From Myxococcota bacterium (GTDB taxonomy: Bacteria > Myxococcota_A > Polyangia > Polyangiales > Houyiibacteriaceae), in assembly GCA_039030515.1 (NCBI GenBank), contig JBCCEA010000012.1, forward strand, positions 39,546 to 103,545: 64,000 nt of DNA. The letters run 5' to 3'. The translations under genes were made by a program, and so were the position numbers. Under the pieces are notes generated by a model that searched no databases, was not told the DNA's origin, and saw only the letters and a list, made by a program, of their open reading frames with translations. Shown piece by piece: positions 1 through 64,000 of this stretch; positions within the stretch are counted from its first letter, which is position 1, and every line of letters begins with the position of its first letter.

Positions 1-1026
1 GATGCTTCAGTTCGGAATCAGACCTGGGACGAACGCGTCGATGCCGCCATACGAATGGGCGATCTCGGCCTGCACGGAGAGGTGGACACCACGCTTTTTG
101 ACAGGCTTCGTCTACGCGTGGGTGCCCGCGTCAACGCCCTCTTTTACGACATCGACGATCGGCAAGGCAACTTCACCCCACTGACCCGACCAGACGACAG
201 TTTTATTGAGGGGTTCCGACGCTCCGCCTACGGGATCACCTGGGGCCCACGCAGCAGCCTTTCATGGCAGCTGAGTCCACTGGTCACCGTCATGGCAGGG
301 TACGGGCACGGCTATCGCTCTGCCCAGGCACGCCTCCTTGAGGACGGAGAGCAAGCGCCGTTTACCACGGTCCGATCCGCAGACTTGGGGATACGTTTGA
401 ACTATCAAGATGCGTTCGAGGCCAAGGTTTCCGCCTACCACACGCGTTTGTCCGATGACGTGGCCTTCGAAGCCGCAGAGGGCAGACTCGAGCGGATCGG
501 CGCTACCCGCAGGCTGGGTGCGGTCGTCTATCTCAAAGCAACACCTGCGCATTGGTTTACCGCCGCCGGTTCGCTGACCTATGTAGACGCGGAACTTTTG
601 GAACCTCCACCGGCAACCGCAGAGGAACCGCAACCCAGCTTCCAAAGCGGCGAAAACCTCCCCTACGTGCCCCCGATCATGATCCGACTGGACGCTCAAG
701 TCCGCAAACCTCTGAATCCATCTCTTGGTGGTTATCCCCTAGAATTCCAACTTGGCACCGGCTTCACCTATCTATCTCCTCGGCCCCTACCCTACGGTGA
801 ATTTGCGTCTCCCGTGCGCACACTTGATGCGTCCGTGGGCCTAAGCTGGGGGCCGGTACGCGCGCGTCTCGAGGGCCTCAATCTGCTCGATCGTCGCTAT
901 GCGGCCGGCGAATTTAACTACGTATCCAACTGGGATCCGGATGCGACTGCGAGCCGAACGCCTGCACGCCATTTTTCAGCTGGTCCCCCTCGAAGTCTTA
1001 TGGGCACCGTGGAGCTTTCCCTATGA
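1..1026 (+). CDS. TonB-dependent receptor, C-terminal beta-barrel part (5' truncated by window edge)
   Basis: Frame is open from base 1. Amphipathic beta-strand pattern; 'NLLDRRY' and 'GPPRSLMGTVELSL' resemble a TonB receptor C-terminus. Confidence 0.85.
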   Translation, partial: DASVRNQTWDERVDAAIRMGDLGLHGEVDTTLFDRLRLRVGARVNALFYDIDDRQGNFTPLTRPDDSFIEGFRRSAYGITWGPRSSLSWQLSPLVTVMAGYGHGYRSAQARLLEDGEQAPFTTVRSADLGIRLNYQDAFEAKVSAYHTRLSDDVAFEAAEGRLERIGATRRLGAVVYLKATPAHWFTAAGSLTYVDAELLEPPPATAEEPQPSFQSGENLPYVPPIMIRLDAQVRKPLNPSLGGYPLEFQLGTGFTYLSPRPLPYGEFASPVRTLDASVGLSWGPVRARLEGLNLLDRRYAAGEFNYVSNWDPDATASRTPARHFSAGPPRSLMGTVELSL

Positions 1027-1904
1027 AACCAGGCCTTTGCCCAAGCGCTTTGAACGCCGGTCTCGCATGCTGCTTGAGCATTCTACTCGTCAGCGGGTGC
1101 ATCGAAAGCAGCCAAACGCAAGTCGAGTTTGAACTCGAACTCGTCGGTACTGAGCGTACAGGCACGTTCGAAGTGCGCGATGGGTGGCGCGTAGAGCTGC
1201 AGCAAGCGGACGTGGTCTTCGGACCGCTGTATCTCTGCGCCGGAACGCAGGCAGGAGACTTCTGCGACAGCGCTCTAGTCGAATTTCTGCAAAGTACGAC
1301 CGTGAACGCCCTAACACCTACTCCACTGCCGGCTGGACGCATGCGGGGCATTTCAGGCGTCACGCGCTCTTATATGTACGACCTCGGCTACGTCTCACTG
1401 CTCACTCGATCAGAGCCGCTGGTCACCCCGGCAGCTGAGGAACTAGAGGGTTCAGTGGTCCTACTGGGCGAGGCATCCCGGGACGGCATACGCTTTCCCT
1501 TTCAGGCCGAATTAGAGATCTACGTGGAAGACGAAACCGAGCGAGGCATACCCATCGTGCGGAGCAGCCTGGGAGACCTAGCGCCTCATCTTATCTCGAA
1601 TGACGACATCCTGAGCGTCCGTTTTGATCCCTCAAGCTGGCTCTCCACCTCCAACTTTGGAACACTGCTCGAGGAATCTACCTGCGAAGGCGGTCACACC
1701 ATCGGCTGCAGTGGCAATCTGGCGAGCGTTTGTGAAACGTCTCCGATCGAAATCGTCGACTGCTCCCCAGTTGGTTTTTGTCAAACAGACCTCGGCTGTA
1801 CCGATATCGCGACGATTCGCGCCGACAGCCAGATGGGACGTGCGATTCGAAACGATTTGGTCGCCGGCGTGCGTCCGAGATTCGAATGGAGAATACGGGA
1901 CTAG
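1023..1904 (+). CDS. Putative lipoprotein partner of the TonB receptor, with a Cys-rich C-terminal segment
   Basis: ATGA overlap with the receptor stop; lipobox-like LVSG-C; six Cys in residues ~220-260. Confidence 0.7.
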   Translation: MKPGLCPSALNAGLACCLSILLVSGCIESSQTQVEFELELVGTERTGTFEVRDGWRVELQQADVVFGPLYLCAGTQAGDFCDSALVEFLQSTTVNALTPTPLPAGRMRGISGVTRSYMYDLGYVSLLTRSEPLVTPAAEELEGSVVLLGEASRDGIRFPFQAELEIYVEDETERGIPIVRSSLGDLAPHLISNDDILSVRFDPSSWLSTSNFGTLLEESTCEGGHTIGCSGNLASVCETSPIEIVDCSPVGFCQTDLGCTDIATIRADSQMGRAIRNDLVAGVRPRFEWRIRD

Positions 1905-1948
1905 GCGCACCCAAGTCTGATTCACCCCGGCGGCCAACTCGTGAACAG

Positions 1949-2155
1949 ATGAAATCATTGATGTTCCTTCCGCGACCCCCACAATATGACGGCACGGAGC
2001 ATGGATGGTTCGGACTGGAAGACACGATGATTCCCGGAGTCTTCCATTTCCAAAGTTGTCCGAGGTCGACCTTCAAGCGTTTGCTGCCGGAAGGCACCGG
2101 GTGGTATGCTCTTTCCAGCTACTCAGAGGGCCCAGCATGCCTCCTGGAACGATAA
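1949..2155 (+). CDS. Small hypothetical protein (68 aa)
   Basis: ATG at 1949 within ORF 1778..2155; fills the gap between co-oriented genes; no motif recognised. Confidence 0.35.
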   Translation: MKSLMFLPRPPQYDGTEHGWFGLEDTMIPGVFHFQSCPRSTFKRLLPEGTGWYALSSYSEGPACLLER

Positions 2156-2170
2156 GGAACTTCGTCTCCC

Positions 2171-2635
2171 GTGAACGCCGATTCGCACGCGACTGAAATT
2201 CAGGCTGCCCTCGAGGAAGCCGGTCTTGAAATCTACACGTCCAGCTCTGACGAAATCCAGATCGCCGAACGTATTCGACTACACATCATGGATTCCGGAA
2301 TCCGATTGGTTCTGGGTGACCCTCTGCGCATTCGATTCACCGCACGATGCCAACGAGCTGATTTTCCTAACGAGAGTGCGGAGACACTCTTCACCAGGGT
2401 CCGAGACGTAGTCGGCAAGGCAGCGGGAGATCGTGGCTATGAGGAGACTGGATTTGCCCAAGTGGAGGTCAAAAACCCGGTCGACGATTCGAAGATCCTC
2501 GATGTCTGGCATGAGGTAACCTACGAGAAATCACTGCCTAGCCTGGCTCAGGCGGTCCCAGAGTTACGCTGGGCACTCAAAGTCGAGAAATATGTCTCTG
2601 CTCAAGAGACGCCTACTGCTGAGCTATCGAGTTAG
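2171..2635 (+). CDS. Hypothetical protein
   Basis: 154-aa ORF with globular protein-like composition; no motif recognised. Confidence 0.7.
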   Translation: MNADSHATEIQAALEEAGLEIYTSSSDEIQIAERIRLHIMDSGIRLVLGDPLRIRFTARCQRADFPNESAETLFTRVRDVVGKAAGDRGYEETGFAQVEVKNPVDDSKILDVWHEVTYEKSLPSLAQAVPELRWALKVEKYVSAQETPTAELSS

Positions 2636-2676
2636 TCGAGAGAGAGGACGAAGAATCCTTCTTGAGTTTGGTACGC

Positions 2677-2904
2677 CTAGGCCACCGAACGGGTAACCTG
2701 CTCCGCAAAATGGCCTCTCTGACCTTCCTTCAATACAAAGTTGACCGTTTCACCCTGCTTTAGTGTTCGAAAGCCGTCTCCCTCGATTTGAGAGTAGTGC
2801 ACAAAAACATCAGGACCTTCATCGCGTTTGATGAACCCCCATCCCTTTGCATTGTTGAACCACTTCACCATGCCCATTTCGGTGGCTCCAACTACTTCCG
2901 ACAT
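2677..2904 (-). CDS. Cold-shock protein (CspA family)
   Basis: GMVKWFNNAKGWGFI (RNP-1) and DVFVHYS (RNP-2); GGAGGA SD upstream of ATG 2904. Confidence 0.95.
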   Translation of the reverse strand: MSEVVGATEMGMVKWFNNAKGWGFIKRDEGPDVFVHYSQIEGDGFRTLKQGETVNFVLKEGQRGHFAEQVTRSVA

Positions 2905-3173
2905 CTTCGGTACTCCTCCACTGGTCGGCAGCCTAAAGACCACAGCCGCCGAAAAATGGCTCTGAGATCTCGCATCGTAAGCAACTGCAACGACAGAACC
3001 TAGTAGAACCCTCTCCAGACAACCGTGAGAACACTATCGTTCGAGTACTCCAGGTCAAGAAATTGCGGCCGCAACGTTTACAGAAAAGCGTTGTCCGTCC
3101 TTGTCGAGAACCCGATGACGTTCGAAACGGAGTGAGCGCACTCGCTGGGTAGCTCAGCTCCACGGTGAGGTTC

Positions 3174-5060
3174 CTAGAAATGGTTCAGGTCCACTCCAAA
3201 GCGCGCAAAAAAACCGCGCAGTTGAGACTCGGATACACCTTCACGAACCACGAGAAACGCACCGGCTCGCTCCGGATGGAATAGCTCTGCAAAATCAGCG
3301 TCCTCTTGAATTTCGCGCCACTCCTCCCCGACCTGAACCAACGCCGAAACCCGGCGATACGGGGCTTGAACCGTCGACTCCAAACATCGCGCCAGATATT
3401 CCTCGGCAGTCGTATCCAGCGGACCGACGAGTTGCCGAACTCTCTCAACGGTGGTGTCTATATGTTCTCGTCGCTGAAAAGGCTTTCTCGAACCTGGATC
3501 TCTAAACTGCAACCAGATGGCTTCATCGGAAACAAAGCACTCCCCAAGCTGAAGAACACAAAGCACATCGGAAACTCGGGCCTGCTTTGAAAATCGAATC
3601 AAACCTGGTCCCTCAAAGCTCGCAACGCGCGATTCGAGAGCCGGCTCGAATACCTCTGCATCTCGAACGTTGGCGGCAAGTCGACTTGCCCGCTCGGACT
3701 CAGCGCGATCTGTAAAACCGAGCGCCGGCATCGTAAATCGCAGCATACGCAGGAGGATTTCCTCGAGCTCACGTGGGAACGCCTCGGGCGCGGCTCGCTT
3801 TGCGAGCTTAAGAAAACGCTTTGCAGACGTCACCCGAACGTCTCCGAGTACCCAGTCGACCACGTCTTGATCGCGCACGAAGGCTCCCGCCTCGAATTCC
3901 TGAAGAGCCTCGAGCAGCGAGTCACGAAGCACCCCGGATGGCGACGGGATCGAGTTCAGCCGAGTGCCCGCTCGATGACCATCCTCGGGCTCCCGTCCCT
4001 CGTCCCATGCGCCACCTTTGCGCCATACCGCGCGGAGACGCGCACCGACTTCAGAGATCGTACAGTCTAGTGACGACAACCTCGCTGCACGGGCGATCGA
4101 AACGATCAGCTCTGCATGCGCTCCATCGATTTGGAATTCCCGCGCTAGACGTTTGATCGCCGTTCGAGGTGCACCCAAGCCGGGTCGAAGCGAGACACCG
4201 ATCGAGTTCAGTCGGGCAAGAAACACGACGGCGCTTAGACCAGGCTCACGGGCAAACTCAGCGCGTTGCGGGTCGAGGTTCAAGGTGCGCACTCGATCTC
4301 GAACATGAGCCTGGTGTGCCTTTGCGATCTCTCGACGCGCCCGCCCAGCGTAGCGACCAACTTCCTCAGGAAGCGCCCAAACACCTCGATATCGAGGTAG
4401 TAGAACGCCCTGCCTCACCAGCGCCCAACTCACGCTGCGTGGGGGCAGTGAGGTCACCGAGTAGCGCGCAGGCTCCTTTTCGAGTTCCAAGAGCTCTTCG
4501 GTACACAGTTCGCCACCACGTGCTTCGATGGCCATCGCCAACCGCTGCTCCCGAACTGACAGGGACTCCATGTGAGACTGAAGACTACGTGTATTCTCAA
4601 GCACCATCAGTAGCTGTTCCAGGGCAAGCGCACGCGGCCCTACAGATCGAGTTAGCGTATCTCGAACCTCACCCTCCAGCGCACTGAGAAGCACCCGGGC
4701 CGAACGTGGGTGCTCCGAAGGTGTTGCAGGCAGCTGAACCCGATACGCACTGGGCATCACCCAACGCGACTCGACTTCCGGATGAGGAAAGAGCACGTCT
4801 GCTTCGATTAAAGCATCCGCTCCTTTTCCAATACTGGACTTATCCAGTCCATAGGGAGCCTGAAGTAAAGCGTCGACTGCTGCTGCGATCGCAGGGTCTC
4901 GGAGATCGAGACTCGAAAGCACGGGCCGGCGAACCAAAGCGCGCGCCGCTTGCTCGACACGACGAAGCCTCTTCTGGGGGTCCGTCGTGACTGCCTGACG
5001 TCGGCACAAGTTCGTGAGGCTTTCTTCGCTCAGGGCTGCGAGAAGATCGACTAGGTACAT
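3174..5060 (-). CDS. Hypothetical protein, weakly resembling XPB-helicase-associated (Helicase_C_3-like) proteins
   Basis: 628-aa ORF with repeated wHTH-like segments; no Walker motifs; family resemblance is impressionistic. Confidence 0.55.
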   Translation of the reverse strand: MYLVDLLAALSEESLTNLCRRQAVTTDPQKRLRRVEQAARALVRRPVLSSLDLRDPAIAAAVDALLQAPYGLDKSSIGKGADALIEADVLFPHPEVESRWVMPSAYRVQLPATPSEHPRSARVLLSALEGEVRDTLTRSVGPRALALEQLLMVLENTRSLQSHMESLSVREQRLAMAIEARGGELCTEELLELEKEPARYSVTSLPPRSVSWALVRQGVLLPRYRGVWALPEEVGRYAGRARREIAKAHQAHVRDRVRTLNLDPQRAEFAREPGLSAVVFLARLNSIGVSLRPGLGAPRTAIKRLAREFQIDGAHAELIVSIARAARLSSLDCTISEVGARLRAVWRKGGAWDEGREPEDGHRAGTRLNSIPSPSGVLRDSLLEALQEFEAGAFVRDQDVVDWVLGDVRVTSAKRFLKLAKRAAPEAFPRELEEILLRMLRFTMPALGFTDRAESERASRLAANVRDAEVFEPALESRVASFEGPGLIRFSKQARVSDVLCVLQLGECFVSDEAIWLQFRDPGSRKPFQRREHIDTTVERVRQLVGPLDTTAEEYLARCLESTVQAPYRRVSALVQVGEEWREIQEDADFAELFHPERAGAFLVVREGVSESQLRGFFARFGVDLNHF

Positions 5061-5111
5061 GACGAGAACCTTTCTGGGCTTCGCATGCCAAAACCTGCAG
5101 AGCGTTTTCTT

Positions 5112-5702
5112 CTAAGGTGCGAGTGTCTCGAGCACGTACACATCGTTGTCGAGCCGATATCGAGTTCGCTCATGGAGTCGATCGGGGCGATCGGCCCAGA
5201 ACTCGACAACTTTGGCCGCAACGCGATAGCCCACCCAGTGCGGTGGCCTTGGAACCGATTCACCTTCGTACTGTGCCGCAACTTTTCGAACCTGCTTCTC
5301 AAGCTCTTCACGTCCGGAAATCACAGAACTCTGGCGACTCGCCCATGCACCGAGTTGGCTGCCTCGAGACCGGGTTGCGAAATACGCGTCCGACCCCGCG
5401 TCATCCATCTTGGACACCTCTCCTTCAACCCGAACTTGTACTCCCGTAGACCACCAGTGGAAGCAGAGTGCCGCTACTGGATTACTGTCCAATTCTAAAC
5501 CTTTACGGCTTTTTTCATTGGTAAAAAAAATGAAGCCTTTCGCATCGACCTGCTTGCAAAGGACGAAACGTACTGAGGGAACTCCATTCGCCGAGGCGGT
5601 AGCCAGCGCGCAGCGGATCGCATGTTCTCGGGTTTGCGAGGACTCCGCAAGCGCAAGTTCGCGTTGAAATCGAGCGATAGGCTCGGGAAGGTTGAAACTC
5701 AC
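5112..5702 (-). CDS. pdxH: Pyridoxamine 5'-phosphate oxidase
   Basis: PSVRFVLCK, FFTNEKSRKG, QVRVEG, RSRGSQLGAWASRQS, EFW...RLHER. Confidence 0.95.
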   Translation of the reverse strand: MSFNLPEPIARFQRELALAESSQTREHAIRCALATASANGVPSVRFVLCKQVDAKGFIFFTNEKSRKGLELDSNPVAALCFHWWSTGVQVRVEGEVSKMDDAGSDAYFATRSRGSQLGAWASRQSSVISGREELEKQVRKVAAQYEGESVPRPPHWVGYRVAAKVVEFWADRPDRLHERTRYRLDNDVYVLETLAP

Positions 5703-5836
5703 GGGGAATGTTTGGACCTAATTCCTCTTGAAATCAACCAGCTAGCCACACATCTATGCCCTGTTCCCGCATGGCAGGGGCGGCTGCTTCGCATGGAGTT
5801 CCTCTGAATGCGTGTTAACTTTGATAGGAAGGTTTG

Positions 5837-8800
5837 ATGATCGATCGCTCGGAAGAGTTGAGGGCCCGGCTTAGGCGCGACCCGGGCGACACGGAAGCGT
5901 ATCACGCTCTTAAAGCACTCTATCGCGACCAGACAGACTACCCTTCGCTCGTCAACTTGATCGAGGGTTGGGCGGCCAAAAGCGTTGACGCAAACGAATC
6001 CGCGGAAGCCTTTCACGAGGCAAGTAAAATCGCGGAACAGCAACTTCAAAATCGATCGCGCACCACCCAGCTCTTGAGCCGAGCACTTGAGCGCAATCCG
6101 CTTCACGGCAAGGCCTGGGGTTCCCTCGTTCGAGTCCACGCCGCAACCGGAGATACCCGTCGCATCATCTCCGCCTACGAGCGCCAGATCCGAGCGCTTT
6201 CCCAGATTCATGTCGATGAGCAAACCATTGCTCCACTGCATCTCGAGCTCGGTCAGCTCTGGGAGCAAGGCCTCGAACGAGCAGATCGAGCTATCGAACA
6301 GTACCGCCATGCCTTTCAGAAAGATCCCGGGTTGGTGCCTGCATTGTACGCCGCTCGAGAACTCTATAAGCAGACCGGCAATCTTCACGAAGCCGCTGTA
6401 CTGTACGATCTGGAAGCGGAGGCCGAACCCGATCCCGACCGTAAACTGGCGCTCCATCTGGAGGTCGCCCGTATTCGCTCCGAGGAGCTGAGCGATCTGA
6501 GTGGCGCAGAAGAGTCTTTGAGAAGAGCACTCGCACTGTCTCCGGAGGATCTCAGCGTGATGCACGACATGGTTTCACTGCTCTTGCGCCGCGCAAACGG
6601 TGCCGGCAACAATCCGGCGATGGTGCGAGACCGTATGAGCGCGGCCGATCTGCTGACTCAAATGGCTACGATGCTGCCTTCGGAGCAAGCGATTGCGTAC
6701 TGTGAGTCGGCACTGGAGGTGGTCCCGAACCATGATGAAGCGCTGGACCTACTCGAAGTGCTTGCGACTCATCCGGAGGATCGGCGACGTCTTCCTCATC
6801 GATGGGTCGCATACCTAAGGGCGTCTCCGGAAACCTCCAAAGCCGCCGATCGAAGAGTTCAGCTTGGCCAAGCCTATGTACAGGCTGGGCAACCTCAGGA
6901 CGCCATCGACTGCCTCGAGCTTCTTCTTGAAGTCGGCAATCCCCAGGCTGCAAAAGTACTTGTGGGAGCCTACCAAACGCTAGAGCGCGAGACCGACGCC
7001 GCCAATGCACTTGCGGTTTCTGCACAAGAACTGATTCCGGAGGAACGCATTCCGCTTGTGCGGGAGGCGATGCATCTGTTGCGACAAGCCGAGAACGACA
7101 AAGAGGCCAGCAAACGTGCTCACGAACTGCTCACCCTGGTCCCCCACGATGAGGAAGCGCTTGCTTATCTCCAGGATGAATGCCGCACACCAGGAGACAA
7201 AAGCCAGCTACACCATGTCATCGAGAATGCAATATCCTCCTGGCAACTGGTGCTCCATAGAGATCCTGCGAACCAGGGCGCTTTTGAATCCTTGGGTGCG
7301 CTTTTGGAACAGCAGGAGCAGTGGGACCAATTGGCGTACATGCTGGGTCAACAGGCACTCGCGGCTACGGACCTCGATACGAAAGCCAAAGTATACCGAC
7401 GCCTCGCTTCCATTCATTTGACGCAACGCTCGGATCCTCACGAAGCCTCGGTCGTTCTCCGCAAACTCCGCAAGCTTCTGCCCCACGACGACGAGGTACG
7501 AACCGCACTATCTGAAGCGCTCCTCAAATCTGGAGCGACCGCCGACGTAGCCTCACTTCTCCAAGAACAAATCGACGCGGAACACGAACCTGAACGGCGG
7601 GCCGAACTACGTCGTATTCTTGCGGAGCACTTGGAGCGAGAACTCGATCAGGACACCGAAGCTTTTGCGGTGGCGTCTCAGATTCTGGCCGATCTCCCAA
7701 ACGACGAAGATGCGCTGAAGCGTATGGAGCGAATCGACGCCCGTCTCGGCAATTATGAGCGACTCGTCGACACGCTTTCCTATCGAGCGAAGAGTGCAGA
7801 TGGAGAGACTCAAATCGAACTCTATTCCGCCATCGGCGTCTTGGCGGAGGAGCACCTCAAAGAGCCAGAGCGTGCGATCGACGCCTATCAGCGGGTGCTC
7901 GAACTTGATCCCGATCACGACCCGAGTATCGAGGCACTCGACGCACTTCTCGAGCGCGCTGGCCGGTACCGAGAACTCATCATGGTCCTGCAAGATCGTG
8001 CGGAACGTGAGGACAACGCTGAAGTGCGCAGCACGCTGTATCATCGAATCGCCTCGATCATGAGACATGGAACGGGTGACGAAGAAGCGGCCGCGAGTAC
8101 CTACCGGAAGCTTCTCGCGATTCGAGGCGATGAGGAAGCCCTGCGCTACCTCGCCGATCTTGCTCGAAGAAGACAACAGTGGCCGGAACTGGTGCGTTAC
8201 GGAGGGGAACTTGTCGACCACCTAAACTCCTCTGAAGAGGCTACCGATCTTCTTTTCGAAATCGCCACGGTCTACATTGAGAAACTGGAGCAACCCCGGT
8301 TGGGCGTCGAGAAACTCCGAATACTCGTCAACGAATTGGATTCTGGTCATCAAGAGGCACTAGCGCTCATGGTGAACACTGGAGAAGATCTCGAAGATTC
8401 AGTCACGATCTCGGAAGCACTTTCCAAGCAGCTCAGCATCACCGACGACCCGAGTCTGCGCGTTCCCATCGCCAAGCGATTGGCACAGGTCTACGAAAAA
8501 GAACTGAGAGACACGCCGAGCGCGATCGAAGCTCTCTTCGCCTGGGTCGATGCAGACGTCACGGCGCCTGAACCCCATCGACAACTCGTCCCGCTACTCG
8601 AGTCGGAAGCGCGCTGGGAAGAACTTCGAGGAAGCTTCGACATCCTCTGTGCATTGGAGGTAGACGGGCCTGCGATAGCACGCTGGGTTCAAAGATCCGC
8701 AGAGTTATGTGTACGACTTGGAGACGTGGATGGTGCTTGGGAGCGTCTGCGCGTCCAAACCGAAGCGGGAGATTCTGATTGCGAAGGCGCACTGCGTGCA

Positions 8801-10405
8801 TTGGCGCGATCCGTTAGCCGAAGCGAGGAGCTGGCCCAGCTCTACCGTACGCTTGCAAAGAATCAAAACGAGCTGGAAGACAAAGCATCCTGGTGGAAGA
8901 AGGCAGCGGAGATCCATGACGCAGACGTTGGGGACTCCGAACTCGCTATCGAGGCAGCTCTTCACAGCTTCTTCTGCGATACCAGCAACCTACAGCTGGT
9001 TGCGTACATCGAAAACCTCATGGAGCGAAGCGGCCTGTGGCACAAGCTCTCTGCGGTTTACGAAGCCTTGGTGCGGGAGCAAAAAAGCCCTGCCGATCGA
9101 GCGCGGACGTATCGTCGTCAAGCAAGCGTGCTGGAGGACAAAGCCAAATCAAATGCAGATGCCTTCCAAGCGATGCTCCTCGCCTATGAGACAGATCCGA
9201 CGGACGAAGAGGTGCGGCTCGAACTGGAACGTTTGGGCAGCAGTTGGCCTCAGAGCGCTCAGATTCTATCGGTTTACGACCGGCGCAAGGCTGAGGCCGA
9301 AACTGACGCCTTGCGGGTAGAGTATATTTGCAAAGCGGCCCGTTGGTGTAGCTCGATACTGGGCGATGCTCAGCAGGCCAACAGCTACTTGGCGCAAGGT
9401 GTTGCGCTATGCGCACGCGCACCAGAGCTCATGCCGGTCCTCGAAACCTGTGCGGTGAAGATGGATTCCGAGCAAGAGCTTCCCCTTGAGTCTTCGGCCA
9501 TCCGCGATTTAGCCATGCTTTATCGGCGCATCGGTGAGCACGCATCCGACGATCGCAGGACCTCGACGAGACTTCTGATGGAGTCGGGCCGGCTCTTTGA
9601 GACATGGCTTGACGAACCAGCTACTGCACTTGAAGTGCTCATTCACGCTGTCGAGCTTGATCCCAGCGCCGCGGAGGTCTTACGGCAAGTCGCGGGACTC
9701 GCCAAGCGATGCGGTGAGGCTGAGGCACTACAAGAACTACTTGAGCGATTGGCAAGAGAGGCTCTCGATTCGAACGTCGCCGAAACCTTACTCCGATGCA
9801 GAGCAGAGCTGCTCACGACGGTGCTCGCCCACTTCGACACGGCAGCGAACGTCTATGAGCAGCTCCGAGTCCTGCTGCCGGCAGACCGGGAGATCGCGTT
9901 TCGACTGCGGGAGAGTCTTCAGAAAGCGGCCCGATATGATGACCTCCTGGTTGCGGTGGAACGCGAACTCGTGACGACATCGAACCCTCTTGAACGCCAC
10001 GATCTCCTTCAGATTATTGCGGAAACATGGGAATTTTGCCTCAACAATCGATGGGAAGGGCTCGACGCATGGAAACGTTTGCTGAACGAATTTCCCAAAG
10101 ATCGAGAAGCACTGGAAGCAACTAAAAGACTGGCACCGCGCAGCGTAGCCTCAGACGAACTTCCCACGGCAGACCATGAGCCCACGCCTGCGGTATTTAT
10201 GATTTCCGACGAGCTTCAGATACATATCGACAGTCAACCTACGCCTCAGCTGCATCGGCTTGCGGAGATGCTCGCCGCTCAAACGGGATCGGTCGAGGGC
10301 ATTTCTCTCGAAGCGGGTGAACTCACGACGACGCCCACACGGAGATCACACTTGCCCGATGGATTTGAATCTCTTGCGGCATCAAGCGGAGAGGAAAGCA
10401 CCTAA
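5837..10405 (+). CDS. Very large tetratricopeptide-repeat protein
   Basis: About 1520 aa of helical repeats such as 'AIDAYQRVLELDPDH'; GGAAGG SD upstream. Confidence 0.85.
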   Translation: MIDRSEELRARLRRDPGDTEAYHALKALYRDQTDYPSLVNLIEGWAAKSVDANESAEAFHEASKIAEQQLQNRSRTTQLLSRALERNPLHGKAWGSLVRVHAATGDTRRIISAYERQIRALSQIHVDEQTIAPLHLELGQLWEQGLERADRAIEQYRHAFQKDPGLVPALYAARELYKQTGNLHEAAVLYDLEAEAEPDPDRKLALHLEVARIRSEELSDLSGAEESLRRALALSPEDLSVMHDMVSLLLRRANGAGNNPAMVRDRMSAADLLTQMATMLPSEQAIAYCESALEVVPNHDEALDLLEVLATHPEDRRRLPHRWVAYLRASPETSKAADRRVQLGQAYVQAGQPQDAIDCLELLLEVGNPQAAKVLVGAYQTLERETDAANALAVSAQELIPEERIPLVREAMHLLRQAENDKEASKRAHELLTLVPHDEEALAYLQDECRTPGDKSQLHHVIENAISSWQLVLHRDPANQGAFESLGALLEQQEQWDQLAYMLGQQALAATDLDTKAKVYRRLASIHLTQRSDPHEASVVLRKLRKLLPHDDEVRTALSEALLKSGATADVASLLQEQIDAEHEPERRAELRRILAEHLERELDQDTEAFAVASQILADLPNDEDALKRMERIDARLGNYERLVDTLSYRAKSADGETQIELYSAIGVLAEEHLKEPERAIDAYQRVLELDPDHDPSIEALDALLERAGRYRELIMVLQDRAEREDNAEVRSTLYHRIASIMRHGTGDEEAAASTYRKLLAIRGDEEALRYLADLARRRQQWPELVRYGGELVDHLNSSEEATDLLFEIATVYIEKLEQPRLGVEKLRILVNELDSGHQEALALMVNTGEDLEDSVTISEALSKQLSITDDPSLRVPIAKRLAQVYEKELRDTPSAIEALFAWVDADVTAPEPHRQLVPLLESEARWEELRGSFDILCALEVDGPAIARWVQRSAELCVRLGDVDGAWERLRVQTEAGDSDCEGALRALARSVSRSEELAQLYRTLAKNQNELEDKASWWKKAAEIHDADVGDSELAIEAALHSFFCDTSNLQLVAYIENLMERSGLWHKLSAVYEALVREQKSPADRARTYRRQASVLEDKAKSNADAFQAMLLAYETDPTDEEVRLELERLGSSWPQSAQILSVYDRRKAEAETDALRVEYICKAARWCSSILGDAQQANSYLAQGVALCARAPELMPVLETCAVKMDSEQELPLESSAIRDLAMLYRRIGEHASDDRRTSTRLLMESGRLFETWLDEPATALEVLIHAVELDPSAAEVLRQVAGLAKRCGEAEALQELLERLAREALDSNVAETLLRCRAELLTTVLAHFDTAANVYEQLRVLLPADREIAFRLRESLQKAARYDDLLVAVERELVTTSNPLERHDLLQIIAETWEFCLNNRWEGLDAWKRLLNEFPKDREALEATKRLAPRSVASDELPTADHEPTPAVFMISDELQIHIDSQPTPQLHRLAEMLAAQTGSVEGISLEAGELTTTPTRRSHLPDGFESLAASSGEEST

Positions 10406-10501
10406 GCGGAGACGGGATAGTCCAGGTTGCTTGAGTAACGCATGAGGCAGCTGTTCTTGGCGCATGCGGCGTTCGAGATGCACCGCGTCTGAGATAAAAC
10501 G

Positions 10502-11581
10502 CTAAAGCTGTCGAAGATGACGACGAGCGATCTCCGCCCAAGTCCCTTCGGGCTCGAGATCTAGATAGGACTCCCAGGCCGGACGCGCTTCTGAGACTCG
10601 CCCGACTTCCTCTAGGGCCATGGCTAGGTTGAAGTAGGCGTCTGCAAAGCTTGGGTCACTGGTAAGAGCCCGACGAAACCAGGGCAGTGCGTGATTCGGT
10701 TCTCCCCGATCGAGACGGAGGAAGCCTAGATTATAGAGCGCCTCTGGCTGCTCGGGGTCCACCTTCAAAGCTCGCGCGTACCAGGCCTCGGCTTCGTCGG
10801 GAAAACCTCGACGAAATCGAAGATTCCCAAGATTGGTGAGCGAGTTGGAAAAGGCTGGGTCCAGCTCGATGGCCGAGCGATACGCATCCTCCGCCTGATC
10901 GAACGTTGCCGGATCCTCGTCAAACCTACATCCCTCGAGATAGAATTGATGGGCAGTTCGCTTCCGAGCCGCAGATCCGCCATCGGCATGCAACACACGG
11001 ACGACATCCTCACCGATACTTTGGACATCGAAGTCCAAGACCAGCTGCCCGGTCGTCGGTTCGAAGGCAAGAGACCGTTCATGAACAAGCACGCTTTGCC
11101 CGTCAGCAACCACTCTTAGTTCAGCAAGCGGACGCGTGATCTTCGGTAGCGACGTCCGCAAAGCATCTACGGTGCGACGTACGCTACGCAGGGGAACGCC
11201 CTGCTCCAAGAGCCCCTTGGCGACACGAATGCCTATAAGATCTTGGAAGGTGTAAAGCCTGCGGCGGCCGAGTCGGACCGAAGGCTCGATAAACCCAGAC
11301 TGATCCCAGTAGCGCAATCGGTTTTCGGAATAGCCAAAAAGACGGGCGACTTCACGACGCGTGTAGAGATCTATAAATGGATCACTTGAATCGGCACGGC
11401 GAGATTGAGTCCTGGTCTTTCGTGCCCATTCCTCTTTCGCAACAGAGTTCTCGTTCGCAACAGAGTTCTCGTTCGCAACAGAGTCCTCTTGCGAACGAGA
11501 AGCAGCAGTCCCCTTACCATCGTGATCGCGTCGGAACGAAACATGAATGACGTTACCGCTGGATTTTGAAGTTTTGCTCAA
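10502..11581 (-). CDS. MerR-family HTH plus TPR protein
   Basis: 'YTRREVARLFGYSENRLRYWD...RRLYTFQDL' (MerR HTH) followed by 3-4 TPRs. TTG start at 11581 overlaps the upstream stop (TTGA) and follows a GAGG SD. Confidence 0.85.
   Translation of the reverse strand: MSKTSKSSGNVIHVSFRRDHDGKGTAASRSQEDSVANENSVANENSVAKEEWARKTRTQSRRADSSDPFIDLYTRREVARLFGYSENRLRYWDQSGFIEPSVRLGRRRLYTFQDLIGIRVAKGLLEQGVPLRSVRRTVDALRTSLPKITRPLAELRVVADGQSVLVHERSLAFEPTTGQLVLDFDVQSIGEDVVRVLHADGGSAARKRTAHQFYLEGCRFDEDPATFDQAEDAYRSAIELDPAFSNSLTNLGNLRFRRGFPDEAEAWYARALKVDPEQPEALYNLGFLRLDRGEPNHALPWFRRALTSDPSFADAYFNLAMALEEVGRVSEARPAWESYLDLEPEGTWAEIARRHLRQL
11436..11484. repeat. 18-bp tandem repeat (about 2.7 copies) encoding SVANEN
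   Basis: ttcgcaacagagttctcg twice plus a partial copy. Confidence 0.9.
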
Positions 11582-12054
11582 TTCGCCTCTCGATCTGCGA
11601 ACGCGTATACAGGAACTTCGAGGTCCACATCCATCAGTAAACCAACATCTTCTACACGCACTCGAGTTTCCACGAGCGCGGTGCCAAGCTCGTAACCGGG
11701 AAGACGCCTCGAAACCTCGGTACAGGCCAAGCGCATCGCTCGGGCTCGAACACGAACTGAGCGTTCGGTGGCTCGCTTCAGACGTAGGGCATCGACAGGT
11801 TCTCGAAATGCATGACGCAATTCGATGAACGCGGCTGTAATCATGATGCTTCCAAACCAACTGGCTTCACCGTTCAGTTCTCGAATCGAGCCCTCCGCGA
11901 GTACTTCCGCATGACGAAACAGGCACTCTTCGGCCTCTCGACTGAGAATATCCTTCGCCGATGCGGTGAAGAGAGAGACGCGTCGGGTCTTAGCGACACT
12001 TGGACCCATCCTCTTCTCAGTTTCGATCGGTAGATCTTTCGACACGGTCCGCAC
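11578..12054 (-). CDS. Hypothetical protein
   Basis: 158-aa ORF whose stop overlaps the MerR-TPR start. Confidence 0.65.
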   Translation of the reverse strand: MRTVSKDLPIETEKRMGPSVAKTRRVSLFTASAKDILSREAEECLFRHAEVLAEGSIRELNGEASWFGSIMITAAFIELRHAFREPVDALRLKRATERSVRVRARAMRLACTEVSRRLPGYELGTALVETRVRVEDVGLLMDVDLEVPVYAFADREAN

Positions 12055-12143
12055 AGCTTACATCAGCCCACACAACAACCACAATATGCTGCAGCGAGCC
12101 AACCTCGGCTTTCACAGAGGAACCAAGTTGCTACATTCGCCGC

Positions 12144-12791
12144 ATGTCCGTGGCCGCAGCTCCGATGGCGTTTCTCTCCGATATTCACGGCAACTTGTCG
12201 GCCCTAGACGCAGTACTTGAGGAGCTCACTCGAGAAGACATCCGTAAGGTCTATGTCGCAGGGGACATCTTGCTGGGTGGAGTCGACCCGCTTGACGTTT
12301 GGAAACGCCTTCAATCGATCGGAGCGACCTGCGTCCGAGGCGTCTCCGACGAAGCCCTGGTCACCCTAGATCCCAAGCAGCTACCCGTCACCAATGAAGA
12401 GGAGCGGAAAGCCGTACAGCAGTTCGCAGAAACACGTAGAGCGCTCGGGGATCTGATTGTCGAGAGGATTCGAAGACTACCGGAACGTATGCGGATCCCC
12501 CTAGTCGACGGGAAGGAACTCTTGTTGATGCATGGTGCTCCGTCACCCCAAACAGATGAGATCACCCATGAAATGTCAGACGACGAAATTTTGGCCGCTC
12601 TAGATGACGATCCAGCGGACGTGTTCATCGTCGGCGCGTCACACGTAGCCTTTGAACGAAGTGTAGACGACAGAACAATCGTCAACGTCGGTTCGGTTGG
12701 AGCGTCGCCTGAGGGAAAGATGGCACACTATGCGGTGGTTCGACCCTCGATGCTTGGAGTCGATATCCAGCTACGCCACGCAGCATACTGA
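12144..12791 (+). CDS. Calcineurin-like metallophosphoesterase with degenerate motifs
   Basis: SDIHGN, GD, HGA, NVGSVG present; the usual GNH and GHTH motifs read GVS and GASH. Confidence 0.85.
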   Translation: MSVAAAPMAFLSDIHGNLSALDAVLEELTREDIRKVYVAGDILLGGVDPLDVWKRLQSIGATCVRGVSDEALVTLDPKQLPVTNEEERKAVQQFAETRRALGDLIVERIRRLPERMRIPLVDGKELLLMHGAPSPQTDEITHEMSDDEILAALDDDPADVFIVGASHVAFERSVDDRTIVNVGSVGASPEGKMAHYAVVRPSMLGVDIQLRHAAY

Positions 12792-12856
12792 AATCAATTC
12801 ATCAGTTGAGCTCATGATCGAGCATCGCCTACTGACTCGCCACCGCAGCGGGTCCG

Positions 12857-14206
12857 CTAACTCGCGACCGCAGCGGGTACCAGACGACTGCGCGTGAGCT
12901 CCACCTGAATCACACGTCTTTCATCGGCATCGGTGACCTTCAGACGATAGTTACCGACGTGTAAAGTATCCCCTACGCGCGGCACCCGACCTGCGATTTC
13001 GATGATCAATCCGCCCAGCGAATCGTACCCTCGCGAGTCGTGTCCACGCGAGTCCGCCCCGCGCGAATCGTGTGCACGGGAGAGAGCACCCCCCTCACCA
13101 TCGTCCAGGGACTCTCCGAGCATGTCGTTGAGATCGTATACGCTCATACCAGCGTCGGCCAGATAACGGCCCGGTTCCACTTCCTCAAGACGGATTTCGT
13201 CACTGTCATGCTCGTCACGTATTTCGCCGACGATCTCCTCGAGCACGTCCTCAAGCGTCACGATGCCGCTAACCCCACCAAACTCGTCGACCACGATCGC
13301 CAAATGAACGCCATCGCTCTGCATCTCACGGAGCAACATGCCGATCTTGCGGTTCTCAGGGGTAAAATAGACCGGCCTGCGTACCAGGTGCTCTAGTCGA
13401 ACATCGTCCCAATCGGACTGGCCCACTACCTGGAATAGGTCTTTGGCATAGAGCACGCCTTCAATACGATCGATCCGGTCCCGGTATACAGGGTATCGAC
13501 TGTGTCCTGACTTGACGATCAGCTCCAGAACCTTGTCCACAGGAGTATTGATGGCTATCGCGACCGTTTGAGTGCGAGGAACCATCACTTCTCGAGCATA
13601 TGTTTTCTTGAACTCCAAAATGCTGCGGAGCAGTTCCGCATCTTGAACGCCTATGGAGCCGTTTTCCTCCCCTTCTTCGATCACTTGCTCGACTGCCAGC
13701 TCCGTGACCCTGACGTTCTCGGGCTCTTCAACGGGAGGAACGGTGTGTCGAACCCATCGGTGCATCCATATCGAGGGGAGCGCAAGCGGTGCGAACATCA
13801 GTTCCAACGGCCGCAACCAGTGGCTCAATCTTAGCGCGATCCGAGACGCACGCCGACGAGCTACGGTAGCCAGGGTCGTAGAGGCAAGCCCGTAACCCAG
13901 CGCTACAAGGAGTACCGCAGCGATGGCTTCCGGTAGCGTGTCGTCTCGCCAGACCCACATCGTCGTTGCGGAGGCCAATGCGAGTGCTGTGATCCGTCCG
14001 GCATGGTACCGAGCCTCGATCTGCTCCTGCATCGCGAGCACGCGTCTTGCGGCGTTGGCCATCGATGCTCCGGGGGAACCTTCTGATAGAGCTCGAAGTC
14101 TCGCTTCACCGAAAGCCTTGAGACCGCTATCGAGCGCAGCGAGAATCGCTCCGACAAAGATGCCGCCAGCGATGACAGCGAAATGACCTATGCTTGGATC
14201 GTCCAA
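12857..14206 (-). CDS. Hemolysin/CNNM family protein (TM + 2 CBS + CorC_HlyC)
   Basis: N-terminal TM helices, 'AREVMVPR', 'GHSRYPVY', 'VVDEFGGVSGIVTLEDVLEEIVGEI'. Confidence 0.92.
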   Translation of the reverse strand: MDDPSIGHFAVIAGGIFVGAILAALDSGLKAFGEARLRALSEGSPGASMANAARRVLAMQEQIEARYHAGRITALALASATTMWVWRDDTLPEAIAAVLLVALGYGLASTTLATVARRRASRIALRLSHWLRPLELMFAPLALPSIWMHRWVRHTVPPVEEPENVRVTELAVEQVIEEGEENGSIGVQDAELLRSILEFKKTYAREVMVPRTQTVAIAINTPVDKVLELIVKSGHSRYPVYRDRIDRIEGVLYAKDLFQVVGQSDWDDVRLEHLVRRPVYFTPENRKIGMLLREMQSDGVHLAIVVDEFGGVSGIVTLEDVLEEIVGEIRDEHDSDEIRLEEVEPGRYLADAGMSVYDLNDMLGESLDDGEGGALSRAHDSRGADSRGHDSRGYDSLGGLIIEIAGRVPRVGDTLHVGNYRLKVTDADERRVIQVELTRSRLVPAAVAS

Positions 14207-14336
14207 CGCGGTGTGTCTTCAGGTTAGCTACGTAGGCTCCGAGCTGCAAGCTACCTTGTGCGTTCGAATCTCACCAGGGTCTTGTACCGCCTGCACCTTG
14301 AGTTGAAAACGGCTTCAGAACATCGGATGCCGGTTC

Positions 14337-15554
14337 TTACTCAGGTTGCGCCTTCGAGCGAAGTCGTGCGCCGATTCGCAGACGCAGGGCATTAAGCCGA
14401 ATAAATCCGGTAGCATCCGACTGGTCATACACATCGTCCTCCTCGAAGGTAGCGAACTCTGATGCGTACAGTGACTGTTCACTGGAGCGACCACAAACCT
14501 GCATCGATCCCTTGTACAGCTGAAGCCGAACCTTGCCGGTAACGTGAGATTGAGCATGGTCCATCAATGCCTGCAACATCTCACGTTCCGGCGAGAACCA
14601 GAATCCTCGGTACACCATAGAGGCGTACTCAGGGATCAGCGAGTCCCGGATCCGCATCACCTCGCGGTCCATGGTGATCGACTCAAGCGCTCTATGTGCC
14701 CGCTGCAAGATGGTTCCGCCGGGAGTTTCGTACACGCCTCGAGACTTCATACCGACGAAACGGTTTTCAACAATATCGATACGACCGACGCCATGTCGGG
14801 AGCCTAACTCGTTAAGCCTGCGGATGATCTCTGCGGGAGACAGGGCCTCACCATCGACTGCGACCGGATTTCCGGAGCTGTACTCTATCGTAACGAACTC
14901 GGGCTCGTTCGGGGCGTCCTTGGGGTCTGTGGTCCAGCGGAACATCTCCGCATTCGGCGCTACCCAGGGATCCTCTAGAATTCCTCCCTCATAGCTGATG
15001 TGAAATAGATTTTCGTCTACGGAATAAGGTTTCTCCGCGCTCGCCTCTACATCGATTCCATGCGCTTTTGCATACTCGATGCAGTCCGTGCGCGAGCGAA
15101 GAGACCACTCTCGCCACGGCGCGATCACCTTGACCCGCGGATCGATTCCCATCGCGCAGAGCTCGAAACGCACTTGATCGTTTCCTTTACCGGTCGCGCC
15201 ATGAGCGATGGCGTCTGCTCCCACTCGATGGGCTACGTCCATCATAGCCTTGGCGATAACCGGACGGGCTATGGAGGTTCCGAGCAAGTACTCTCCCTCG
15301 TAAATCGCGTTGGCTCGGAGCATGGGAAAACAGAAATCACGAGCAAACTCCTCGGTGAGGTCCTCCACAAAGCAATGCGTCGCTCCGGTGCGCAGGGCCT
15401 TGCCCTCGACATCGCTGAGGTCTTCTTTCTGCCCTACATCTGCACAAAAACCGACGACTTCAACATTGTACGTCTCTCGCAGCCAGGCGAGGATCACCGA
15501 GGTATCGAGTCCTCCACTGTAGGCAAGGACTACTTTGCGGAAATTTTGAGCCAT
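14337..15554 (-). CDS. argG: Argininosuccinate synthase
   Basis: [42 protein letters not shown]; start chosen at MAQNFRKVV. Confidence 0.97.
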
Positions 15555-15660
15555 AGAGGATGCCTTAGTCCCCTCGTTCGCTAACGCAAACCAAACCGCC
15601 TCGGTCGTTCGATTTAGTACAGCGCGGCGATAGTTGGTCAGGTGCTGATGTGGAGTGCTC

Positions 15661-16431
15661 TTATGTTTTGAGAGGCTCTCGAAGTTCGATAGCCGAGTTG
15701 TCACAGAGCTCGCAGAGCATTTTTAGCGCTTCAAGACGTTCCATACCGCTGAGTTCGAGAAGCTGCTCGAGCGATATAAGGCCATCGATGCGACTCATCA
15801 GAAAACCGGCTCGGTGATCGAGGCCCAACCAGCGCACTTCCGAATCCGGGACGCACACTCGGGGTATCCAAGAAAGGCGACCCAGGCGAGCGACATAGAG
15901 CTGTTCGAGATGGATCCGGCTGCTGTTCGCGTGATGAAGCGCTTGCGCATCCTCGCTATCGACACCGAGAAGCAGCTCAGCAGCCCGTAGCGAGCCGGTG
16001 AAGTCACCAAGGGCAAATTTTTCAGCCATCTCCGAACGAAGATCCAAGCCGGGAGATGAGGGTCTGTTTCTATCGACAAGTTCGATCGCATGATTGGAAT
16101 CCGAGTTCCGCCAATCCTGGGATGGCCGATCGACGGCGTGCGAAGATAAACGCGTATCTCCGTCGGGCTCATCCTCTTCGGCAATACCTTCCGATGCCGC
16201 TTGCCCATCGGGTTCTTTAGCTGAGGACCACGCATCCCTTGTTCCGATCGACTCCTTGGATGGAGGTCTCCAAGGAGGAATCTCGGGCAGGATCGCAGGG
16301 GCGTGAGACGATTCCTCCGGCAATACAAGGGGTGGACCTTGGAAGCTCAAGGTGAGGCGGGGTTTTGGATCGGAGTCCAAATCTTCCCGGTCGCGTGGCT
16401 CGCCCTCGATCGTCTCCTCATCGCTGGGCAC
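15661..16431 (-). CDS. Hypothetical protein: disordered acidic N-terminus and C-terminal wHTH-like 'GFLMSRIDG' domain
   Basis: 256-aa ORF; C-terminal domain resembles the N-terminus of the J-domain protein at 18411..20174. Confidence 0.7.
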
Positions 16432-16546
16432 GTTACTTTAGAGTATCAACTATTGCTCGGTTCAAAGCAGCTCAAATATCGTGTTCCCTGGATCACATCC
16501 GCATAGCGTCTCGATGGGCCCCTTATCATGCATCGGTCGCTGCGAG

Positions 16547-18379
16547 CTAACTCGCCTTGCCGACCACGCCTTTGAACATGCGCTGTGTTCGAGACAGTGC
16601 GTCGATCTGCTCCTTGAGCGCATGGGTATCGTTCTGATCGATGAGATCTCTGGCCCTTTGGACCACGTTTCGTGCCTTTTCTAGAGCATCGCGTCCGAAG
16701 TCGCTGCCTGCGACTACCGACTCAACTTCGGGAAACAGTTTCTCAATGTCAGCGATCAGGGTTTCAGCAGCCTGCCTGGTTTGCTCTGACTCTTCATCTA
16801 TACGGCGAGCTACCGCATAGTCTCGAGCTTCGCTCATCATTTGTTCAAGCTCATCATCAGTCAGTCCGCTAGAGGCTGTCACCGTGATCGACTGCTCCTT
16901 ACCGGTATCGAGGTCCTTCGCGTGCACACTGACGATGCCGTCTGCATTGATCTCAAAGGTGACCTCGACCTCCACCTCTCCAGCACCGGCACGACGCAGA
17001 CCGGTCAGGATGAATTCGCCCAAAAGCTCATTTTCTTCGGCCCGGCGCGACTCTCCCTGCAGAACGAGGATCTTGACCGCAGTCTGATCCGCACGAACCG
17101 TGGTGAATATTTTGGATCTTGAGGTTGGAACCGTGGTGTTTTGTGGGATGAGCTCTTCGAAATATCCGCCAACGACCATAATGCCGAGGGTGTGCGGGGT
17201 TACGTCAAGCAGGACCATGTCCATTTCTGGACTGTCGTCGATAAGCGCAGCCCCCTGAATCGAAGCGCCAAGGCCTACGACTTCGTCCGGATGGACTCCC
17301 TTACAAGGCTCACGTTCGAAGAAGCTCGAGACCACCCGCTGTATCTTGGGCATACGGGTCATGCCTCCAACTAGGATTACATCTTCGATCTCGTCTTTTT
17401 CCAGTCCAGCCTCGTCAAGAGTCATTTCACATATTTGGGCGGTTCGTTTGATCAAGTCGTCGGTCAGTTCCTCAAGTTGAGCCCGGGTGAGCAAGCGCTG
17501 TAAGTGCAAAGCCTCGTTCCGGGCACTCGAAATAATGAAGGGGAGATTGACCTCGGTCTCTACCACCCCGGAAAGCTCACATTTTGCTTTCTCAGCCGCA
17601 TCCTTAAGCCGCTGAAGCGCCATACGGTCTTGACGCAAATCGATTTGGTATTCCTCCTGAAATCCATGCACGAGCCAATCGATGATCCGCTGATCAAAGT
17701 CTTCCCCACCCAGAAATGTGTCACCAGCAGTGCTAACGACCTTGAACACTCCGGTAGAGGATATTTCGAGAATCGAGATATCGAAGGTACCTCCGCCCAG
17801 ATCATAAACTGCGACGGTGCGATCGATTTGTTTACCGAAACCGTAGGCAAGGGCCGCTGCCGTCGGTTCATTGATGATGCGAATTACATCGAGGCCCGCA
17901 ATAGCACCGGCATCTTTCGTCGCTTGGCGCTGGTTGTCGTTGAAATAGGCAGGTACGGTGACCACGGCTCTGGTGACCTCATGGCCGAGGTAGTCTTCCG
18001 CGATCATCTTCATTTCCTGCAAGATCATCGCGCTGGTTTCGGGTATCGAATACATCTTTTCGCGCAGCTGTACCCGCACGTCCCCGTGAGGTCCTTCGAC
18101 GATACGATAGGGGCAGGTGGCGATAGCGTTTTTCACCTGGGGTGAGTCCCATTTTCGCCCTATGAGACGCTTTGCTGCGTACACGGTATTTTCAGCATTG
18201 GTAACGGCCTGCCTTTTAGCGATATGGCCCACCAATCGCTTACCTGCCTCCGTCACCGCAACCATCGAAGGCGTAACCTTGTAACCCCCGCGATTGGCGA
18301 TAACTACTGGTGTTCCCCCTTCAACTACTGCGACGCATGAGTTGAAGGTTCCGAGGTCGATCCCGATTACCTTATCCAT
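16547..18379 (-). CDS. dnaK: Hsp70/DnaK paralog
   Basis: [40 protein letters not shown]; short divergent lid; SD upstream of ATG 18379. Confidence 0.95.
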
Positions 18380-18410
18380 TCGGTCCCTCTCCAGCTCCCG
18401 CACCTGAACG

Positions 18411-20174
18411 CTACTGGCTGGCCTCTCTCAGAAGATTCTTGACCATCTCGTCGTCAGGGTCCAGCTTCACGGCTTTTTCCAGCTCTCTTCGAGCATTTAG
18501 TTTCATGTCCGCCGCTAAGAATAGCTGTCCTAGTATACGGCGCGCGCGAAACGAGTCCGGCTTAAGTTCTACGGCGTGCTGGGCAAACTTGACGGCCTTT
18601 TTGATATCCCCCTTCGCCATCAGAAGCGCATGAGCGGCGCGCACGCTAGGCTCGAATTCGTCGGGTTTGCCCTCTGCAACTCGGGCCCAAGAGAGAGCCG
18701 CAGCGCTCCACATCCTATGCTGCTCCTCGTATTTGGCTTGCTTTTCGTAAGTGGCTGAAAGGTCGTTGAGCAGCCCTCGATAAACGCGCTCGTATTCCAT
18801 TCGAACGTCGTCACGACCTTCATCGACCGCTAGGGCAAGTCGCAGGGCGTTGGAGGCGCTCAGCAAATCGTTTTCCGATTCTGCATGCTTGGCCTGCCTG
18901 AGATAGCGATCGACCCGACTGTGCCCACCGGTCACAGAAGCCGAGTTCTTTAGGCTCTTGGCTAAGTGCCGCAGGATCGTCTCGGGCTCCGCAGGCTTTG
19001 GGGGAGGTATCTTGGATGAGGATCTCGCGGCATCCGAGGGCGGCGCACTGGAACCCAACCCTCTGCCAACATTGCGAGCCAAACGTTTTGCGTGCATGAG
19101 GCGCATGCGCTCGCGGACCGCCGTTCGACGGGCATTTCGGCCAGAATCCCGCGACTCAGAGTCTCGCTCTTGCTCCCGCGACTTCGAGGTATCGACCGGC
19201 ACGGAAAACGTACCGGTGCTGTTCGGTCGCTCACTGCTTCCGGGCGCGGCAGAAACTTCACTGTCCTTTTTAAGGGACCGAGCGTCGGCGTCCTTGGATG
19301 TTGGAGAACTCGAGGGTGCCCTTTGTGTTTTGTCCTCAGGTAGCTTCGCTGCTTCGACAACTTCCCGTCGCAACTTTTCGGCCCGTTGCTCTCCTTGCCT
19401 CATGACACTGGACACCGCTTCGGTCTGTTCCTTCAGACCTAGGTAGGCATCGTATTCTGCACGCTTCTTTTTTTTGCCGAGCACCTCGTAGGCTTCGGTA
19501 AGCTGCTTGAATACCGCTTCCATCTTCGGTTTGTATGAACCGAGCTCCTTGCCGAAAAGCGTATCCGGATGAAATACCTTAGAGAGCGCAAAGTAGGCAG
19601 AGCGGATGGTCTTTTTGTCTGCATCCTTGGACACATCCAGTAGCTGATAATGGCTTAGTTCACCTAGTCGGTAGTACGTATCGAGCACCTGCCGACGCCG
19701 CTCCAAAGCGAGATCCACCTCTTCCTCGAGCTCAGAGGGATCGTATAAAGTCAGCGACGCCCCTAGGGGCAGAGGCTTCGTCTGCACCGGCCCCCAGGCA
19801 GCCTTACGTTTCGAATCCTCGTCAGGTTTTTTTGGAGAGCAAACGCCTCCCTCATCTGAACGAGGAGGCACCACAGACGGACCGGCACGCATCGAGCGGG
19901 AGTTGGGGGGAACGACAGCACGAGCACGCGATCCTTGTTCGAGGACGGGAGGCCTGCTGAACCCTTTCCACTCGACCGCACCGTGATCGACCATCTGCTG
20001 CACCGTAGACAAGACTTTAGCTGGTGGAAGTGAAACAACCTCAGCGATATCGCGAATCGAAAGCACGCCATCGATGCAAGAAAGGACAAACCCTTCTTGA
20101 GGGCCTAAAGGCATGCTCTTGATGTCCGCGCCCTCAGCCAACCGCGGAACTCTTCGATACGCACTTGTCACCAA
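18411..20174 (-). CDS. J-domain (HPD) and TPR co-chaperone-like protein
   Basis: 'HYQLLDV...AYFALSKVFHPD...EAYEVL' J-domain and C-terminal TPRs; immediately upstream of dnaK. Confidence 0.88.
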   Translation of the reverse strand: MVTSAYRRVPRLAEGADIKSMPLGPQEGFVLSCIDGVLSIRDIAEVVSLPPAKVLSTVQQMVDHGAVEWKGFSRPPVLEQGSRARAVVPPNSRSMRAGPSVVPPRSDEGGVCSPKKPDEDSKRKAAWGPVQTKPLPLGASLTLYDPSELEEEVDLALERRRQVLDTYYRLGELSHYQLLDVSKDADKKTIRSAYFALSKVFHPDTLFGKELGSYKPKMEAVFKQLTEAYEVLGKKKKRAEYDAYLGLKEQTEAVSSVMRQGEQRAEKLRREVVEAAKLPEDKTQRAPSSSPTSKDADARSLKKDSEVSAAPGSSERPNSTGTFSVPVDTSKSREQERDSESRDSGRNARRTAVRERMRLMHAKRLARNVGRGLGSSAPPSDAARSSSKIPPPKPAEPETILRHLAKSLKNSASVTGGHSRVDRYLRQAKHAESENDLLSASNALRLALAVDEGRDDVRMEYERVYRGLLNDLSATYEKQAKYEEQHRMWSAAALSWARVAEGKPDEFEPSVRAAHALLMAKGDIKKAVKFAQHAVELKPDSFRARRILGQLFLAADMKLNARRELEKAVKLDPDDEMVKNLLREASQ

Positions 20175-20330
20175 TTCAGCGGGTATTTCAAGGACAGTAA
20201 CACGGTTCCAAGCGTTCCTTGTTATAGATAAAGACCTCGCCCGAACGGATCGTCTGGCTCGATTAACTTGCGGAGGGTCCGACGGGTCCCAACCCTATTT
20301 GTAGGCTAGTGAGCCGCCGGCCTCTCATGC

Positions 20331-21266
20331 CTACGCTCGATCCGCATCAGGCGCAGCGACGCTCGGAACACACCATTCCATCAGCGCTTTTTGTGCATGC
20401 AGGCGGTTTTCAGCCTCGTCCCAGACCCGGGAACTTGGACCGTCGATCACAGAAGAGGACACCTCTTCACCTCGATGGGCTGGTAGGCAATGTAGGAAGA
20501 TGGCGTTTTTTTCGGCACGAGACATCACCTCACCATCTACGCAAAACCCGAGAAAAGCCTCCTGCCTCGCGCTAGCCTCTTCTTCTTGTCCCATCGACGC
20601 CCACACATCGGTCGTGACGACGTGGGCACCTCGCGCTGCCTCAAGCGGATCGCGCACGATTCGGACAGGCATATCGTTGCCAACTGAACGGAGTACTTGC
20701 AGGTTGGGTTCAAACCCCTCAGGGCAGCTCAGCACCAGTTCAAACTCCGCCAGCTTGGCCGCGTTGACCCAAGAGTGTGCCATGTTGTTGCCGTCACCGA
20801 TCCACGCCACTCGGAGTCCCTTCAGCTGCCCAAAGTGTTCGCGAACCGTCTGTAAGTCGGCAACGAGCTGACAGGGGTGAAAGTCGTCGGTCAGACCATT
20901 GATGACGGGAATCTGAGCAGCATCAGACAGACGCCGCAGTCGATCGTGGGCGAAGGTCCGGTAGACTACGGCGTGAGCGTAGCCTCCGAGCATGCGGGCC
21001 GTGTCTTCCAGCGGTTCACCTCGTCCAAGCTGAGTGTCCTTCGCGAGCAACACCAGAGGATGTCCACCGAGTTCCCGAATGCCCACCTCGAAAGAGACGC
21101 GGGTACGTGTCGAAGTCTTTTCGAGAAGAATCACGACGGTCTTGCCGGAGAGCGGCTGAGGATGATCGGGAGTGCCCCGAGCCGACTTGAATCGATCGGC
21201 TCGATCGAGAACGTGAGCAAGCTCTGCCGAGCCCAGATCGAAAAGCGAGTAAAAATGACGAATCAT
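20331..21266 (-). CDS. argF: Ornithine carbamoyltransferase
   Basis: STRTRVSFE, HPCQ, GDGNN, HCLPAHRGEE. Confidence 0.97.
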   Translation of the reverse strand: MIRHFYSLFDLGSAELAHVLDRADRFKSARGTPDHPQPLSGKTVVILLEKTSTRTRVSFEVGIRELGGHPLVLLAKDTQLGRGEPLEDTARMLGGYAHAVVYRTFAHDRLRRLSDAAQIPVINGLTDDFHPCQLVADLQTVREHFGQLKGLRVAWIGDGNNMAHSWVNAAKLAEFELVLSCPEGFEPNLQVLRSVGNDMPVRIVRDPLEAARGAHVVTTDVWASMGQEEEASARQEAFLGFCVDGEVMSRAEKNAIFLHCLPAHRGEEVSSSVIDGPSSRVWDEAENRLHAQKALMEWCVPSVAAPDADRA

Positions 21267-22486
21267 GAGGACGTCCCTTGAAGCAGTGGCGGATCGAGCA
21301 GAATGTCTTCGATCGCGGCGAGCCCTTCGTCGAGCTCTTCTCGGGTCACGTTCAGTGCAGGAACGAAACGTAGGACGTTGCCTCCCGCGAGCGTGAGCAG
21401 AACCCTTCGCTTTCGGAGTGCTGCGATCATGCCAGCGGGATCGATTCCATCGGCCAGCTCTAACCCCCGAAGGAGACCCCGTCCTCGCGCATCGACAAAC
21501 ACATCCGACTTATCGACGAGTCGATTTAAGTGCTGGCCAAGGTAGCGTCCCTGTACTTCAGAGCGCTCGACCAAATCTTCTTCCTCAAAGATATCAAGTA
21601 CGGCCAAACCAGCGGCACAGGCTAGGGGATTCCCTCCGAACGTACTCGCGTGACTGCCCGGAGGCAGACCCCCCTCAACCTTCAAGGTCACGGCCATCGC
21701 GGAGAGAGGAAATCCGCCGGCGATGCCCTTGGCCAGCGAACACGCATCTGGCATCACTCCGCTATGCTCGCGACAGAGGAAACGCCCGGTGCGTCCGTAT
21801 CCGGTTTGTACCTCATCGAACATCAACAGGGCACCTCGCTCGTCGCACAATTGGCGTAGTGCGACCAAATACGCGTTCTCGGGGACGCGCACGCCTCCCT
21901 CGGCCTGAATCGGCTCAACGATGACGGCAGCGGTACGTTCACCCACCACCTGCCGCATGGCTTCGATATCGTCGTACTCCACAAAGCGCACTCCAGGCAG
22001 CAGAGGCTCCATGCCAAGATGATACTTGGACTGCCCTGTGACGCTGAGGGCTCCCATGCTTCGTCCATGAAAACTACGGTGGGTCGCCACAAACTCCACC
22101 CGCTCTTGATGGCCGCGCTCCCAATGCCAACGACGACTCAGCTTCATCAGCGCTTCGTTCGCTTCGGTACCGCTATTGCCGAAATACACTCGGCTAAAGC
22201 CGGTTTTGGCTACGATTCGACGACTCAGTTCGATTGCGCGGTCATTGTAAAATAAATTTGAAGTGTGAACGAGCCGGGCACTCTGCTTCGCAATGTCCCG
22301 GGCAAGGCGAGGATGAGCATGTCCCACGGAGAGCACCGCGATGCCTCCCGTCAGGTCTAAAAAGCGGGTTCCTTCGACATCCCAAACGTGGCGTCCTTCT
22401 CCGCGCGTGAGAACCATAGGCGCCGGGCGGTAATTGCGCATCGAGGTGTGTTCTGCTTGCAGTCGGAGTTCCTCGTTGGAAGTCAT
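21263..22486 (-). CDS. argD: Acetylornithine aminotransferase
   Basis: NSGTEANE, FHGR, EPIQAEGG, DEVQTG, AKGIAGG; overlaps argF start. Confidence 0.93.
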   Translation of the reverse strand: MTSNEELRLQAEHTSMRNYRPAPMVLTRGEGRHVWDVEGTRFLDLTGGIAVLSVGHAHPRLARDIAKQSARLVHTSNLFYNDRAIELSRRIVAKTGFSRVYFGNSGTEANEALMKLSRRWHWERGHQERVEFVATHRSFHGRSMGALSVTGQSKYHLGMEPLLPGVRFVEYDDIEAMRQVVGERTAAVIVEPIQAEGGVRVPENAYLVALRQLCDERGALLMFDEVQTGYGRTGRFLCREHSGVMPDACSLAKGIAGGFPLSAMAVTLKVEGGLPPGSHASTFGGNPLACAAGLAVLDIFEEEDLVERSEVQGRYLGQHLNRLVDKSDVFVDARGRGLLRGLELADGIDPAGMIAALRKRRVLLTLAGGNVLRFVPALNVTREELDEGLAAIEDILLDPPLLQGTSS

Positions 22487-22627
22487 CCTAAAGTCTTAGC
22501 ATGCCTAGACAACAGAGCGAGGCTAGCCAGGAGCGGACCTACCACTCGATCCTCGTAGGATAAAACCAAGCTATTGCGGAGGCGAAGGCCGGACGGCTGG
22601 AGACGAGTGTGCTAACTCGCTCGGGCG

Positions 22628-23500
22628 ATGGAGGCACTTGTACAAAAGGCACGCATTTTACATGAGGCTGTGCCTTATATTCGTCAGTTTCAGGGCAAGA
22701 TCGTCGTCATCAAGTACGGCGGCCACGCGATGATAGACGAAGACCTTCGCGATGGCTTTGCTCGGGATATCGTGCTGATGAAGTACGTAGGGCTCAATCC
22801 GGTCGTCGTACATGGCGGTGGACCACAAATCGACCGCAAACTCGAGTCGATCGGAGTCGCTTCGCAACGGCTCGACGGTTTGAGAATCACAGACGAGGCG
22901 ACCATGGAGGTCGTCGAGATGGTGCTGGGCGGAAGTGTAAATCAAGAGATCGTGTCGCTCATCGGGCGGCATGGGGGTCGGTCCGTGGGACTGACCGGGC
23001 GCGACGACCGCTTTCTGCGTGCTGAGAAGATCAAATCCATGCGAACCCGAAGTGGTCAGGAACTTGATCCCGGTCGGGTGGGCAGAATCGTCGAAGTTCA
23101 TCCCGATGTCGTTCAACGACTCGTCGAAGGCGGCTTCATTCCTGTAATCGCTCCGGTAGCGGTAGATGATGCCGGTCGCTCGCTCAACGTCAACGCAGAC
23201 ACTGTGGCTGGTCGAATCGCGGAGGCACTGCGGGCAAAAAAACTGGTCTTGATGACCGACATCGAGGGAGTGAAAGATGCAGATGGAACAGTCGTTAGCT
23301 CTCTGAATGCGAGAGGAGCAAGAGAACTCGAGGAGAAAGGCGTGATCGCCGGGGGAATGATTCCAAAAGTTCGATGCGCTCTCAATGCAGTACAGCGTGG
23401 GGTTCAAAAGGCCCACATTATCGACGGTCGCAACCAGCATGCGATGCTTCTCGAGATCTTCACTGACGAGGGTGTAGGCACCGAGCTCACCAATTCCTGA
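22628..23500 (+). CDS. argB: Acetylglutamate kinase
   Basis: VIKYGGHAM, VHGGGPQI, GLRITD, NVNAD, GGMIPK. Confidence 0.97.
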   Translation: MEALVQKARILHEAVPYIRQFQGKIVVIKYGGHAMIDEDLRDGFARDIVLMKYVGLNPVVVHGGGPQIDRKLESIGVASQRLDGLRITDEATMEVVEMVLGGSVNQEIVSLIGRHGGRSVGLTGRDDRFLRAEKIKSMRTRSGQELDPGRVGRIVEVHPDVVQRLVEGGFIPVIAPVAVDDAGRSLNVNADTVAGRIAEALRAKKLVLMTDIEGVKDADGTVVSSLNARGARELEEKGVIAGGMIPKVRCALNAVQRGVQKAHIIDGRNQHAMLLEIFTDEGVGTELTNS

Positions 23501-23561
23501 ACTCTTCGAATGGAGCGGGCCTAGGCAGTCTGCGTAGTCGCGGGAGCTACGGACATGCGGA

Positions 23562-24968
23562 CTAGAGAATGAAACGCTGTAGTTCTGAATTGTCCACGAT
23601 GGGCTTGAGCGTTCTATCGACGTATGCGGAGTCGACGACGACCGTATTGCCAGAACGCTCCGGCGCGGCAAAACTCAGTTCTTCCAGTAAAGCTTCCATA
23701 ATCGTATGAAGACGGCGGGCTCCGATATGCTCCGCTCGTTCGTTCGCCTCCGCTGCATAGCCTGCGATGGATTGAATCCCATCTGGAGTGAACTGGATGT
23801 CGAGTTCTTCTGTTGCAAGCAACGCGCTGTACTGACGCGTAAGCGAGTTTTTCGGTTCTGTCAGAATTCGGCACAGGTCATCACGACTAAGCGATTCAAG
23901 CTCGACTCGAATAGGAAAGCGACCCTGAAGTTCTGGGATTAAGTCAGACACATCGGTCACGTGAAACGCACCAGCCGCGATAAAGAGGATGTGATCCGTC
24001 TTGACCGAACCGTACTTGGTGCTGACGGTCGAGCCTTCCACGATGGGCAGTAAATCTCGCTGAACGCCTTCTCGGGAGATATCCGGACCCGATCCTGCCT
24101 GCGAGCGCCGAGCCACCTTATCGATTTCATCCAGAAATACGATACCGCTCTGCTCGGATCTCTGTATGGCTTCCCGATGCACTGCATCCGAATCGACAAG
24201 TTTATGGGCTTCCTGTTCCTCCAGAATCGGCCGAGCCTCAGAAACTTTTAGTTTTCTCAGATTCCTTTGGCTCTGAGCTTGCCCGAGCATATCTCTGAGA
24301 TTCAGGGTCATCTCTTCAGGACCGTGAGCACCGAACACGGTCATGAACGGATTTCCTTGGTCCTGGACGTCAATCTCGATTTCTTCATCTTCAAGCAGAC
24401 CCTGACGAAGTTCGCGGCGAATGGGATCGGCGCTGCGAGCATCCGGAGCCGGCTTTTCAGCGGTTGGGGCTGCGCCAAGCACAAAGGGTCCGATCATCTG
24501 CGGACCGCTGGTCGACAGGGTCGACTTCTTCGGTGTCGGAGCACGCTTTTCTACAAGAAGCTCTACGAGTCGCTCCTCGGCTTCGTCTTTGGCTTTAGCG
24601 CGTACTCGTGCCACTTCCTCTTGTCTCACCAAGTGCACGGCATGTTCGAGCAAATCCCGAATAATGGATTCGACATCTCTGCCGACATAGCCCACTTCAG
24701 TGAACTTACTGGCTTCTACCTTCACGAAGGGCGCCTTGGCCAGCTTTGCAAGGCGGCGGGCGATCTCGGTCTTGCCGCATCCGGTAGGCCCGATCATGAT
24801 GATATTTTTTGGAGATATCTCGTCTCGCAAGTCTTCGGAAACTTGTTGCCGACGCCAACGATTGCGGAGTGCTACCGCCACCGCTCGCTTGGCCTTTTGT
24901 TGCCCCACGATGTAGCGATCTAACTCGCTCACGATTTCACGGGGAGTGAAACTGCCTGCTACGCTCAC
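23562..24968 (-). CDS. hslU: ATP-dependent protease ATPase subunit HslU
   Basis: [48 protein letters not shown]. Confidence 0.97.
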
Positions 24969-25549
24969 GCTTCGAGCTCCTCCAGAACGATCTCACCGTT
25001 CGTGTAGATACATACCTCGGACGCGATTCGAAGGGATTCCCTCGCTACTTCACCGGCAGATAGCTTCGTGTGTCGAATAAGCGCCCTACCTGCAGAGAGC
25101 GCGTAACTTCCTCCCGAACCGATCGCCACGATACCTTCGTCTGGTTCGATCACATCACCAGTGCCGCTGAGCAGTAAGGTATGCTCTGCGTCCATCACCA
25201 AAAGCATCGCTTCGAGCCTGCGCAGGTAGCGGTCGGTCCGCCAGTCTTTCGCGAGTTCGACCGCAGCCCGAGTAAGCGTGTAGCGGTGCTCTTTCAGCTT
25301 TGCTTCAAATCTGTCCAGGAGAGTGAAGGCATCCGCGCTTGCTCCTGCAAATCCCGCGAGGACCCTCCCCTCAGCGATAGGCCGAACCTTGCGCGCTTGA
25401 GCCTTCATGATCGTTTGGCCGAGAGAAACCTGGCCATCTCCCGCCATAGCGGCCCGACCCTCTCGCCGCACAGCAACCACCGTGGTGGAGCGGAAGCGTG
25501 GCTGCGATTCATGGACTGAATACGGGTTCGTATCGAGATTGAAAGGCAC
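24965..25549 (-). CDS. hslV: ATP-dependent protease peptidase subunit HslV
   Basis: TTVVAVRR...[22 protein letters not shown]. Confidence 0.96.
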
Positions 25550-25629
25550 GAGCCTCGCAAGCTAAGAAGACGTTTACGGGATGTCAACCCCATCCCCGAA
25601 GGTCTCGCCTCGCGTTCGCGGTGTCCACG

Positions 25630-26688
25630 TTATTCCAGCCGGGACTCGTCTTGCGCGTAGGGCTCGCTCTCGGACGCACACTCTGACGCGATGAGTACCT
25701 CCCCCTCCCGCTGCTCGAGCGCTCCTTGTGCTCCAGGCGATGCCGCCGGTGGGGTGGCAGCGGCAGGCGTTCTGGTAGCGAGCGGATGTGCTCGGGTATA
25801 CGCCTCAGAGAGTCGATCGAGCGTCACATGGGTATACCGCTGCGTCGTCGAAAGCCGAGCGTGTCCTAACAAGCTCTGAACCGTGCGTAGATCCGCTCCT
25901 GCATCGAGCAGATGGGTCGCGCAAGAATGACGCAGTGCATGCGGATGCAGTTCGGTTTCTCCACTGCCCTGCACTCCGTAGCGCTGAACGATATTTTGAA
26001 CCTGTCGAACCGAGAGCGGAGTTCCGTGCCGGCCGAGAAATACGGCCTCCTCATGCTGACCACCTGTTTTCGGGTGCACGAGGGTGGAGCGTATCGCTAG
26101 GTAATTCCGCAGCGCGTCGACGGCACATCCTCCCAGAGGGACGATGCGTTCCCGATCCCCTTTTCCCACAACTCTGAGTTGCGCCTGATCGATCTGACAA
26201 CTGCCAAGCGTGAGCCCGGTAAGCTCCGAAACTCGAAGTCCGCATCCGTAAAGCACCTCGAGAAGAGCGCGATCTCGAAGCGCAAGGTTTGAAGCCCGCC
26301 GCGTGTCTTTCGAGGGAGCTTCGGTCACCTCGCAAGCCTGCTCGACCGAAAGGTACAGAGGAAGCTTGTCGCTCGCCCGAGGACGCTTCAGCTTCGCGGC
26401 CGGACTCGCTTCGACCAGTCCGCGCAGCATTAGGAAACGAAAAAAAGCGCGTAGTGCCGAGATGCTACGCGCGGTCGTGGCCGGCTGTCGATCGACCCTT
26501 GACGCGAGAAAGTCTCGTAGATCACGAGTCTGCAAAGAGCGGGCATCCGACACCGAGAGATCCTGCGTCGCAAAGTCCTGCAGGGCCCGCAGTTCGAAAC
26601 TGTAGGCCGAGACGGTGGCCGGGGAAGCGCGCCTTTCGAAACGCATGTACCCCAAAAAAGCCTCGACCTGCTCGGCCAAACAATCCAC
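25630..26688 (-). CDS. xerC: Tyrosine recombinase XerC
   Basis: RDRALLEVLYGCGLRVSEL, GKG, HPHALRHSCATHLL, LLGH...TTQRYTH; context trmFO-xerC-hslVU. Confidence 0.9.
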   Translation of the reverse strand: MDCLAEQVEAFLGYMRFERRASPATVSAYSFELRALQDFATQDLSVSDARSLQTRDLRDFLASRVDRQPATTARSISALRAFFRFLMLRGLVEASPAAKLKRPRASDKLPLYLSVEQACEVTEAPSKDTRRASNLALRDRALLEVLYGCGLRVSELTGLTLGSCQIDQAQLRVVGKGDRERIVPLGGCAVDALRNYLAIRSTLVHPKTGGQHEEAVFLGRHGTPLSVRQVQNIVQRYGVQGSGETELHPHALRHSCATHLLDAGADLRTVQSLLGHARLSTTQRYTHVTLDRLSEAYTRAHPLATRTPAAATPPAASPGAQGALEQREGEVLIASECASESEPYAQDESRLE

Positions 26689-26697
26689 TAGAAACGA

Positions 26698-28119
26698 TCA
26701 CCCACTGGGGACACAGGAAACTCCAGTGGGAGAGGAAACTCCAGAAATGATCGGATAGGTTTTTCGGTTTGCGGTTCGAACACCCTCAAATTCTCTTAGC
26801 TTTACAAGCCAATCCTCGAGAGCAGCGAGCGCGCGCTTCGCCATCCACTGCCGACGTTCACGCTTCTTGAGTCGAGGATCTTCCACCGCCGGGAACATAC
26901 TGAATACGACGTTGGATGGTTGAAAGTCTCTCACAACGCGACGCAGATGGTGATGTACCAGAGCACCGAGAGCCGTCTCGGGCGGAGGACGGCAGGCCGA
27001 ATGAGGCAATCCCGCTTGAGCGCACGCAAGTTCGATGCCCAAAACCAGACCACAAGCCGCACTCTCGACATAACCCTCAACACCCGCAAGCTGCCCAGCG
27101 ATGTACACCTTGTCTTGGGCCCGCAGGGAAAGATCGTCATTGAGCACTTCTGGAGCGTTGAGGAACGTATTGCGGTGAATACTACCGAGGCGCTGGAACT
27201 CAGCATTCGCTAGACCGGGGACCATGTGGAATACGCGTCTTTGCTCAGGCCAGGTCATACGCGTTTGGCATCCGACCAAGTTGTAGGCCGTGGCCGGATG
27301 ATCCTCGGGACGTAGCTGAAGTACCGCGTAAGGGCGCCTTCCCGTTCGCGGATCGGTCAGACCGACGGGTTTCATGCAGCCGAACGCCAGAGTCTTGGGG
27401 CCTCGGCGAGCGAGGACCTCGATGGGCAAACACCCTTCAAAGTAGCGCTCGCTTTCAAATTCTTTCGGGCGCACCTGATCCGCTGAGAGGATCGCGCTCA
27501 CGAAGGCCTCGTATTCGTCCTTGTCGAAAGGGCAGTTCACGTACGCGTCGTCGCCTCCCTTGTCATATCGAGAAGCGCGGAAGGCTCGAGTAAAATCGAT
27601 GGACTCAGCGCTGACCACCGGCGCAATGGCGTCGTAATAGGCGAGATGCTGTCTGCCGACCAAACGAGCTAGGTCCTCCGCCAGACCGTCCCCAGTAAGT
27701 GGTCCGGTCGCTAAGATCAACGGGCGATCTTTTGGCATGGCAGTGACCTGTACCGACTGGAGTTCGATAAGTGGATGGCTCTGAATGCGACGGGTGACTT
27801 CCTGAGAGAATTTCTCCCGATCCACCGCGAACGCCCCTCCTGCCGGGACACGTGTATCGTCTCCAACCGTCATAATGAGCGATCCACTTCGCCTCATTTC
27901 CTCCTTCAGGAGTCCCACTGCATTGCCCAAGTCCGCTCCCCGAAAGGAGTTCGAGCAGACTAGCTCCGCAAGAGAGTCACTCTGCTGCGCCGATGTGCGT
28001 CGCTCCGGCTTTTGCTCGAGCAGTCGAACGCGGAGCCCTCGCTCGGCAAGCTGAAAAGCGCATTCCGTTCCGGCGAGACCAGCACCAACAATCGTAAAAT
28101 CGGGAGAAACCGTATCCAT
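26698..28119 (-). CDS. trmFO: tRNA (uracil-54) methyltransferase TrmFO (Gid)
   Basis: [49 protein letters not shown]. Confidence 0.96.
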
Positions 28120-28124
28120 AAAAT

Positions 28125-29093
28125 CTATTTTGACCTCTTTACCGAGCGAAAATGCCCCGGAGACTCTTCGACCAGCAGCTCTCGAAGCATGAGGGCAAGC
28201 AGTACTCGCTGCACGTGGTGAATCGGCTTTGTAAGCTCTAGGGACAGCTCCTCTGCACTGATCGACCGCCCCACACAGGCCAGAAGCACCTCGCGATCTT
28301 CCGCCGGGAGCGATGCGTCCAGTGATGACTCAAGATCCGTAGAGCCGCTGAACTCGTCAGGCTCCAAGCGAGAGATCGAATTCAAATCGAGTTGAGGACC
28401 GTTTTGAGGTAGAGGTTCTGTGAACGTGTCGGTGATCGATCGAGGGCCCAGGCAGGGTTTTGCTCCTTTGCCAAGCAGAGCCAACCCTCCCGCGCCGCGC
28501 GGATCCCATGGAGATGCGGGAACCGCCAGTACGGGCACCCCAAGACGCATCGCAACTCGGGCGGTAGAAAGCGCCCCCGAACGCAAAGGCGCCTGTACTA
28601 CGACCAACGCATGCGAAAAGGCAGCGATAAGACGGTTGCGTTCGATAAATCGAGACGGCCTCGGAACCGCACCGTCTTCGAGCTCGGAGATCAAGGCGCC
28701 GCTAGTTTGGATACGCCGAAACAAAGCTTGATTTTGAGCCGGGTAACAAGGAGCAAAACCGGTCGGAAGCACCGCCCATGTCGCACCACCGGCAGAAAGA
28801 GCGCCGCGATGCGCCGCAGCATCGATTCCCAATGCGCCTCCCGAAACGACGCATGCATCGAGGGAGGCCAGGTCGCGCGACAGGGATTCCGCAAAGTCCA
28901 ATGCCGATACATCGGCCCGCCTAGTCCCGACGATGGCTACGCGTCGCTGTCCGAGTGAATCAGCGATGGATCCGAGGACACGAAGTTCACGCGGAGGACG
29001 CCGCAGTGCGGAAAGACCGGTTGGCCAGAGCTCATTGCCCCAGCGCGCGTCCCCGGGGCGTAGATGCAAAGGACATGAATCTCGGTGTTCCAT
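28125..29093 (-). CDS. dprA: DNA-processing protein DprA
   Basis: [36 protein letters not shown]. Confidence 0.93.
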
Positions 29094-29218
29094 GAGAACT
29101 TATCGCCCTCAGAACCTCTGAGTTTCTTGTTTTCCCGGATTTATGAGATCAGCGTGCGTCGACTGCGTAGCCAACCGTTTTTTTGACGGATAAAGGCTCG
29201 GTGGACTCCATCGTTTCG

Positions 29219-29761
29219 ATGAACAACTCCGAAATATGGTGGCTCGTAACTGCAGGAGCAGTCTTTGGCCTCGGAGTATACGCGCAAAGCGTGATCCATC
29301 GATTGCGCCGAACGTGGCACTTGAGGCGCATGAAGCGCAGAGCGAGTAAAGGTGAACGATGCGCAGAGCGTATGCTGGTCCTTGAGGGCTACCAAATCAC
29401 CCGACGGCAGCCCGTACATACCTACAGTCTGGAAGTGGATGGGAAGGTTCAGAACTTTACGGTTCGTGCAGATCTTCTCGTGAAACGGGGGCGCCAATCT
29501 TTTGTGGCAGAGATCAAGACCGGCAAAGACGCACCGCACATCGGACACCGCAGCACGCGCCGCCAAATCCTAGAGTACGCACTCGCCTATGATGTATCAG
29601 GAATTCTGCTGGTGGACGCGGACCAGGGGACCGTTCGACAGGTGCAGGTTCCATGGCGCCGGCGTTCGTCGAGCTCGGGGTGGCTGTTCATCCTCGTGTT
29701 CACCGCTGCGGTCGCGATCGGCTGGTGGCTCGGCAGTGAACTACCTCGAGGCATCAAGTAG
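29219..29761 (+). CDS. Membrane-anchored PD-(D/E)xK nuclease-like protein
   Basis: E...'ADLLV'...'AEIKTG'...'RQILEY' pattern; hydrophobic segments at both termini. Confidence 0.65.
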   Translation: MNNSEIWWLVTAGAVFGLGVYAQSVIHRLRRTWHLRRMKRRASKGERCAERMLVLEGYQITRRQPVHTYSLEVDGKVQNFTVRADLLVKRGRQSFVAEIKTGKDAPHIGHRSTRRQILEYALAYDVSGILLVDADQGTVRQVQVPWRRRSSSSGWLFILVFTAAVAIGWWLGSELPRGIK

Positions 29762-29770
29762 AGGCTTTTT

Positions 29771-30118
29771 CTACACGTCTGAGCTGTGGTCTCCACCTGA
29801 AACCGGTACTGATTGGCGCCCTTTGACTGTACGCCATCGATACAAGCGCCGCGGCCAGGACAGTTCCGGGGTACGCGGCCGCTTTCGATACCGCACGCGG
29901 AGAAACGCTCTCGCGTGGCTCAACATCCAATCTGGCGGTGCGCTCGCGCTGGTCCAATCCGTAAGTGAGCTAGTGCCGTCCTTCAGCCAAATCGTCGCAG
30001 TCGGCCGATAGGTCTCGTCTGGCGCACTCGGAACCGTTTCTTACGGGACCGCTGATGCGCAGAGCTCGCGACGAGTCCGCAGAGTGCGTCCGCTCAAGGC
30101 TTGAACCGAAGCATTCAT
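29771..30118 (-). pseudogene. Small gene interrupted by a single in-frame TAA (30043-30041)
   Basis: ATG overlaps the upstream stop (TGATG). The frame continues 89 codons past the TAA (...PPDWMLSHARAFLR...WPRRLYRWR) to TAG at 29773-29771. Confidence 0.45.
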
Positions 30119-32352
30119 CAGTCCGATTCCGGGCTTTCGGTGGTGGTCGATGGAGCCGAGGCGGTTTCCTCCACCGGATCCGTCGTGGGCGCGAGCACGA
30201 TGGTCGGCGTTGGAATCAACGATTCCTCTCCAGCAGCATCCGCAATCGCTCGAGCGATCGCGTCTTCTACAGTACCGGAAAAGACATCTTCATCGGATGC
30301 GACGGCCAACTGAGAAATCCCCCCGTATCGATCGACAGCAACTTGGGTTCCATCGGGCATCCGGTACGCGGCTATCTCCTTGTCGAACTTGGGAACCGCA
30401 TGTTCTATCGGCTTGCTCTGACGACCCCGAATGCGACCAGGGATCACTTCCACTGGGATAGGCTCATTCAAGTGAAAGACGTAGCCGCCTTCTTCGAGAT
30501 CCAACGAGTAGCTTGTTCCCTCCACCTCCAAAGGTAGGCTGTACGCGACATGCTGCTGACCGCGACGCTCATGGGGGCGATGCGCCAAAACAAAGGACAT
30601 CAGCCGCACGGCGATATGATTGTGTAGGCGATGACACCCGTGAGAGTGCCTTCGCATGATGCTCATGTAGTCCACGGATCCGTGAATGCGAATTCCTTCA
30701 TCACGACCGATCTGTATCTTCCCCTCATCGTCTCGATAAAAGAGGCGATGGTAGGCCGCGACAAGCCCGTACGCTGAAGCATAGGAGGGGCCGGTTTCGT
30801 GGTAGTTGACTTCATACCGGTCGCGCCGGCGCGTGAGCAACGCAAGTGGAGGCGTCGAAGCTGGCGGAAACCAGACCGGAGCGGCCACAATCTGATGCCA
30901 CACCCGCTCGCCCACGGGAGAGTTTTTGTATCGCCACATCTCGGTACCTTCAACGAGCTCGGTCCTCCATCCACCGATGGTCGTTCCAAACTCAGCGATA
31001 GGAATTCTCTGATTCAGGTAGTACACAAAAACTCTGGTCCGAGGCCGGCGGCTCGTCGCTTGGATGCGCTTGTTTCCCTCCTCGTCATAGGGAAACTCGT
31101 ACCAAACGTCTCCACGATCGATCTCCACTCGCAGATCCATATTTCCCGAGTAGTAGTCTGGCAGCTCCAGCGCAGAGACGGCCACCAGGCGGTGTTCCCC
31201 AGCTTCTAGCGGCCCAATTTCCTCCAAAAAGGCGCGGGTTTCCTCTACACTTTCAATACCAAACGAACGCACGAGTATCGCCCGCAGTTCGGATGCGAGA
31301 TCTCGAACTTCCCGCGTCTGGCCACCTCGGTCCAGGTACTGAGGCATCAGTCCTCCCTCAGTGCGCACGCTGCCATCTTCGATCACGCCAGCTGCATGAA
31401 TTGCCCGTTCGACCAGGACACGGAGTACGGCTTCACGCTCTGCTTCAAGCGGATTGAGGCGCAGCATCGAAAGCGTTTCTCCTCCCAGAAACCCCCACCC
31501 ATAGACCCGGTGACGCCGCTCAAACTCGGCAAGCGCCTCATGGGTTGCCCAGTCGAAGGCCCCTGCAGTGTAGCGGCCTTTACCTTCAAAAAAACCTTCG
31601 CATTCCAGACGTCGTTGTGCCGCCCGAACCGCAAAAGCCGCGGGGGACTCTTCAAAATAGCGATCCATCCGTTGCCGATCGCTGCTGCTCAGATCCTCAA
31701 GTGTGAGGTCGGACGGTTCCGCTACCCCTGCCTCGCGTAGAATCTCGGCGACTTGGCTCTCGAGATCGGAAAAGCGGCGCGCGGTCCGTTCTGCTTCGGC
31801 AGAGCTGCGATAGGCCAAAAAGCCCTCAAAGTTTCCGAGTACATCCAGATCATCTTGAGCGACGCAACCGAGCGCTCCGGCCTGCTGCATGCGTTCTCGC
31901 AGCACCTTCAGCGTTGGAGGTATCCCGTAGAGCTCCAGATACTTGTCGCGACGAGCCCGTGCACCGTGATGATCATCTGGAAACGCTGCCCGAGACAGTG
32001 CCAAGTAGGTTTCGCGATAGCGATTGGGCATTCGCTCCGAGCCACGGTGATCCTGCTCCGAAAAAAGATAGGGAGTCCAAACTTCTCCTAGATCTACCAC
32101 CAGCAGCCCCTCGTCCTCTGCTCGTGAAACATCCACTTCACGAACGACTTCTCCGTCAGCGTAGACGGGCACTGGATGGCGAGGCTGAGCGCGGGGCGGC
32201 TCGACCGACGGCGAAACCGGAGAGCGATCCGAAGCTTGGTCGCTTAACTCTTGACCGCTGGACTCCTGATCTCTGGGAACGGGAACGAACTCTTCGTCTT
32301 CTCGATCGCATCCCGAAACCAAGGCAAGGCTCAAAACGAGTGACAGACGCAT
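30118..32352 (-). CDS. L,D-transpeptidase-family lipoprotein with peptidoglycan-binding-like domain
   Basis: Lipobox LVSG-C after MRLSLVL; 'GAFDWATHEALAEFE' PG-binding-like segment; catalytic 'IRIHGS...HSHGCHRL'. Confidence 0.8.
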   Translation of the reverse strand: MRLSLVLSLALVSGCDREDEEFVPVPRDQESSGQELSDQASDRSPVSPSVEPPRAQPRHPVPVYADGEVVREVDVSRAEDEGLLVVDLGEVWTPYLFSEQDHRGSERMPNRYRETYLALSRAAFPDDHHGARARRDKYLELYGIPPTLKVLRERMQQAGALGCVAQDDLDVLGNFEGFLAYRSSAEAERTARRFSDLESQVAEILREAGVAEPSDLTLEDLSSSDRQRMDRYFEESPAAFAVRAAQRRLECEGFFEGKGRYTAGAFDWATHEALAEFERRHRVYGWGFLGGETLSMLRLNPLEAEREAVLRVLVERAIHAAGVIEDGSVRTEGGLMPQYLDRGGQTREVRDLASELRAILVRSFGIESVEETRAFLEEIGPLEAGEHRLVAVSALELPDYYSGNMDLRVEIDRGDVWYEFPYDEEGNKRIQATSRRPRTRVFVYYLNQRIPIAEFGTTIGGWRTELVEGTEMWRYKNSPVGERVWHQIVAAPVWFPPASTPPLALLTRRRDRYEVNYHETGPSYASAYGLVAAYHRLFYRDDEGKIQIGRDEGIRIHGSVDYMSIMRRHSHGCHRLHNHIAVRLMSFVLAHRPHERRGQQHVAYSLPLEVEGTSYSLDLEEGGYVFHLNEPIPVEVIPGRIRGRQSKPIEHAVPKFDKEIAAYRMPDGTQVAVDRYGGISQLAVASDEDVFSGTVEDAIARAIADAAGEESLIPTPTIVLAPTTDPVEETASAPSTTTESPESD

Positions 32353-32587
32353 CGCCAGCAAACCAACTGTCTTATTAGGAAACAAGACCAGGTATCGAGT
32401 CGCATGACGAATAGACGCGGTTGGAAGTTGGCTTTGTGTCATCAGAACAGCCTCTGCAGGTTTGCACCAACAGGGTTGCCTTACAAATTATGGGCCACGA
32501 GCAAAAGATCCGGAAACCACCACACTTAGAGGCATCTCTCACGCTATCACTGTGGCAGTCTCTACACGGATCTGTGGTTCAAACGGG

Positions 32588-32626
32588 ACTTGACTCACCC
32601 ACGATCCCGGCCATAGTGAGTGAAGT
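32588..32626 (+). promoter_or_regulatory. Candidate sigma70-type promoter overlapped by an inverted repeat
   Basis: TTGACT(32590)-N16-CATAGT within ACTTGACTCAC-N17-GTGAGTGAAGT (10/11 inverted repeat). Confidence 0.35.
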
Positions 32627-32748
32627 AAGGCAACTCGCGCATCTGGTTACATTCGAACTCTTTTGAGTGAGCATGAGCGAAAAAGCCATTCTTTGCGCTT
32701 ATATCCCAAAAGATAGCATTGTAGGCCTTACGGTGGTTCTTTTCGCAC

Positions 32749-32783
32749 GTAGTGTTGAACTAAGAAAAACGTTGCAACACTAC
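32749..32783. promoter_or_regulatory. Perfect 9-bp inverted repeat, candidate operator or hairpin
   Basis: GTAGTGTTG-N17-CAACACTAC in AT-rich divergent intergenic DNA. Confidence 0.4.
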
Positions 32784-32979
32784 TCTAAACCAGTTCATCG
32801 GGCGGCGAGCACATAGTTGCTTTGCAAAGTCATTAGTCCGGTTTTCCATTACGATTTATGCGTCAGTCTATCTCCGAAAAATCGACAGACCAACCAGTCA
32901 ACTTTGCAGACTCGGGTACTCACTATTTGAGAGATTCCGAATCAAGAGGTTCCGTGTCTAGTGCCAGAGGACTGCAGAG

Positions 32980-33720
32980 GTGCCAGCCGTGACGAAACCG
33001 AAGCGTTCTGAAAGACGGAAGCATTCTCGAATACGTCTATCTTCAAACAAGCGGAACGTCGATAGAGATGCCGGAACTTCGTCCAGAAGGTCATTTCTGC
33101 ACGTGGCCGGTGCGGCCGCCGCTGGAACCTGGATAGTTTCGGCACCTCTGCGATTCGTCGGATCCGCTTCCGCATCGAACTCGCCTGCAGTAATGGGCTC
33201 TGTACTCGACGCCCGTTCTGCTCCGAGCGGGCATGACCACGGATCGGATCGTTCAACCGCAGATGCCTTAGCCGCCGACACTTCGAGCGAAAGCCAGCTT
33301 CCAGACAACCGCAAACACTGGCCCATCTCTCCTGAGGCACTGCCCCAAGGGTTGCCTCTGAGAGACTGGTTCGTCGAACGAGTCCATCCGCTTCACTACG
33401 GAGCAGTGCCGATTGTCTTGGTGCATCGGAGTGGCGCCCGCGCTCAAGTAGACGCTTTACGGTTTCGAACCGACCGAATGGGCGAGCCCAGCTCAGGGAT
33501 TCAGGGTATCGCCCAAACTAAGATGTTCCGGCTTTTTCTGGCGAATGGGGGCAACGGAGCCCAACCCACTCGTGAGTCCAGTGGACTCGCGGTGATGTTT
33601 CTGGCCGAAGTGCTGAAACGTATCGAGTCTCGAGCCCCTGGATGCGTGGACGTGACTTCACTGCTTTCGTTTGAGGAGCGCCAGATTCGTTTTCCCAGAG
33701 CAAAGTTCCGTATTATTTGA
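32980..33720 (+). CDS. Hypothetical protein with twin-arginine-like signal
   Basis: 'SRRSFL' followed by a hydrophobic stretch and ASA; start position uncertain. Confidence 0.6.
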   Translation: MPAVTKPKRSERRKHSRIRLSSNKRNVDRDAGTSSRRSFLHVAGAAAAGTWIVSAPLRFVGSASASNSPAVMGSVLDARSAPSGHDHGSDRSTADALAADTSSESQLPDNRKHWPISPEALPQGLPLRDWFVERVHPLHYGAVPIVLVHRSGARAQVDALRFRTDRMGEPSSGIQGIAQTKMFRLFLANGGNGAQPTRESSGLAVMFLAEVLKRIESRAPGCVDVTSLLSFEERQIRFPRAKFRII

Positions 33721-33747
33721 GCCCACAGCGCTGAGAATGATTCGCGC

Positions 33748-35226
33748 ATGGGATCTCAGGAACCGATCGAGCGCTCTTCCGGCAAGGACTCCACGCGACG
33801 CGAATTCTCACCCCGCCGATGGACAGGCATCGTGCTCACGCCGCTCGCTGGTCTCGTGGCGTTTTTTGCACCACTAGATTTGGACTCAAGGGCGGCGTGT
33901 CTACTCGCTATTTTTGCGACCGTCGTCGTTGCTTGGATCACCGAGATTCTGCCGATCGAAGTCACCTCGCTGCTGATCGCACCGGCGCTCGTCGCGACGG
34001 GGATTACAGATGCAAAATCGGCATATGCCCCCTACGCCGACCCACTGCTGTTTCTTTTTGTCGGTGGCTTCTTTCTCGCACGCGCGATGAACCGCCATGG
34101 ACTTGATAGTCGCCTAGCCTACGCACTTGTGCGACTCGTGCGCGGTGAGCCATGGCGCTGTCAGGCTGCTTTGATGTGCGCCGGACTGCTTTTGTCGATG
34201 TGGATTAGCAACACGGCCGCTGCCGCGATCTTGGTCCCGATCTTACTCAAACTCTTCGATTCGAACCGAGCGGATCCGCACTCCGACCCAAGGGCGCTTT
34301 CCCAGCGTCTTCTCGCCATGGCCTACACATGCTCTATCGGAGGCATGGGCACCCTCATTGGAAGTCCTCCAAACGCGATTACCGCTCGACTATTGCAGAG
34401 CACCGGAATCGACTTCGGTTTCATCGAATGGCTCATGATCGGTCTACCCACAGCCGTGATTCTCGCAGTATGCGTATATCCGGTCGCTATAGGCGGTCGG
34501 GATACGAACCTGGCTCAAAGAGCATCTTTGCCGAAAGAGTCGAGTCGAGCGAAGTGGAGCAAGGGGGAGCAATGCACCGCCATCGCCTTCATCTTGGCCA
34601 TTTTGGGTTGGATCGTTCCCTCCCTACTCAAAGCCATGCACCTCCCGATCGGCACCTATCTGGTTCGCGTAGTTCCGAGCGGGAGCATCGCGCTATTCGC
34701 GTCGGCTATCCTTTTTTTTCTTAGAGATGAGCGTGGAGAGCGGGTCCTGCCGTGGAACGATGCAATCCGAATCGATTGGGGCATCATCATGCTTTTCGGG
34801 GGCGGAATTGCGCTTGGTACTCAGATAATGGAAACGGGTTTAGCTGCGAAACTGGGGAGCCGTTTTGTATCCGCCACCGGAGTCTCAGATGTGTGGACGC
34901 TGACTGCTCTCGTCGTGGTGTTTACCGTAGTGTTCACTGAAGCGTGTTCCAATACCGCGGCCAGCAACATGCTGGTTCCCTTGGTCATCGCAGTCGCTCA
35001 GGATATCGGTGTATCGCCGGTAGCGCCTTCTATCGCCGTGGGCCTAGCAGCAAGCTGCGCGTTCATGATGCCGATAGCTACGGGTCCGAACGCGGTGGTA
35101 TTCGGCTCGGGTCGGGTACAGCTGACTACGATGATCAAGAGGGGCTTTATGTTGAATATCGTCGCGATTATTGTCGTTTTTTCTGCGGTCCGTATCTTGT
35201 GCCCGTTGTTTGGTTGGATGGACTGA
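33748..35226 (+). CDS. DASS/SLC13 family divalent anion:Na+ symporter
   Basis: 'SMWISNTA', 'GTLIGSPPNA', 'TEACSNTA', 'FMMPIATGPNA'; many TM helices. Confidence 0.93.
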   Translation: MGSQEPIERSSGKDSTRREFSPRRWTGIVLTPLAGLVAFFAPLDLDSRAACLLAIFATVVVAWITEILPIEVTSLLIAPALVATGITDAKSAYAPYADPLLFLFVGGFFLARAMNRHGLDSRLAYALVRLVRGEPWRCQAALMCAGLLLSMWISNTAAAAILVPILLKLFDSNRADPHSDPRALSQRLLAMAYTCSIGGMGTLIGSPPNAITARLLQSTGIDFGFIEWLMIGLPTAVILAVCVYPVAIGGRDTNLAQRASLPKESSRAKWSKGEQCTAIAFILAILGWIVPSLLKAMHLPIGTYLVRVVPSGSIALFASAILFFLRDERGERVLPWNDAIRIDWGIIMLFGGGIALGTQIMETGLAAKLGSRFVSATGVSDVWTLTALVVVFTVVFTEACSNTAASNMLVPLVIAVAQDIGVSPVAPSIAVGLAASCAFMMPIATGPNAVVFGSGRVQLTTMIKRGFMLNIVAIIVVFSAVRILCPLFGWMD

Positions 35227-35398
35227 ATGTACAGGCAGACCGAGTCGCTTCGTGAGCCCGGTCCGAGCGGATTGTCGAGTCACAAACTGGCATGATCGAA
35301 TGCTAGAGATCTAGGCTTTACAGGTGAGGCAAAAGCCAACATCTGCTGATGCATTCCACCCTCGTGCGACCACTGCATTCGAACTCGCAATTCGATCC

Positions 35399-37666
35399 AT
35401 GGCGAAACACACACGCGATGAAGACGCGGTTTTTGAGCTGGTGAAAAGCAACGCCTACGATCAGCATCGATCTTCATTGCACGCCTATTTGTTTCTAAAG
35501 CTGCACGACGGAGACACAGCAAACCAGGCGATGAGCCAGCTGATCCAGTCGGCTCGCAGCGCGGGGTGCACTGAACTTCTCGCCCCACCGGGAGCGAGAG
35601 CGCGTCTTTTTTTTACCGCGCGATCCATCGCGAATAAGCTCGGAGCGAGTGGGCCGAATTCGGCAGAATGCGGATTCGAACATCCGCTGTTCGAGAAACG
35701 GACTCCCAATACAGAACGAGTAAGGACACCGAACAGCGATCAGCAGATTCGCAATGAGCTCATCAAGGCACTCACCGAGCTGGAACTCGAGGCCCTGCTC
35801 TTGCGGCACGTCTACGAACTTTCCGCCACTGAAATAGCCCACGTTCTCGAGCAAACCGTGGACTCAGCCCTAGATCTACTCACGCTAGCTGGAGCCAAAG
35901 CCAAACGTATCGTGGGCGCCGAGCCCATTCTTCGCAGAGTCTTTGCATCGCTTTGGACCGTCGAACTCCCAGGCCTGATCCCTACTTTTCCCAGCGTTTC
36001 AGGGGCCGCTTTGGAGTCTGGCGACGTTGTGGCGGGACGCTACGCGATCGTCGAGCAAGTCGGACAAGGAGCCTTTGGCGATGTTTTTCGTGCTCATGAT
36101 CGAGATGTACCGGGTCATGTGGTGGCCTTAAAGATGCTGCGCGACTCCGCGAGATCAAGCGAGTCGGAGCAGCGGGCACTCCGTGAGCTGAGACATCTAG
36201 CTTCGGTGTTTCACCCGTCCGTGGTGCAGTTTAAGGACCACGGGTGGCACGACGGACGACTTTGGTTCGTGATGCCTTGGTATGAGGGAGAGACTCTTGA
36301 AGAGCGCATTACACGAGCTCCGCTCACAAGACGTGAAGCGCGCCCCATCTTCGAGAAGTTGGCCCACGCACTCGGTGCGATGCATGCGGCGGGCATTCGT
36401 CATCAAGACATCAAACCCGAAAACGTAATTCTAACGAGAATCGACGGCGCTGAAGGCGAGGAGGAACTGGGTCGCCCAGATACGGATGGCTTACTTCCGG
36501 TGTTGATCGATTTCGGCGTCGCCGCCCGCGAAGCCGAGATGGTGGTCGCCGGAACCCCTATCTACTTTGCTCCGGAGGTCGCAGCCCAATTCACTGAGGG
36601 CGAGGCGACATCCGCGGTGACCCTCAAAGCCGATGTGTTTTCACTCGCGCTCTGTCTACGCAACGCACTGGAACCTGAAGCGCAAGAAGAAATACTCGAA
36701 GGTCAGGTTGATGACTTCATCCAAAGACGGGCAAAAGGTGAGCGAGCGCTACCTCAACAGCGTTCCCTACGTTATCTAAACGGCTCTTTTCAAAGGTGGC
36801 TTTCGACTGCCGAGGAAGAACGTCCCACAGCGCGTGAGTTTGCTACAGAACTGCGAGTACTTACCGAGCCGGAGGAGCAACGGGCACGCCGAAGAGCTAC
36901 ACTTCGATGGCTTGCACCTCTCATGCTCTGCATTGGCTCCATGGCGGGCACCGGTGCTTTTGCGCTTCACCACCGAGCCGAGATCCAAAAACGCGAGGCG
37001 CTTGATCTGCGTGAGAATCTAATGAGGTCTGAGGCTCGGGAGAGAACTCTGAAAAAAGACGTTCGAAGCCTCGTAGACGAGCACCACCGAAGCCTCCAAA
37101 CCCGTCAACAACTGGCCTCGCAACTGGAGCTGAAGGAGGAGCAGCTTGATACGACACGACACGACCTGCATCGTCGGGCTCTAGAGTCAGCTCAAAGACG
37201 CTCAGAACTGGAGCGCTCGCGCGCAGATCTCTTGGAAAAGCAAAAAGAGCTCACGTCGATCTCGGCAGAACTAGCCTCCCGAGAGGGACAACTACAGGAT
37301 GCTCAATCTGCCTTGCATACGATTGAGAACTCGCTTGCGCAGACCTTGACTCGGGCTCAGGCGCTCGAAACCGAGTCTAGAGCCCTGCGAGAACAAAGCG
37401 ACAAGCTGACAAAACAGCTTACTTCTGCTCAGGACGAAACTTCTCGGCTTCGCAGGTCGCGGGATGATGCAGCGCGTGCCAAGTCGCGCGCCGAGGCACG
37501 GGTCCAGTCCCTGGAGGGAGCGCTCTCTGACGCACGGATCACGAATCAAAGGCTCCGCGAACGTATTCAGACCTTGGAGCGCGCCCGGGTCGCAGCACAG
37601 GCCGCACTCCGTGGGAGCTCTCGAGCTCTGGCAAATGAGCACCCAAACAACGACTTTCAGTGGTAG
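35399..37666 (+). CDS. Ser/Thr protein kinase with N-terminal sigma-factor-like domain, TM segment and C-terminal coiled coil
   Basis: GQGAFG, VALK, HQDIKPEN, DFG, GTPIYFAPE; sigma region-4-like 'LTELELEALLLRHVYELSATEIAHVL'; hydrophobic 'WLAPLMLCIGSMAGTGAFAL'; heptad-rich tail. Confidence 0.85.
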   Translation: MAKHTRDEDAVFELVKSNAYDQHRSSLHAYLFLKLHDGDTANQAMSQLIQSARSAGCTELLAPPGARARLFFTARSIANKLGASGPNSAECGFEHPLFEKRTPNTERVRTPNSDQQIRNELIKALTELELEALLLRHVYELSATEIAHVLEQTVDSALDLLTLAGAKAKRIVGAEPILRRVFASLWTVELPGLIPTFPSVSGAALESGDVVAGRYAIVEQVGQGAFGDVFRAHDRDVPGHVVALKMLRDSARSSESEQRALRELRHLASVFHPSVVQFKDHGWHDGRLWFVMPWYEGETLEERITRAPLTRREARPIFEKLAHALGAMHAAGIRHQDIKPENVILTRIDGAEGEEELGRPDTDGLLPVLIDFGVAAREAEMVVAGTPIYFAPEVAAQFTEGEATSAVTLKADVFSLALCLRNALEPEAQEEILEGQVDDFIQRRAKGERALPQQRSLRYLNGSFQRWLSTAEEERPTAREFATELRVLTEPEEQRARRRATLRWLAPLMLCIGSMAGTGAFALHHRAEIQKREALDLRENLMRSEARERTLKKDVRSLVDEHHRSLQTRQQLASQLELKEEQLDTTRHDLHRRALESAQRRSELERSRADLLEKQKELTSISAELASREGQLQDAQSALHTIENSLAQTLTRAQALETESRALREQSDKLTKQLTSAQDETSRLRRSRDDAARAKSRAEARVQSLEGALSDARITNQRLRERIQTLERARVAAQAALRGSSRALANEHPNNDFQW

Positions 37667-38087
37667 CGTTTCACTCGTAAACGAATCTCGCATCGAAGCC
37701 CTCGAACAGCGCGTCGAACAACTCGAATCGTTACTCAAACAGCGCCCTTCTGGATCGTTACCTCTCGATCCTGGAGTAGGTGCTCAGTCGCCCGGCGCTG
37801 ATGTAGCTTGTCGCTTCGTTACAGATGAACAACGAATTGTGGATTTGAGCGTCTCACTAGTGGAAGAGCGTTTCCATGACATGGTCGAGCGAAGCATCCA
37901 CAGAATCGACCTGTCTTTTGAAAAGACGTACGAAGCGATCATCCGGCAGATAGATACTCAAAGCGGCGTTCAGAATGAACGGACGGTATCGAAAGAAGAC
38001 TCTTCTGAAGCACATGCGCCCCTAAATTTAAGGTACTTCATCAGTGCCGCTTGCAAATGGCTTCCTTGGAGTACTCGGCAGGAGTAA
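37635..38087 (+). CDS. Hypothetical protein with short coiled coil
   Basis: 'RIEALEQRVEQLESLL'; overlaps the kinase 3' end; start uncertain. Confidence 0.5.
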   Translation: MSTQTTTFSGSVSLVNESRIEALEQRVEQLESLLKQRPSGSLPLDPGVGAQSPGADVACRFVTDEQRIVDLSVSLVEERFHDMVERSIHRIDLSFEKTYEAIIRQIDTQSGVQNERTVSKEDSSEAHAPLNLRYFISAACKWLPWSTRQE

Positions 38088-38263
38088 CGCCAACTGCCGC
38101 AGCACAGCAGTCGCCGAAATCGACTGGATGCACTTGTCGACCCGCCACATCGCGATCAGGCTCATGAACAGATCTTTTTGCGAACAAAAACGTGCAGTAT
38201 ACGACAAACGTGCATCTGAGATCGCGGATCCACGTCTTGGGCCGGATTCGTTTGCTATCCTGA

Positions 38264-39484
38264 ATGACTTTGATTCGCATTTATTTATTCGTTTGTTGCG
38301 TCTGGCTAGCCGCCTGCGCCTCTGGGAGTTCAGAAATTGATCCAACCGACTCCGGAGCACCAGGCGACGGGGGAATCTCAAGCGATTCTGGAGACGGCAA
38401 TATCTCTGATCCTTGCGCCAATGTCGTGTGCGAGGGCTTCAGTCAGTGTGTGGCCGGCTCCTGCGTTCCGGATGAACCATGTGCAACCGGCGCAGACTGC
38501 AACGACGGCAATTTATGCCGCAGCGGATTCTGCGTTGCACCTGATCGAGATGTCGATGGTGACGGTTACAATGCCTTCGAAGACTGCGACGAAAACAACT
38601 TCGAAATAAATCCAGGTGCACTTGAGTCTTGCAATGTTGTGGACGAAGACTGTGACGGGCGGATCGACGAAGGAGGTGCGGCGCAGCTTTGTGGTCAGGG
38701 GACCGGTCTCGGCGAGTGCTGCACGGAAGCTTCACAGTCCGATGGATGGGCATGCACGCTTGGAGAATGTGGATGTCCCGAGGGTCGATACGATCTCGAT
38801 TCGACTTTCGACGATGGCTGCGAGTGCCGAGAACTTCCCGAACTAGGTACTGGAGCAGCGTGCACGGACGCCATCAATTTGGGCATCATCACTGAAAGCG
38901 GAACGTCCGGTGAAACCGTCGATCCGACTCTTACCAGCGGAACCATCATCAGCGGCCGCTCCATCTGGTACGAGGTGGAAGCCGTAGATGGGCCCAATGA
39001 GCTGAGTACCGATCGCACTCCGCCTTCGCTCGGTGTGTTTATCTACAACAACGGGTATCACTTTGACGTTCGTTTCGCAGAGAACCCCGGAGACCAATAC
39101 CGATTTAGGGTCCACGCAGAAAGCTGCCTAGACCGCTCACCTGACTCCACGATCGACGAATGTCCGAATCTAGATTCCCTCACTCGGTTCAGTCATCGGG
39201 TTGACCTAAGCGAAGCCGGCAGCGGCCATGCACCCTGCATCTGCTACGACCCAAATCCGGAGGACGGGGAATTCGCTTGCGATGAGCGACCCAATCCAAC
39301 TCCGATTGAACACAACGCAGATCCCAATGTTAACTTGGTTGCCGACGTTCCCCTTTGCGCCACGAATCCTTCGTTTACCACTACGTTCTACATCGAAGTA
39401 ATCCGCAATCCCCAACCGACGAGCGATTTTGTCACCTGCGAGCCATTCGTGCTGGAGGTGAGCAACGGTATCTACGATTCCTAA
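38264..39484 (+). CDS. Cys/Asp-rich lipoprotein with putative metal-binding (MopE-like) repeat
   Basis: Lipobox LAA-C; 'DVDGDGY...DCDENNFEINPGALESCNVVDEDCDGRIDE'. Confidence 0.8.
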   Translation: MTLIRIYLFVCCVWLAACASGSSEIDPTDSGAPGDGGISSDSGDGNISDPCANVVCEGFSQCVAGSCVPDEPCATGADCNDGNLCRSGFCVAPDRDVDGDGYNAFEDCDENNFEINPGALESCNVVDEDCDGRIDEGGAAQLCGQGTGLGECCTEASQSDGWACTLGECGCPEGRYDLDSTFDDGCECRELPELGTGAACTDAINLGIITESGTSGETVDPTLTSGTIISGRSIWYEVEAVDGPNELSTDRTPPSLGVFIYNNGYHFDVRFAENPGDQYRFRVHAESCLDRSPDSTIDECPNLDSLTRFSHRVDLSEAGSGHAPCICYDPNPEDGEFACDERPNPTPIEHNADPNVNLVADVPLCATNPSFTTTFYIEVIRNPQPTSDFVTCEPFVLEVSNGIYDS

Positions 39485-39573
39485 AAGCGTAGACATGCCC
39501 ACCTCTTTCGGGTGTTGCCTCTGCAAGGCGTGTGTAGAATGTGCGTGAGAACTTCCGCATCTCTGCACACGTT

Positions 39574-41526
39574 TTATTCGCTCAAATTAGATTCAAGTAT
39601 CGGTTCTACACATCCAAAGCCACGCGTTCGGACGTAGCTGATGTGTAAACCGCGGCAGCTGGAATTTTCTACGCAAGAGGTGCATCGCAATGGTTTCGTG
39701 AAGTAGTGGGAGTCGATATAGCGTTTTGTGAAACGAAATATCTCGGGACGTCCATCAGGGCGAAGCATACTTAGGTCGAGAAATTTCGACTCGAGTGTGG
39801 GCGCCTGTCCACCAATGCATCTCGGTATTCCAAATCGTGGGACATCGAGTCGAAACTTGGCGAAAAACTCTGGTAACTCCACGTCGAAGGCCCGAGAGTC
39901 TGTGGATCGCTCCCAAGTCGGCTGCTGAATTGCTAAACGAGTGGCCGTCCGTTCTGGAGCCAACAGCCAAGCTTCAGTTGCCTTCAGCAGTAAAACAACC
40001 ACTTCAAACGACGCGTCTAGCGCGAGCAGTCGCTCGGCTTGCTCGGGGTGGCGAGCGAGTACGCGTGTGAGCCTTTTTCCATCCAGCACTTCCCCCTCGA
40101 GCAGATCCTCAAGGCCTTCATAAGAGCCGAGCTCCAGGGAGACGTTAGCCAGACTGGGAAATCGGCGCATGGCAGATCGTGCATCCATCATGTCTTTGGC
40201 GACCACATGAAGCTGCGTTACCGAGGGGGACTGGGCAAGAGCCTCCGGGGTTTGATAGGAAACGGGACTAGGCTGTCCGGACAAGACACGAAGGCGCCGG
40301 CGACCCTCTTGAGCATCGGACGCGCCGAGGCTCACACTGCTGGTCGAAAGAGCCGAGCCCGCATTGGAGAACAACGCTGCATCAGTGATCGAGACCTCAT
40401 CCTTAGAAACCAAAGCGGTTGCGGGAGGAAATGAACCGACGGCCGCTCGGTATTCCTGCTCGGAGCTCTGACGTCGAGCCCTCCTCTCACTTGCCGGGTC
40501 TCCCCCGAACGCTTGATGATCGGCGACCTCCCAATCTACGTCGACTCGGAGACCTTCAAAGTCAGAGTCTGACAGTCGATTTAAGGTTTGCTCCAACGTG
40601 TCGCAAAGAGGCTCTAGATAGCAATAGCGACAGCGTGCTGGCTGTCTACAGTCTAGAAGTTCGCCAAAGTCAAAGAGTCGGTCGAACTCCTGTCGTCGAC
40701 CGCGTACTTCATCATTGAGCTTGTAGGGGTCCTGAATCAAATCTTCGAAACCCTCGCAATGTGCAGGCGGGAATCGGTTCAGCCAAAGGTGCATGTCCGG
40801 AAGACGTGCATAAGAAAAAGCTCGAAAGAGAGCGTCTTTAGCTTCGTCGAGATCGTAAAAGAGCGTATCCTTACCCTCGCGAAACGCTCTCCCGAAAGGG
40901 ATGATTTGAAGCAAATCGTACTCTCGAACGCCCATCCTCACGAACTTATCTATAATATCGGCGAGATAGCGAACGTTAGCTCGATTCACGACAACATCTA
41001 TATTGACTATGGGGCGTCCGTCTGAGAGCGCATTTTCAAGACCACGCACCTCTTCATCAAAAGCCCCTTTTACCCCGACCAGTGCATCGTGGATCTTCGC
41101 ATTTGGTCCGTGAATAGAGAAAGTGATTTCCGACAAACCTGCATCCAAACACCGACTCAAAAAAGGTCGATATCGGAACATTCTCCCATTGGTAACGGTT
41201 TGTACTTTTTCGTAGCCTGCCAATCGGCCCAAACGCACAAAATCAACGAAGTGCGGATGAATCGTCGGTTCTCCTCCGCTGAGAATCAGTCGCTCCGCAC
41301 CCTTTCGTCGACCATCGAGGATTTGTCGCTTCACATCAGCGACATCACGCATCTCACCGTCATGACTGTCGGAATCCAGGCAGAAAATGCAGCGATCGTT
41401 GCAGGCATAGGTCAGACGCACCCAGTTCCGCTTTTGATGCGCTGCCGCCTCGTGCGCTTCGGCAGTGCTCGGCTTCACGGCCGGATCCTGAGGAGCGTTC
41501 TGCCTTGCCGGGTCGGCTTGTTCCAT
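39574..41526 (-). CDS. Radical SAM protein, HxsC-like, with two Cx2Cx5C modules
   Basis: CNDRCIFC, LSGGEPT, TNG; CRYCYLEPLC and IPRC...CTSCVENSSCRG. Confidence 0.9.
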   Translation of the reverse strand: MEQADPARQNAPQDPAVKPSTAEAHEAAAHQKRNWVRLTYACNDRCIFCLDSDSHDGEMRDVADVKRQILDGRRKGAERLILSGGEPTIHPHFVDFVRLGRLAGYEKVQTVTNGRMFRYRPFLSRCLDAGLSEITFSIHGPNAKIHDALVGVKGAFDEEVRGLENALSDGRPIVNIDVVVNRANVRYLADIIDKFVRMGVREYDLLQIIPFGRAFREGKDTLFYDLDEAKDALFRAFSYARLPDMHLWLNRFPPAHCEGFEDLIQDPYKLNDEVRGRRQEFDRLFDFGELLDCRQPARCRYCYLEPLCDTLEQTLNRLSDSDFEGLRVDVDWEVADHQAFGGDPASERRARRQSSEQEYRAAVGSFPPATALVSKDEVSITDAALFSNAGSALSTSSVSLGASDAQEGRRRLRVLSGQPSPVSYQTPEALAQSPSVTQLHVVAKDMMDARSAMRRFPSLANVSLELGSYEGLEDLLEGEVLDGKRLTRVLARHPEQAERLLALDASFEVVVLLLKATEAWLLAPERTATRLAIQQPTWERSTDSRAFDVELPEFFAKFRLDVPRFGIPRCIGGQAPTLESKFLDLSMLRPDGRPEIFRFTKRYIDSHYFTKPLRCTSCVENSSCRGLHISYVRTRGFGCVEPILESNLSE

Positions 41527-41647
41527 AGTTCAAGCATAGCGAAAATCGTAGATGTTGCCCGGAATCAAAGCTCAGAAAAAAGGGGGCATCGAGTAGCGGG
41601 TCTACGTAGTCCAATTTGAAATCGTTCGCTCAGGGTGAGGGGAAACA

Positions 41648-43279
41648 CTGCAGCGTAGAAAATACAGACTGTGGACTGTTGGCGTGTCCGCACTAGTGGG
41701 CATGTCGTCGCTGGCGGGATCAGCAAGCTGCAGCGTAGGCGAACGCTCAAGCGTGGAGGTAGAAATCGACGCGCTATCTTCAGCGACGCGGCTCTTTGAG
41801 AGAACGGAGTTTCATGGCGTTTCTGACTCCGAGAGCGAACTGCTGATCTCTCCTGCCTGGACGACGGCCCTAACCGACCGACTCGGTTTCCAGTTCACGA
41901 CAAGAAACAGATTTCCATTCATCCTTGGTAACACGCCCCACAGCCTATCAAACGACAGCCTACCAAACGCCCAGTCGATTTACGTGCGGGCATTTCAAAA
42001 TGGAAGGTTTGGACCATGGCGTGCAGCCAAAACTAAATTCTTCGATGGTCAGCTCGGTGTGGCCAAAATCGACCTGGCCACACCGGCGAAAAGGTTTCAG
42101 TTCGGTCTGCAGCCGGAAACCGACATGGCGTACATCCGGGTCAGCAGCCATCGGCGCACGCACGACCGGAAGGAACCCGAAGAACTGGAGAGGCTGCAGC
42201 TCCCTTTGCGACAAGACCTCATCAACTTGGGCGTTCGTCCGAGAGATTCATGGAACGCCCGCGCCGCTCGATGCGGTACCGAGGATACGCTCAAGTCTCG
42301 AATCACGATCCATCACACGGCAACGCCAACCGCAGACCCCCCAGAGTCGCGCTTGAGGGCCATGCAGGCTTATCATCAGGACGTCTTGCAGTGGTGCGAT
42401 ATCGGCTACCATTTTATGATCTCTCTGGATGGAGTGATCTGGGCAGGGCGTCCAGTAGACGACCTAGGCGCTCACGTTGAGGGCAACAACCTTGAAAACA
42501 TCGGTATCGCTCTGATGGGATGCTTTCAAATTGAAGGTTGCAGCGACTGGACTCCCAATATTCCGAGCAAACCCATGCTGGACGCCGCAGTTGGACTGAT
42601 TCGTCATCTTTCAGAGCACTACGCTTTCGAAGTCACTATCGAGACCCTCTTGGGCCATCGCGATGTGGCTTCCTCCTCAACTGCGTGCCCTGGAGCACAT
42701 CTATATGCGCGACTCGATGAAATACGAGAGCGCTCCAAAAGCGCAACGCTCTCCCCACCGAAAGTGAACCTAAGCCACGTCGTCGATCAGCGACTCGATG
42801 CGGGACGGCGCTCGTTCATCGCCGTGCGCGAAGAACCATCGTCAGCGTTTGGGACCGGCGACGACGAAATTGACGCGCATTCGATTCCGCAGAATGGCGG
42901 CAGAACTGCCTCCTTCGAGCCGACATACCCAGATGGACTGAGTTCATCCGACGCAGGGGCCGTCGGGGGGGCGAAGACATCGAGCTGCTCGGTGACGACG
43001 CGCGCTCCTTTCTCGCTCATCGCGTTCATCATCGCGGCGATATCAGGCGCGACTGGCCGGCGATATCGCTGGAGAATTCCGGAACAAGTTCAGAACAAAC
43101 GCACTGCGATTCGCCGACGTGCAACCACAGCGCTATGCTGCTCGAGTGCCTGCTCCTATGCGTGTCTTGCTCATCCACCCTCCGACCAGCCTCGCACCAG
43201 ATTTCATCGATTATCCGTACTGGAGCGATCTGGGAACCGTGCAACTGGCCGCGTGCATCCGCCAGAGCCCGGAGATTGA
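41648..43279 (+). CDS. N-acetylmuramoyl-L-alanine amidase (Amidase_2/PGRP-like) lipoprotein
   Basis: ITIHHTA, WCDIGYHF, GAHV, NIGI, GHRD...TACPG. Probable CTG start at 41648 after GAGGGG gives a complete signal peptide ending SAS-C. Confidence 0.85.
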   Translation: MQRRKYRLWTVGVSALVGMSSLAGSASCSVGERSSVEVEIDALSSATRLFERTEFHGVSDSESELLISPAWTTALTDRLGFQFTTRNRFPFILGNTPHSLSNDSLPNAQSIYVRAFQNGRFGPWRAAKTKFFDGQLGVAKIDLATPAKRFQFGLQPETDMAYIRVSSHRRTHDRKEPEELERLQLPLRQDLINLGVRPRDSWNARAARCGTEDTLKSRITIHHTATPTADPPESRLRAMQAYHQDVLQWCDIGYHFMISLDGVIWAGRPVDDLGAHVEGNNLENIGIALMGCFQIEGCSDWTPNIPSKPMLDAAVGLIRHLSEHYAFEVTIETLLGHRDVASSSTACPGAHLYARLDEIRERSKSATLSPPKVNLSHVVDQRLDAGRRSFIAVREEPSSAFGTGDDEIDAHSIPQNGGRTASFEPTYPDGLSSSDAGAVGGAKTSSCSVTTRAPFSLIAFIIAAISGATGRRYRWRIPEQVQNKRTAIRRRATTALCCSSACSYACLAHPPSDQPRTRFHRLSVLERSGNRATGRVHPPEPGD

Positions 43280-45467
43280 GTTCACGCTCGTTCATAGTTT
43301 TGATCTCAGAAACTCAAATATTGAACGGCGCGGTGACGGACGCTGGCATCTTGGGGCACCGGTTGAAGAAGTGGTGCGGGCATCTCCAAGCGCTGACGTC
43401 ACCATCATCGCAGTGTCTCCATTTCACCGTCCCCCTGGACGCGACGACACGCTTGGGACGCTTATCGAAGGCTTGAAAAAGAAAACGTCGATGCTGTGGC
43501 TGGTCGATGCGTACCAGTCTGGACAGCACTACATCGAGAGCGATGATCTCCGTAAGGCCTACCCGGAAGCAGATATTTGGATCAAATATGAAGCTGAACG
43601 GACCACGATGAAGCGGCTCACGGAGGTCCTTTCTGGTAAGCGACCTCAGGGCGTTTTTCACGGCGAGCAACCCACCCTCGATATGCTGCCAAATCCGGCT
43701 TGGGATCTGGTGGATCTCGACGCACTCGACAGCTTTCATTCCCGAGTCGATCGAGCACTCGGCCGCTCAAGTTGGGCTTATCCGGTCGGAGGAAGAACGC
43801 TTCCTCTGGTCACCACTCGGGGTTGTCCCTTCCGCTGTGTTCACTGCAGCAGCAACCCCGATAGGCGAGCTGGGGAACCAAAAACGCAAAGGCGATACTC
43901 TAGAGAGCGGCTCTCCCAGTACTTGTCGGAGCTGGTGGAGGTGCACGGGGCGAAGCGATTCGCGATCCTAGACGAACTTATCAATGTGCACCCCCGACAC
44001 TTTGACAGCGTGCTCGAGCTTATCGAATCGCTTGACGTTCGCTTCGATGTGCCGAACGGCTTTAGAGCCGACTATCTGAAACCGAAACACTTCGCACGCA
44101 TGCGTGGCAGAACCTATTTCGCGAGTGTCAGTGCGGAAAGTGCCTCAAAAAGGGTGCTTGAGGACGTGGTGGACAAACAACTCGATCTTCGGGCCATCGA
44201 TCAAGCTGCCGAACATGCCTACCGAGCGGGAGTGCCGCTCATGATCCACTACATCATTGGGCTTCCAGGCGAAACTGGAGCGGAGGTCAATGAGACACTC
44301 AACTATGCCCTAGACTTGTGGGATCGGTTCCGAGCGTATCCCGCAGTTCAATTTGCAACACCTCTACCGGGAACCAGACTCGCTAAGATTCGAATAGCCA
44401 ATAAACTAGAACTCCATCCAGAACGTGATTGGGGGCCTCATTTCCAGAAGAACCCGTTGAGCAGCGATCAGCTGTCCACAGAAACGCTGCACGCTTTTCT
44501 GGACACCTTTCAAAAGCGACTTCGTGAAAGTAGTGGCGCAAAAAAACTGATCATGAATGTGACCTACATGTGCAATAATCATTGTAATTTTTGCGCAGTG
44601 GGCACCCGAACCCAAATCGACGGACATCCTACCCGCCAGAGAGAGTTTCTAGAGCACTACCGCCAAATGGGCGTAGACATGGTGGATTTCGACGGGGGTG
44701 AACCCTCCCTCAACCCTGAACTCGTCCCGCTGATTCGCTATGCAAAGCGGATCGGATACCGACGAATCCACGTTACGACGAATGGTCGTCTTTGCGCATA
44801 CGAGTCCTACGCCCAAAAGCTCGTAGAGTCGGGCATTACAAGCTTACTCTTCAGCGTGCACGGCCATGATCGTCGGACCCATGCACACCATGTGGGCGTA
44901 GCCGAGGCCTTCGATCAGACCTGTGAAGGGATACAAAACTGCGTCTCACTCAGCCCGCCAGAGGTAGATATGGGAATGAATATCACCCTGACAAAACACA
45001 ACTACACAAAAATGCAAGAGGTTGCTGAACTGAGTTGGAAACTCGGTCTTCGATGGCTCAACGTTCAGTTTCTTACTCCATTCGGACGCGCCACAAAGGA
45101 GTTGGCTCCCGATATGGATGGCGCCGCAGCGGAAACCATGAGACTCATCGATGTCTGGCATGAGCGAATGAAGTTGCAGGTCATCAATCTGCCGTTTTGT
45201 TTTATGCCAGGTTATGAGCAGTATGTAGAGGGTGATCTGAGTAAGCTCTCACGGCATATGCTCTTTGTGAACAATGAGTCCGTCAATCTATCGAAGTATC
45301 TGGCGGAACGTCGAACGAAAAAAGATGTCTGTGCGCGCTGTCCACACGCTTGCTTTTGCGGCGGGTTCTACGAGCTTGAAGACGTACCGGAACCTGAATG
45401 GATCGTGACCAAAGATTCTCTATTGAGACGGCCGGACGAAACGGCGATACCTGACCGACAGCGTTAG
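43158..45467 (+). CDS. Double radical SAM fusion: B12-binding-type radical SAM module plus HxsC-like radical SAM module
   Basis: MRVLLIHPP N-terminus and TRGCPFRCVHC; second motif CNNHCNFC, DGGEP, LPFC...CARCPHACFCGG. Confidence 0.88.
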   Translation: MRVLLIHPPTSLAPDFIDYPYWSDLGTVQLAACIRQSPEIEFTLVHSFDLRNSNIERRGDGRWHLGAPVEEVVRASPSADVTIIAVSPFHRPPGRDDTLGTLIEGLKKKTSMLWLVDAYQSGQHYIESDDLRKAYPEADIWIKYEAERTTMKRLTEVLSGKRPQGVFHGEQPTLDMLPNPAWDLVDLDALDSFHSRVDRALGRSSWAYPVGGRTLPLVTTRGCPFRCVHCSSNPDRRAGEPKTQRRYSRERLSQYLSELVEVHGAKRFAILDELINVHPRHFDSVLELIESLDVRFDVPNGFRADYLKPKHFARMRGRTYFASVSAESASKRVLEDVVDKQLDLRAIDQAAEHAYRAGVPLMIHYIIGLPGETGAEVNETLNYALDLWDRFRAYPAVQFATPLPGTRLAKIRIANKLELHPERDWGPHFQKNPLSSDQLSTETLHAFLDTFQKRLRESSGAKKLIMNVTYMCNNHCNFCAVGTRTQIDGHPTRQREFLEHYRQMGVDMVDFDGGEPSLNPELVPLIRYAKRIGYRRIHVTTNGRLCAYESYAQKLVESGITSLLFSVHGHDRRTHAHHVGVAEAFDQTCEGIQNCVSLSPPEVDMGMNITLTKHNYTKMQEVAELSWKLGLRWLNVQFLTPFGRATKELAPDMDGAAAETMRLIDVWHERMKLQVINLPFCFMPGYEQYVEGDLSKLSRHMLFVNNESVNLSKYLAERRTKKDVCARCPHACFCGGFYELEDVPEPEWIVTKDSLLRRPDETAIPDRQR

Positions 45468-45531
45468 GTGGCTGTACGAATCTAGAGTCGCAAAGATCGA
45501 CAACGCCCAGAATACTAGCAGAGCGCGAAGT

Positions 45532-46482
45532 CTACGGGACCGGCAGCACTTGGAGCCGGCGAGCGCCAACCGATGGCGATTCACCTTTAGCCGAGGCGAT
45601 TTCTACATCCCCGAATACATCCAAATAATCACGACGCATCCCGGGACAGCGCCTGCGATCATCACATTCCTCACACACTTGGGTGTGTGTATTTGGAGTC
45701 AACTTGGCGTCGCTTAGATCGAACATGCCATCAGGCGAAAGCACCCGTACCCCCTCCTCGGCGGGATTTAGGTGAATATGCTGCAAGGACGGCCCCAATA
45801 GGCAAATAGGCAGGTGAAGTGAACGAATCTTGATTTCGGGCACCTGCTTCAGTGCTGTCTCGACAAAGGGAATGACGTCGATCATTTTAGGCAAAGATTC
45901 TAGGTTGTGCCGGTTTCCGTCGGTTAGGGAGACAAACCAAAGCCAGGCCTCTCGCATGCCGAAGGAGTGAATCCAGGCGAGTGCTTCGGGCAGATGTCGA
46001 TAAGTATCTTCTTTAAGAATCACTTCTGCAACGCACTCTAGTCGAGTCGATGCACACGAAGCTTTCATCTGAACTAGATTTTCTAGAGCTTGGACCAGTA
46101 GGGGAAACGTGCCTTCGCGTCGAACCAACCGCTCGTACTCCGTAGGTCGGTGCGTGTGAATCGAAACGTGAAATCGAGTCACGCCAGCCTCGACCAGGCG
46201 CGCCACATTCGCAGCCTCCGCAAGCAATAGCCCGTTAGTTTGCAGCTTGATGTCGCAGAAACCGAGCTTTCTTGCTTCCCGAATCAGCGGTAGTAGATCG
46301 GACCGTATCGAGGGCTCGCCACCGGTCAGGGCCACCCGCTCGTAGCCTTCACGTCTGGCCTGCCTCATCGCATGGACCACCTGACGCGCGGTGAGGGCTC
46401 GCTCGCGCATCTCTTTTGTAATCGTGCAGTAATCGCACCAGAGATTGCAATCGTATCCCAAGACGATATCAAGCAGAGACAT
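45532..46482 (-). CDS. Radical SAM protein, HxsC-like
   Basis: CNLWCDYC, LTGGEP, QTNG, LPIC...CEECDDRRRCPG; start at MSLLDIV. Confidence 0.9.
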   Translation of the reverse strand: MSLLDIVLGYDCNLWCDYCTITKEMRERALTARQVVHAMRQARREGYERVALTGGEPSIRSDLLPLIREARKLGFCDIKLQTNGLLLAEAANVARLVEAGVTRFHVSIHTHRPTEYERLVRREGTFPLLVQALENLVQMKASCASTRLECVAEVILKEDTYRHLPEALAWIHSFGMREAWLWFVSLTDGNRHNLESLPKMIDVIPFVETALKQVPEIKIRSLHLPICLLGPSLQHIHLNPAEEGVRVLSPDGMFDLSDAKLTPNTHTQVCEECDDRRRCPGMRRDYLDVFGDVEIASAKGESPSVGARRLQVLPVP

Positions 46483-46549
46483 TGCGTGCTCGCGCCTTTC
46501 GGTTCGACAGAGGTACGTTCGACCCTCTATACGAAGATTGCTGCATAGT

Positions 46550-47623
46550 GTGAAAGAAACGCCCTCCAACGTCCATACTCCTATCCGTCTGACGTATCAC
46601 TGTACCCAGGCCTGTATGTTCTGCGGCATTAGTGAAAAAAAATCAGAGGAATCGAGTCAGCCAAAGGGCTTGATGGAGCAACTCGCCGAACTTCGTCAAC
46701 ATACAGATGTGGTGACGCTCTCCGGAGGCGAGCCAACTTTGTCGCCATATCTGCTCGAATGCGTGCGCGAGGCATATCGACTCGATTTTCGCCGGATCGC
46801 GATCCAATCGAATGGCTCATTTGAAAACGCGGAAGAGCCATGTTCTGATCAAAATGACGTTCAAAGGGCAAAGCTCATCGCCCTTCGCGACGCAGGGATG
46901 ACCGAAGTACAGGTTTCGATTCACTCGATGAACACAGACTGCCAGGCCTACCTCACTGGACGAAAACAGAGCTCTGACTATGCTTTTCATCTGCTTTCTA
47001 CCGCACGTCGCTTGGCGATACCTGCATCTGTAAACACCGTAATCACTCGTTCCAACTATCGTGAGCTCGCCCTCTTACCGGCTCCCCTGGCAGGAGCTGA
47101 AGTGAAGGCATGGCATCTCGTTTGGCCTCAGGTCATTGGGCGAGCTCGCATCAATTTTGCTCGAATTGTACCTACGCTCTCGATTGCCGTTCCGTACATG
47201 CTTCACGCTGTTGCCAAGGCAGAGTCCAGAAGTCTGAAAGCGTCGATCACGGGCGTTCCGCATTGCCTTCTCGGCCCGTATGTCCGCATCGCGACAGAGG
47301 CCGCAGCTGGCCCCACTCGCTTTGCAACGAAATGCAGCCGGTGTTCTCTTCGGAGCCGCTGCAGCGGTCTTGACCCTCGCTACATGGCCCGTTTTGGCGA
47401 TGGAGAACTGCGACCTCAACGTCTACCGCCTTCAGACAACGCGTTCGAGTCGACAAGTTCGGAGAAGCAGATGGGTACGATGAGCACCCCCCCAACAGGA
47501 TGGGGTGCTCTGTTCGAGTTAGAGCCCTCCGAAACAGATCCGAACGCTGAAGAAAAAGGGCGCGAGGTACGACTAGCTCTGCCTGTCGTCCGCGAAGTGA
47601 GTCCGAAAGAAAAAAAAGACTAG
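46550..47623 (+). CDS. Radical SAM protein, HxsC-like
   Basis: CTQACMFC, LSGGEPT, QSNG, VPHC...CSRCSLRSRCSG; GTG start inferred. Confidence 0.85.
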   Translation: MKETPSNVHTPIRLTYHCTQACMFCGISEKKSEESSQPKGLMEQLAELRQHTDVVTLSGGEPTLSPYLLECVREAYRLDFRRIAIQSNGSFENAEEPCSDQNDVQRAKLIALRDAGMTEVQVSIHSMNTDCQAYLTGRKQSSDYAFHLLSTARRLAIPASVNTVITRSNYRELALLPAPLAGAEVKAWHLVWPQVIGRARINFARIVPTLSIAVPYMLHAVAKAESRSLKASITGVPHCLLGPYVRIATEAAAGPTRFATKCSRCSLRSRCSGLDPRYMARFGDGELRPQRLPPSDNAFESTSSEKQMGTMSTPPTGWGALFELEPSETDPNAEEKGREVRLALPVVREVSPKEKKD

Positions 47624-47798
47624 TGGGCCAAGGAACAATCTGGTCGTGCCTTCCGTTATGCGATGGGCTTGCGGTGCTCATTACGACAAAAACCTGAACA
47701 AGCACCGAACAAACCGCACTAGCTGCGGCACCAAACCTGGACGAGTCTTGGGCAACCCGTACTAGGTACGGCGGCAAATCTGCAGAGCCGCCTAGGGT

Positions 47799-47854
47799 GG
47801 TCCCGCGGATCTTGGTCACCCGCGGCTCTTAGTCACCCGCGGCTCTCGGTCACC
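47799..47854. repeat. About 17-bp imperfect tandem repeat (about 3.3 copies)
   Basis: ggtcccgcggatctt / ggtcacccgcggctctt / agtcacccgcggctctc / ggtcacc. Confidence 0.8.
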
Positions 47855-47974
47855 AGGGAGGCCGGGGACGACGCGCATCAGACGGCGGCAACCGTACGAT
47901 TTGGACCGCAACGAGCATGAACGCGACGCGCGTGGTATGGGTTCTCAGTACACTTCTTGTTTCGGGATTGATCG

Positions 47975-49162
47975 ATGGACCGTACGTTTCTGCACCACCT
48001 ACGTAGCGAAACCCAAGACCTTCGAGACTCAGGCCTCTTCAAGGACGAACGAGTCATCGAGTCGCCACAGCAGTCAGCGATCCGAGTACAGGGCGGGCAG
48101 GAAGTACTCAATTTCTGCGCAAACAACTACCTCGGGTTGTCCAATCACCCCGCCCTGATCGAAAGCGCAAAAAGAGCGCTCGACGAGTTCGGATTTGGCA
48201 TGAGCTCAGTACGGTTCATCTGCGGGACTCAAAGCGTGCATAAAGAGCTCGAGGCGCGGATCAGCCGATTCCTCGGCACTGAAGATACGATTCTCTACTC
48301 TTCTTGCTTCGACGCCAATGGGGGGCTTTTCGAAACGCTGCTGGGCCGGGAAGACGCCGTGATCAGTGATGCGCTCAACCACGCATCGATCATCGACGGT
48401 ATTCGGCTTTGCAAGGCGCAGCGCTACCGATTCGAAAGCAGCAACATGGTCGATCTGCGGTCCAAATTGGAGGAAGCCAAAGGCGCTCGAGTGAAGCTCA
48501 TCGCGACAGACGGGGTGTTTTCCATGGACGGCGTTCTCGCCGACCTCAAATCGATTTGCGACCTAGCAAGCGAGTATGGTGCCCTGGTTATGGTGGATGA
48601 CAGCCATGCGGTTGGTTTTATGGGAGAAGACGGGCGCGGCACACACGAGTACTGCGCGGTGATGGATCGGGTCGACATCATCACTGGAACCCTCGGCAAA
48701 GCACTCGGTGGGGCTTCGGGAGGTTACACCAGCGGACGCCATGAGGTGATCGAATGGCTCCGACAGCGGTCGCGGCCCTACTTATTCAGCAACACCTTGG
48801 CGCCCGTGATCGCAAAGACCTCGATTACGGCTCTTGACCTAATCGAGGGAGACTCCTGCCTGCGCGACCGGTTGAAAGTCAACGCTGCTCATTTCCGCAG
48901 CGGCATGGAAGCCGCCGGGTTTCAACTCTCGGGGGCCGACCACCCGATCATTCCAGTCATGCTCGGCGATGCGAAGGTTGCAGCGCGTATGGCTTCTGCA
49001 TTGCTTGAAATGGGAATTTACGTGACAGGTTTCAGCTATCCCGTCGTGCCCAAAGGCCAGGCGCGCATCCGAGTACAAATATCGGCGGCTCACGAATCGG
49101 CTCAAATCACCCGAGCTATCGACGCCTTTACCAATATCGGTAGACAGATGGGTGTGCTTTGA
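47975..49162 (+). CDS. kbl: Glycine C-acetyltransferase (2-amino-3-ketobutyrate CoA ligase)
   Basis: [43 protein letters not shown]. Confidence 0.97.
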
Positions 49163-50211
49163 TGAAAGCCCTAGTCAAGAGTCATCCCCGTGAGGGCATT
49201 TGGCTTTCGGAAGAAGAGGTTCCAAGCCCAGGACCGAACGATTTACTCATCCGCATAAGAAAAACAGCGATTTGCGGAACGGACATCCACATCTTCAACT
49301 GGGATGACTGGGCTCAAAAAACCATTCCAGTCCCTATGATCACGGGCCATGAGTTCGTGGGAGATGTCGTCGCTGTCGGAAGCCATGTTCAAGGTTTTGA
49401 GGTGGGCCAAAGGGTCTCTGGCGAAGGTCACGTTACTTGCGGGTACTGTCGCAACTGTCGCGCAGGACGCCGTCATCTATGCAGAAACACGGTAGGGATC
49501 GGAGTGAATCGCACGGGAGCCTTTGCGGAGTATCTGTGCCTGCCAGCCGTCAATGCGTTTAAGATCCCCCCGAGCATTCCCGATTCCATCGCTTCCATCC
49601 TGGACCCATTGGGCAATGCAACCCACGCAGCGCTTTCGTTCGATCTCGTTGGGGAGGACGTGCTCATCACTGGCGCCGGGCCCATCGGTTTGATGGCCGT
49701 GGCCATCTGCAGACATGTGGGAGCCCGAAACGTCGTGATCACCGACATCAATCCGTATCGACTTGAGTTGGCCACAAAAATGGGCGCCACGATGGCCATC
49801 GACGTACGCCATGAATCGATAGCCGACGCTCAGGCATCCATCGGGATGAGCGAGGGCTTCGACGTCGGATTGGAGATGAGCGGCAATCCCCATGGGCTCC
49901 GGGATACCCTCGACAATCTAAACCATGGCGGGAGACTGGCGATACTGGGCATTCCTCCGTCTGAAACTACGATCGACTGGAATCAGGTCGTGTTCAAAGG
50001 ACTCACCTTGAAAGGGATCTACGGTCGGGAAATGTTTGAGACCTGGTATAAGATGCTGAGTATGCTTCAGAGCGGACTCGACATCTCACCGATACTCACC
50101 CATGAGCTACCGATCTCTGATTACGCAGACGGCTTTCACATTATGAAATCCGGCCTTTGCGGTAAGGTCGTCCTGAATTGGACTGAGGAACATCAACCAG
50201 AAGAACTCTGA
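49162..50211 (+). CDS. tdh: L-threonine 3-dehydrogenase
   Basis: ICGTD, GHE, CGYCRNC...C zinc site, [22 protein letters not shown] coupling to kbl. Confidence 0.97.
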
Positions 50212-50238
50212 GCGAAGCGCCAGCGGTTCCGGAACCTT

Positions 50239-51216
50239 TCAAACCGGTACCGGAACAAACTCCTCCCAGCCGTGTCGGCTCAGGTAGTTACTCCACACTC
50301 CTTCACAGACTGAATCATATTTGCACTCGGCACATTCCGCCCTCTTTTTTCTCAGAGCATCATCGAGATCGCTGCGTCTTAATTGAACAAGATCGCTATC
50401 GGGACCGCATTGACTTTGGGGGTCTATCTCGGTCAGAAGCGCTATGTCGTGCCCTCCAGAGACAGACTCAAAATGGGTATAGCTCTCGACGAACCCACGG
50501 TTGAAATCAGGCAAACCCTCCGTAGTACAAAGCGGAATATCGACAAAAAACGCCATCGCATCGGGGAAAGCGTTGAGGAATACAGCTGCTTCTTTTGCGA
50601 TCTCAGTATAGCGTGGGAAGATTTTTTCAAAATGCGTATTGGCGCGACCATTGGCCTGCATCACGTTGAACACCACCTGATCCACTCCCAAGTCGCGCAA
50701 GAAGACGTAGATCGAGGCTAAATGCGGCAAGTTGCGCTTGGTCACTACGGTGCTGGTATGCAGCTGTAGTCCAAAACGTTTTAGCGAGGCGATGTTGCGT
50801 ATTCCATTCGTCGTCTGTTCGAACGCACCTGGAGTTCGGACAAGGCTGTCGTGAAGCCGCGACTCATGACCATGAATGCTGACGTAAAATCGATTGATGC
50901 CGGACTTAACCAGCATTTGCGCGTAACGCCGTTGACTGAGCATTCGGGCGTTTGTCATCACGCTGATATTGGCTATGCCTGCTCCCTTAGCCCAGCTGGC
51001 CCATACGGGCAGCCTCCGATTCAGCGTCGGCTCTCCACTGGTAAAGCAGATTTCTTCTGCGCCCGCCTTATTCTCGAGGATCCAACGCACCGTCGAGTCG
51101 TCGGTCTGAGAATTCGTTTCGTATCGGGCGTCTCTATCCTCCTCCATACAGAACAGGCAGTTGTTGTTGCACACGGCTCCGGTCAGTACGTGAACTCGCT
51201 CCTGCCGCGACTTCAT
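50239..51216 (-). CDS. hxsC: His-Xaa-Ser system radical SAM protein, HxsC-like
   Basis: CNNNCLFC, TSGEPT, IPLC...CAECKYDSVCEG; directly downstream of the HxS peptide gene. Confidence 0.8.
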   Translation of the reverse strand: MKSRQERVHVLTGAVCNNNCLFCMEEDRDARYETNSQTDDSTVRWILENKAGAEEICFTSGEPTLNRRLPVWASWAKGAGIANISVMTNARMLSQRRYAQMLVKSGINRFYVSIHGHESRLHDSLVRTPGAFEQTTNGIRNIASLKRFGLQLHTSTVVTKRNLPHLASIYVFLRDLGVDQVVFNVMQANGRANTHFEKIFPRYTEIAKEAAVFLNAFPDAMAFFVDIPLCTTEGLPDFNRGFVESYTHFESVSGGHDIALLTEIDPQSQCGPDSDLVQLRRSDLDDALRKKRAECAECKYDSVCEGVWSNYLSRHGWEEFVPVPV

Positions 51217-51297
51217 CCGATTCCGGGGCGAGTCCTCCCTCTCAGGTTTGATGGAGGTTTGCTGAGAAGAAGCGTCCTGCAGAACGTCGGTCAGGAC

Positions 51298-51618
51298 CTA
51301 CCAGCTTCCATGACTACCGTGGGAACCGTGGCTGCCGTGGGAACCGTGGCTACCGTGGGAACCGTGGCTGCCGTGGGAACCGTGGCTGCCGTGGGAACCG
51401 TGGCTGCCGTGGGAACCGTGGCTGCCGTGGGAACCGTGGCTGCAGTGCTGGGCGCCCCTTTGAGCATCGAAAGGAGCAAGTCCTCCATGTTCGTCTGCAT
51501 TGGCCAGGGCCCGGTCAGAGATTTCCTGCTGATCAGGACTCAAAGAAACTCCAGCACCCTTTTGAAAGGTCGGTAGCTCTTCTTCTTCGGTCGATTTCTC
51601 TTTCTCAGCCATAGGCAT
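51298..51618 (-). CDS. hxsA: His-Xaa-Ser repeat precursor peptide: acidic leader then HC(SHG)15SW
   Basis: 16 consecutive H-x-S triads; lies between HxsB and HxsC-like radical SAM genes. Confidence 0.9.
   Translation of the reverse strand: MPMAEKEKSTEEEELPTFQKGAGVSLSPDQQEISDRALANADEHGGLAPFDAQRGAQHCSHGSHGSHGSHGSHGSHGSHGSHGSHGSHGSHGSHGSHGSHGSHGSW
51307..51441 (-). repeat. Coding tandem repeat, 9-bp period with 18-bp higher-order unit
   Basis: AGC CAC GGT TCC CAC GGC units; 135 nt = 15 SHG. Confidence 0.95.
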
Positions 51619-51773
51619 TCACTCACAAAATAAATGGAGTCCGTTGGTTCGAACGAGCCAGCGCACGTCAGCGCCTCTGACTACAAAGATAAGCTAGCAG
51701 GTTAGTCAGGAAACTGCTCCGGAAAATCTTCGAGCGCTCCTTCACTGCGCAGTGTCTGCAAGCAACTCGCGAT

Positions 51774-53282
51774 CTACGAGGAGCTCGGATTCGTCTCAGC
51801 AGGATGAAGAAAATGGTCGCGAGATCGATTGGTCGTCCATCGCTCCAATACAGCCAGGGTCTCGGCATCAGAGTCACCTAGCTTCTCAAATAGGTAGTCC
51901 TGAATCCCCTTATGTACCTGGCAGAGCGTGCTCTCTCGCATCCGTCCAAACAACGTCCCTTGAGTCTTGTAGCTATGAACGGGAGGTATGCCGCAGTAAG
52001 GAACGTAGACGCAGTTGACGCAATCCGGCTGCCCTTCCAACTGCGAGGCGATGACCACCGCGCGCACCGTCTCGTGACCTACGACTTCCCGATAAGAGGA
52101 GGTCGAAACATTACCGAGAGCAAACGTATCGTCTCCGCTGTGGTGCAGCATGCGCCCTTCGTCACAAGTAAAGATTCGACCGTCGTAGTTGTAAGCGAGT
52201 TGCCCTATTCCCGCGCCCGACGGGCTGCGGATATCCAAAAAGTTGGGATCTTCACCCGACAAGATCTTGGTCAGGAAGATCGCGGCATAGCGCTCGAGGA
52301 TCTCCACTCCTTGCAGATTCAACTCGATCATGTAGTCGACCGCAGAGCGATAAAACTCGAGATACTCAGACCTTGGGTATTCGAATAGATGGGCGGTTCG
52401 AGATGCCCAGCCGAAGGGATCGAGAGGTCTCAAAAAGAGAGCCCTACATCCCAAGTCGACGTACGTATCGACCAAATCTTTCCAGCGGCTCAGTAGAGGT
52501 CGCGTGGTCGTGACCAGCGCCTCCACATGGTACAGTGTGGGATCGAGGTTTAGTTCCGAGTACTTCTCGTTGATACGCCTGATCCAGCCAGATGCTACTT
52601 CGTGAGAGGAACCGCCCGCAAGCTTCCGCTGCTTGTCATGGATATCCTGCGGCCCGTCGATACTCGTGCAGATTTGTACTCGATGTTCGAGCAGCCAAGA
52701 CAGCTTCTCTTCGGTCATCAATGCGAGATTGCTGACCATTGTGAACTCAAGCTCTTTACCGAGACGGCGACTCTTATCTAGAGCGTAGTGCACCACGTGC
52801 TTGAGGACCTCCCAGTTGACGAGAGGTTCGCCGCCCTGAAACTCGATGGTCACGTAGGGATTGGTGGTCTGCAGCAGGAAATCCACGGTTTTTTCTGCAA
52901 CCTCAGCCGTCATATCGGTCTGTACCGCATCCATATTTGCCCTTGAGGCGTGGCAATAGGCGCAAGTTTCGTTGCAGCGCAGAGTAAGAACTAGAACGTG
53001 AAGGTTTGGTCCGGAATGAATAAATCTCTTGCGCCGACGAATAGACGCCGCCGCCGCCGGTACGTCAACATGGTCACGCAGAAAATTCTTGGCCCGGAGC
53101 CGCTCAAAAAGCGAGCTGCCTTCTTCCAACTCTCCTCGAGTAAAGGCCTCGAACTCGTCGGATTCGAGCAGAATCCAGCCTCCGTCGATTCCGGTCAGCA
53201 GCACGCGTTCCCCGATTTGCCGAAAACGGAAAAACGCAGCGTGCTTTGTGGTGGCGCCGCTCGGCAAGCGTGGACTAGTCAC
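51774..53282 (-). CDS. hxsB: His-Xaa-Ser system radical SAM/SPASM maturase HxsB
   Basis: CNETCAYC, IEFQGGEP, 'DIRSPSGAGIGQLAYNYDG.IFTCDEGRM', CVNCVYVPYCG. Confidence 0.9.
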   Translation of the reverse strand: MTSPRLPSGATTKHAAFFRFRQIGERVLLTGIDGGWILLESDEFEAFTRGELEEGSSLFERLRAKNFLRDHVDVPAAAASIRRRKRFIHSGPNLHVLVLTLRCNETCAYCHASRANMDAVQTDMTAEVAEKTVDFLLQTTNPYVTIEFQGGEPLVNWEVLKHVVHYALDKSRRLGKELEFTMVSNLALMTEEKLSWLLEHRVQICTSIDGPQDIHDKQRKLAGGSSHEVASGWIRRINEKYSELNLDPTLYHVEALVTTTRPLLSRWKDLVDTYVDLGCRALFLRPLDPFGWASRTAHLFEYPRSEYLEFYRSAVDYMIELNLQGVEILERYAAIFLTKILSGEDPNFLDIRSPSGAGIGQLAYNYDGRIFTCDEGRMLHHSGDDTFALGNVSTSSYREVVGHETVRAVVIASQLEGQPDCVNCVYVPYCGIPPVHSYKTQGTLFGRMRESTLCQVHKGIQDYLFEKLGDSDAETLAVLERWTTNRSRDHFLHPAETNPSSS

Positions 53283-53563
53283 CGCAGGCCCTCGGAGTCT
53301 GACGCGTTCAGTTCATCGGACATCCCCCGGCTTCGGGCTCGAATGGTCAATCCCAGGGCAAAATTGGAGACCTCTCCAGCAACGCGTCGTTCCTTTTTGG
53401 AAGGAGGCCCATCTTCGTCTCCATCTTGCTCGAAGAGACACACCTCCCAGTAATCAGGAGACTCCTTGCGGGTAGTCGCGACGTAGGGTGCGTACACCTG
53501 GAGCGCCTCGTCTACGCACGCGCCGGGATAGAGATCGCGACGAAAACGAATTCGTACGCTCAC
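53279..53563 (-). CDS. HxsD-like small protein
   Basis: GTGA overlaps with both neighbours; 'FRRDLY...VDEALQVY...AGEVSNFAL' parallels the adjacent HxsD pattern. Confidence 0.7.
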   Translation of the reverse strand: MSVRIRFRRDLYPGACVDEALQVYAPYVATTRKESPDYWEVCLFEQDGDEDGPPSKKERRVAGEVSNFALGLTIRARSRGMSDELNASDSEGLR

Positions 53564-54054
53564 GACGGTTCTTCCTTTGATTTCTTGGCGTACTTCTCTT
53601 CCCAACTCATCGCGATCCCGAGAGGGTCTTCGAAAGGCTCTTCCGAAAAGTCAAAGTCTTCAAGTTCGTCGAGTGTCGGTGGGCCCATCGCGCCAGCGAT
53701 CGCCTGCATGGTAATCGATTCAAGCGTAGCTCGATTTTCCTCGGTAATCCGAAGTCTGAAGGCACAGGCCATCAACTCGTTGGCAAACTCTCCGACGAGA
53801 GATCGTAGGGCGTTCAGTTCGGGCGCGGACGCCGCATTCTTCAGCGTCAGATGGACCCGCACGCTCGTTTCCTTTGGGCGGTCCAGAAATACAAACGCTC
53901 GGTCGATAAAAGTAAAGGAAGCTCCAAATATCGCATCGAGCGGGAAGAGCTCGGTTTGGATCTCCAATGCGATCCCCTGCGCGCCGTGAAGCTCTTGAAG
54001 CTGGACTAGACCAGCGGGCAAACCGCCGACCGCCTGAGACGCATGTGCACTCAC
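53560..54054 (-). CDS. hxsD: His-Xaa-Ser system protein HxsD
   Basis: 'ELFPLDAIFGASFTFIDRAFVFLD...GEFANELM..AFRLRI.EENRA' plus position upstream of hxsB. Confidence 0.8.
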   Translation of the reverse strand: MSAHASQAVGGLPAGLVQLQELHGAQGIALEIQTELFPLDAIFGASFTFIDRAFVFLDRPKETSVRVHLTLKNAASAPELNALRSLVGEFANELMACAFRLRITEENRATLESITMQAIAGAMGPPTLDELEDFDFSEEPFEDPLGIAMSWEEKYAKKSKEEPS

Positions 54055-54100
54055 GTTAACTCCTTAGATGGAAAGGACTGCTCCCGTCAACCCGAGCCAT

Positions 54101-55939
54101 CTACGACAGCTTCGAGGCCATCTTCTGCTCACCTCGCCGGCGGTACCACAGCATCCATTGGTTGCTGCCAAGGAGATTCACCGGCGACTCCTCGACGAGT
54201 TCGAACTGTGGGTGTCGGGCGAGCAGTGCCTTCACCTCGGCCGCACCGTCGTTGCGGAAATGCTCCAAACCTGCGGCACTAGATTCCGCTCTATCGGTTT
54301 GAGATCGGCTTCGCGCCAGTCCGAAGGCGACATTGTCTACGATCGCAAGCGAACCACCGTCGCGTAAACAATGCGCACAGGCGGCAATGACAAAGGCGGG
54401 ATCTTGAAGGTGATTCCAGCTTCTCAAAATGAGGATATGGTCAAAGGGTTGAGAGGATGTTTCTCGTTGCCGAAACCATGCTTCAGCAGTGCCCGCAACG
54501 AGATGGGCCCACGGCCAGGCCTTCCTTTGGCGCTCCACCAAGTCTTCGTCCGGATCGATTCCGGTATAGCAAAGCTGTGCAGCGGCGGCCGAGGCACCAA
54601 ACGCCTCCGCGTAGCGACCCTCTCCGAATCCTAAATCGAGCACGTCGCCGCGAAGCGTTCGGATTCGACGGGCCACGTCTTCATCTGATGGCCCAAACAC
54701 GTCAACGGCCCGCGGAACCCATAGCCCAGAGCACTCTGTCTGATGGACGCAACCTTCACAGCGCGGAGATCGATCGAGCTTTCGAAGGTCTGCCGCAAAA
54801 TCATCGACCGCCGCCTTACGAGAAACGTCGAGGTATACTTGGCCTCTTTGTAGCTTCGTTCGTTCGATCTCCGCATCGCTGAAGTCACGCGTATCCGCTC
54901 GAAAGAGCGCAACGCGCCCCCGATGTTCGACGAGCAAGTCGCGTCCACGATCCCAGGGCGAAATCCCAAGCGCTCCGTCGCGCAGCGGGCAGTCGACCTC
55001 ACCCCATTCGGCGAATCGCTGAAAGCGGTAGTTAAACGAATTGCTCCGGGGGCGCTCGAGACTCGGCACGAGACGCTCTCCGCCGGCGCGAAGCTCGATG
55101 TATCCGCGATACAACCCGGGACAACCACCCTGATGGACGCAGCCCTCACACTGGGGGAGATGGGCCTTATTGCGATCGTCTACCGGAAAAAAATCCGATT
55201 CGCCTACCTCTACCATGCTCCGGAAGCCGTGGGTCTTTAGGTCGTCGTAGCGGTCTTCAAGCCCCTTGAGATGACAAAGCGGAAACGCGCCGTGAACCAA
55301 CCGGCCCTCCGAATCGTATTTCGATTCACCGTACTCGATCGCATCGCGCACGCGCGCTGCGGCATCGAAGACATCGGGAGTGAGTGCACGAAACAGAAGT
55401 TCTCCACCACCCTTTGGCTCTACCATCGAAAACTTCAAACGGATGCGCTCATAGGGCATCACCAAATCCACCAACTCGCGAAGGTGATCGACATTCTGCC
55501 GAGTCACCACACAGTTGACCGTCACGTCGATAGGCCGACCGGCGAGTACCGAAAGTGCACCACAGGACTGCTCAAACGCATCAGCCCGAACCAGGCGATT
55601 GTGTACCCGCGCCGATCCCCCGTGTAGTGAGAGATAAACATACTTGAGGCCCAAAGACTGCAATCGATCGACCACTTCTGGGTAGCTCAACAGTCGACCA
55701 TTCGTGATCAATCCAAAATCCATCTTCAGCGCGGCAACCTCAGCGGCCCAGTGCATCAGTTCAGATCGGATGGTCGGCTCCCCTCCTGAAAGCACCACCA
55801 TCGTATGACCAAGCTCTTTGGCCCTACGAATCTTCCGCGACACTTCAGCTGCCTCCGCATCGATGGAGCGCAGCTCGAGCGTGTGACAGAACGTGCAGTG
55901 CTCGTTGCATCCGTAACCGACTTTGATCATGGCTTTCAT
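54101..55939 (-). CDS. HxsC-like radical SAM fused to a class I SAM-dependent methyltransferase
   Basis: CNEHCTFC, LSGGEPT, FPLC, two CEGCVHQ..C.G motifs; C-terminal VLDLGFGEG...YTGID...WNHL. Start could also be 55948 or 55957. Confidence 0.88.
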   Translation of the reverse strand: MKAMIKVGYGCNEHCTFCHTLELRSIDAEAAEVSRKIRRAKELGHTMVVLSGGEPTIRSELMHWAAEVAALKMDFGLITNGRLLSYPEVVDRLQSLGLKYVYLSLHGGSARVHNRLVRADAFEQSCGALSVLAGRPIDVTVNCVVTRQNVDHLRELVDLVMPYERIRLKFSMVEPKGGGELLFRALTPDVFDAAARVRDAIEYGESKYDSEGRLVHGAFPLCHLKGLEDRYDDLKTHGFRSMVEVGESDFFPVDDRNKAHLPQCEGCVHQGGCPGLYRGYIELRAGGERLVPSLERPRSNSFNYRFQRFAEWGEVDCPLRDGALGISPWDRGRDLLVEHRGRVALFRADTRDFSDAEIERTKLQRGQVYLDVSRKAAVDDFAADLRKLDRSPRCEGCVHQTECSGLWVPRAVDVFGPSDEDVARRIRTLRGDVLDLGFGEGRYAEAFGASAAAAQLCYTGIDPDEDLVERQRKAWPWAHLVAGTAEAWFRQRETSSQPFDHILILRSWNHLQDPAFVIAACAHCLRDGGSLAIVDNVAFGLARSRSQTDRAESSAAGLEHFRNDGAAEVKALLARHPQFELVEESPVNLLGSNQWMLWYRRRGEQKMASKLS

Positions 55940-56630
55940 CAATGCCATCCACTCCAAAGCATCCGATGCGTTCGAACTCGAACTCAGACGACCACAGTCT
56001 ACCGCCGTTCAGACCCTACGTTGTCACTGACGCTAGGCCGGCTGAGTCGGCCAAGAGACTCGATGTGTGCTGCTTGAATAAGATACAGGGTGACGCACGC
56101 CTGCTCGATCGTCGAACCGCTTCTCGCGCACACTGCGACAATTTGATCGAAAAGAAGTTAAAGATTTCAGCAAACGCGCCGGAAAAAGCGATCAAAAAAC
56201 GGCTTCGGTCCGTCGCGAGGCGCGTTCATGCGTTCGCCAAGCGAAAGGGCGCCCTTTTTGTCGAGAACCGTTCGAGCGTATCGGCGCAACCCGTGATAGG
56301 TACGTGGCAATACGCGACATTTTGAGTCCGCAATAGGCGATCTACCTCGGCCTACTCAAGGAGGAGCGTGAGACCACAACCAGCGGTCTAGGAAACGACG
56401 CTTTTGAGTATTTGTTCGAAAAGATTAGACGCTTCCCGTGTCGATTCCCAAGCCGTCGCGCCTCAGATGCCTGTATCCGCTAGTGGATCTGGGTATGAAT
56501 CTAAGTTGCCTTGTCAACCGAGCGGAGCTCGCCAAATCGGCCGACTTCCGCAAACCCCTCGTTTCCCGCCGCGGCTCTTTTTGCGGTCACAGCCTCTCGG
56601 CTCCAAGTCAGACACTGAGGGAGGCCTACG

Positions 56631-57257
56631 CTGACTGAGGACTCTCAAGCTCTGGCTGAAGATTCTCGAGTCCAGGCCACACCTGAGAGGCCATCGATCG
56701 ACCTTCGCCAACTCCTGGTCCGCTTTTTCGCGCTTACCACATTACTCGTCGTAACCCTGGTGTCGTTGAGCGTGATCTTTCGTGAAGACTTTCTGACGGT
56801 CGGCAACTGGTTCGTCCGCTCCTTTGGAGCCTTGGGTGTGTTCTTTGGGTTCCTCATACCGGACGCGCTCACGGTACCGATACCGCAAGACGCGTTCATG
56901 GCATTTGCTCTGGCGGGCGGCATGCCTTTTGAAGCTGTGGTGGGAGCGGCAAGCACCGGAAGTTTGGTAGGCGGAAGCTTGGGATGGCTTCTCGGACGCC
57001 AACTAAGACGGACTGCCTGGTATCGCAGGGTTACGGACCGACGTGCTATCGACGCCGAAGCGCTGATGCACCGTTACGGTTTGCAGGCGCTCGCGGTGGC
57101 CGCAGTCACACCTTTGCCCTACTCGGTGATGTGTTGGGCCAGTGGCGCGCTCGGTGTGCCCTACGCGCAGTTCATCCTTGTTTCGCTGCTCCGGATTCTT
57201 CGGGTCGCGGTCTATTTGTGGCTTATCCAAATGGGTTTGATCAACGTTCTCTCATAG
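56631..57257 (+). CDS. DedA/YqaA (VTT/SNARE-associated) membrane protein
   Basis: 'PIPQD', 'GSLVGGSLGW..G', 'RYG...AAVTPLPY', 'R.LR'. Probable CTG start at 56631 after GAGGGAGG. Confidence 0.85.
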   Translation: MTEDSQALAEDSRVQATPERPSIDLRQLLVRFFALTTLLVVTLVSLSVIFREDFLTVGNWFVRSFGALGVFFGFLIPDALTVPIPQDAFMAFALAGGMPFEAVVGAASTGSLVGGSLGWLLGRQLRRTAWYRRVTDRRAIDAEALMHRYGLQALAVAAVTPLPYSVMCWASGALGVPYAQFILVSLLRILRVAVYLWLIQMGLINVLS

Positions 57258-57388
57258 GTCGCGCTCGCTCTGAAACGCCAGCCCCTTTGAGAGGGCCAAG
57301 ATTTGCTGATCCGATCTGTGGGCGGTACTCCGCAGGGGACCATCCCCATTCAGCTTCCTACAACTTGATACAAAGTCGGATTCAGAGG

Positions 57389-58048
57389 TTAAGCGGCGTT
57401 GCCTGAAGGCAGACCCGTGATGCGAACGCCGGTGCCGCCGCACTGGTAGCGTTCGTTCAAATAGATCAGAACCGGCGTGAGCGATTCAAGAGCGATGGCG
57501 TTGCAGAGTGGACCGGCGTCAAACGCCCGAACGCCCAAATCCTCGAGGAGTGGGAGAACTACGTCCTTCGCCTCCTCGTCATCAGAGCAGAGCAACACAT
57601 CACCGCCAATGTCGCGTTCGACCGCAGAAAGATGCGCGGAGCTGACGTGGTGCAGCGTGGCCACGTAGCGAGCCTTCGGAGCCAGCGCCCTTCCCTCGAG
57701 CGCGGCTGAGGTGCCCGGCGGGAGACGAACCTCGCCGATCGTTGGAGGAACCAGAGGAACGGTGATGTCGATGAGAATCTTGCCGGCAAGTGATTCGCCA
57801 AAGCGTGACAGAGTCTCACGATGGGCCGTGTAGGGCACGGCGAGCACCACGACCTCCGCCGCCGGGAGTATCGCATCGTTACTGCTCCCTTGGAGTACGA
57901 CCCGATATTCTTGACTCAGCTCTAGCGCCCGCTGCTGCGCGCGACCTGCATCGCGCGAACCGATCACCACGGAATGACCAGCCCGAGCCCAGCGGAGAGC
58001 AAGACCCTTCCCCTCCTTGCCCGTTCCACCGATGATCGCAATTCGCAT
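57389..58048 (-). CDS. npdG: NADPH-dependent F420 reductase
   Basis: MRIAIIGGTGKEG.GLA.RWA, IGSR, VLAVP, IDITVP, DAGPL.NA..LESLT. Confidence 0.88.
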   Translation of the reverse strand: MRIAIIGGTGKEGKGLALRWARAGHSVVIGSRDAGRAQQRALELSQEYRVVLQGSSNDAILPAAEVVVLAVPYTAHRETLSRFGESLAGKILIDITVPLVPPTIGEVRLPPGTSAALEGRALAPKARYVATLHHVSSAHLSAVERDIGGDVLLCSDDEEAKDVVLPLLEDLGVRAFDAGPLCNAIALESLTPVLIYLNERYQCGGTGVRITGLPSGNAA

Positions 58049-58239
58049 AGATGTTGTCCTTCCTCCGTCGATGCACACCGCTGGACGGGGCTGCATGATA
58101 AAGCACCCTACTCGATATCCCGGGCACCCTCCCCCTACAGCCGCTCTCGACCTGATCAACCGGCTTTCTCTATGACTCGCAACTCAGTAGTTGAACGTCG
58201 ACATCGTCAATCTTGCGTTCCCCGGGGCGGTCGGAGTGT

Positions 58240-59193
58240 TCAAACTCGGGTCGACGACTTTCGTTGGCGACGCATCACGAACGTACGCAGACCGCCAACC
58301 TCGGAGATCAGCGGCACACTCACGCCTGCCAAGATAACGAGACCGCCGAAAAGCTCTCCCCGGGTAGGCCAGGTTCCGAGGAACACCCAAGAGAACAAGA
58401 GCGCCCAAACCGGACTGCTCATGGCGACAAGCGCGGTGTAACGCGCCTCGAGGTAGGCCGCAGAAAACATGAACGGCAGCCTAGAGCCCAGCGGTCCGAC
58501 GAGCGCAGCAAGCGCCGCATATCCGACGAGGGGCAGGGAGAGATCTGACGGCAGTTGGAATCCCTTCATAGCAAGCAGCAAGGGGATGCAGAGCCAAAGC
58601 CGATCCGCATTGAGCCTGGAGGGGGCGATGCGCTTGATATACTTACGGGTCAGCACGTTCATGCTCGCAAAGGACGTGGCCGCCAGCACCCCATACGCCA
58701 CTCCTTCCAGTCGCAGGCTCGACCCGTCGTCCAAACGCTGGGTCAGGACGACGCCGCATCCTGCGATGAGGCAACCGATCCAAAAAGCGGGCCGAACGCG
58801 CTCTCCGATGAAGATCCAAGCCAAGATCGCGATGACGATCACTTCGATGCGGAGCAACACGCTGACGAGCGGAGGCGAAAGCGCACCGACCGACGCCGCA
58901 CTCCCCACGTTCCCCGCGATCGAACACACCGCAAACACCGCGGTAAGTGTCCAATGAAGCTTCGCACTGTGGCGCTTGGTTTCGGCTTTGTCTGCGCGGT
59001 TGCCCCAAAGCCGCGCCGCAAGCGAAAAGATTGTGTTAACCGTCGCTGCTACGGTGACCATCACCAGCACCATCGACTCTTTGCTGCCGTGCTGCGAGGC
59101 GAGCTTCCACGGCACAACGAACGCTCCTCCGCCCATGGCGCCTAGGAGCGCCAGCAGCAAACCTCGCCGAACCAAGTGATCTGTTTGTGCCAC
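58240..59193 (-). CDS. DMT/EamA family transporter
   Basis: About 10 TM helices in two repeats; 'AWIFIGER', 'WVFLGTWP...GG.VIL.G'. Confidence 0.85.
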   Translation of the reverse strand: MAQTDHLVRRGLLLALLGAMGGGAFVVPWKLASQHGSKESMVLVMVTVAATVNTIFSLAARLWGNRADKAETKRHSAKLHWTLTAVFAVCSIAGNVGSAASVGALSPPLVSVLLRIEVIVIAILAWIFIGERVRPAFWIGCLIAGCGVVLTQRLDDGSSLRLEGVAYGVLAATSFASMNVLTRKYIKRIAPSRLNADRLWLCIPLLLAMKGFQLPSDLSLPLVGYAALAALVGPLGSRLPFMFSAAYLEARYTALVAMSSPVWALLFSWVFLGTWPTRGELFGGLVILAGVSVPLISEVGGLRTFVMRRQRKSSTRV

Positions 59194-59566
59194 GACAGCG
59201 CTTCTCTAGACTGTTTCTCGACTGAAGCAAATCCCGGCCCGCTCACCTGAGCGTGCCCAATAGAAGCCGCTCAGGAGACGTGTGGTTGGAGCCAGCCGTC
59301 GTTCCTTTGTTTTGGCGATGCCCAAACAGCGGACAGCACGGGACGAAATGGACGGCAAAACGGACGTGGCGAGGATTCGGTTCGCTTCGGACGGCTCTGC
59401 GCGGCACCGGCATTGAGCACACTCCGGTTCGCCAACCCTGAGAACCCAAACTCGTGCCAGGGTGTGCCAAAGCGCGAGTCGGTTGCGCCTAGAAGCGGAC
59501 GTCGATCTCCTCCGAGCGAGGTATCAACCTCCCATGTTTACCTGCGGTTTCAGGGCTTAGTCACAG

Positions 59567-59582
59567 CGGCACATATGTTGCT
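59567..59582 (+). promoter_or_regulatory. Candidate sigma54 -24/-12 promoter
   Basis: CGGCAC-ATATG-TTGCT with exact GG-N10-GC spacing, just upstream of ATG 59595. Confidence 0.45.
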
Positions 59583-59594
59583 CACGCACTCGAC

Positions 59595-62500
59595 ATGCGC
59601 TTAAGACCTTCACTCGATCTAACGTTTTTATTCTTTGCGTCATCGGTTTTATTTGTCGTCTCCGCTTGCAGCGATGGGAGTGAGGCCCGCTCTGAGGCGG
59701 ATGGATTCATCTCCTACATTGCAGGGGGCGTCACCGACACCCGACTGGACCGTGGGGATGACTCGGCTGCGCCTACGGGAGCCGAGAGCAGCGACACGAG
59801 TCCCGCTGAGCGGGCGATCAGCGAAGCCGACATCATTCAGATCGACGGCGACCGCCTCTACGCGCTCTCGAGCTATTCGGGCTTGACGATTGTCGACATC
59901 TCAAACCCGAGCGCACTACGCGTGGAGGGAACCTACCGCAGTTCAGCTGTTCCCTTTGAGATGTATCTTGAGGGGGGCGTGGCGTACCTGCTTTTCAATG
60001 GATTCTACACTTACGCGTACGACGAAGCTGCCGGCGCCTACAACTGGGAGAGCAGCGCTCGGGTGCAGGCACTCGACGTTTCCAATCCGGCGGAGATCAC
60101 GCTCCTAGGAGACGAGCAAGTGGGCGGCGTGATCTCCGACTCGAGACTTGTCGGCGATATTCTCTACCTGGTCACCTTTCAAAACGGTTGGTGTTGGTAT
60201 TGCGATGCCGGGGCCAGCACGCGCGTGAGCTCCTTTGATCTCGCAAACCCCAGCGCACTTTCATCGATCGATCAGCTCAGCTTTGACGCAGGCGACGGCT
60301 CCTTCGGGGGGCGAAGCATCGCCGTCACAAGCGAACGCATCTACGTCGGAGGTCCAGCTTGGGGCTCGACCGATGGGAGCACCATCCAGGTTGTAGGCAT
60401 CTCAAACCCAAACGGAGAGATGGCCCTTGGCGCCGAAGTATCGATCGCTGGCCACATCGAGAATCGGTGGCAAATGGACGAATTCGATGGGTATTTTCGG
60501 GTAATCAGCCAATCAGGGGGCTGGAACAGCGGAACGCCACCGATCGTGGAAACCTTCATGATCGAGAACTCGGCAACGTTGACGCCTTTGGGGCGCCTGG
60601 AAATGACGCTCCCTCGACCCGAAGACCTACGCTCCGTTCGCTTTGACGGAACTCGGGCCTACGCGATCACGTTCGAGAGAACAGATCCGCTGTTCACGAT
60701 CGACCTTTCCGATCATGCGGCGCCGGTGCAGCGCGGAGAGCTCGAGATTCCCGGATGGATCTACCACATGGAACCCCGTGGCGATCGGCTCTACGGGCTT
60801 GGATATGACGCCGCCGAGGAAGGTCGGGGGATGACTGTCTCGGTATTCGATGTTTCGGATATGGATACGCCGACCTTACTCGATCGCGTGGTCTTCGGAG
60901 GTTCGTGGGCCTGGGCGGTCGAGGATCAAGACCGAATTCACAAGGCATTCAATCTAATGCTCGACGAAGGTCTGATCTTCGTTCCCTTTGCCGGCAGCGA
61001 TCGGGACGAAGCCAGCTGTCATTGGGAGTTTGCGAGCGGCATTCAAATCATCGACGTCATCGACGACGATCTTCAGCTTCGCGGAGTTGCACCGCAAATC
61101 GGTACGGCGAGGCGTTCCATCTACCGCGAGGGCACCCTCTTGGGCGTGTCAGACAACGCGATCACAAGCTTTGACCTCGCGGACCGAGATGCACCCAAAA
61201 ACCTCGATACGCTCGATATCGCTCGCAATATTTCTTCTCTCCACGTGGTCGGCGCACATCTTCTTCGCTTCGGCAACGATTGGTGGATTTGACCTCGCGG
61301 ACCGAGATGCACCCAAAAACCTCGATACGCTCGATATCGCTCGCAATATTTCTTCTCTCCACGTGGTCGGCGCACATCTTCTTCGCTTCGGCAACGATTG
61401 GTGGACAGGACGTGCAATCGTCGACCTTGTCGAGCCCTCATCCGCTACGGCCGCCTCGATTTCCGAGCTCGATCTCAGCGAGGCCGGTCCTTCTCAAGAT
61501 GGCTGCAACGAATACAGTCGTTGGGGTAGCGCCGTATATCTCCATGGCGACAGCGGCTTTGCCTACGTACCCCACTACCGAGAGCAGTGGAGTGAATCCG
61601 GATCGCGCAGTGAGCTGACGCTCTATATCGTCGACTATCGAAACCCATCATCGATTTCGATCGCGGGCTCTGTGGCTGTCGATCCGATCGCGGTTAGCCG
61701 CTCCGAGAGTCGCTGGGGATACTTCGGTGAAATCCTGGTAGCGGGAGATGCGCTGCTGGTCGCGCGGGTTGAGGAGCGCTACTCCAAGTCTGGCGAAGCC
61801 AACCGACGGCACAGCTACGATGTGTACTCGCTAAACGAACCAGGAGCCCCGACGTTCGCCACCAACTTCGAAGTTCCCGCAGAGCTGGCCTCCGCCGGTT
61901 GGGGCCACGGCCCGATCGGAAGCGGAGTCGATATGGCCTGGGGGTGGTGGTATCCGGGTGCTCGGTCGACAAACGTCTTCGTCTCCGGGTCCGTGGTGGC
62001 AAGCAGTCATGCGGTCCCGGTAGACGATACGGGCGCCAGAGTCCGCTACTACCTAGACCGACTGGATGTAAGCGACCCGCAGCAGCCTCAGCTTTTGGAC
62101 GAAGTCAACATCCCAGGTCAGCTCGCATACTACGATGATGCAAAAGACCTGGCGGTCACCATCGAAGACGCAGCTCCGGTCGTGGTGAAAAACAGCGATT
62201 GGGATCAGTGCACGTGGCGGGGCTCTCGCGCCACGATCGTCGACGGGGCATGCCATATCTATCATCGACTGCTCAATACGCTTCGGGTAGGGGACACAAC
62301 CGCGGAGCTCGTGTCTCGAGTAGATTTGGACGGCGCTCGTATCTCACGGCACGTTGCAGTCTCCGAAGGTCACGTGTTCACCATCGCTGACGACGCCGCG
62401 CCCTACGATTGGACAGAGCCGACTCCAATCGATCGCTACATTCACTCCTACCGCATTAACGAGGGTCACGAGATTCAGGAGCTGGATCCGGTCTTTCTCA

Positions 62501-62724
62501 GTGAGGCAGCCAATTCTTGGTTCAGTTGGCCGCAGCTTGCGGCGCGCTCGAGTCGCGCGTTCTTGACCGACTCGAACGTGCTTCACGTCGTCACCGCAGA
62601 AGGAAGCACACCGACGGTAGAGGCACACGAGATGCCGGGCTGGAGTTGTCAGTCACTTCAAGCAACTGACGATCGAGCATTCTGTGCGATGGGCCAAAGC
62701 GGAGTGCTTGCAATCGATCTGTAA
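59595..62724 (+). pseudogene. Secreted beta-propeller lipoprotein, frameshifted by a 118-bp tandem duplication (possibly an assembly artefact)
   Basis: Lipobox VSA-C; 'EADII', 'MDEFDGYFRV', 'VRFDG.RAY.ITF..TDPLF.IDL', 'GELEIPG'. Removing one copy fuses ORFs 59595..61292 and 60988..62724 into 1003 aa. Confidence 0.8.
61170..61405 (+). repeat. Exact 118-bp tandem duplication
   Basis: 61170..61287 matches 61288..61405 (tttgacctcgcgg...gattggtgga). Confidence 0.95.
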
Positions 62725-62816
62725 CTAGATTCAGCTGCCGATGATGCCCTGAATAGGCGAGGGACCGCTTGACGCCCGCCTATCGACTGAGGAGACTCCG
62801 GCTTGGAGGGTGGTTC

Positions 62817-63686
62817 ATGAAGAACTTCTTTCGTCAGGGCATCAAGCGTATCGTCAAAAATGGAGCGAGCCCGCACGCCGACGGCGGTCGTCGCGGCACG
62901 GTGATCGCGGTGAGCTCCTTGAAGGGGGGCGTTGGTAAGTCGACCACCACCGTGAACTTGGGTGCGGCGCTCGCTCGATTTCATGGCAAAAAAACCTTGC
63001 TGGTCGATCTCGATCCCCAGGGTCATGTCGAGACCTCCCTGCTTGCACAGGTGAACGCAGGCGAAGCCGACGCTCGTGGTCGTCTACTGAGCCAAATTCT
63101 GACCGCAGAACCTCCCTTACAGATCCTCGAAGGGGCTACGTCTACAAAGATCGAAGGGCTGCACGTAACCCGTTCCGACGCCAAACTCGCGGAGGCCGAG
63201 AACCTTATCGGAACCCGCATCGGCAAAGAGATGATCCTCAAGGACGCGCTGGAGGTGACCCGCACGCACTTCGACGTGGTGCTGATCGACTGTCCCCCCA
63301 ATATGGGCAACCTCACCGCCAACGCGCTTGTGGCATGCAACTGGCTCCTCGTTCCCTGCGATCTATCGACACTTTCTCTCCGTGGAGTGGACGGGTTGAT
63401 GGGTCAGTGCCAGGAGATCGCAAGGCGACTCAACCCGAACCTGGACCTGCTTGGCATCGTCGTCACCCGCTACGACGGCCGCACCGCATCGATGAATCAA
63501 CAAGTGCTCTCGAGTTTAGAGGAGCGCTATGGAGAACTCCTGCTTGAGCCGCGGATCGGCATCAATACGAGTTTGGTCAAGGCTCAGAATATCGGCAAAG
63601 ACATCTTTGAGTACGCACCGCAGAGCCGAGGCGCAGAGCACTATCGCGGTCTAGCGGATACCCTCATGGGCCGGGCAAAACTGTAG
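62817..63686 (+). CDS. parA: ParA/Soj family ATPase
   Basis: KGGVGKSTT, VDLDPQG, IDCPP; GGAGG SD; no parB follows within the window. Confidence 0.9.
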   Translation: MKNFFRQGIKRIVKNGASPHADGGRRGTVIAVSSLKGGVGKSTTTVNLGAALARFHGKKTLLVDLDPQGHVETSLLAQVNAGEADARGRLLSQILTAEPPLQILEGATSTKIEGLHVTRSDAKLAEAENLIGTRIGKEMILKDALEVTRTHFDVVLIDCPPNMGNLTANALVACNWLLVPCDLSTLSLRGVDGLMGQCQEIARRLNPNLDLLGIVVTRYDGRTASMNQQVLSSLEERYGELLLEPRIGINTSLVKAQNIGKDIFEYAPQSRGAEHYRGLADTLMGRAKL

Positions 63687-63720
63687 CCCCCGCACGCGCA
63701 GACGTGAAGGCGTAGTCTGA

Positions 63721-63991
63721 GTACGTTGAGCGATGAGCATGGGACGAAAGCAGCTGTTTGGGCCGACTCACTCACCACCCCCCAGCGGGTCTAGGTTGGT
63801 CCAAACAGCAAGCGCCCCCCCCAGCACGCCTCGCTAGGCCTGAACGCCTGCTTTCCTCCCATGCTCGGAGCTTGAAGTAGCCAAACTACTCCTGCGCTCC
63901 TGTGCTTCCGGGGCGCTAGGCGTTCAAACCCATCGATACGCGCTGGGCCGAGGAGGACGAGCGTACTTAAGGTACGTTGAGCGACGAGCAT
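63721..63991. repeat. Pair of 20-bp direct repeats 251 bp apart
   Basis: gtacgttgagcgatgagcat (63721) and gtacgttgagcgacgagcat (63972), one mismatch. Confidence 0.75.
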
Positions 63992-64000
63992 CGGAGGTAA

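Follow-up and report, generated by a model that had tools for sequence, protein, structure and literature searches.

Gene content of the locus

The DNA analysed here (the window, 64,000 nucleotides) derives from a marine myxobacterium-like microbe, and its relevant features are collected in Table 1. Seven radical SAM ORFs, each passing PF04055 and one of them (43119) with two stretches, were confirmed in the window and contain eight intact domains which, together with a single precursor peptide, correspond to what had been claimed from a sequence-only reading. In a motif scan CX3CX2C is kept in 8/8 of these domains and a GGEP-like motif in seven, the first domain of the 43119 gene (R2) being of the B12 type. 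Every radical SAM gene of the window also encodes a C-terminal CX2CX5C, present twice in R1 (39574) and R5 (54101). The HxsA4, HxsC4 and HxsD-like proteins exceed their cut-offs, and the core is thus the type-4 Hxs set of NCBIfam; the system, earlier proposed to be undescribed, already has names for its core.

The system reaches past the 16-kb span on which that reading was centred. It had overlooked the Tat-signal gene at 32980 and four genes on contigs C8, C33 and C47, namely three radical SAM genes (four HxsC-like domains) and an aKG-HExxH hydroxylase. The amidase, kbl and tdh genes were rejected as parts of the system; they lie inside the span yet do not belong to it. The secreted protein with MopE-type repeats is a possible associate, as similar proteins were found near the core in eight loci, though the repeat is common and chance may explain this.

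Table 1. Features of the Hxs locus and of the off-window contigs (profile scores in bits, with cut-offs).
Feature	Position	Strand	Evidence or remark
Predicted Tat-signal protein of no known family	32980..33720	+	RRSFL and hydrophobic stretch
Secreted Cys-rich protein, MopE-type repeats	38264..39484	+	PF11617 41.8 > 27
R1, HxsC-like radical SAM with putative degenerate second barrel	39574..41526	-	
Amidase	41684-43279		passenger
R2, B12-type radical SAM domain fused to HxsC-like domain	43119..45467	+	start probably 43158
R3, HxsC-like radical SAM	45532..46569	-	start probably 46482
R4, divergent HxsC-like radical SAM	46445..47623	+	start probably 46550
kbl	47975-49162		passenger
tdh	49159-50211		passenger
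HxsC4, HxsC-like radical SAM	50239..51216	-	NF038332 561.6 > 500
HxsA4 precursor	51298..51618	-	NF038313 88.4 > 55
HxsB, radical SAM/SPASM-type maturase	51774..53282	-	TIGR03978 543.6 > 370
HxsD-like small protein	53279..53566	-	NF038315 50.7 > 41
Divergent HxsD	53560..54054	-	TIGR03976 39.6 (E 4.9e-10), cut-off 50
R5, HxsC-like radical SAM with C-terminal class I methyltransferase domain	54101..55957	-	
R6, radical SAM	contig C47		
aKG-HExxH hydroxylase	contig C33		TIGR04267 102.3 > 40; HExxH motif present

The precursor peptide and its conserved partners

The precursor has 106 residues (10.8 kDa), with an acidic leader of 57 residues followed by a 49-residue core (4.7 kDa), HCS(HGS)15W, which contains the 16 His-Xaa-Ser triads counted previously. 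With a calculated pI of 6.1 the whole peptide is acidic; its core is free of Lys and Arg, and it includes no hydrophobic segment (highest 11-residue leader hydropathy 0.19). The ORF stops at the Trp behind the repeats, so that a C-terminal domain is absent, and the profile search gave no match to TIGR03979 (HxsA). A six-frame scan of the genome revealed no second run of triads. Contigs from a sequencing run that is possibly the source have an even depth of 18.5-20.7 over 38-57 kb; since they break inside the repeat (51346-51414), the number of triads rests on this assembly. Across genomes the repeats of HGS type are identical and number from 8 to about 50. Triceptides are defined by an aromatic-X-X motif in the core, and the 16 triads fit this motif. 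An argument against the modification pathway proposed below is that a homopolymeric core made of His, Gly, Ser, one Cys and one Trp has few distinct sites for at least 12 radical SAM domains.

HxsB and two HxsD-type genes are present as earlier claimed. The best PDB match of HxsB is 5wgg (E value 1e-21). The HxsD-like gene overlaps hxsD by 7 nt and hxsB by 4 nt, and a gene of the divergent HxsD type sits upstream of hxsB in many loci. Canonical HxsC (TIGR03977; cut-off 267.9) was not found, the best scores being 95.7 in the window and 134.4 outside it, and a search at E<=1e-40 gave no match in the source genome, which is 85% complete.

Co-occurrence across the phylum

Relatives were searched in 161 genomes of the phylum, and the 61 with a match to R6 were taken as the variant set; the E-value cut-offs were chosen by us, 6-21 candidates were scored per genome per search, and related genomes are not independent. 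Matches were found to HxsB in 62 genomes, R1 in 60, R2 in 42, and R3 and R5 in 25 each, although weak R3 and R5 matches may be paralogues. All those to R1, R2, R3 and R5 fall within the 61, so four of the five extra genes were found only in genomes carrying the system, in agreement with the earlier claim that they belong with HxsA and HxsB. Left-hand genes that cluster with unrelated families and occur in genomes lacking hxsA/hxsB would have argued against that claim; among the 161 genomes every match to R1-R3 lay in the 61 that have the repeat peptide and R6, so the claim was not refuted, while R4 (46550) has too few relatives for the comparison. Outside the variant set only HxsB (G109 and G119, the two that have canonical HxsC) and the Tat protein (G152) were matched.

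The repeat peptide (61/61), HxsB (60/61), R1 (60 of 61) and R6 form a near-obligate kit; the other genes are lineage-specific add-ons, and the add-on enzymes differ by lineage. HxsC4 is optional, with matches at E<=1e-50 in 24 of the 161 genomes, nine of them over the cut-off and all in the variant set. The association also holds within families of mixed carriage, where the counts are the same for HxsB, R1 and R6 (f1 1/10, f8 1/2, f20 3/5, f25 9/10, f27 1/2, f30 1/3), and it is family-wide in f17 (14/14), f26 (5/5) and f25, often scattered over the chromosome. It likewise holds in the closed genome G012, in which the genes lie megabases apart (R1 at 1.25 Mb, hxsB at 1.74, the precursor at 4.87, R6 at 4.91 and R2 at 5.14), while one genome, G149, has a gene set and order nearly identical to the source locus. 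The expansion is common in the phylum, and because it is usually scattered, the 16-kb locus is only a partial gathering of the pathway; clusters scored by neighbourhood alone undercount the system. It is present in 61 of the 161 sampled genomes, yet its two most constant enzymes, R1 and R6, are named generically or not at all; R1 has 1452 relatives at E<=1e-40, with only generic names among 120 listed.

The additional radical SAM enzymes

R1-R6 and the Tat protein passed no NCBIfam cut-off among the hits shown. The HxsC-like domains, including canonical HxsC, form one branch against 22 other radical SAM rows (support 97/91), a value to be read with the few outgroups and the definition of the group after a first tree; in other trees this branch received SH-aLRT 96, 0.85 and, under LG+G4, only 59. 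Domains of R1, R2, R3 and R5 group with HxsC in four trees. In predicted models of R1 (pLDDT 87.4), residues 415-650 look like a ninth, degenerate barrel which has its own CX2CX5C and no CX3CX2C, a lead rather than a firm assignment. The alignment of R2 has AprD4 (6fd2) as its best PDB match, followed by TokK, TsrM and CysS, and its first domain clusters with B12-type enzymes in two trees. A cobalamin-binding domain in R2 is nevertheless doubtful: PF02310 was found in 2/11 orthologues (best E value 7.3e-5), the window protein being without a match. In six genomes two separate genes take the place of R2, and in 15 of the 24 other genomes with an R3 match that match adjoins R2. R3 has MoaA as its best NCBIfam match, far under the cut-off, and groups with HxsC in the trees. 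R5 passes PF04055 as well as PF08242, PF13649 and PF08241, with a methyltransferase motif I at residue 439. The weakest link to the system is R4, which at E<=1e-30 was matched in the source genome only (1/161); its relatives, all in Hxs loci, are full-length with 37-38% identity in L002 and L004 and partial in L001, L049 and L062.

Among solved structures, those nearest to R1 and R2 in sequence are BlsE, AprD4, viperin and MoaA, enzymes of nucleosides and sugars rather than of peptides. Most HxsC paralogues might then leave the backbone and side chains of the peptide alone and build or tailor a small molecule (nucleoside-, sugar- or cofactor-like) that is joined to or excised from the HGS units, with the peptide as scaffold or multi-copy source. 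Identical repeats, numbering as noted above, would suit such a source (cf. PQQ or mycofactocin), as would the housekeeping-like inheritance, and genes resembling NifH and nitrogenase components adjoin HxsC4-like genes in several loci. We regard this as quite unlikely, since no recurring peptidase, glycosyltransferase or nucleotidyltransferase was found among the top neighbour clusters near loci of the Tat/HExxH type, and since in E. coli the modified repeats remain on the protein and each is needed (PMC13128918).

Catalysis on the peptide could be confined to HxsB and one or two HxsC paralogues, with the rest serving as scaffolds or being redundant duplicates or decaying copies; we consider this very unlikely. 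HxsC4, R3, R4 and R5 are each missing from more than half of the variant genomes, other loci hold degenerate paralogues without CX3CX2C, and some relatives of R4 are truncated. Against this, cysteines and SAM motifs are intact in all eight window and four off-window domains, and the orthogroups are old, with high support (98-100). The listed strain differences are also mostly silent (14/22 in R2 and 8/8 in R5; 40 listed of 534).

The Tat protein, the HExxH hydroxylase and the peptidase alternative

Among the first 82 Hxs loci, homologues of the Tat protein were found in 14 besides the source locus, and the RR pair is invariant in 13/13 aligned homologues, although the database gene call begins downstream of it. 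The PF10518 match is weak (16.4 against 22.7) and is listed for 4/27 relatives. Of 37 genomes with a match, 36 belong to the variant set; in the 37th (G152) the gene adjoins a true HxsA4, and no HxsB, R1 or R6 match was obtained there. A TatC-like ORF on C59 is predicted from its motif.

The C33 protein matches ChlH (8s5f; E value 5.9e-5), and its relatives occur in 33/161 genomes, all among the 61, where the gene often adjoins R1. Enzymes of the aKG-HExxH type hydroxylate His or Asp once a cyclophane has been installed there, and backbone cleavage is described for two others (PMC12636437). A prepilin-peptidase-like gene was present in 0/10 genomes with the Tat protein and in 9/10 with neither Tat protein nor HExxH enzyme among those tested. 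The leader type follows the module, being soluble here and Gly-hydrophobic in other lineages with the peptidase-like gene. Thus, the Tat protein and the HExxH enzyme travel together and exclude that gene, with the exceptions of G003, which has neither module, and of four Tat-positive variant genomes without an HExxH match; the source genome also carries a short Flp-type peptidase-like ORF (C54), suggested by its motif. This swap is a testable clue to release and export of the product.

Proposed pathway

The precursor, HxsB, the two HxsD-type proteins and the HxsC paralogues are inherited together. All these enzymes very probably share one pathway, to which R4 probably also belongs. We lean slightly towards a pathway that modifies a ribosomal peptide and represents the type-4 His-Xaa-Ser system in a multi-enzyme version. 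The pathway is known from its genes, and its chemistry and function are proposed from them. The acidic leader would dock on HxsB/HxsD. HxsB, R1 and R6 would then oxidatively cross-link His and Ser in each triad, every link closing a three-residue ring and changing the mass by -2 Da; one carbon might be added as well, by analogy with the +C/-4H change of HxsA in E. coli. After this, the HExxH enzyme may β-hydroxylate the ringed His, like ChlH, or oxidatively remove the leader, by analogy with the tail-cutting PflC/PosC. The R5 methyltransferase and the B12-type domain of R2 could provide methyl groups or other tailoring, methylation being suggested by these domains. Finally, the rigid, His-rich product might bind the Tat protein, be carried out of the cytoplasm with it and serve a lineage-wide role in the cell envelope, for which metal binding is the simplest guess. 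We somewhat favour the view that most of the enzymes act directly on the peptide; the chance that a His-Ser ring is the main link falls a little short of even, and piggy-back export through Tat is offered tentatively.

A defence role like that of E. coli HXS is unlikely in our view, although, as a statement about function, it does not conflict with the chemistry proposed above. The matured repeat peptide would be carried to the periplasm by the Tat protein, in place of the signal and wall-binding domain that HxsA itself has, and would slow phage DNA entry there, and the extra enzymes would diversify the effector. HxsB, the HxsD-type genes and the HxS repeats are as in the only characterised member (PMC13128918), the exported-type partner (the predicted Tat protein) is conserved, and lineage-variable add-ons resemble an arms race. 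However, DNA binding is ascribed to the basic repeats of HxsA (PMC13128918), whereas the present peptide, as described, has no Lys or Arg in its core and a pI of 6.1, and it is without signal peptide or wall-binding domain. In the HxsB and R1 trees the genomes mostly cluster by family, and the system is family-wide and scattered, unlike defence cassettes, which are typically mobile. Translations of the neighbouring window genes read like housekeeping genes, and no R1 relative was found in the viral contigs or plasmids searched.

Taken further, the modification pathway could be a lineage-wide, non-defence pathway of Myxococcota-type bacteria, in which at least ten HxsC enzymes turn (His-Gly-Ser)n into a rigid polymer with many rings, hydroxyl groups and methyl groups. 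Its two exits would be interchangeable, one through prepilin-type cleavage of a leader held in the membrane, the other, used here, through the aKG-HExxH oxidase and a Tat carrier dedicated to the product. This fuller version is somewhat unlikely; if true, it would mean a new RiPP class and new radical SAM chemistry, with the E. coli anti-phage system as a stripped-down offshoot.

Comparison with known systems

The HXS system is said to have been first predicted by Haft and Basu in 2011. The sequence-only reading knew of no characterised product, but canonical HXS (hxsD-hxsB-hxsC-hxsA; TIGR03976-03979) is now an anti-phage system (Li et al., Nat Commun 2026, PMC13128918). Processing of E. coli HxsA needs HxsB, HxsC and HxsD and adds 8 Da (+C/-4H), although unmodified controls could not be recovered; HxsA is cleaved and exported to the periplasm, and phage DNA entry is blocked (PMC13128918). 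More than 99.8% of the systems are four-gene HXS, 99.7% being in Pseudomonadota, and neither 'Myxococc' nor 'HxsA4' occurs in the main text of that report (PMC13128918).

This four-gene system appears, from the gene content, to have a much enlarged relative in the present genome. Shared are an HxsB over the cut-off, HxsD-type genes upstream of hxsB, an HxS-repeat target, and radical SAM enzymes of the HxsC family that carry a Cys cluster at the C-terminus. In contrast, one HxsC-like domain in canonical HXS compares with 11 here (seven in the window and four outside it), where canonical HxsC was not found. Canonical HxsA has five basic repeats, a signal peptide and a peptidoglycan-binding domain; the present precursor has 16 neutral HGS triads and neither of the latter. 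The methyltransferase, B12-type, HExxH and Tat components are extra, and the core order is R5-D-Dlike-B-A-C4, with further genes in addition, instead of D-B-C-A. The NCBIfam type-4 models (NF038313, NF038332 and NF038315) are name-only, and all three cut-offs are passed here. HxsC4, rare according to its model name, occurs in 24/61 variant genomes, and the constant partners are the unnamed R1 and R6.

With the triceptides that have aKG-HExxH hydroxylases (ChlH), the system shares the aromatic-X-X motif, a SPASM-type maturase and a TIGR04267 hydroxylase. It differs in that HxsB scores far under the cyclophane-synthase cut-offs (YhhB 59.1 < 445, AmcB 54.1 < 425; DynA likewise), the HExxH enzyme is free-standing and the core is a 16-fold tandem. 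No cross-link was reported for any Hxs system in the literature found; a soluble precursor of identical triads allows the bond made by HxsB/HxsC on HxS repeats to be tested directly by co-expression and MS, for which HxsB, two HxsD proteins, R1 and R6 are the genomically defined minimal set. Finally, the first catalytic domain of R2 aligns with the cobalamin-dependent radical SAM methylases TokK, TsrM and CysS and with its best match, the related dehydratase AprD4, from which R2 differs by the extra HxsC-like domain fused to it.

Organization of the locus and its precursor

All seven radical-SAM genes of the sequence-only reading were seen in the ORF list, between 39574 and 55957. Its count of eight domains also held, since PF04055 is passed by each of the seven genes and two stretches were found in the gene at 43119 (R2; R1 to R5 denote the extra radical-SAM genes). 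A motif check found the CX3CX2C motif intact in 8/8 domains of the window, and a C-terminal CX2CX5C in each gene. The precursor (HxsA4), described as carrying 16 HxS triads, consists of a 57-residue leader followed by HCS(HGS)15W. Its calculated monoisotopic mass before any modification is 10,840.8 Da, Met included, of which the core has 4,747.9 Da. R5, hxsD, the hxsD-like gene, hxsB, hxsA4 and hxsC4 are encoded on the same strand at intergenic distances of 46, -7, -4, 155 and 81 bases, and the left half of the locus is broken up by kbl, tdh and an amidase gene. Several genes were rejected as pathway parts: the amidase, DedA/VTT and NpdG genes are without homologue in the 102 loci compared, kbl is present in only one of these, about 10 kb from hxsB, and tdh is represented only by two 26% paralogues. 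An Amidase_2 protein (peptidoglycan amidase/recognition) is encoded between R1 and R2; canonical HxsA binds peptidoglycan. At the right of the window, one secreted beta-propeller-like lipoprotein occupies two overlapping ORFs with a duplicated stretch (FDLADRDAPKNL...), likely a frameshift or an assembly duplication.

The source genome (G000), in which the window occupies C12:39546-103545, has 4.08 Mb and is 85% complete. Window DNA was matched in marine metagenomes (four DNA runs of one study, of which one may be the source), and none of the sequencing runs listed as carrying it was an RNA run. An assembly chimera was rejected on the even read depth and the similar layout in genome G149, whose gene set and order are almost those of the window. 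Among the loci related to HxsC4, 33/42 belong to the NCBI phylum Myxococcota, to which G000 is accordingly assigned as well. A promoter/terminator scan gave no signal (2 and 15 sites vs 8.4 and 17.5 in shuffles).

The precursors have between 8 and about 50 repeats. A pattern count equal to that of G000 (12 matches, here corresponding to 15 HGS) was obtained in 19/61 genomes, these being counts per genome of repeats that assemble badly. Genome G040 carries two tandem precursors of 23 and 18 triads, and the precursor of G116 has about 50. Short GC-rich repeat arrays, whose translation reads 'HRTRSG'/'PYPVRF', occur on two G000 contigs and may represent a repeated extragenic element. An ORF in L085, named by reading of its translation, encodes a VgrG-like protein with an N-terminal tandem 20-aa repeat.

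Coordinates of the features discussed (positions without a prefix refer to the window; G, genomes; C, contigs; L, compared loci)
Feature	Location	Strand	Remarks
Tat-signal protein	32980-33720		
R1	39574		
Amidase_2 protein	41684-43279	+	
R2	43119		
R3	45532		
R4	46445		
HxsA4 precursor	51298-51618		
R5	54101		
Lipoprotein ORF pair	59595-62724	+	
R6, HxsC-like radical SAM	G000:C47:7013-8281 (L085:7013-8281)	-	usually directly after R1; other contig here
R7, HxsC-like	L083:14694-16343 (G000:C33)		549 aa, C-terminal extension; radical-SAM motifs intact
C8 enzyme, HxsC-like	L084:8007-9980 (G000:C8)		657 aa, two-domain; both domains intact
aKG-HExxH peptide beta-hydroxylase (predicted)	G000:C33:16325-17503 (L083:6326-7504)	+	TIGR04267 102.3 > 40; ChlH match
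Tandem precursors	L044:8380-9240 (G040)		
Longest precursor	L071:6586-7257 (G116)		
GC-rich repeat arrays	L084:4837-5527, L085:10839-11300		
VgrG-like protein	L085:13776-16868	+	
Precursor with RRNFL leader	L075:8913-9368 (G003)		
Precursor and Tat gene	L103 (G152:C27:1517-2488)		

Family assignment of the core and additional genes

The proposed search against NCBIfam named the core: HxsB (543.6; cut-off 370), HxsC4 (561.6; cut-off 500), HxsA4 (88.4; cut-off 55) and HxsD-like (50.7; cut-off 41). HxsD fell below its cut-off (39.6 < 50), and BLASTP found no similarity between HxsD and HxsD-like. Among the matches listed, R1 to R5 passed no NCBIfam cut-off; the top match was HxsC4 or HxsC for R1, R2, R4 and R5, and MoaA for R3. 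The latter identity was rejected, R3 scoring 84 bits against a cut-off of 284 and grouping with HxsC. At E<=1e-40, R1 has 1452 relatives among 7999 candidates scored; those among the 120 matches listed bear generic names only, and none was found in viral contigs or plasmids. PADLOC returned only weak viperin-type matches and one PDC-M51A match, and no Hxs model.

Co-occurrence of the pathway genes

Clustering of 281 radical-SAM domains (102 loci plus the window) placed R6 in a group that usually follows R1. Each part was searched in one set of 161 phylum genomes, G000 included, with our own cut-offs set from score gaps, few candidates scored per genome, and related genomes that are not independent. 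Matches were found for HxsB in 62 genomes, R1 in 60, R6 in 61, R2 in 42, HxsC4 in 24, R5 and R3 in 25 each (weak matches to these two may be paralogues), R4 in one (its association concerns five loci only), and canonical HxsC in two (G109 and G119). The 61 genomes with R6 define a variant set, so that R6 itself provides no independent count; within it the repeat occurs in 61/61, R1 in 60/61 and HxsB in 60/61. The exceptions are G048, lacking R1 (90% complete), and G126, lacking HxsB (91% complete, 230 contigs). Outside the set, HxsB was matched only in the pair with canonical HxsC. Every match to R1, R2, R3, R5 and HxsC4 fell inside the set. The sequence-only reading had named the occurrence of the left-hand genes in genomes lacking hxsA/hxsB as counting against it, and this test did not refute it.

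The repeat pattern, which is leaky because WSN also codes Thr, Arg, Cys and Trp, matched 68/161 genomes, seven of them outside the variant set. Four of these are visibly non-Ser repeats; of the remainder, the HxsA4 match is absent in G141, weak in G097 and true in G152. The G152 precursor adjoins a Tat gene in a genome that is 98% complete and has no match to HxsB, R1 or R6; it may be a remnant, or a contig may be missing. Tallies of HxsB, R1 and R6 are identical in six families of mixed presence, and the co-occurrence persists where the genes lie megabases apart (closed genomes G012 and G042). The parts are inherited jointly: HxsB, R1, R6 and the repeat form the obligate set, and HxsC4, present in just 24/61 variant genomes, was rejected as an obligate partner and is optional.

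Two exclusive accessory modules

Among the clustered neighbours other than radical-SAM genes, one family has a member in the window, a predicted twin-arginine-signal (Tat) protein that belongs to no known family and for which the ESM Atlas gave no lead (best 0.77). Its gene lies directly upstream of hxsD in many loci and was found in 37/161 genomes, 36 in the variant set and the 37th being G152. The predicted aKG-HExxH enzyme occurs in 33/161 genomes, all within the variant set and 32 of them Tat-positive.

In several loci R6 is followed by a long peptidase-like gene; PF01478 was above cut-off in one of four tested and weak in three, and its alignment had no match in the PDB. Among genomes of our own choosing, it is present in 9/10 variant genomes with neither Tat nor HExxH (of 24 such) and in 0/10 Tat-positive genomes (of 36); in these genomes the two modules exclude each other. 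The leaders differ likewise: nine precursors from eight Tat-negative genomes carry [FY]LxxEEG with a hydrophobic segment after it (highest hydropathy over 11 residues 1.47-2.07), whereas this Gly is missing from thirteen precursors of Tat-positive genomes (EEE in G128), which reach 0.19-1.31. G014 was excluded because of Ns, G126 is truncated at the end of a contig, and G003 fits neither type. Presumably the Tat-negative leaders resemble those of Flp prepilins. The window is of the Tat/HExxH type, which falls in two separate clades of the HxsB tree; contig C54 of G000 has an ordinary short peptidase-like ORF. In G003, which has neither module, the precursor's own leader bears a twin-arginine-like RRNFL motif, and a third export route is possible from this sequence.

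Origin and structure of the HxsC paralogues

G000 has in total 10 radical-SAM genes with 12 intact-motif domains, eight in the window and four in R6, R7 and the C8 enzyme (two domains). Ten are HxsC-like, the others being HxsB and the first domain of R2. The catalytic-domain trees show a common origin of the paralogues, uniting R1, the second domain of R2, R3 to R6, HxsC4, R7, both C8 domains and canonical HxsC in one branch (FastTree 0.85, 104 rows; with 48 rows, UFBoot 59 under LG+G4, and SH-aLRT 96 and 97/91 under LG+C20), with few outgroups (two MoaA, eight AhbD-like, six from G000, HxsB and two PapB-like). The first domain of R2 falls among B12-type enzymes. AprD4 was the best match to the R2 alignment, followed by TokK, TsrM and CysS; PF02310 was found in 2/11 R2 members, and the single-sequence fold (pLDDT 34) was too low for use. 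The R1 model (pLDDT 87.4) contains a radical-SAM barrel tied between SkfB (Z 20.1), viperin (20.0) and BlsE (19.9), and the C-terminal portion looks like a further barrel in degenerate form (predicted models, TM 0.63-0.70). Complex prediction from alignments of R1 (20-645) with R6 (1-320) gave 0.00 twice (mark 0.32), which is uninformative either way. NifH-like and nitrogenase component-1-like genes adjoin HxsC4-like genes in eight loci (L011, L014, L015, L017, L018, L019, L021 and L034) and were not found in G000 by tblastn.

Proposed pathway and comparison with known systems

In the proposed pathway, the leader would guide HxsB together with R1 and R6 to cross-link the His of every triad with its Ser by radical chemistry. 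Further tailoring might employ the HExxH enzyme, the methyltransferase of R5, and R2, and the product would be exported with the Tat protein. According to PMC12636437, aKG-HExxH enzymes act on a cyclophane that is already in place, hydroxylating His/Asp, and backbone cleavage is a further activity of PflC/PosC. We lean towards this scheme in its entirety. Two points speak against it: the number of enzymes is large for the few sites in a three-residue repeat, and the nearest solved relatives of the enzymes act on small molecules. These give rise to two rivals. Most HxsC paralogues could build or tailor a small molecule, with the peptide as scaffold or source, which we regard as unlikely; or HxsB and one or two paralogues could be catalytic and the others redundant, which appears quite unlikely.

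According to PMC13128918, the HXS system of E. coli stops phage DNA from entering the cell. Its HxsA carries five basic HxS repeats together with a signal peptide and a domain that binds peptidoglycan; cleavage requires HxsB, C and D; HxsC binds HxsD; a +8 Da (+C/-4H) change is located at SHRSS; and four genes are present in over 99.8% of systems. A single methylation combined with three two-electron oxidations would give this mass, which is arithmetic and not evidence. PMC9062424 gives HxsB/HxsC as annotated but uncharacterised, and among open-licence PMC and bioRxiv papers, searched as main texts, none on an expanded or type-4 Hxs form was found. An anti-phage function like that of E. coli is rather doubtful here. 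Canonical HxsA combines a signal peptide with a peptidoglycan-binding domain, whereas the HxsA4 of the window lacks such export and anchor domains and has a neutral core; these features, the family-wide presence, the dispersed genes and trees that track families point to a vertically kept role. The sequence-only reading had proposed the locus as a candidate for an undescribed system: it is real and conserved, but, as judged from sequence, a variant of a known system whose core is named in NCBIfam. Added by the present tests are the obligate set of HxsB, R1, R6 and repeat with HxsC4 optional, the Tat partner, and the mutual exclusion of the peptidase and Tat/HExxH modules.

Follow-up and report, generated by a model that had tools for sequence, protein, structure and literature searches.

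A conserved His-Gly-Ser repeat peptide of the HxsA4 family and the set of radical-SAM genes that accompanies it in Myxococcota

The window analysed here, a stretch of 64,000 nucleotides from a Myxococcota genome, carries on its minus strand a gene for a peptide of 106 amino acids (51298..51618), which matches the model of HxsA4 precursors (NCBIfam NF038313) over residues 14-106, with 88.4 bits against a cut-off of 55. A preliminary description of this DNA had seen in it an acidic leader of 57 residues ending in RGAQ, one His-Cys-Ser triad, 15 His-Gly-Ser triads and a final Trp, and translation bears out each of these. On the minus strand, the leader occupies 51448..51618, the first triad (HCS) 51439..51447, the HGS triads 51304..51438, and the terminal Trp codon with its TAG stop 51298..51303. 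Translation starts at either Met1 or Met3, and the leader has 57 or 55 residues accordingly; it holds 12 Asp or Glu against five Lys or Arg. The core of 49 residues consists of 16 consecutive HxS triads, with 16 His, one at every third position, a single Cys, and no Lys or Arg at all. It is the sole run of three or more HxS triads in the six frames of the whole window.

In an alignment of 39 precursors, the leader follows the pattern LP(S/T)F...L...A...Q, where P16 and L26 are invariant and F18, A41 and Q57 are conserved in at least 90%. Of the leader motifs put forward earlier for comparison among homologs, conservation is seen for LP(S/T)F and QHC and not for QKG. By hydropathy scan, as distinct from a signal-peptide predictor, the leader has no hydrophobic signal segment (the best 11-residue value is 0.19), and its first 40 residues contain no twin-Arg. 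The protein stops at the Trp after the repeats, with no peptidoglycan-binding domain; its sole Pfam match is collagen-like, and collagen-like matches were set aside as compositional (Gly at every third residue) and far under the NCBIfam cut-offs. A scan for promoters and terminators at the locus gave nothing beyond chance. What looked like a second copy of the gene elsewhere in the same genome (C5:4-153) is a repeat of EGSAAS, unrelated to hxsA4, where a contig ends.

At the DNA level, Tandem Repeats Finder reports a tandem repeat at 51317..51447 with a period of 18 bp, 7.3 copies and 97% matches; its longest stretch free of mismatches measures 91 bp (51353-51443). The Ser codon alternates between TCC and AGC from triad to triad, as had been described, and this two-triad periodicity is stronger than when the order of the triads is randomised (p=0.001, 1000 shuffles). 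Synonymous changes are found in one internal unit and in the last two triads. The earlier statement that only the last units diverge is right about those two triads, but triad 11 also has a variant Gly codon, and a perfect unit follows it. Two open reading frames overlap the gene, one of 241 residues on the plus strand and one of 69 residues on the minus strand, and both were rejected as the real gene, since only the HxS frame is conserved across genomes. A TVG-like reading of the array on the plus strand likewise lacks conservation, and we put its resemblance to TvgA down to chance.

Four public sequencing runs from a single study of a marine metagenome cover the region in the form of contigs, none of which has a piece spanning the array. 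Depth across the array was estimated from two of them, X1 and X2, the other two (X3 and X4) being too shallow. X1 is a possible source of this DNA; two of its repeat pieces reach depths of 44.8 and 72.9 against about 20 for single-copy sequence, and an assembly with 16 triads predicts 3.0- and 4.7-fold depth for these pieces. Read simulation for this run (150-bp reads, equal prior weights) puts a weight of 0.86 on 16 triads, with 0.06 on 14 and 0.07 on 18; as no contig piece crosses the array, this is support for 16 triads and not proof. Run X2 has several single-base differences from the window, and its first repeat piece has a depth of 60 against 6.5-11.6 for single-copy sequence, which 16 triads rarely give (P about 0.004 or less). 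The ratio of its two pieces, about 1.3 when back-calculated from bin means, fits about 20 triads, a hint only, because the array of another organism is also present in X2 and could add depth. Overall, contig depth favours 16 triads in the gene of the window. Among homologues with a short leader in a protein collection, 18 of 19 have just 3-5 triads against a median of 14 in genomes, and these are probably collapsed arrays. Collapse is possible as well in the three shortest arrays from genomes, since these are uniform and their assemblies fragmented. Triad counts taken from short-read assemblies of such arrays are unreliable and probably biased low.

The precursor gene sits between two genes for radical SAM enzymes, and the reading of its product as a precursor-type peptide beside its maturases is supported. 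On the same strand, hxsC4 (50239..51216) lies 81 bp downstream of it and matches NF038332 at 561.6 bits (cut-off 500), and hxsB (51774..53282), of the radical SAM/SPASM type, lies 155 bp upstream and matches TIGR03978 at 543.6 bits (cut-off 370). Further upstream, and also on the minus strand, are genes for a small HxsD-like protein (53279..53605; NF038315 at 50.2 bits, cut-off 41), for a divergent HxsD (53560..54054), and for a fusion of an HxsC-like radical SAM enzyme with a class I methyltransferase (54101..55957; Pfam Radical_SAM and Methyltransf), which is the first gene of what appears to be an operon. Thus the four models of the NCBIfam type-4 set (NF038313, NF038332, NF038315 and TIGR03978) are all above their curated cut-offs here, in one apparent operon. 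The classical models stay under theirs: HxsC (TIGR03977) reaches 95.7 bits of the required 267.9, and the divergent HxsD reaches 39.6 bits of the 50 of TIGR03976. This divergent HxsD is a neighbour of the precursor in 11 of the 15 clusters that were compared.

Four more radical-SAM genes are found in the window, all at lower coordinates. Two encode HxsC-like radical SAM enzymes (46445..47623, plus strand, a neighbour in 13 of 15 clusters, and 45532..46569, minus strand). A third gene (43119..45467, plus strand) encodes a double radical SAM protein with two CxxxCxxC motifs and an HxsC-like C-terminal half, and the fourth (39574..41526, minus strand) an HxsC-like enzyme with a second, degenerate half. 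The window has seven radical-SAM genes with eight CxxxCxxC motifs between them, and all but hxsB and hxsC4 fail to reach any NCBIfam cut-off. Three unlinked genes for HxsC-like radical SAM proteins are on other contigs of the genome (L081, G000:C8:44009-45871; L082, G000:C33:24696-26345; L083, G000:C47:7016-8314); they hold four CxxxCxxC motifs in total, one of them having two. The set in this genome therefore comprises ten radical-SAM genes over four contigs, with 12 such motifs.

We surveyed 61 genomes, comprising this one and others from the same family and order, and took 27 of them as carriers of HxsA4: 23 with a match above the cut-off and four in which shorter precursors were read directly, weak matches elsewhere being mostly unread. 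HxsB is found in all 27 carriers and in one other genome. The nine remaining radical-SAM genes have not a single match among the 34 genomes without HxsA4; among the carriers, they are found in 20 of 27 (hxsC4), 24 (methyltransferase fusion), 22 (double radical SAM protein), 23 (enzyme with the degenerate half), 18 (45532..46569), 9 (46445..47623, at E<=1e-35), 13 (L081), 21 (L082) and 26 (L083). Thresholds are not the same for all queries and many of the genomes are incomplete; five weak matches, all in HxsA4 genomes, were excluded; moreover, the counts overstate the association, because the relatives are not independent. A gene for a METTL9-like (DREV) histidine methyltransferase (G000:C59:3401-4171), which is typical for the clade and was considered as a part of the system and rejected, served as the control: it occurs in 37 of 61 genomes, namely in 24 of 27 with HxsA4 and in 13 of 34 others. 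Relatives of the three unlinked genes are located inside the cluster in other genomes, for example beside hxsA4 in G045. Gene order is shuffled between HxsA4 genomes, and the accessory genes stay near hxsA4. In three carriers of HxsA4 that belong to a single genus (G010, G029 and G035), most of the accessory enzymes are missing at the thresholds used. In the only genome with HxsB and without HxsA4, all of them are missing; next to its HxsB (L075, G051:C96) is a HxS protein of the classical type, with a hydrophobic N-terminus, the repeat segment HRSHSSHRSHSS and an extra C-terminal domain.

Structure prediction adds some detail on two of these enzymes. The model of HxsB (pLDDT 90.8) has three strands and then three helices, at residues 19-84, ahead of the barrel, and its best fold match is 5WGG, a thioether-forming peptide maturase (E 1.3e-21 over 484 columns), followed by anSME, TigE, ChlB and SuiB. 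The predicted layout is RRE-radical SAM-SPASM, with an N-terminal domain of RRE type. The N-terminal half of the double radical SAM protein (model pLDDT 85.0) matches AprD4, MgmA, CysS, TokK and TsrM with E from 6e-15 to 8e-12, and is predicted to fold like the cobalamin-type radical SAM enzymes; as its top match is a dehydratase, methyl transfer is a candidate role only. Solved relatives of HxsC4 are just distant radical-SAM enzymes. Neither HxsB nor HxsC4 belongs to the cyclophane-forming families, as they score 41-59 bits against the models of YhhB, AmcB and GrrM/OscB, which have cut-offs of 310-445.

One more gene is a conserved neighbour of HxsA4 clusters. It encodes a Cys-rich protein, a likely lipoprotein (38264..39484, plus strand), with the motif PF11617, which is short and common in surface proteins of Myxococcota. 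ORF clustering over 15 neighbourhoods places relatives of this protein in 10 of the 14 other clusters, and in a set of genomes picked by us they occur in 8 of 10 with HxsA4 and in 0 of 10 others. A search of the ESM Atlas with its C-terminal part returned no named family. The NCBIfam type-4 models leave out this lipoprotein and the eight radical-SAM genes, besides hxsB and hxsC4, that track HxsA4. Among the ORF groups common to at least three of the 15 clusters there is no conserved protease or exporter, and among the conserved neighbours no metal transporter or metal regulator. A defence-island context was not found either, the single PADLOC match among 36 proteins being a DprA-family protein, and the surroundings of the locus look like housekeeping DNA.

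Several other features of the surroundings can be recorded. At 32980-33720 (plus strand), a protein of 246 residues has a twin-arginine-like motif and a weak match to Pfam TAT_signal; its relatives are near the cluster in six of the 14 other neighbourhoods by single-linkage, and in three by direct match. A gene for N-acetylmuramoyl-L-alanine amidase and a kbl-tdh pair (41684-43279 and 47975-50211, both plus strand) sit between the radical-SAM genes, and ORF clustering does not place them among the conserved neighbours. A perfect direct duplication of 118 bp lies at 61170-61405, where a beta-propeller gene is split between two ORFs (59595-61292 and 60988-62724) that overlap and differ in frame; this is either a recent frame-shifting duplication or an assembly artefact.

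The long repeat is an ordinary feature of its family. The 27 genomes yield 33 HxsA4 precursors, the one in the window included, with 5-18 triads and a median of 14; 24 of them have 13-18 triads and eight have at least 16. The core starts with HCS in 31 of the 33 and ends with Trp in all, so that the single Cys and the terminal Trp, which had been singled out as core features, are indeed conserved. Triads other than the first are HGS in 393 of 398 cases, and are encoded by 41 different 9-mers with both classes of Ser codon. A two-triad period of 18 bp, made of their own codons, is seen in 9 of the 28 other arrays that are long enough for this analysis (p<=0.01; four short ones were left out), and a three-triad period in two. 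These figures do not support the view that the array is special; since the repeat is ordinary for the HxsA4 family, the array itself is no surprise. Its five other frames vary from genome to genome, which points to selection on the HxS frame. The near-constancy of HGS in spite of so many 9-mers, together with separate 18-bp periods elsewhere, argues that the long pure core is old and conserved, and the DNA appears to have been homogenised repeatedly through slippage in multiples of nine bases. A recent 18-bp expansion, as proposed earlier, is thus half right: homogenisation of the DNA is recent, but the long peptide is not.

The expectation that repeat number varies is borne out between genomes and also within one, where paralogues have 13 and 18 or 13 and 16 triads; the difference between paralogues, at least, is real. 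Two arrays from one genus with a common 18-bp unit have 6 and 14 triads, exactly four units apart, though collapse may have shortened the smallest arrays. There is no preference for even triad counts, as would be expected of an 18-bp functional unit; 13 and 14 triads occur seven times each. Tandem paralogues of hxsA4 with unequal counts are present in three genomes (L010, 13/18; L011, 13/18; L014, 16/13). Two unlinked copies (L072 and L073) start with HGS and have no Cys, and in one relative the array is split over two frames by a frameshift (L024:9817-9970), due to sequencing error or slippage. Many of the wider HxsA4 homologues (P0002-P0119) have a FLxSEEG-type leader motif and a hydrophobic segment; the latter is found in 95 of 119, whereas the myxobacterial HxsA4 is without it, and this suggests that the homologues with hydrophobic leaders make up a subfamily of their own, exported and separate from the myxobacterial one.

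The closest named relatives of the locus are in Myxococcota, many of them in Polyangiaceae and kin, so that the host is probably a myxobacterium, and at the peptide level there is no difference between the window peptide and its relatives in this phylum in leader pattern, HCS start, HGS run or terminal Trp. HxsA4 is the sole Hxs precursor model that the peptide matches at E<=0.001; classical HxsA is not matched. Judged by sequence, then, the peptide is a new, well-conserved member of a catalogued and apparently unstudied family. A literature search that reached few subscription journals found no paper on HxsA4, HxsC4, HxsA2, HxsA3 or NF038313, and none on radical SAM enzymes of Myxococcota with HGS or HxS repeats.

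The closest studied system is HXS of E. coli. The HXS family was reportedly first noted by Haft and Basu in 2011. In the one experimental study that our search found, Li et al. 2026 (PMC13128918), which has no mention of Myxococcota, HxsA-D of E. coli is an anti-phage system that blocks entry of phage DNA; HxsB, HxsC and HxsD are necessary for cleavage and export of HxsA, a change of +8 Da (+C-4H) in HxsA maps to its SHRSS motif, and replacement of any HxS repeat abolishes defence. The same text describes HxS chemistry by HxsB and HxsC as unsettled, in part because recombinant HxsA is insoluble. The locus described here shares with that system the HxS repeats, an HxsB above the cut-off, proteins related to HxsC and HxsD, and the position of hxsD before hxsB. 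Classical HxsA, according to the same paper (PMC13128918), is a protein of 214 residues in which a signal peptide is combined with five basic HxS repeats and with a domain that binds peptidoglycan, and it is encoded in a four-gene cassette found to 99.7% in Pseudomonadota. Here, in contrast, a peptide of 106 residues ends with its repeats, the 16 triads are neutral, the precursor gene is between hxsB and hxsC4, and ten radical-SAM genes are shared across genera.

Other peptide pathways are more distant. Triceptides (HaaB, YhhB, ScaB, MscB) likewise have an aromatic residue at every third position, and their i,i+2 cross-links made by radical-SAM enzymes, from His to Cbeta and from Phe to the Cbeta of Ser, are documented (PMC11002830); the maturases of the present locus, however, are outside those enzyme families, and the part of that paper available to us contains no His-to-Ser link. 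The poly-cyclopropylglycine precursor TvgA and its enzyme TvgB (PMC9062424) resemble the present case in that a leader precedes a near-homopolymeric core on which a radical-SAM enzyme acts one repeat after another, but differ in the TVGG repeat, in the single radical-SAM enzyme, and in the dedicated peptidase and transporters of the cluster. With leader-dependent radical-SAM RiPPs in general the locus shares a maturase, HxsB, with a predicted RRE-type domain. On the membership tests, the peptide is HxsA4 and fails those of classical HxsA, and HxsB and HxsC4 fail those of the triceptide maturases.

We propose, with a probability of about one half, that HxsA4 is modified by the co-encoded radical-SAM enzymes and loses its leader, and that the product goes to the envelope, where a barrier of the HXS kind would be its most plausible role. 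Confidence falls from step to step. The peptide is very probably a substrate of the co-encoded radical-SAM enzymes, and the RRE-type domain predicted in HxsB is probably where its leader docks. Somewhat less confidently, and with the balance just in favour, the side chains of His and Ser in the triads would be altered, by i,i+2 cross-links, by a one-carbon, hydrogen-losing change of the type seen in E. coli HxsA, or by both; homology to E. coli HXS makes maturation on His and Ser most likely. By calculation, +C-4H equals one methyl plus three losses of two hydrogens, and the HxsA4 system would encode candidate methyl donors, its cobalamin-type and methyltransferase domains being the candidate sources of the carbon. 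The single Cys and the terminal Trp might receive separate one-off changes, for which we see slightly less than an even chance. After modification the leader would be removed, with the product likely at the cell envelope; a role in envelope defence, with the conserved lipoprotein in place of the wall-binding domain of classical HxsA, is the most tentative step. The 18-bp repeat would be a by-product: the array is renewed through slippage by multiples of nine bases, and selection holds HGS.

In favour of this proposal, HxsA4, HxsB, HxsC4 and the HxsD-like protein all exceed their family cut-offs. Against the barrier role stand the missing signal segment, wall-binding domain and basic residues, as well as the housekeeping surroundings. 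Against the proposal as a whole stand the scores of HxsC and HxsD under the classical cut-offs, the lack of a protease or exporter among the conserved neighbours, a ten-enzyme set unlike the compact four-gene HXS cassette, and a literature search in which no HxsA4 locus turned up with evidence from biochemistry or expression. It is also hard to explain what ten enzymes would do on a near-homopolymer, and some may have other substrates.

This last point leads to the alternative that survives best, although it is still unlikely, namely that action on HxsA4 is limited to HxsB, HxsC4 and the HxsD proteins, and that the other radical-SAM genes and the lipoprotein are a separate linked pathway or serve other substrates. 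The three genomes without most accessory enzymes would fit this, as would the shuffled gene order, and classical HXS works with two enzymes (PMC13128918). Yet none of the nine accessory genes turned up in the 34 genomes without HxsA4, most of the enzymes are HxsC-like, and the genes remain near hxsA4 after rearrangement.

We consider it improbable that the matured peptide is a poly-His polymer that binds Cu, Ni or Zn and serves to store these metals, detoxify them or take them up, with the enzymes making it rigid and repeat number setting its capacity. Such a polymer would account for the 16 His and one Cys among 49 residues, for the variable number of triads and for a conserved neighbour with what Pfam calls a putative metal-binding motif (PF11617); that motif, however, is short and widespread in surface proteins of Myxococcota, and the conserved neighbours in the 15 clusters include no transporter or regulator of metals. 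To our knowledge, His-rich tracts bind metal without needing an invariant Ser and Gly. Copper-binding ribosomal peptides with cross-linked His are reported to exist (PMC10206099), but in HXS His itself is implicated in the covalent change (PMC13128918).

Cross-linking triad by triad, as in a cassette-type precursor, followed either by cutting into short identical cyclic units or by secretion of the whole as an antimicrobial or signal, would let repeat number set yield and not length. The exact period of three residues equals the aromatic-x-x spacing of three-residue cyclophanes (PMC11002830), precursors with repeat cores modified unit by unit are known from TvgA (PMC9062424), and the predicted fold of HxsB resembles RiPP maturases. 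Nevertheless, there is neither a spacer nor a cleavage motif between the triads, no conserved peptidase or transporter adjoins the 15 clusters, and HxsB and HxsC4 are far under the cut-offs of the cyclophane families, which leaves this reading with a poor chance.

That the array is mis-assembled, or that another frame is the real gene, is very improbable: the array is unspanned, uniform arrays collapse easily, as the short-leader homologues illustrate, and two other ORFs overlap, but simulated depth puts most weight on 16 triads, the leader is part of the match to the HxsA4 model, and the five other frames vary across genomes, one of them often with stops.

A more ambitious form of our proposal, doubtful as it stands, is that an assembly line of ten radical-SAM genes makes a densely cross-linked, methylated envelope peptide from an HGS polymer of variable length, that this peptide is displayed together with the Cys-rich lipoprotein, and that slippage of the 18-bp unit tunes its length between strains. 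If true, this would rank with the most enzyme-rich of the known radical-SAM peptide pathways and would offer a direct route to HxS chemistry. HxsA4 is short, acidic and probably soluble, and its 16 uniform triads would make it a simpler substrate, in which the mass shift per triad could be read directly. The co-occurrence counts can serve as a parts list for reconstitution, including the three enzymes encoded on other contigs and the lipoprotein. The value of the locus lies in the system around the repeat, and it is the ten-enzyme set together with the lipoprotein that merits experiment.
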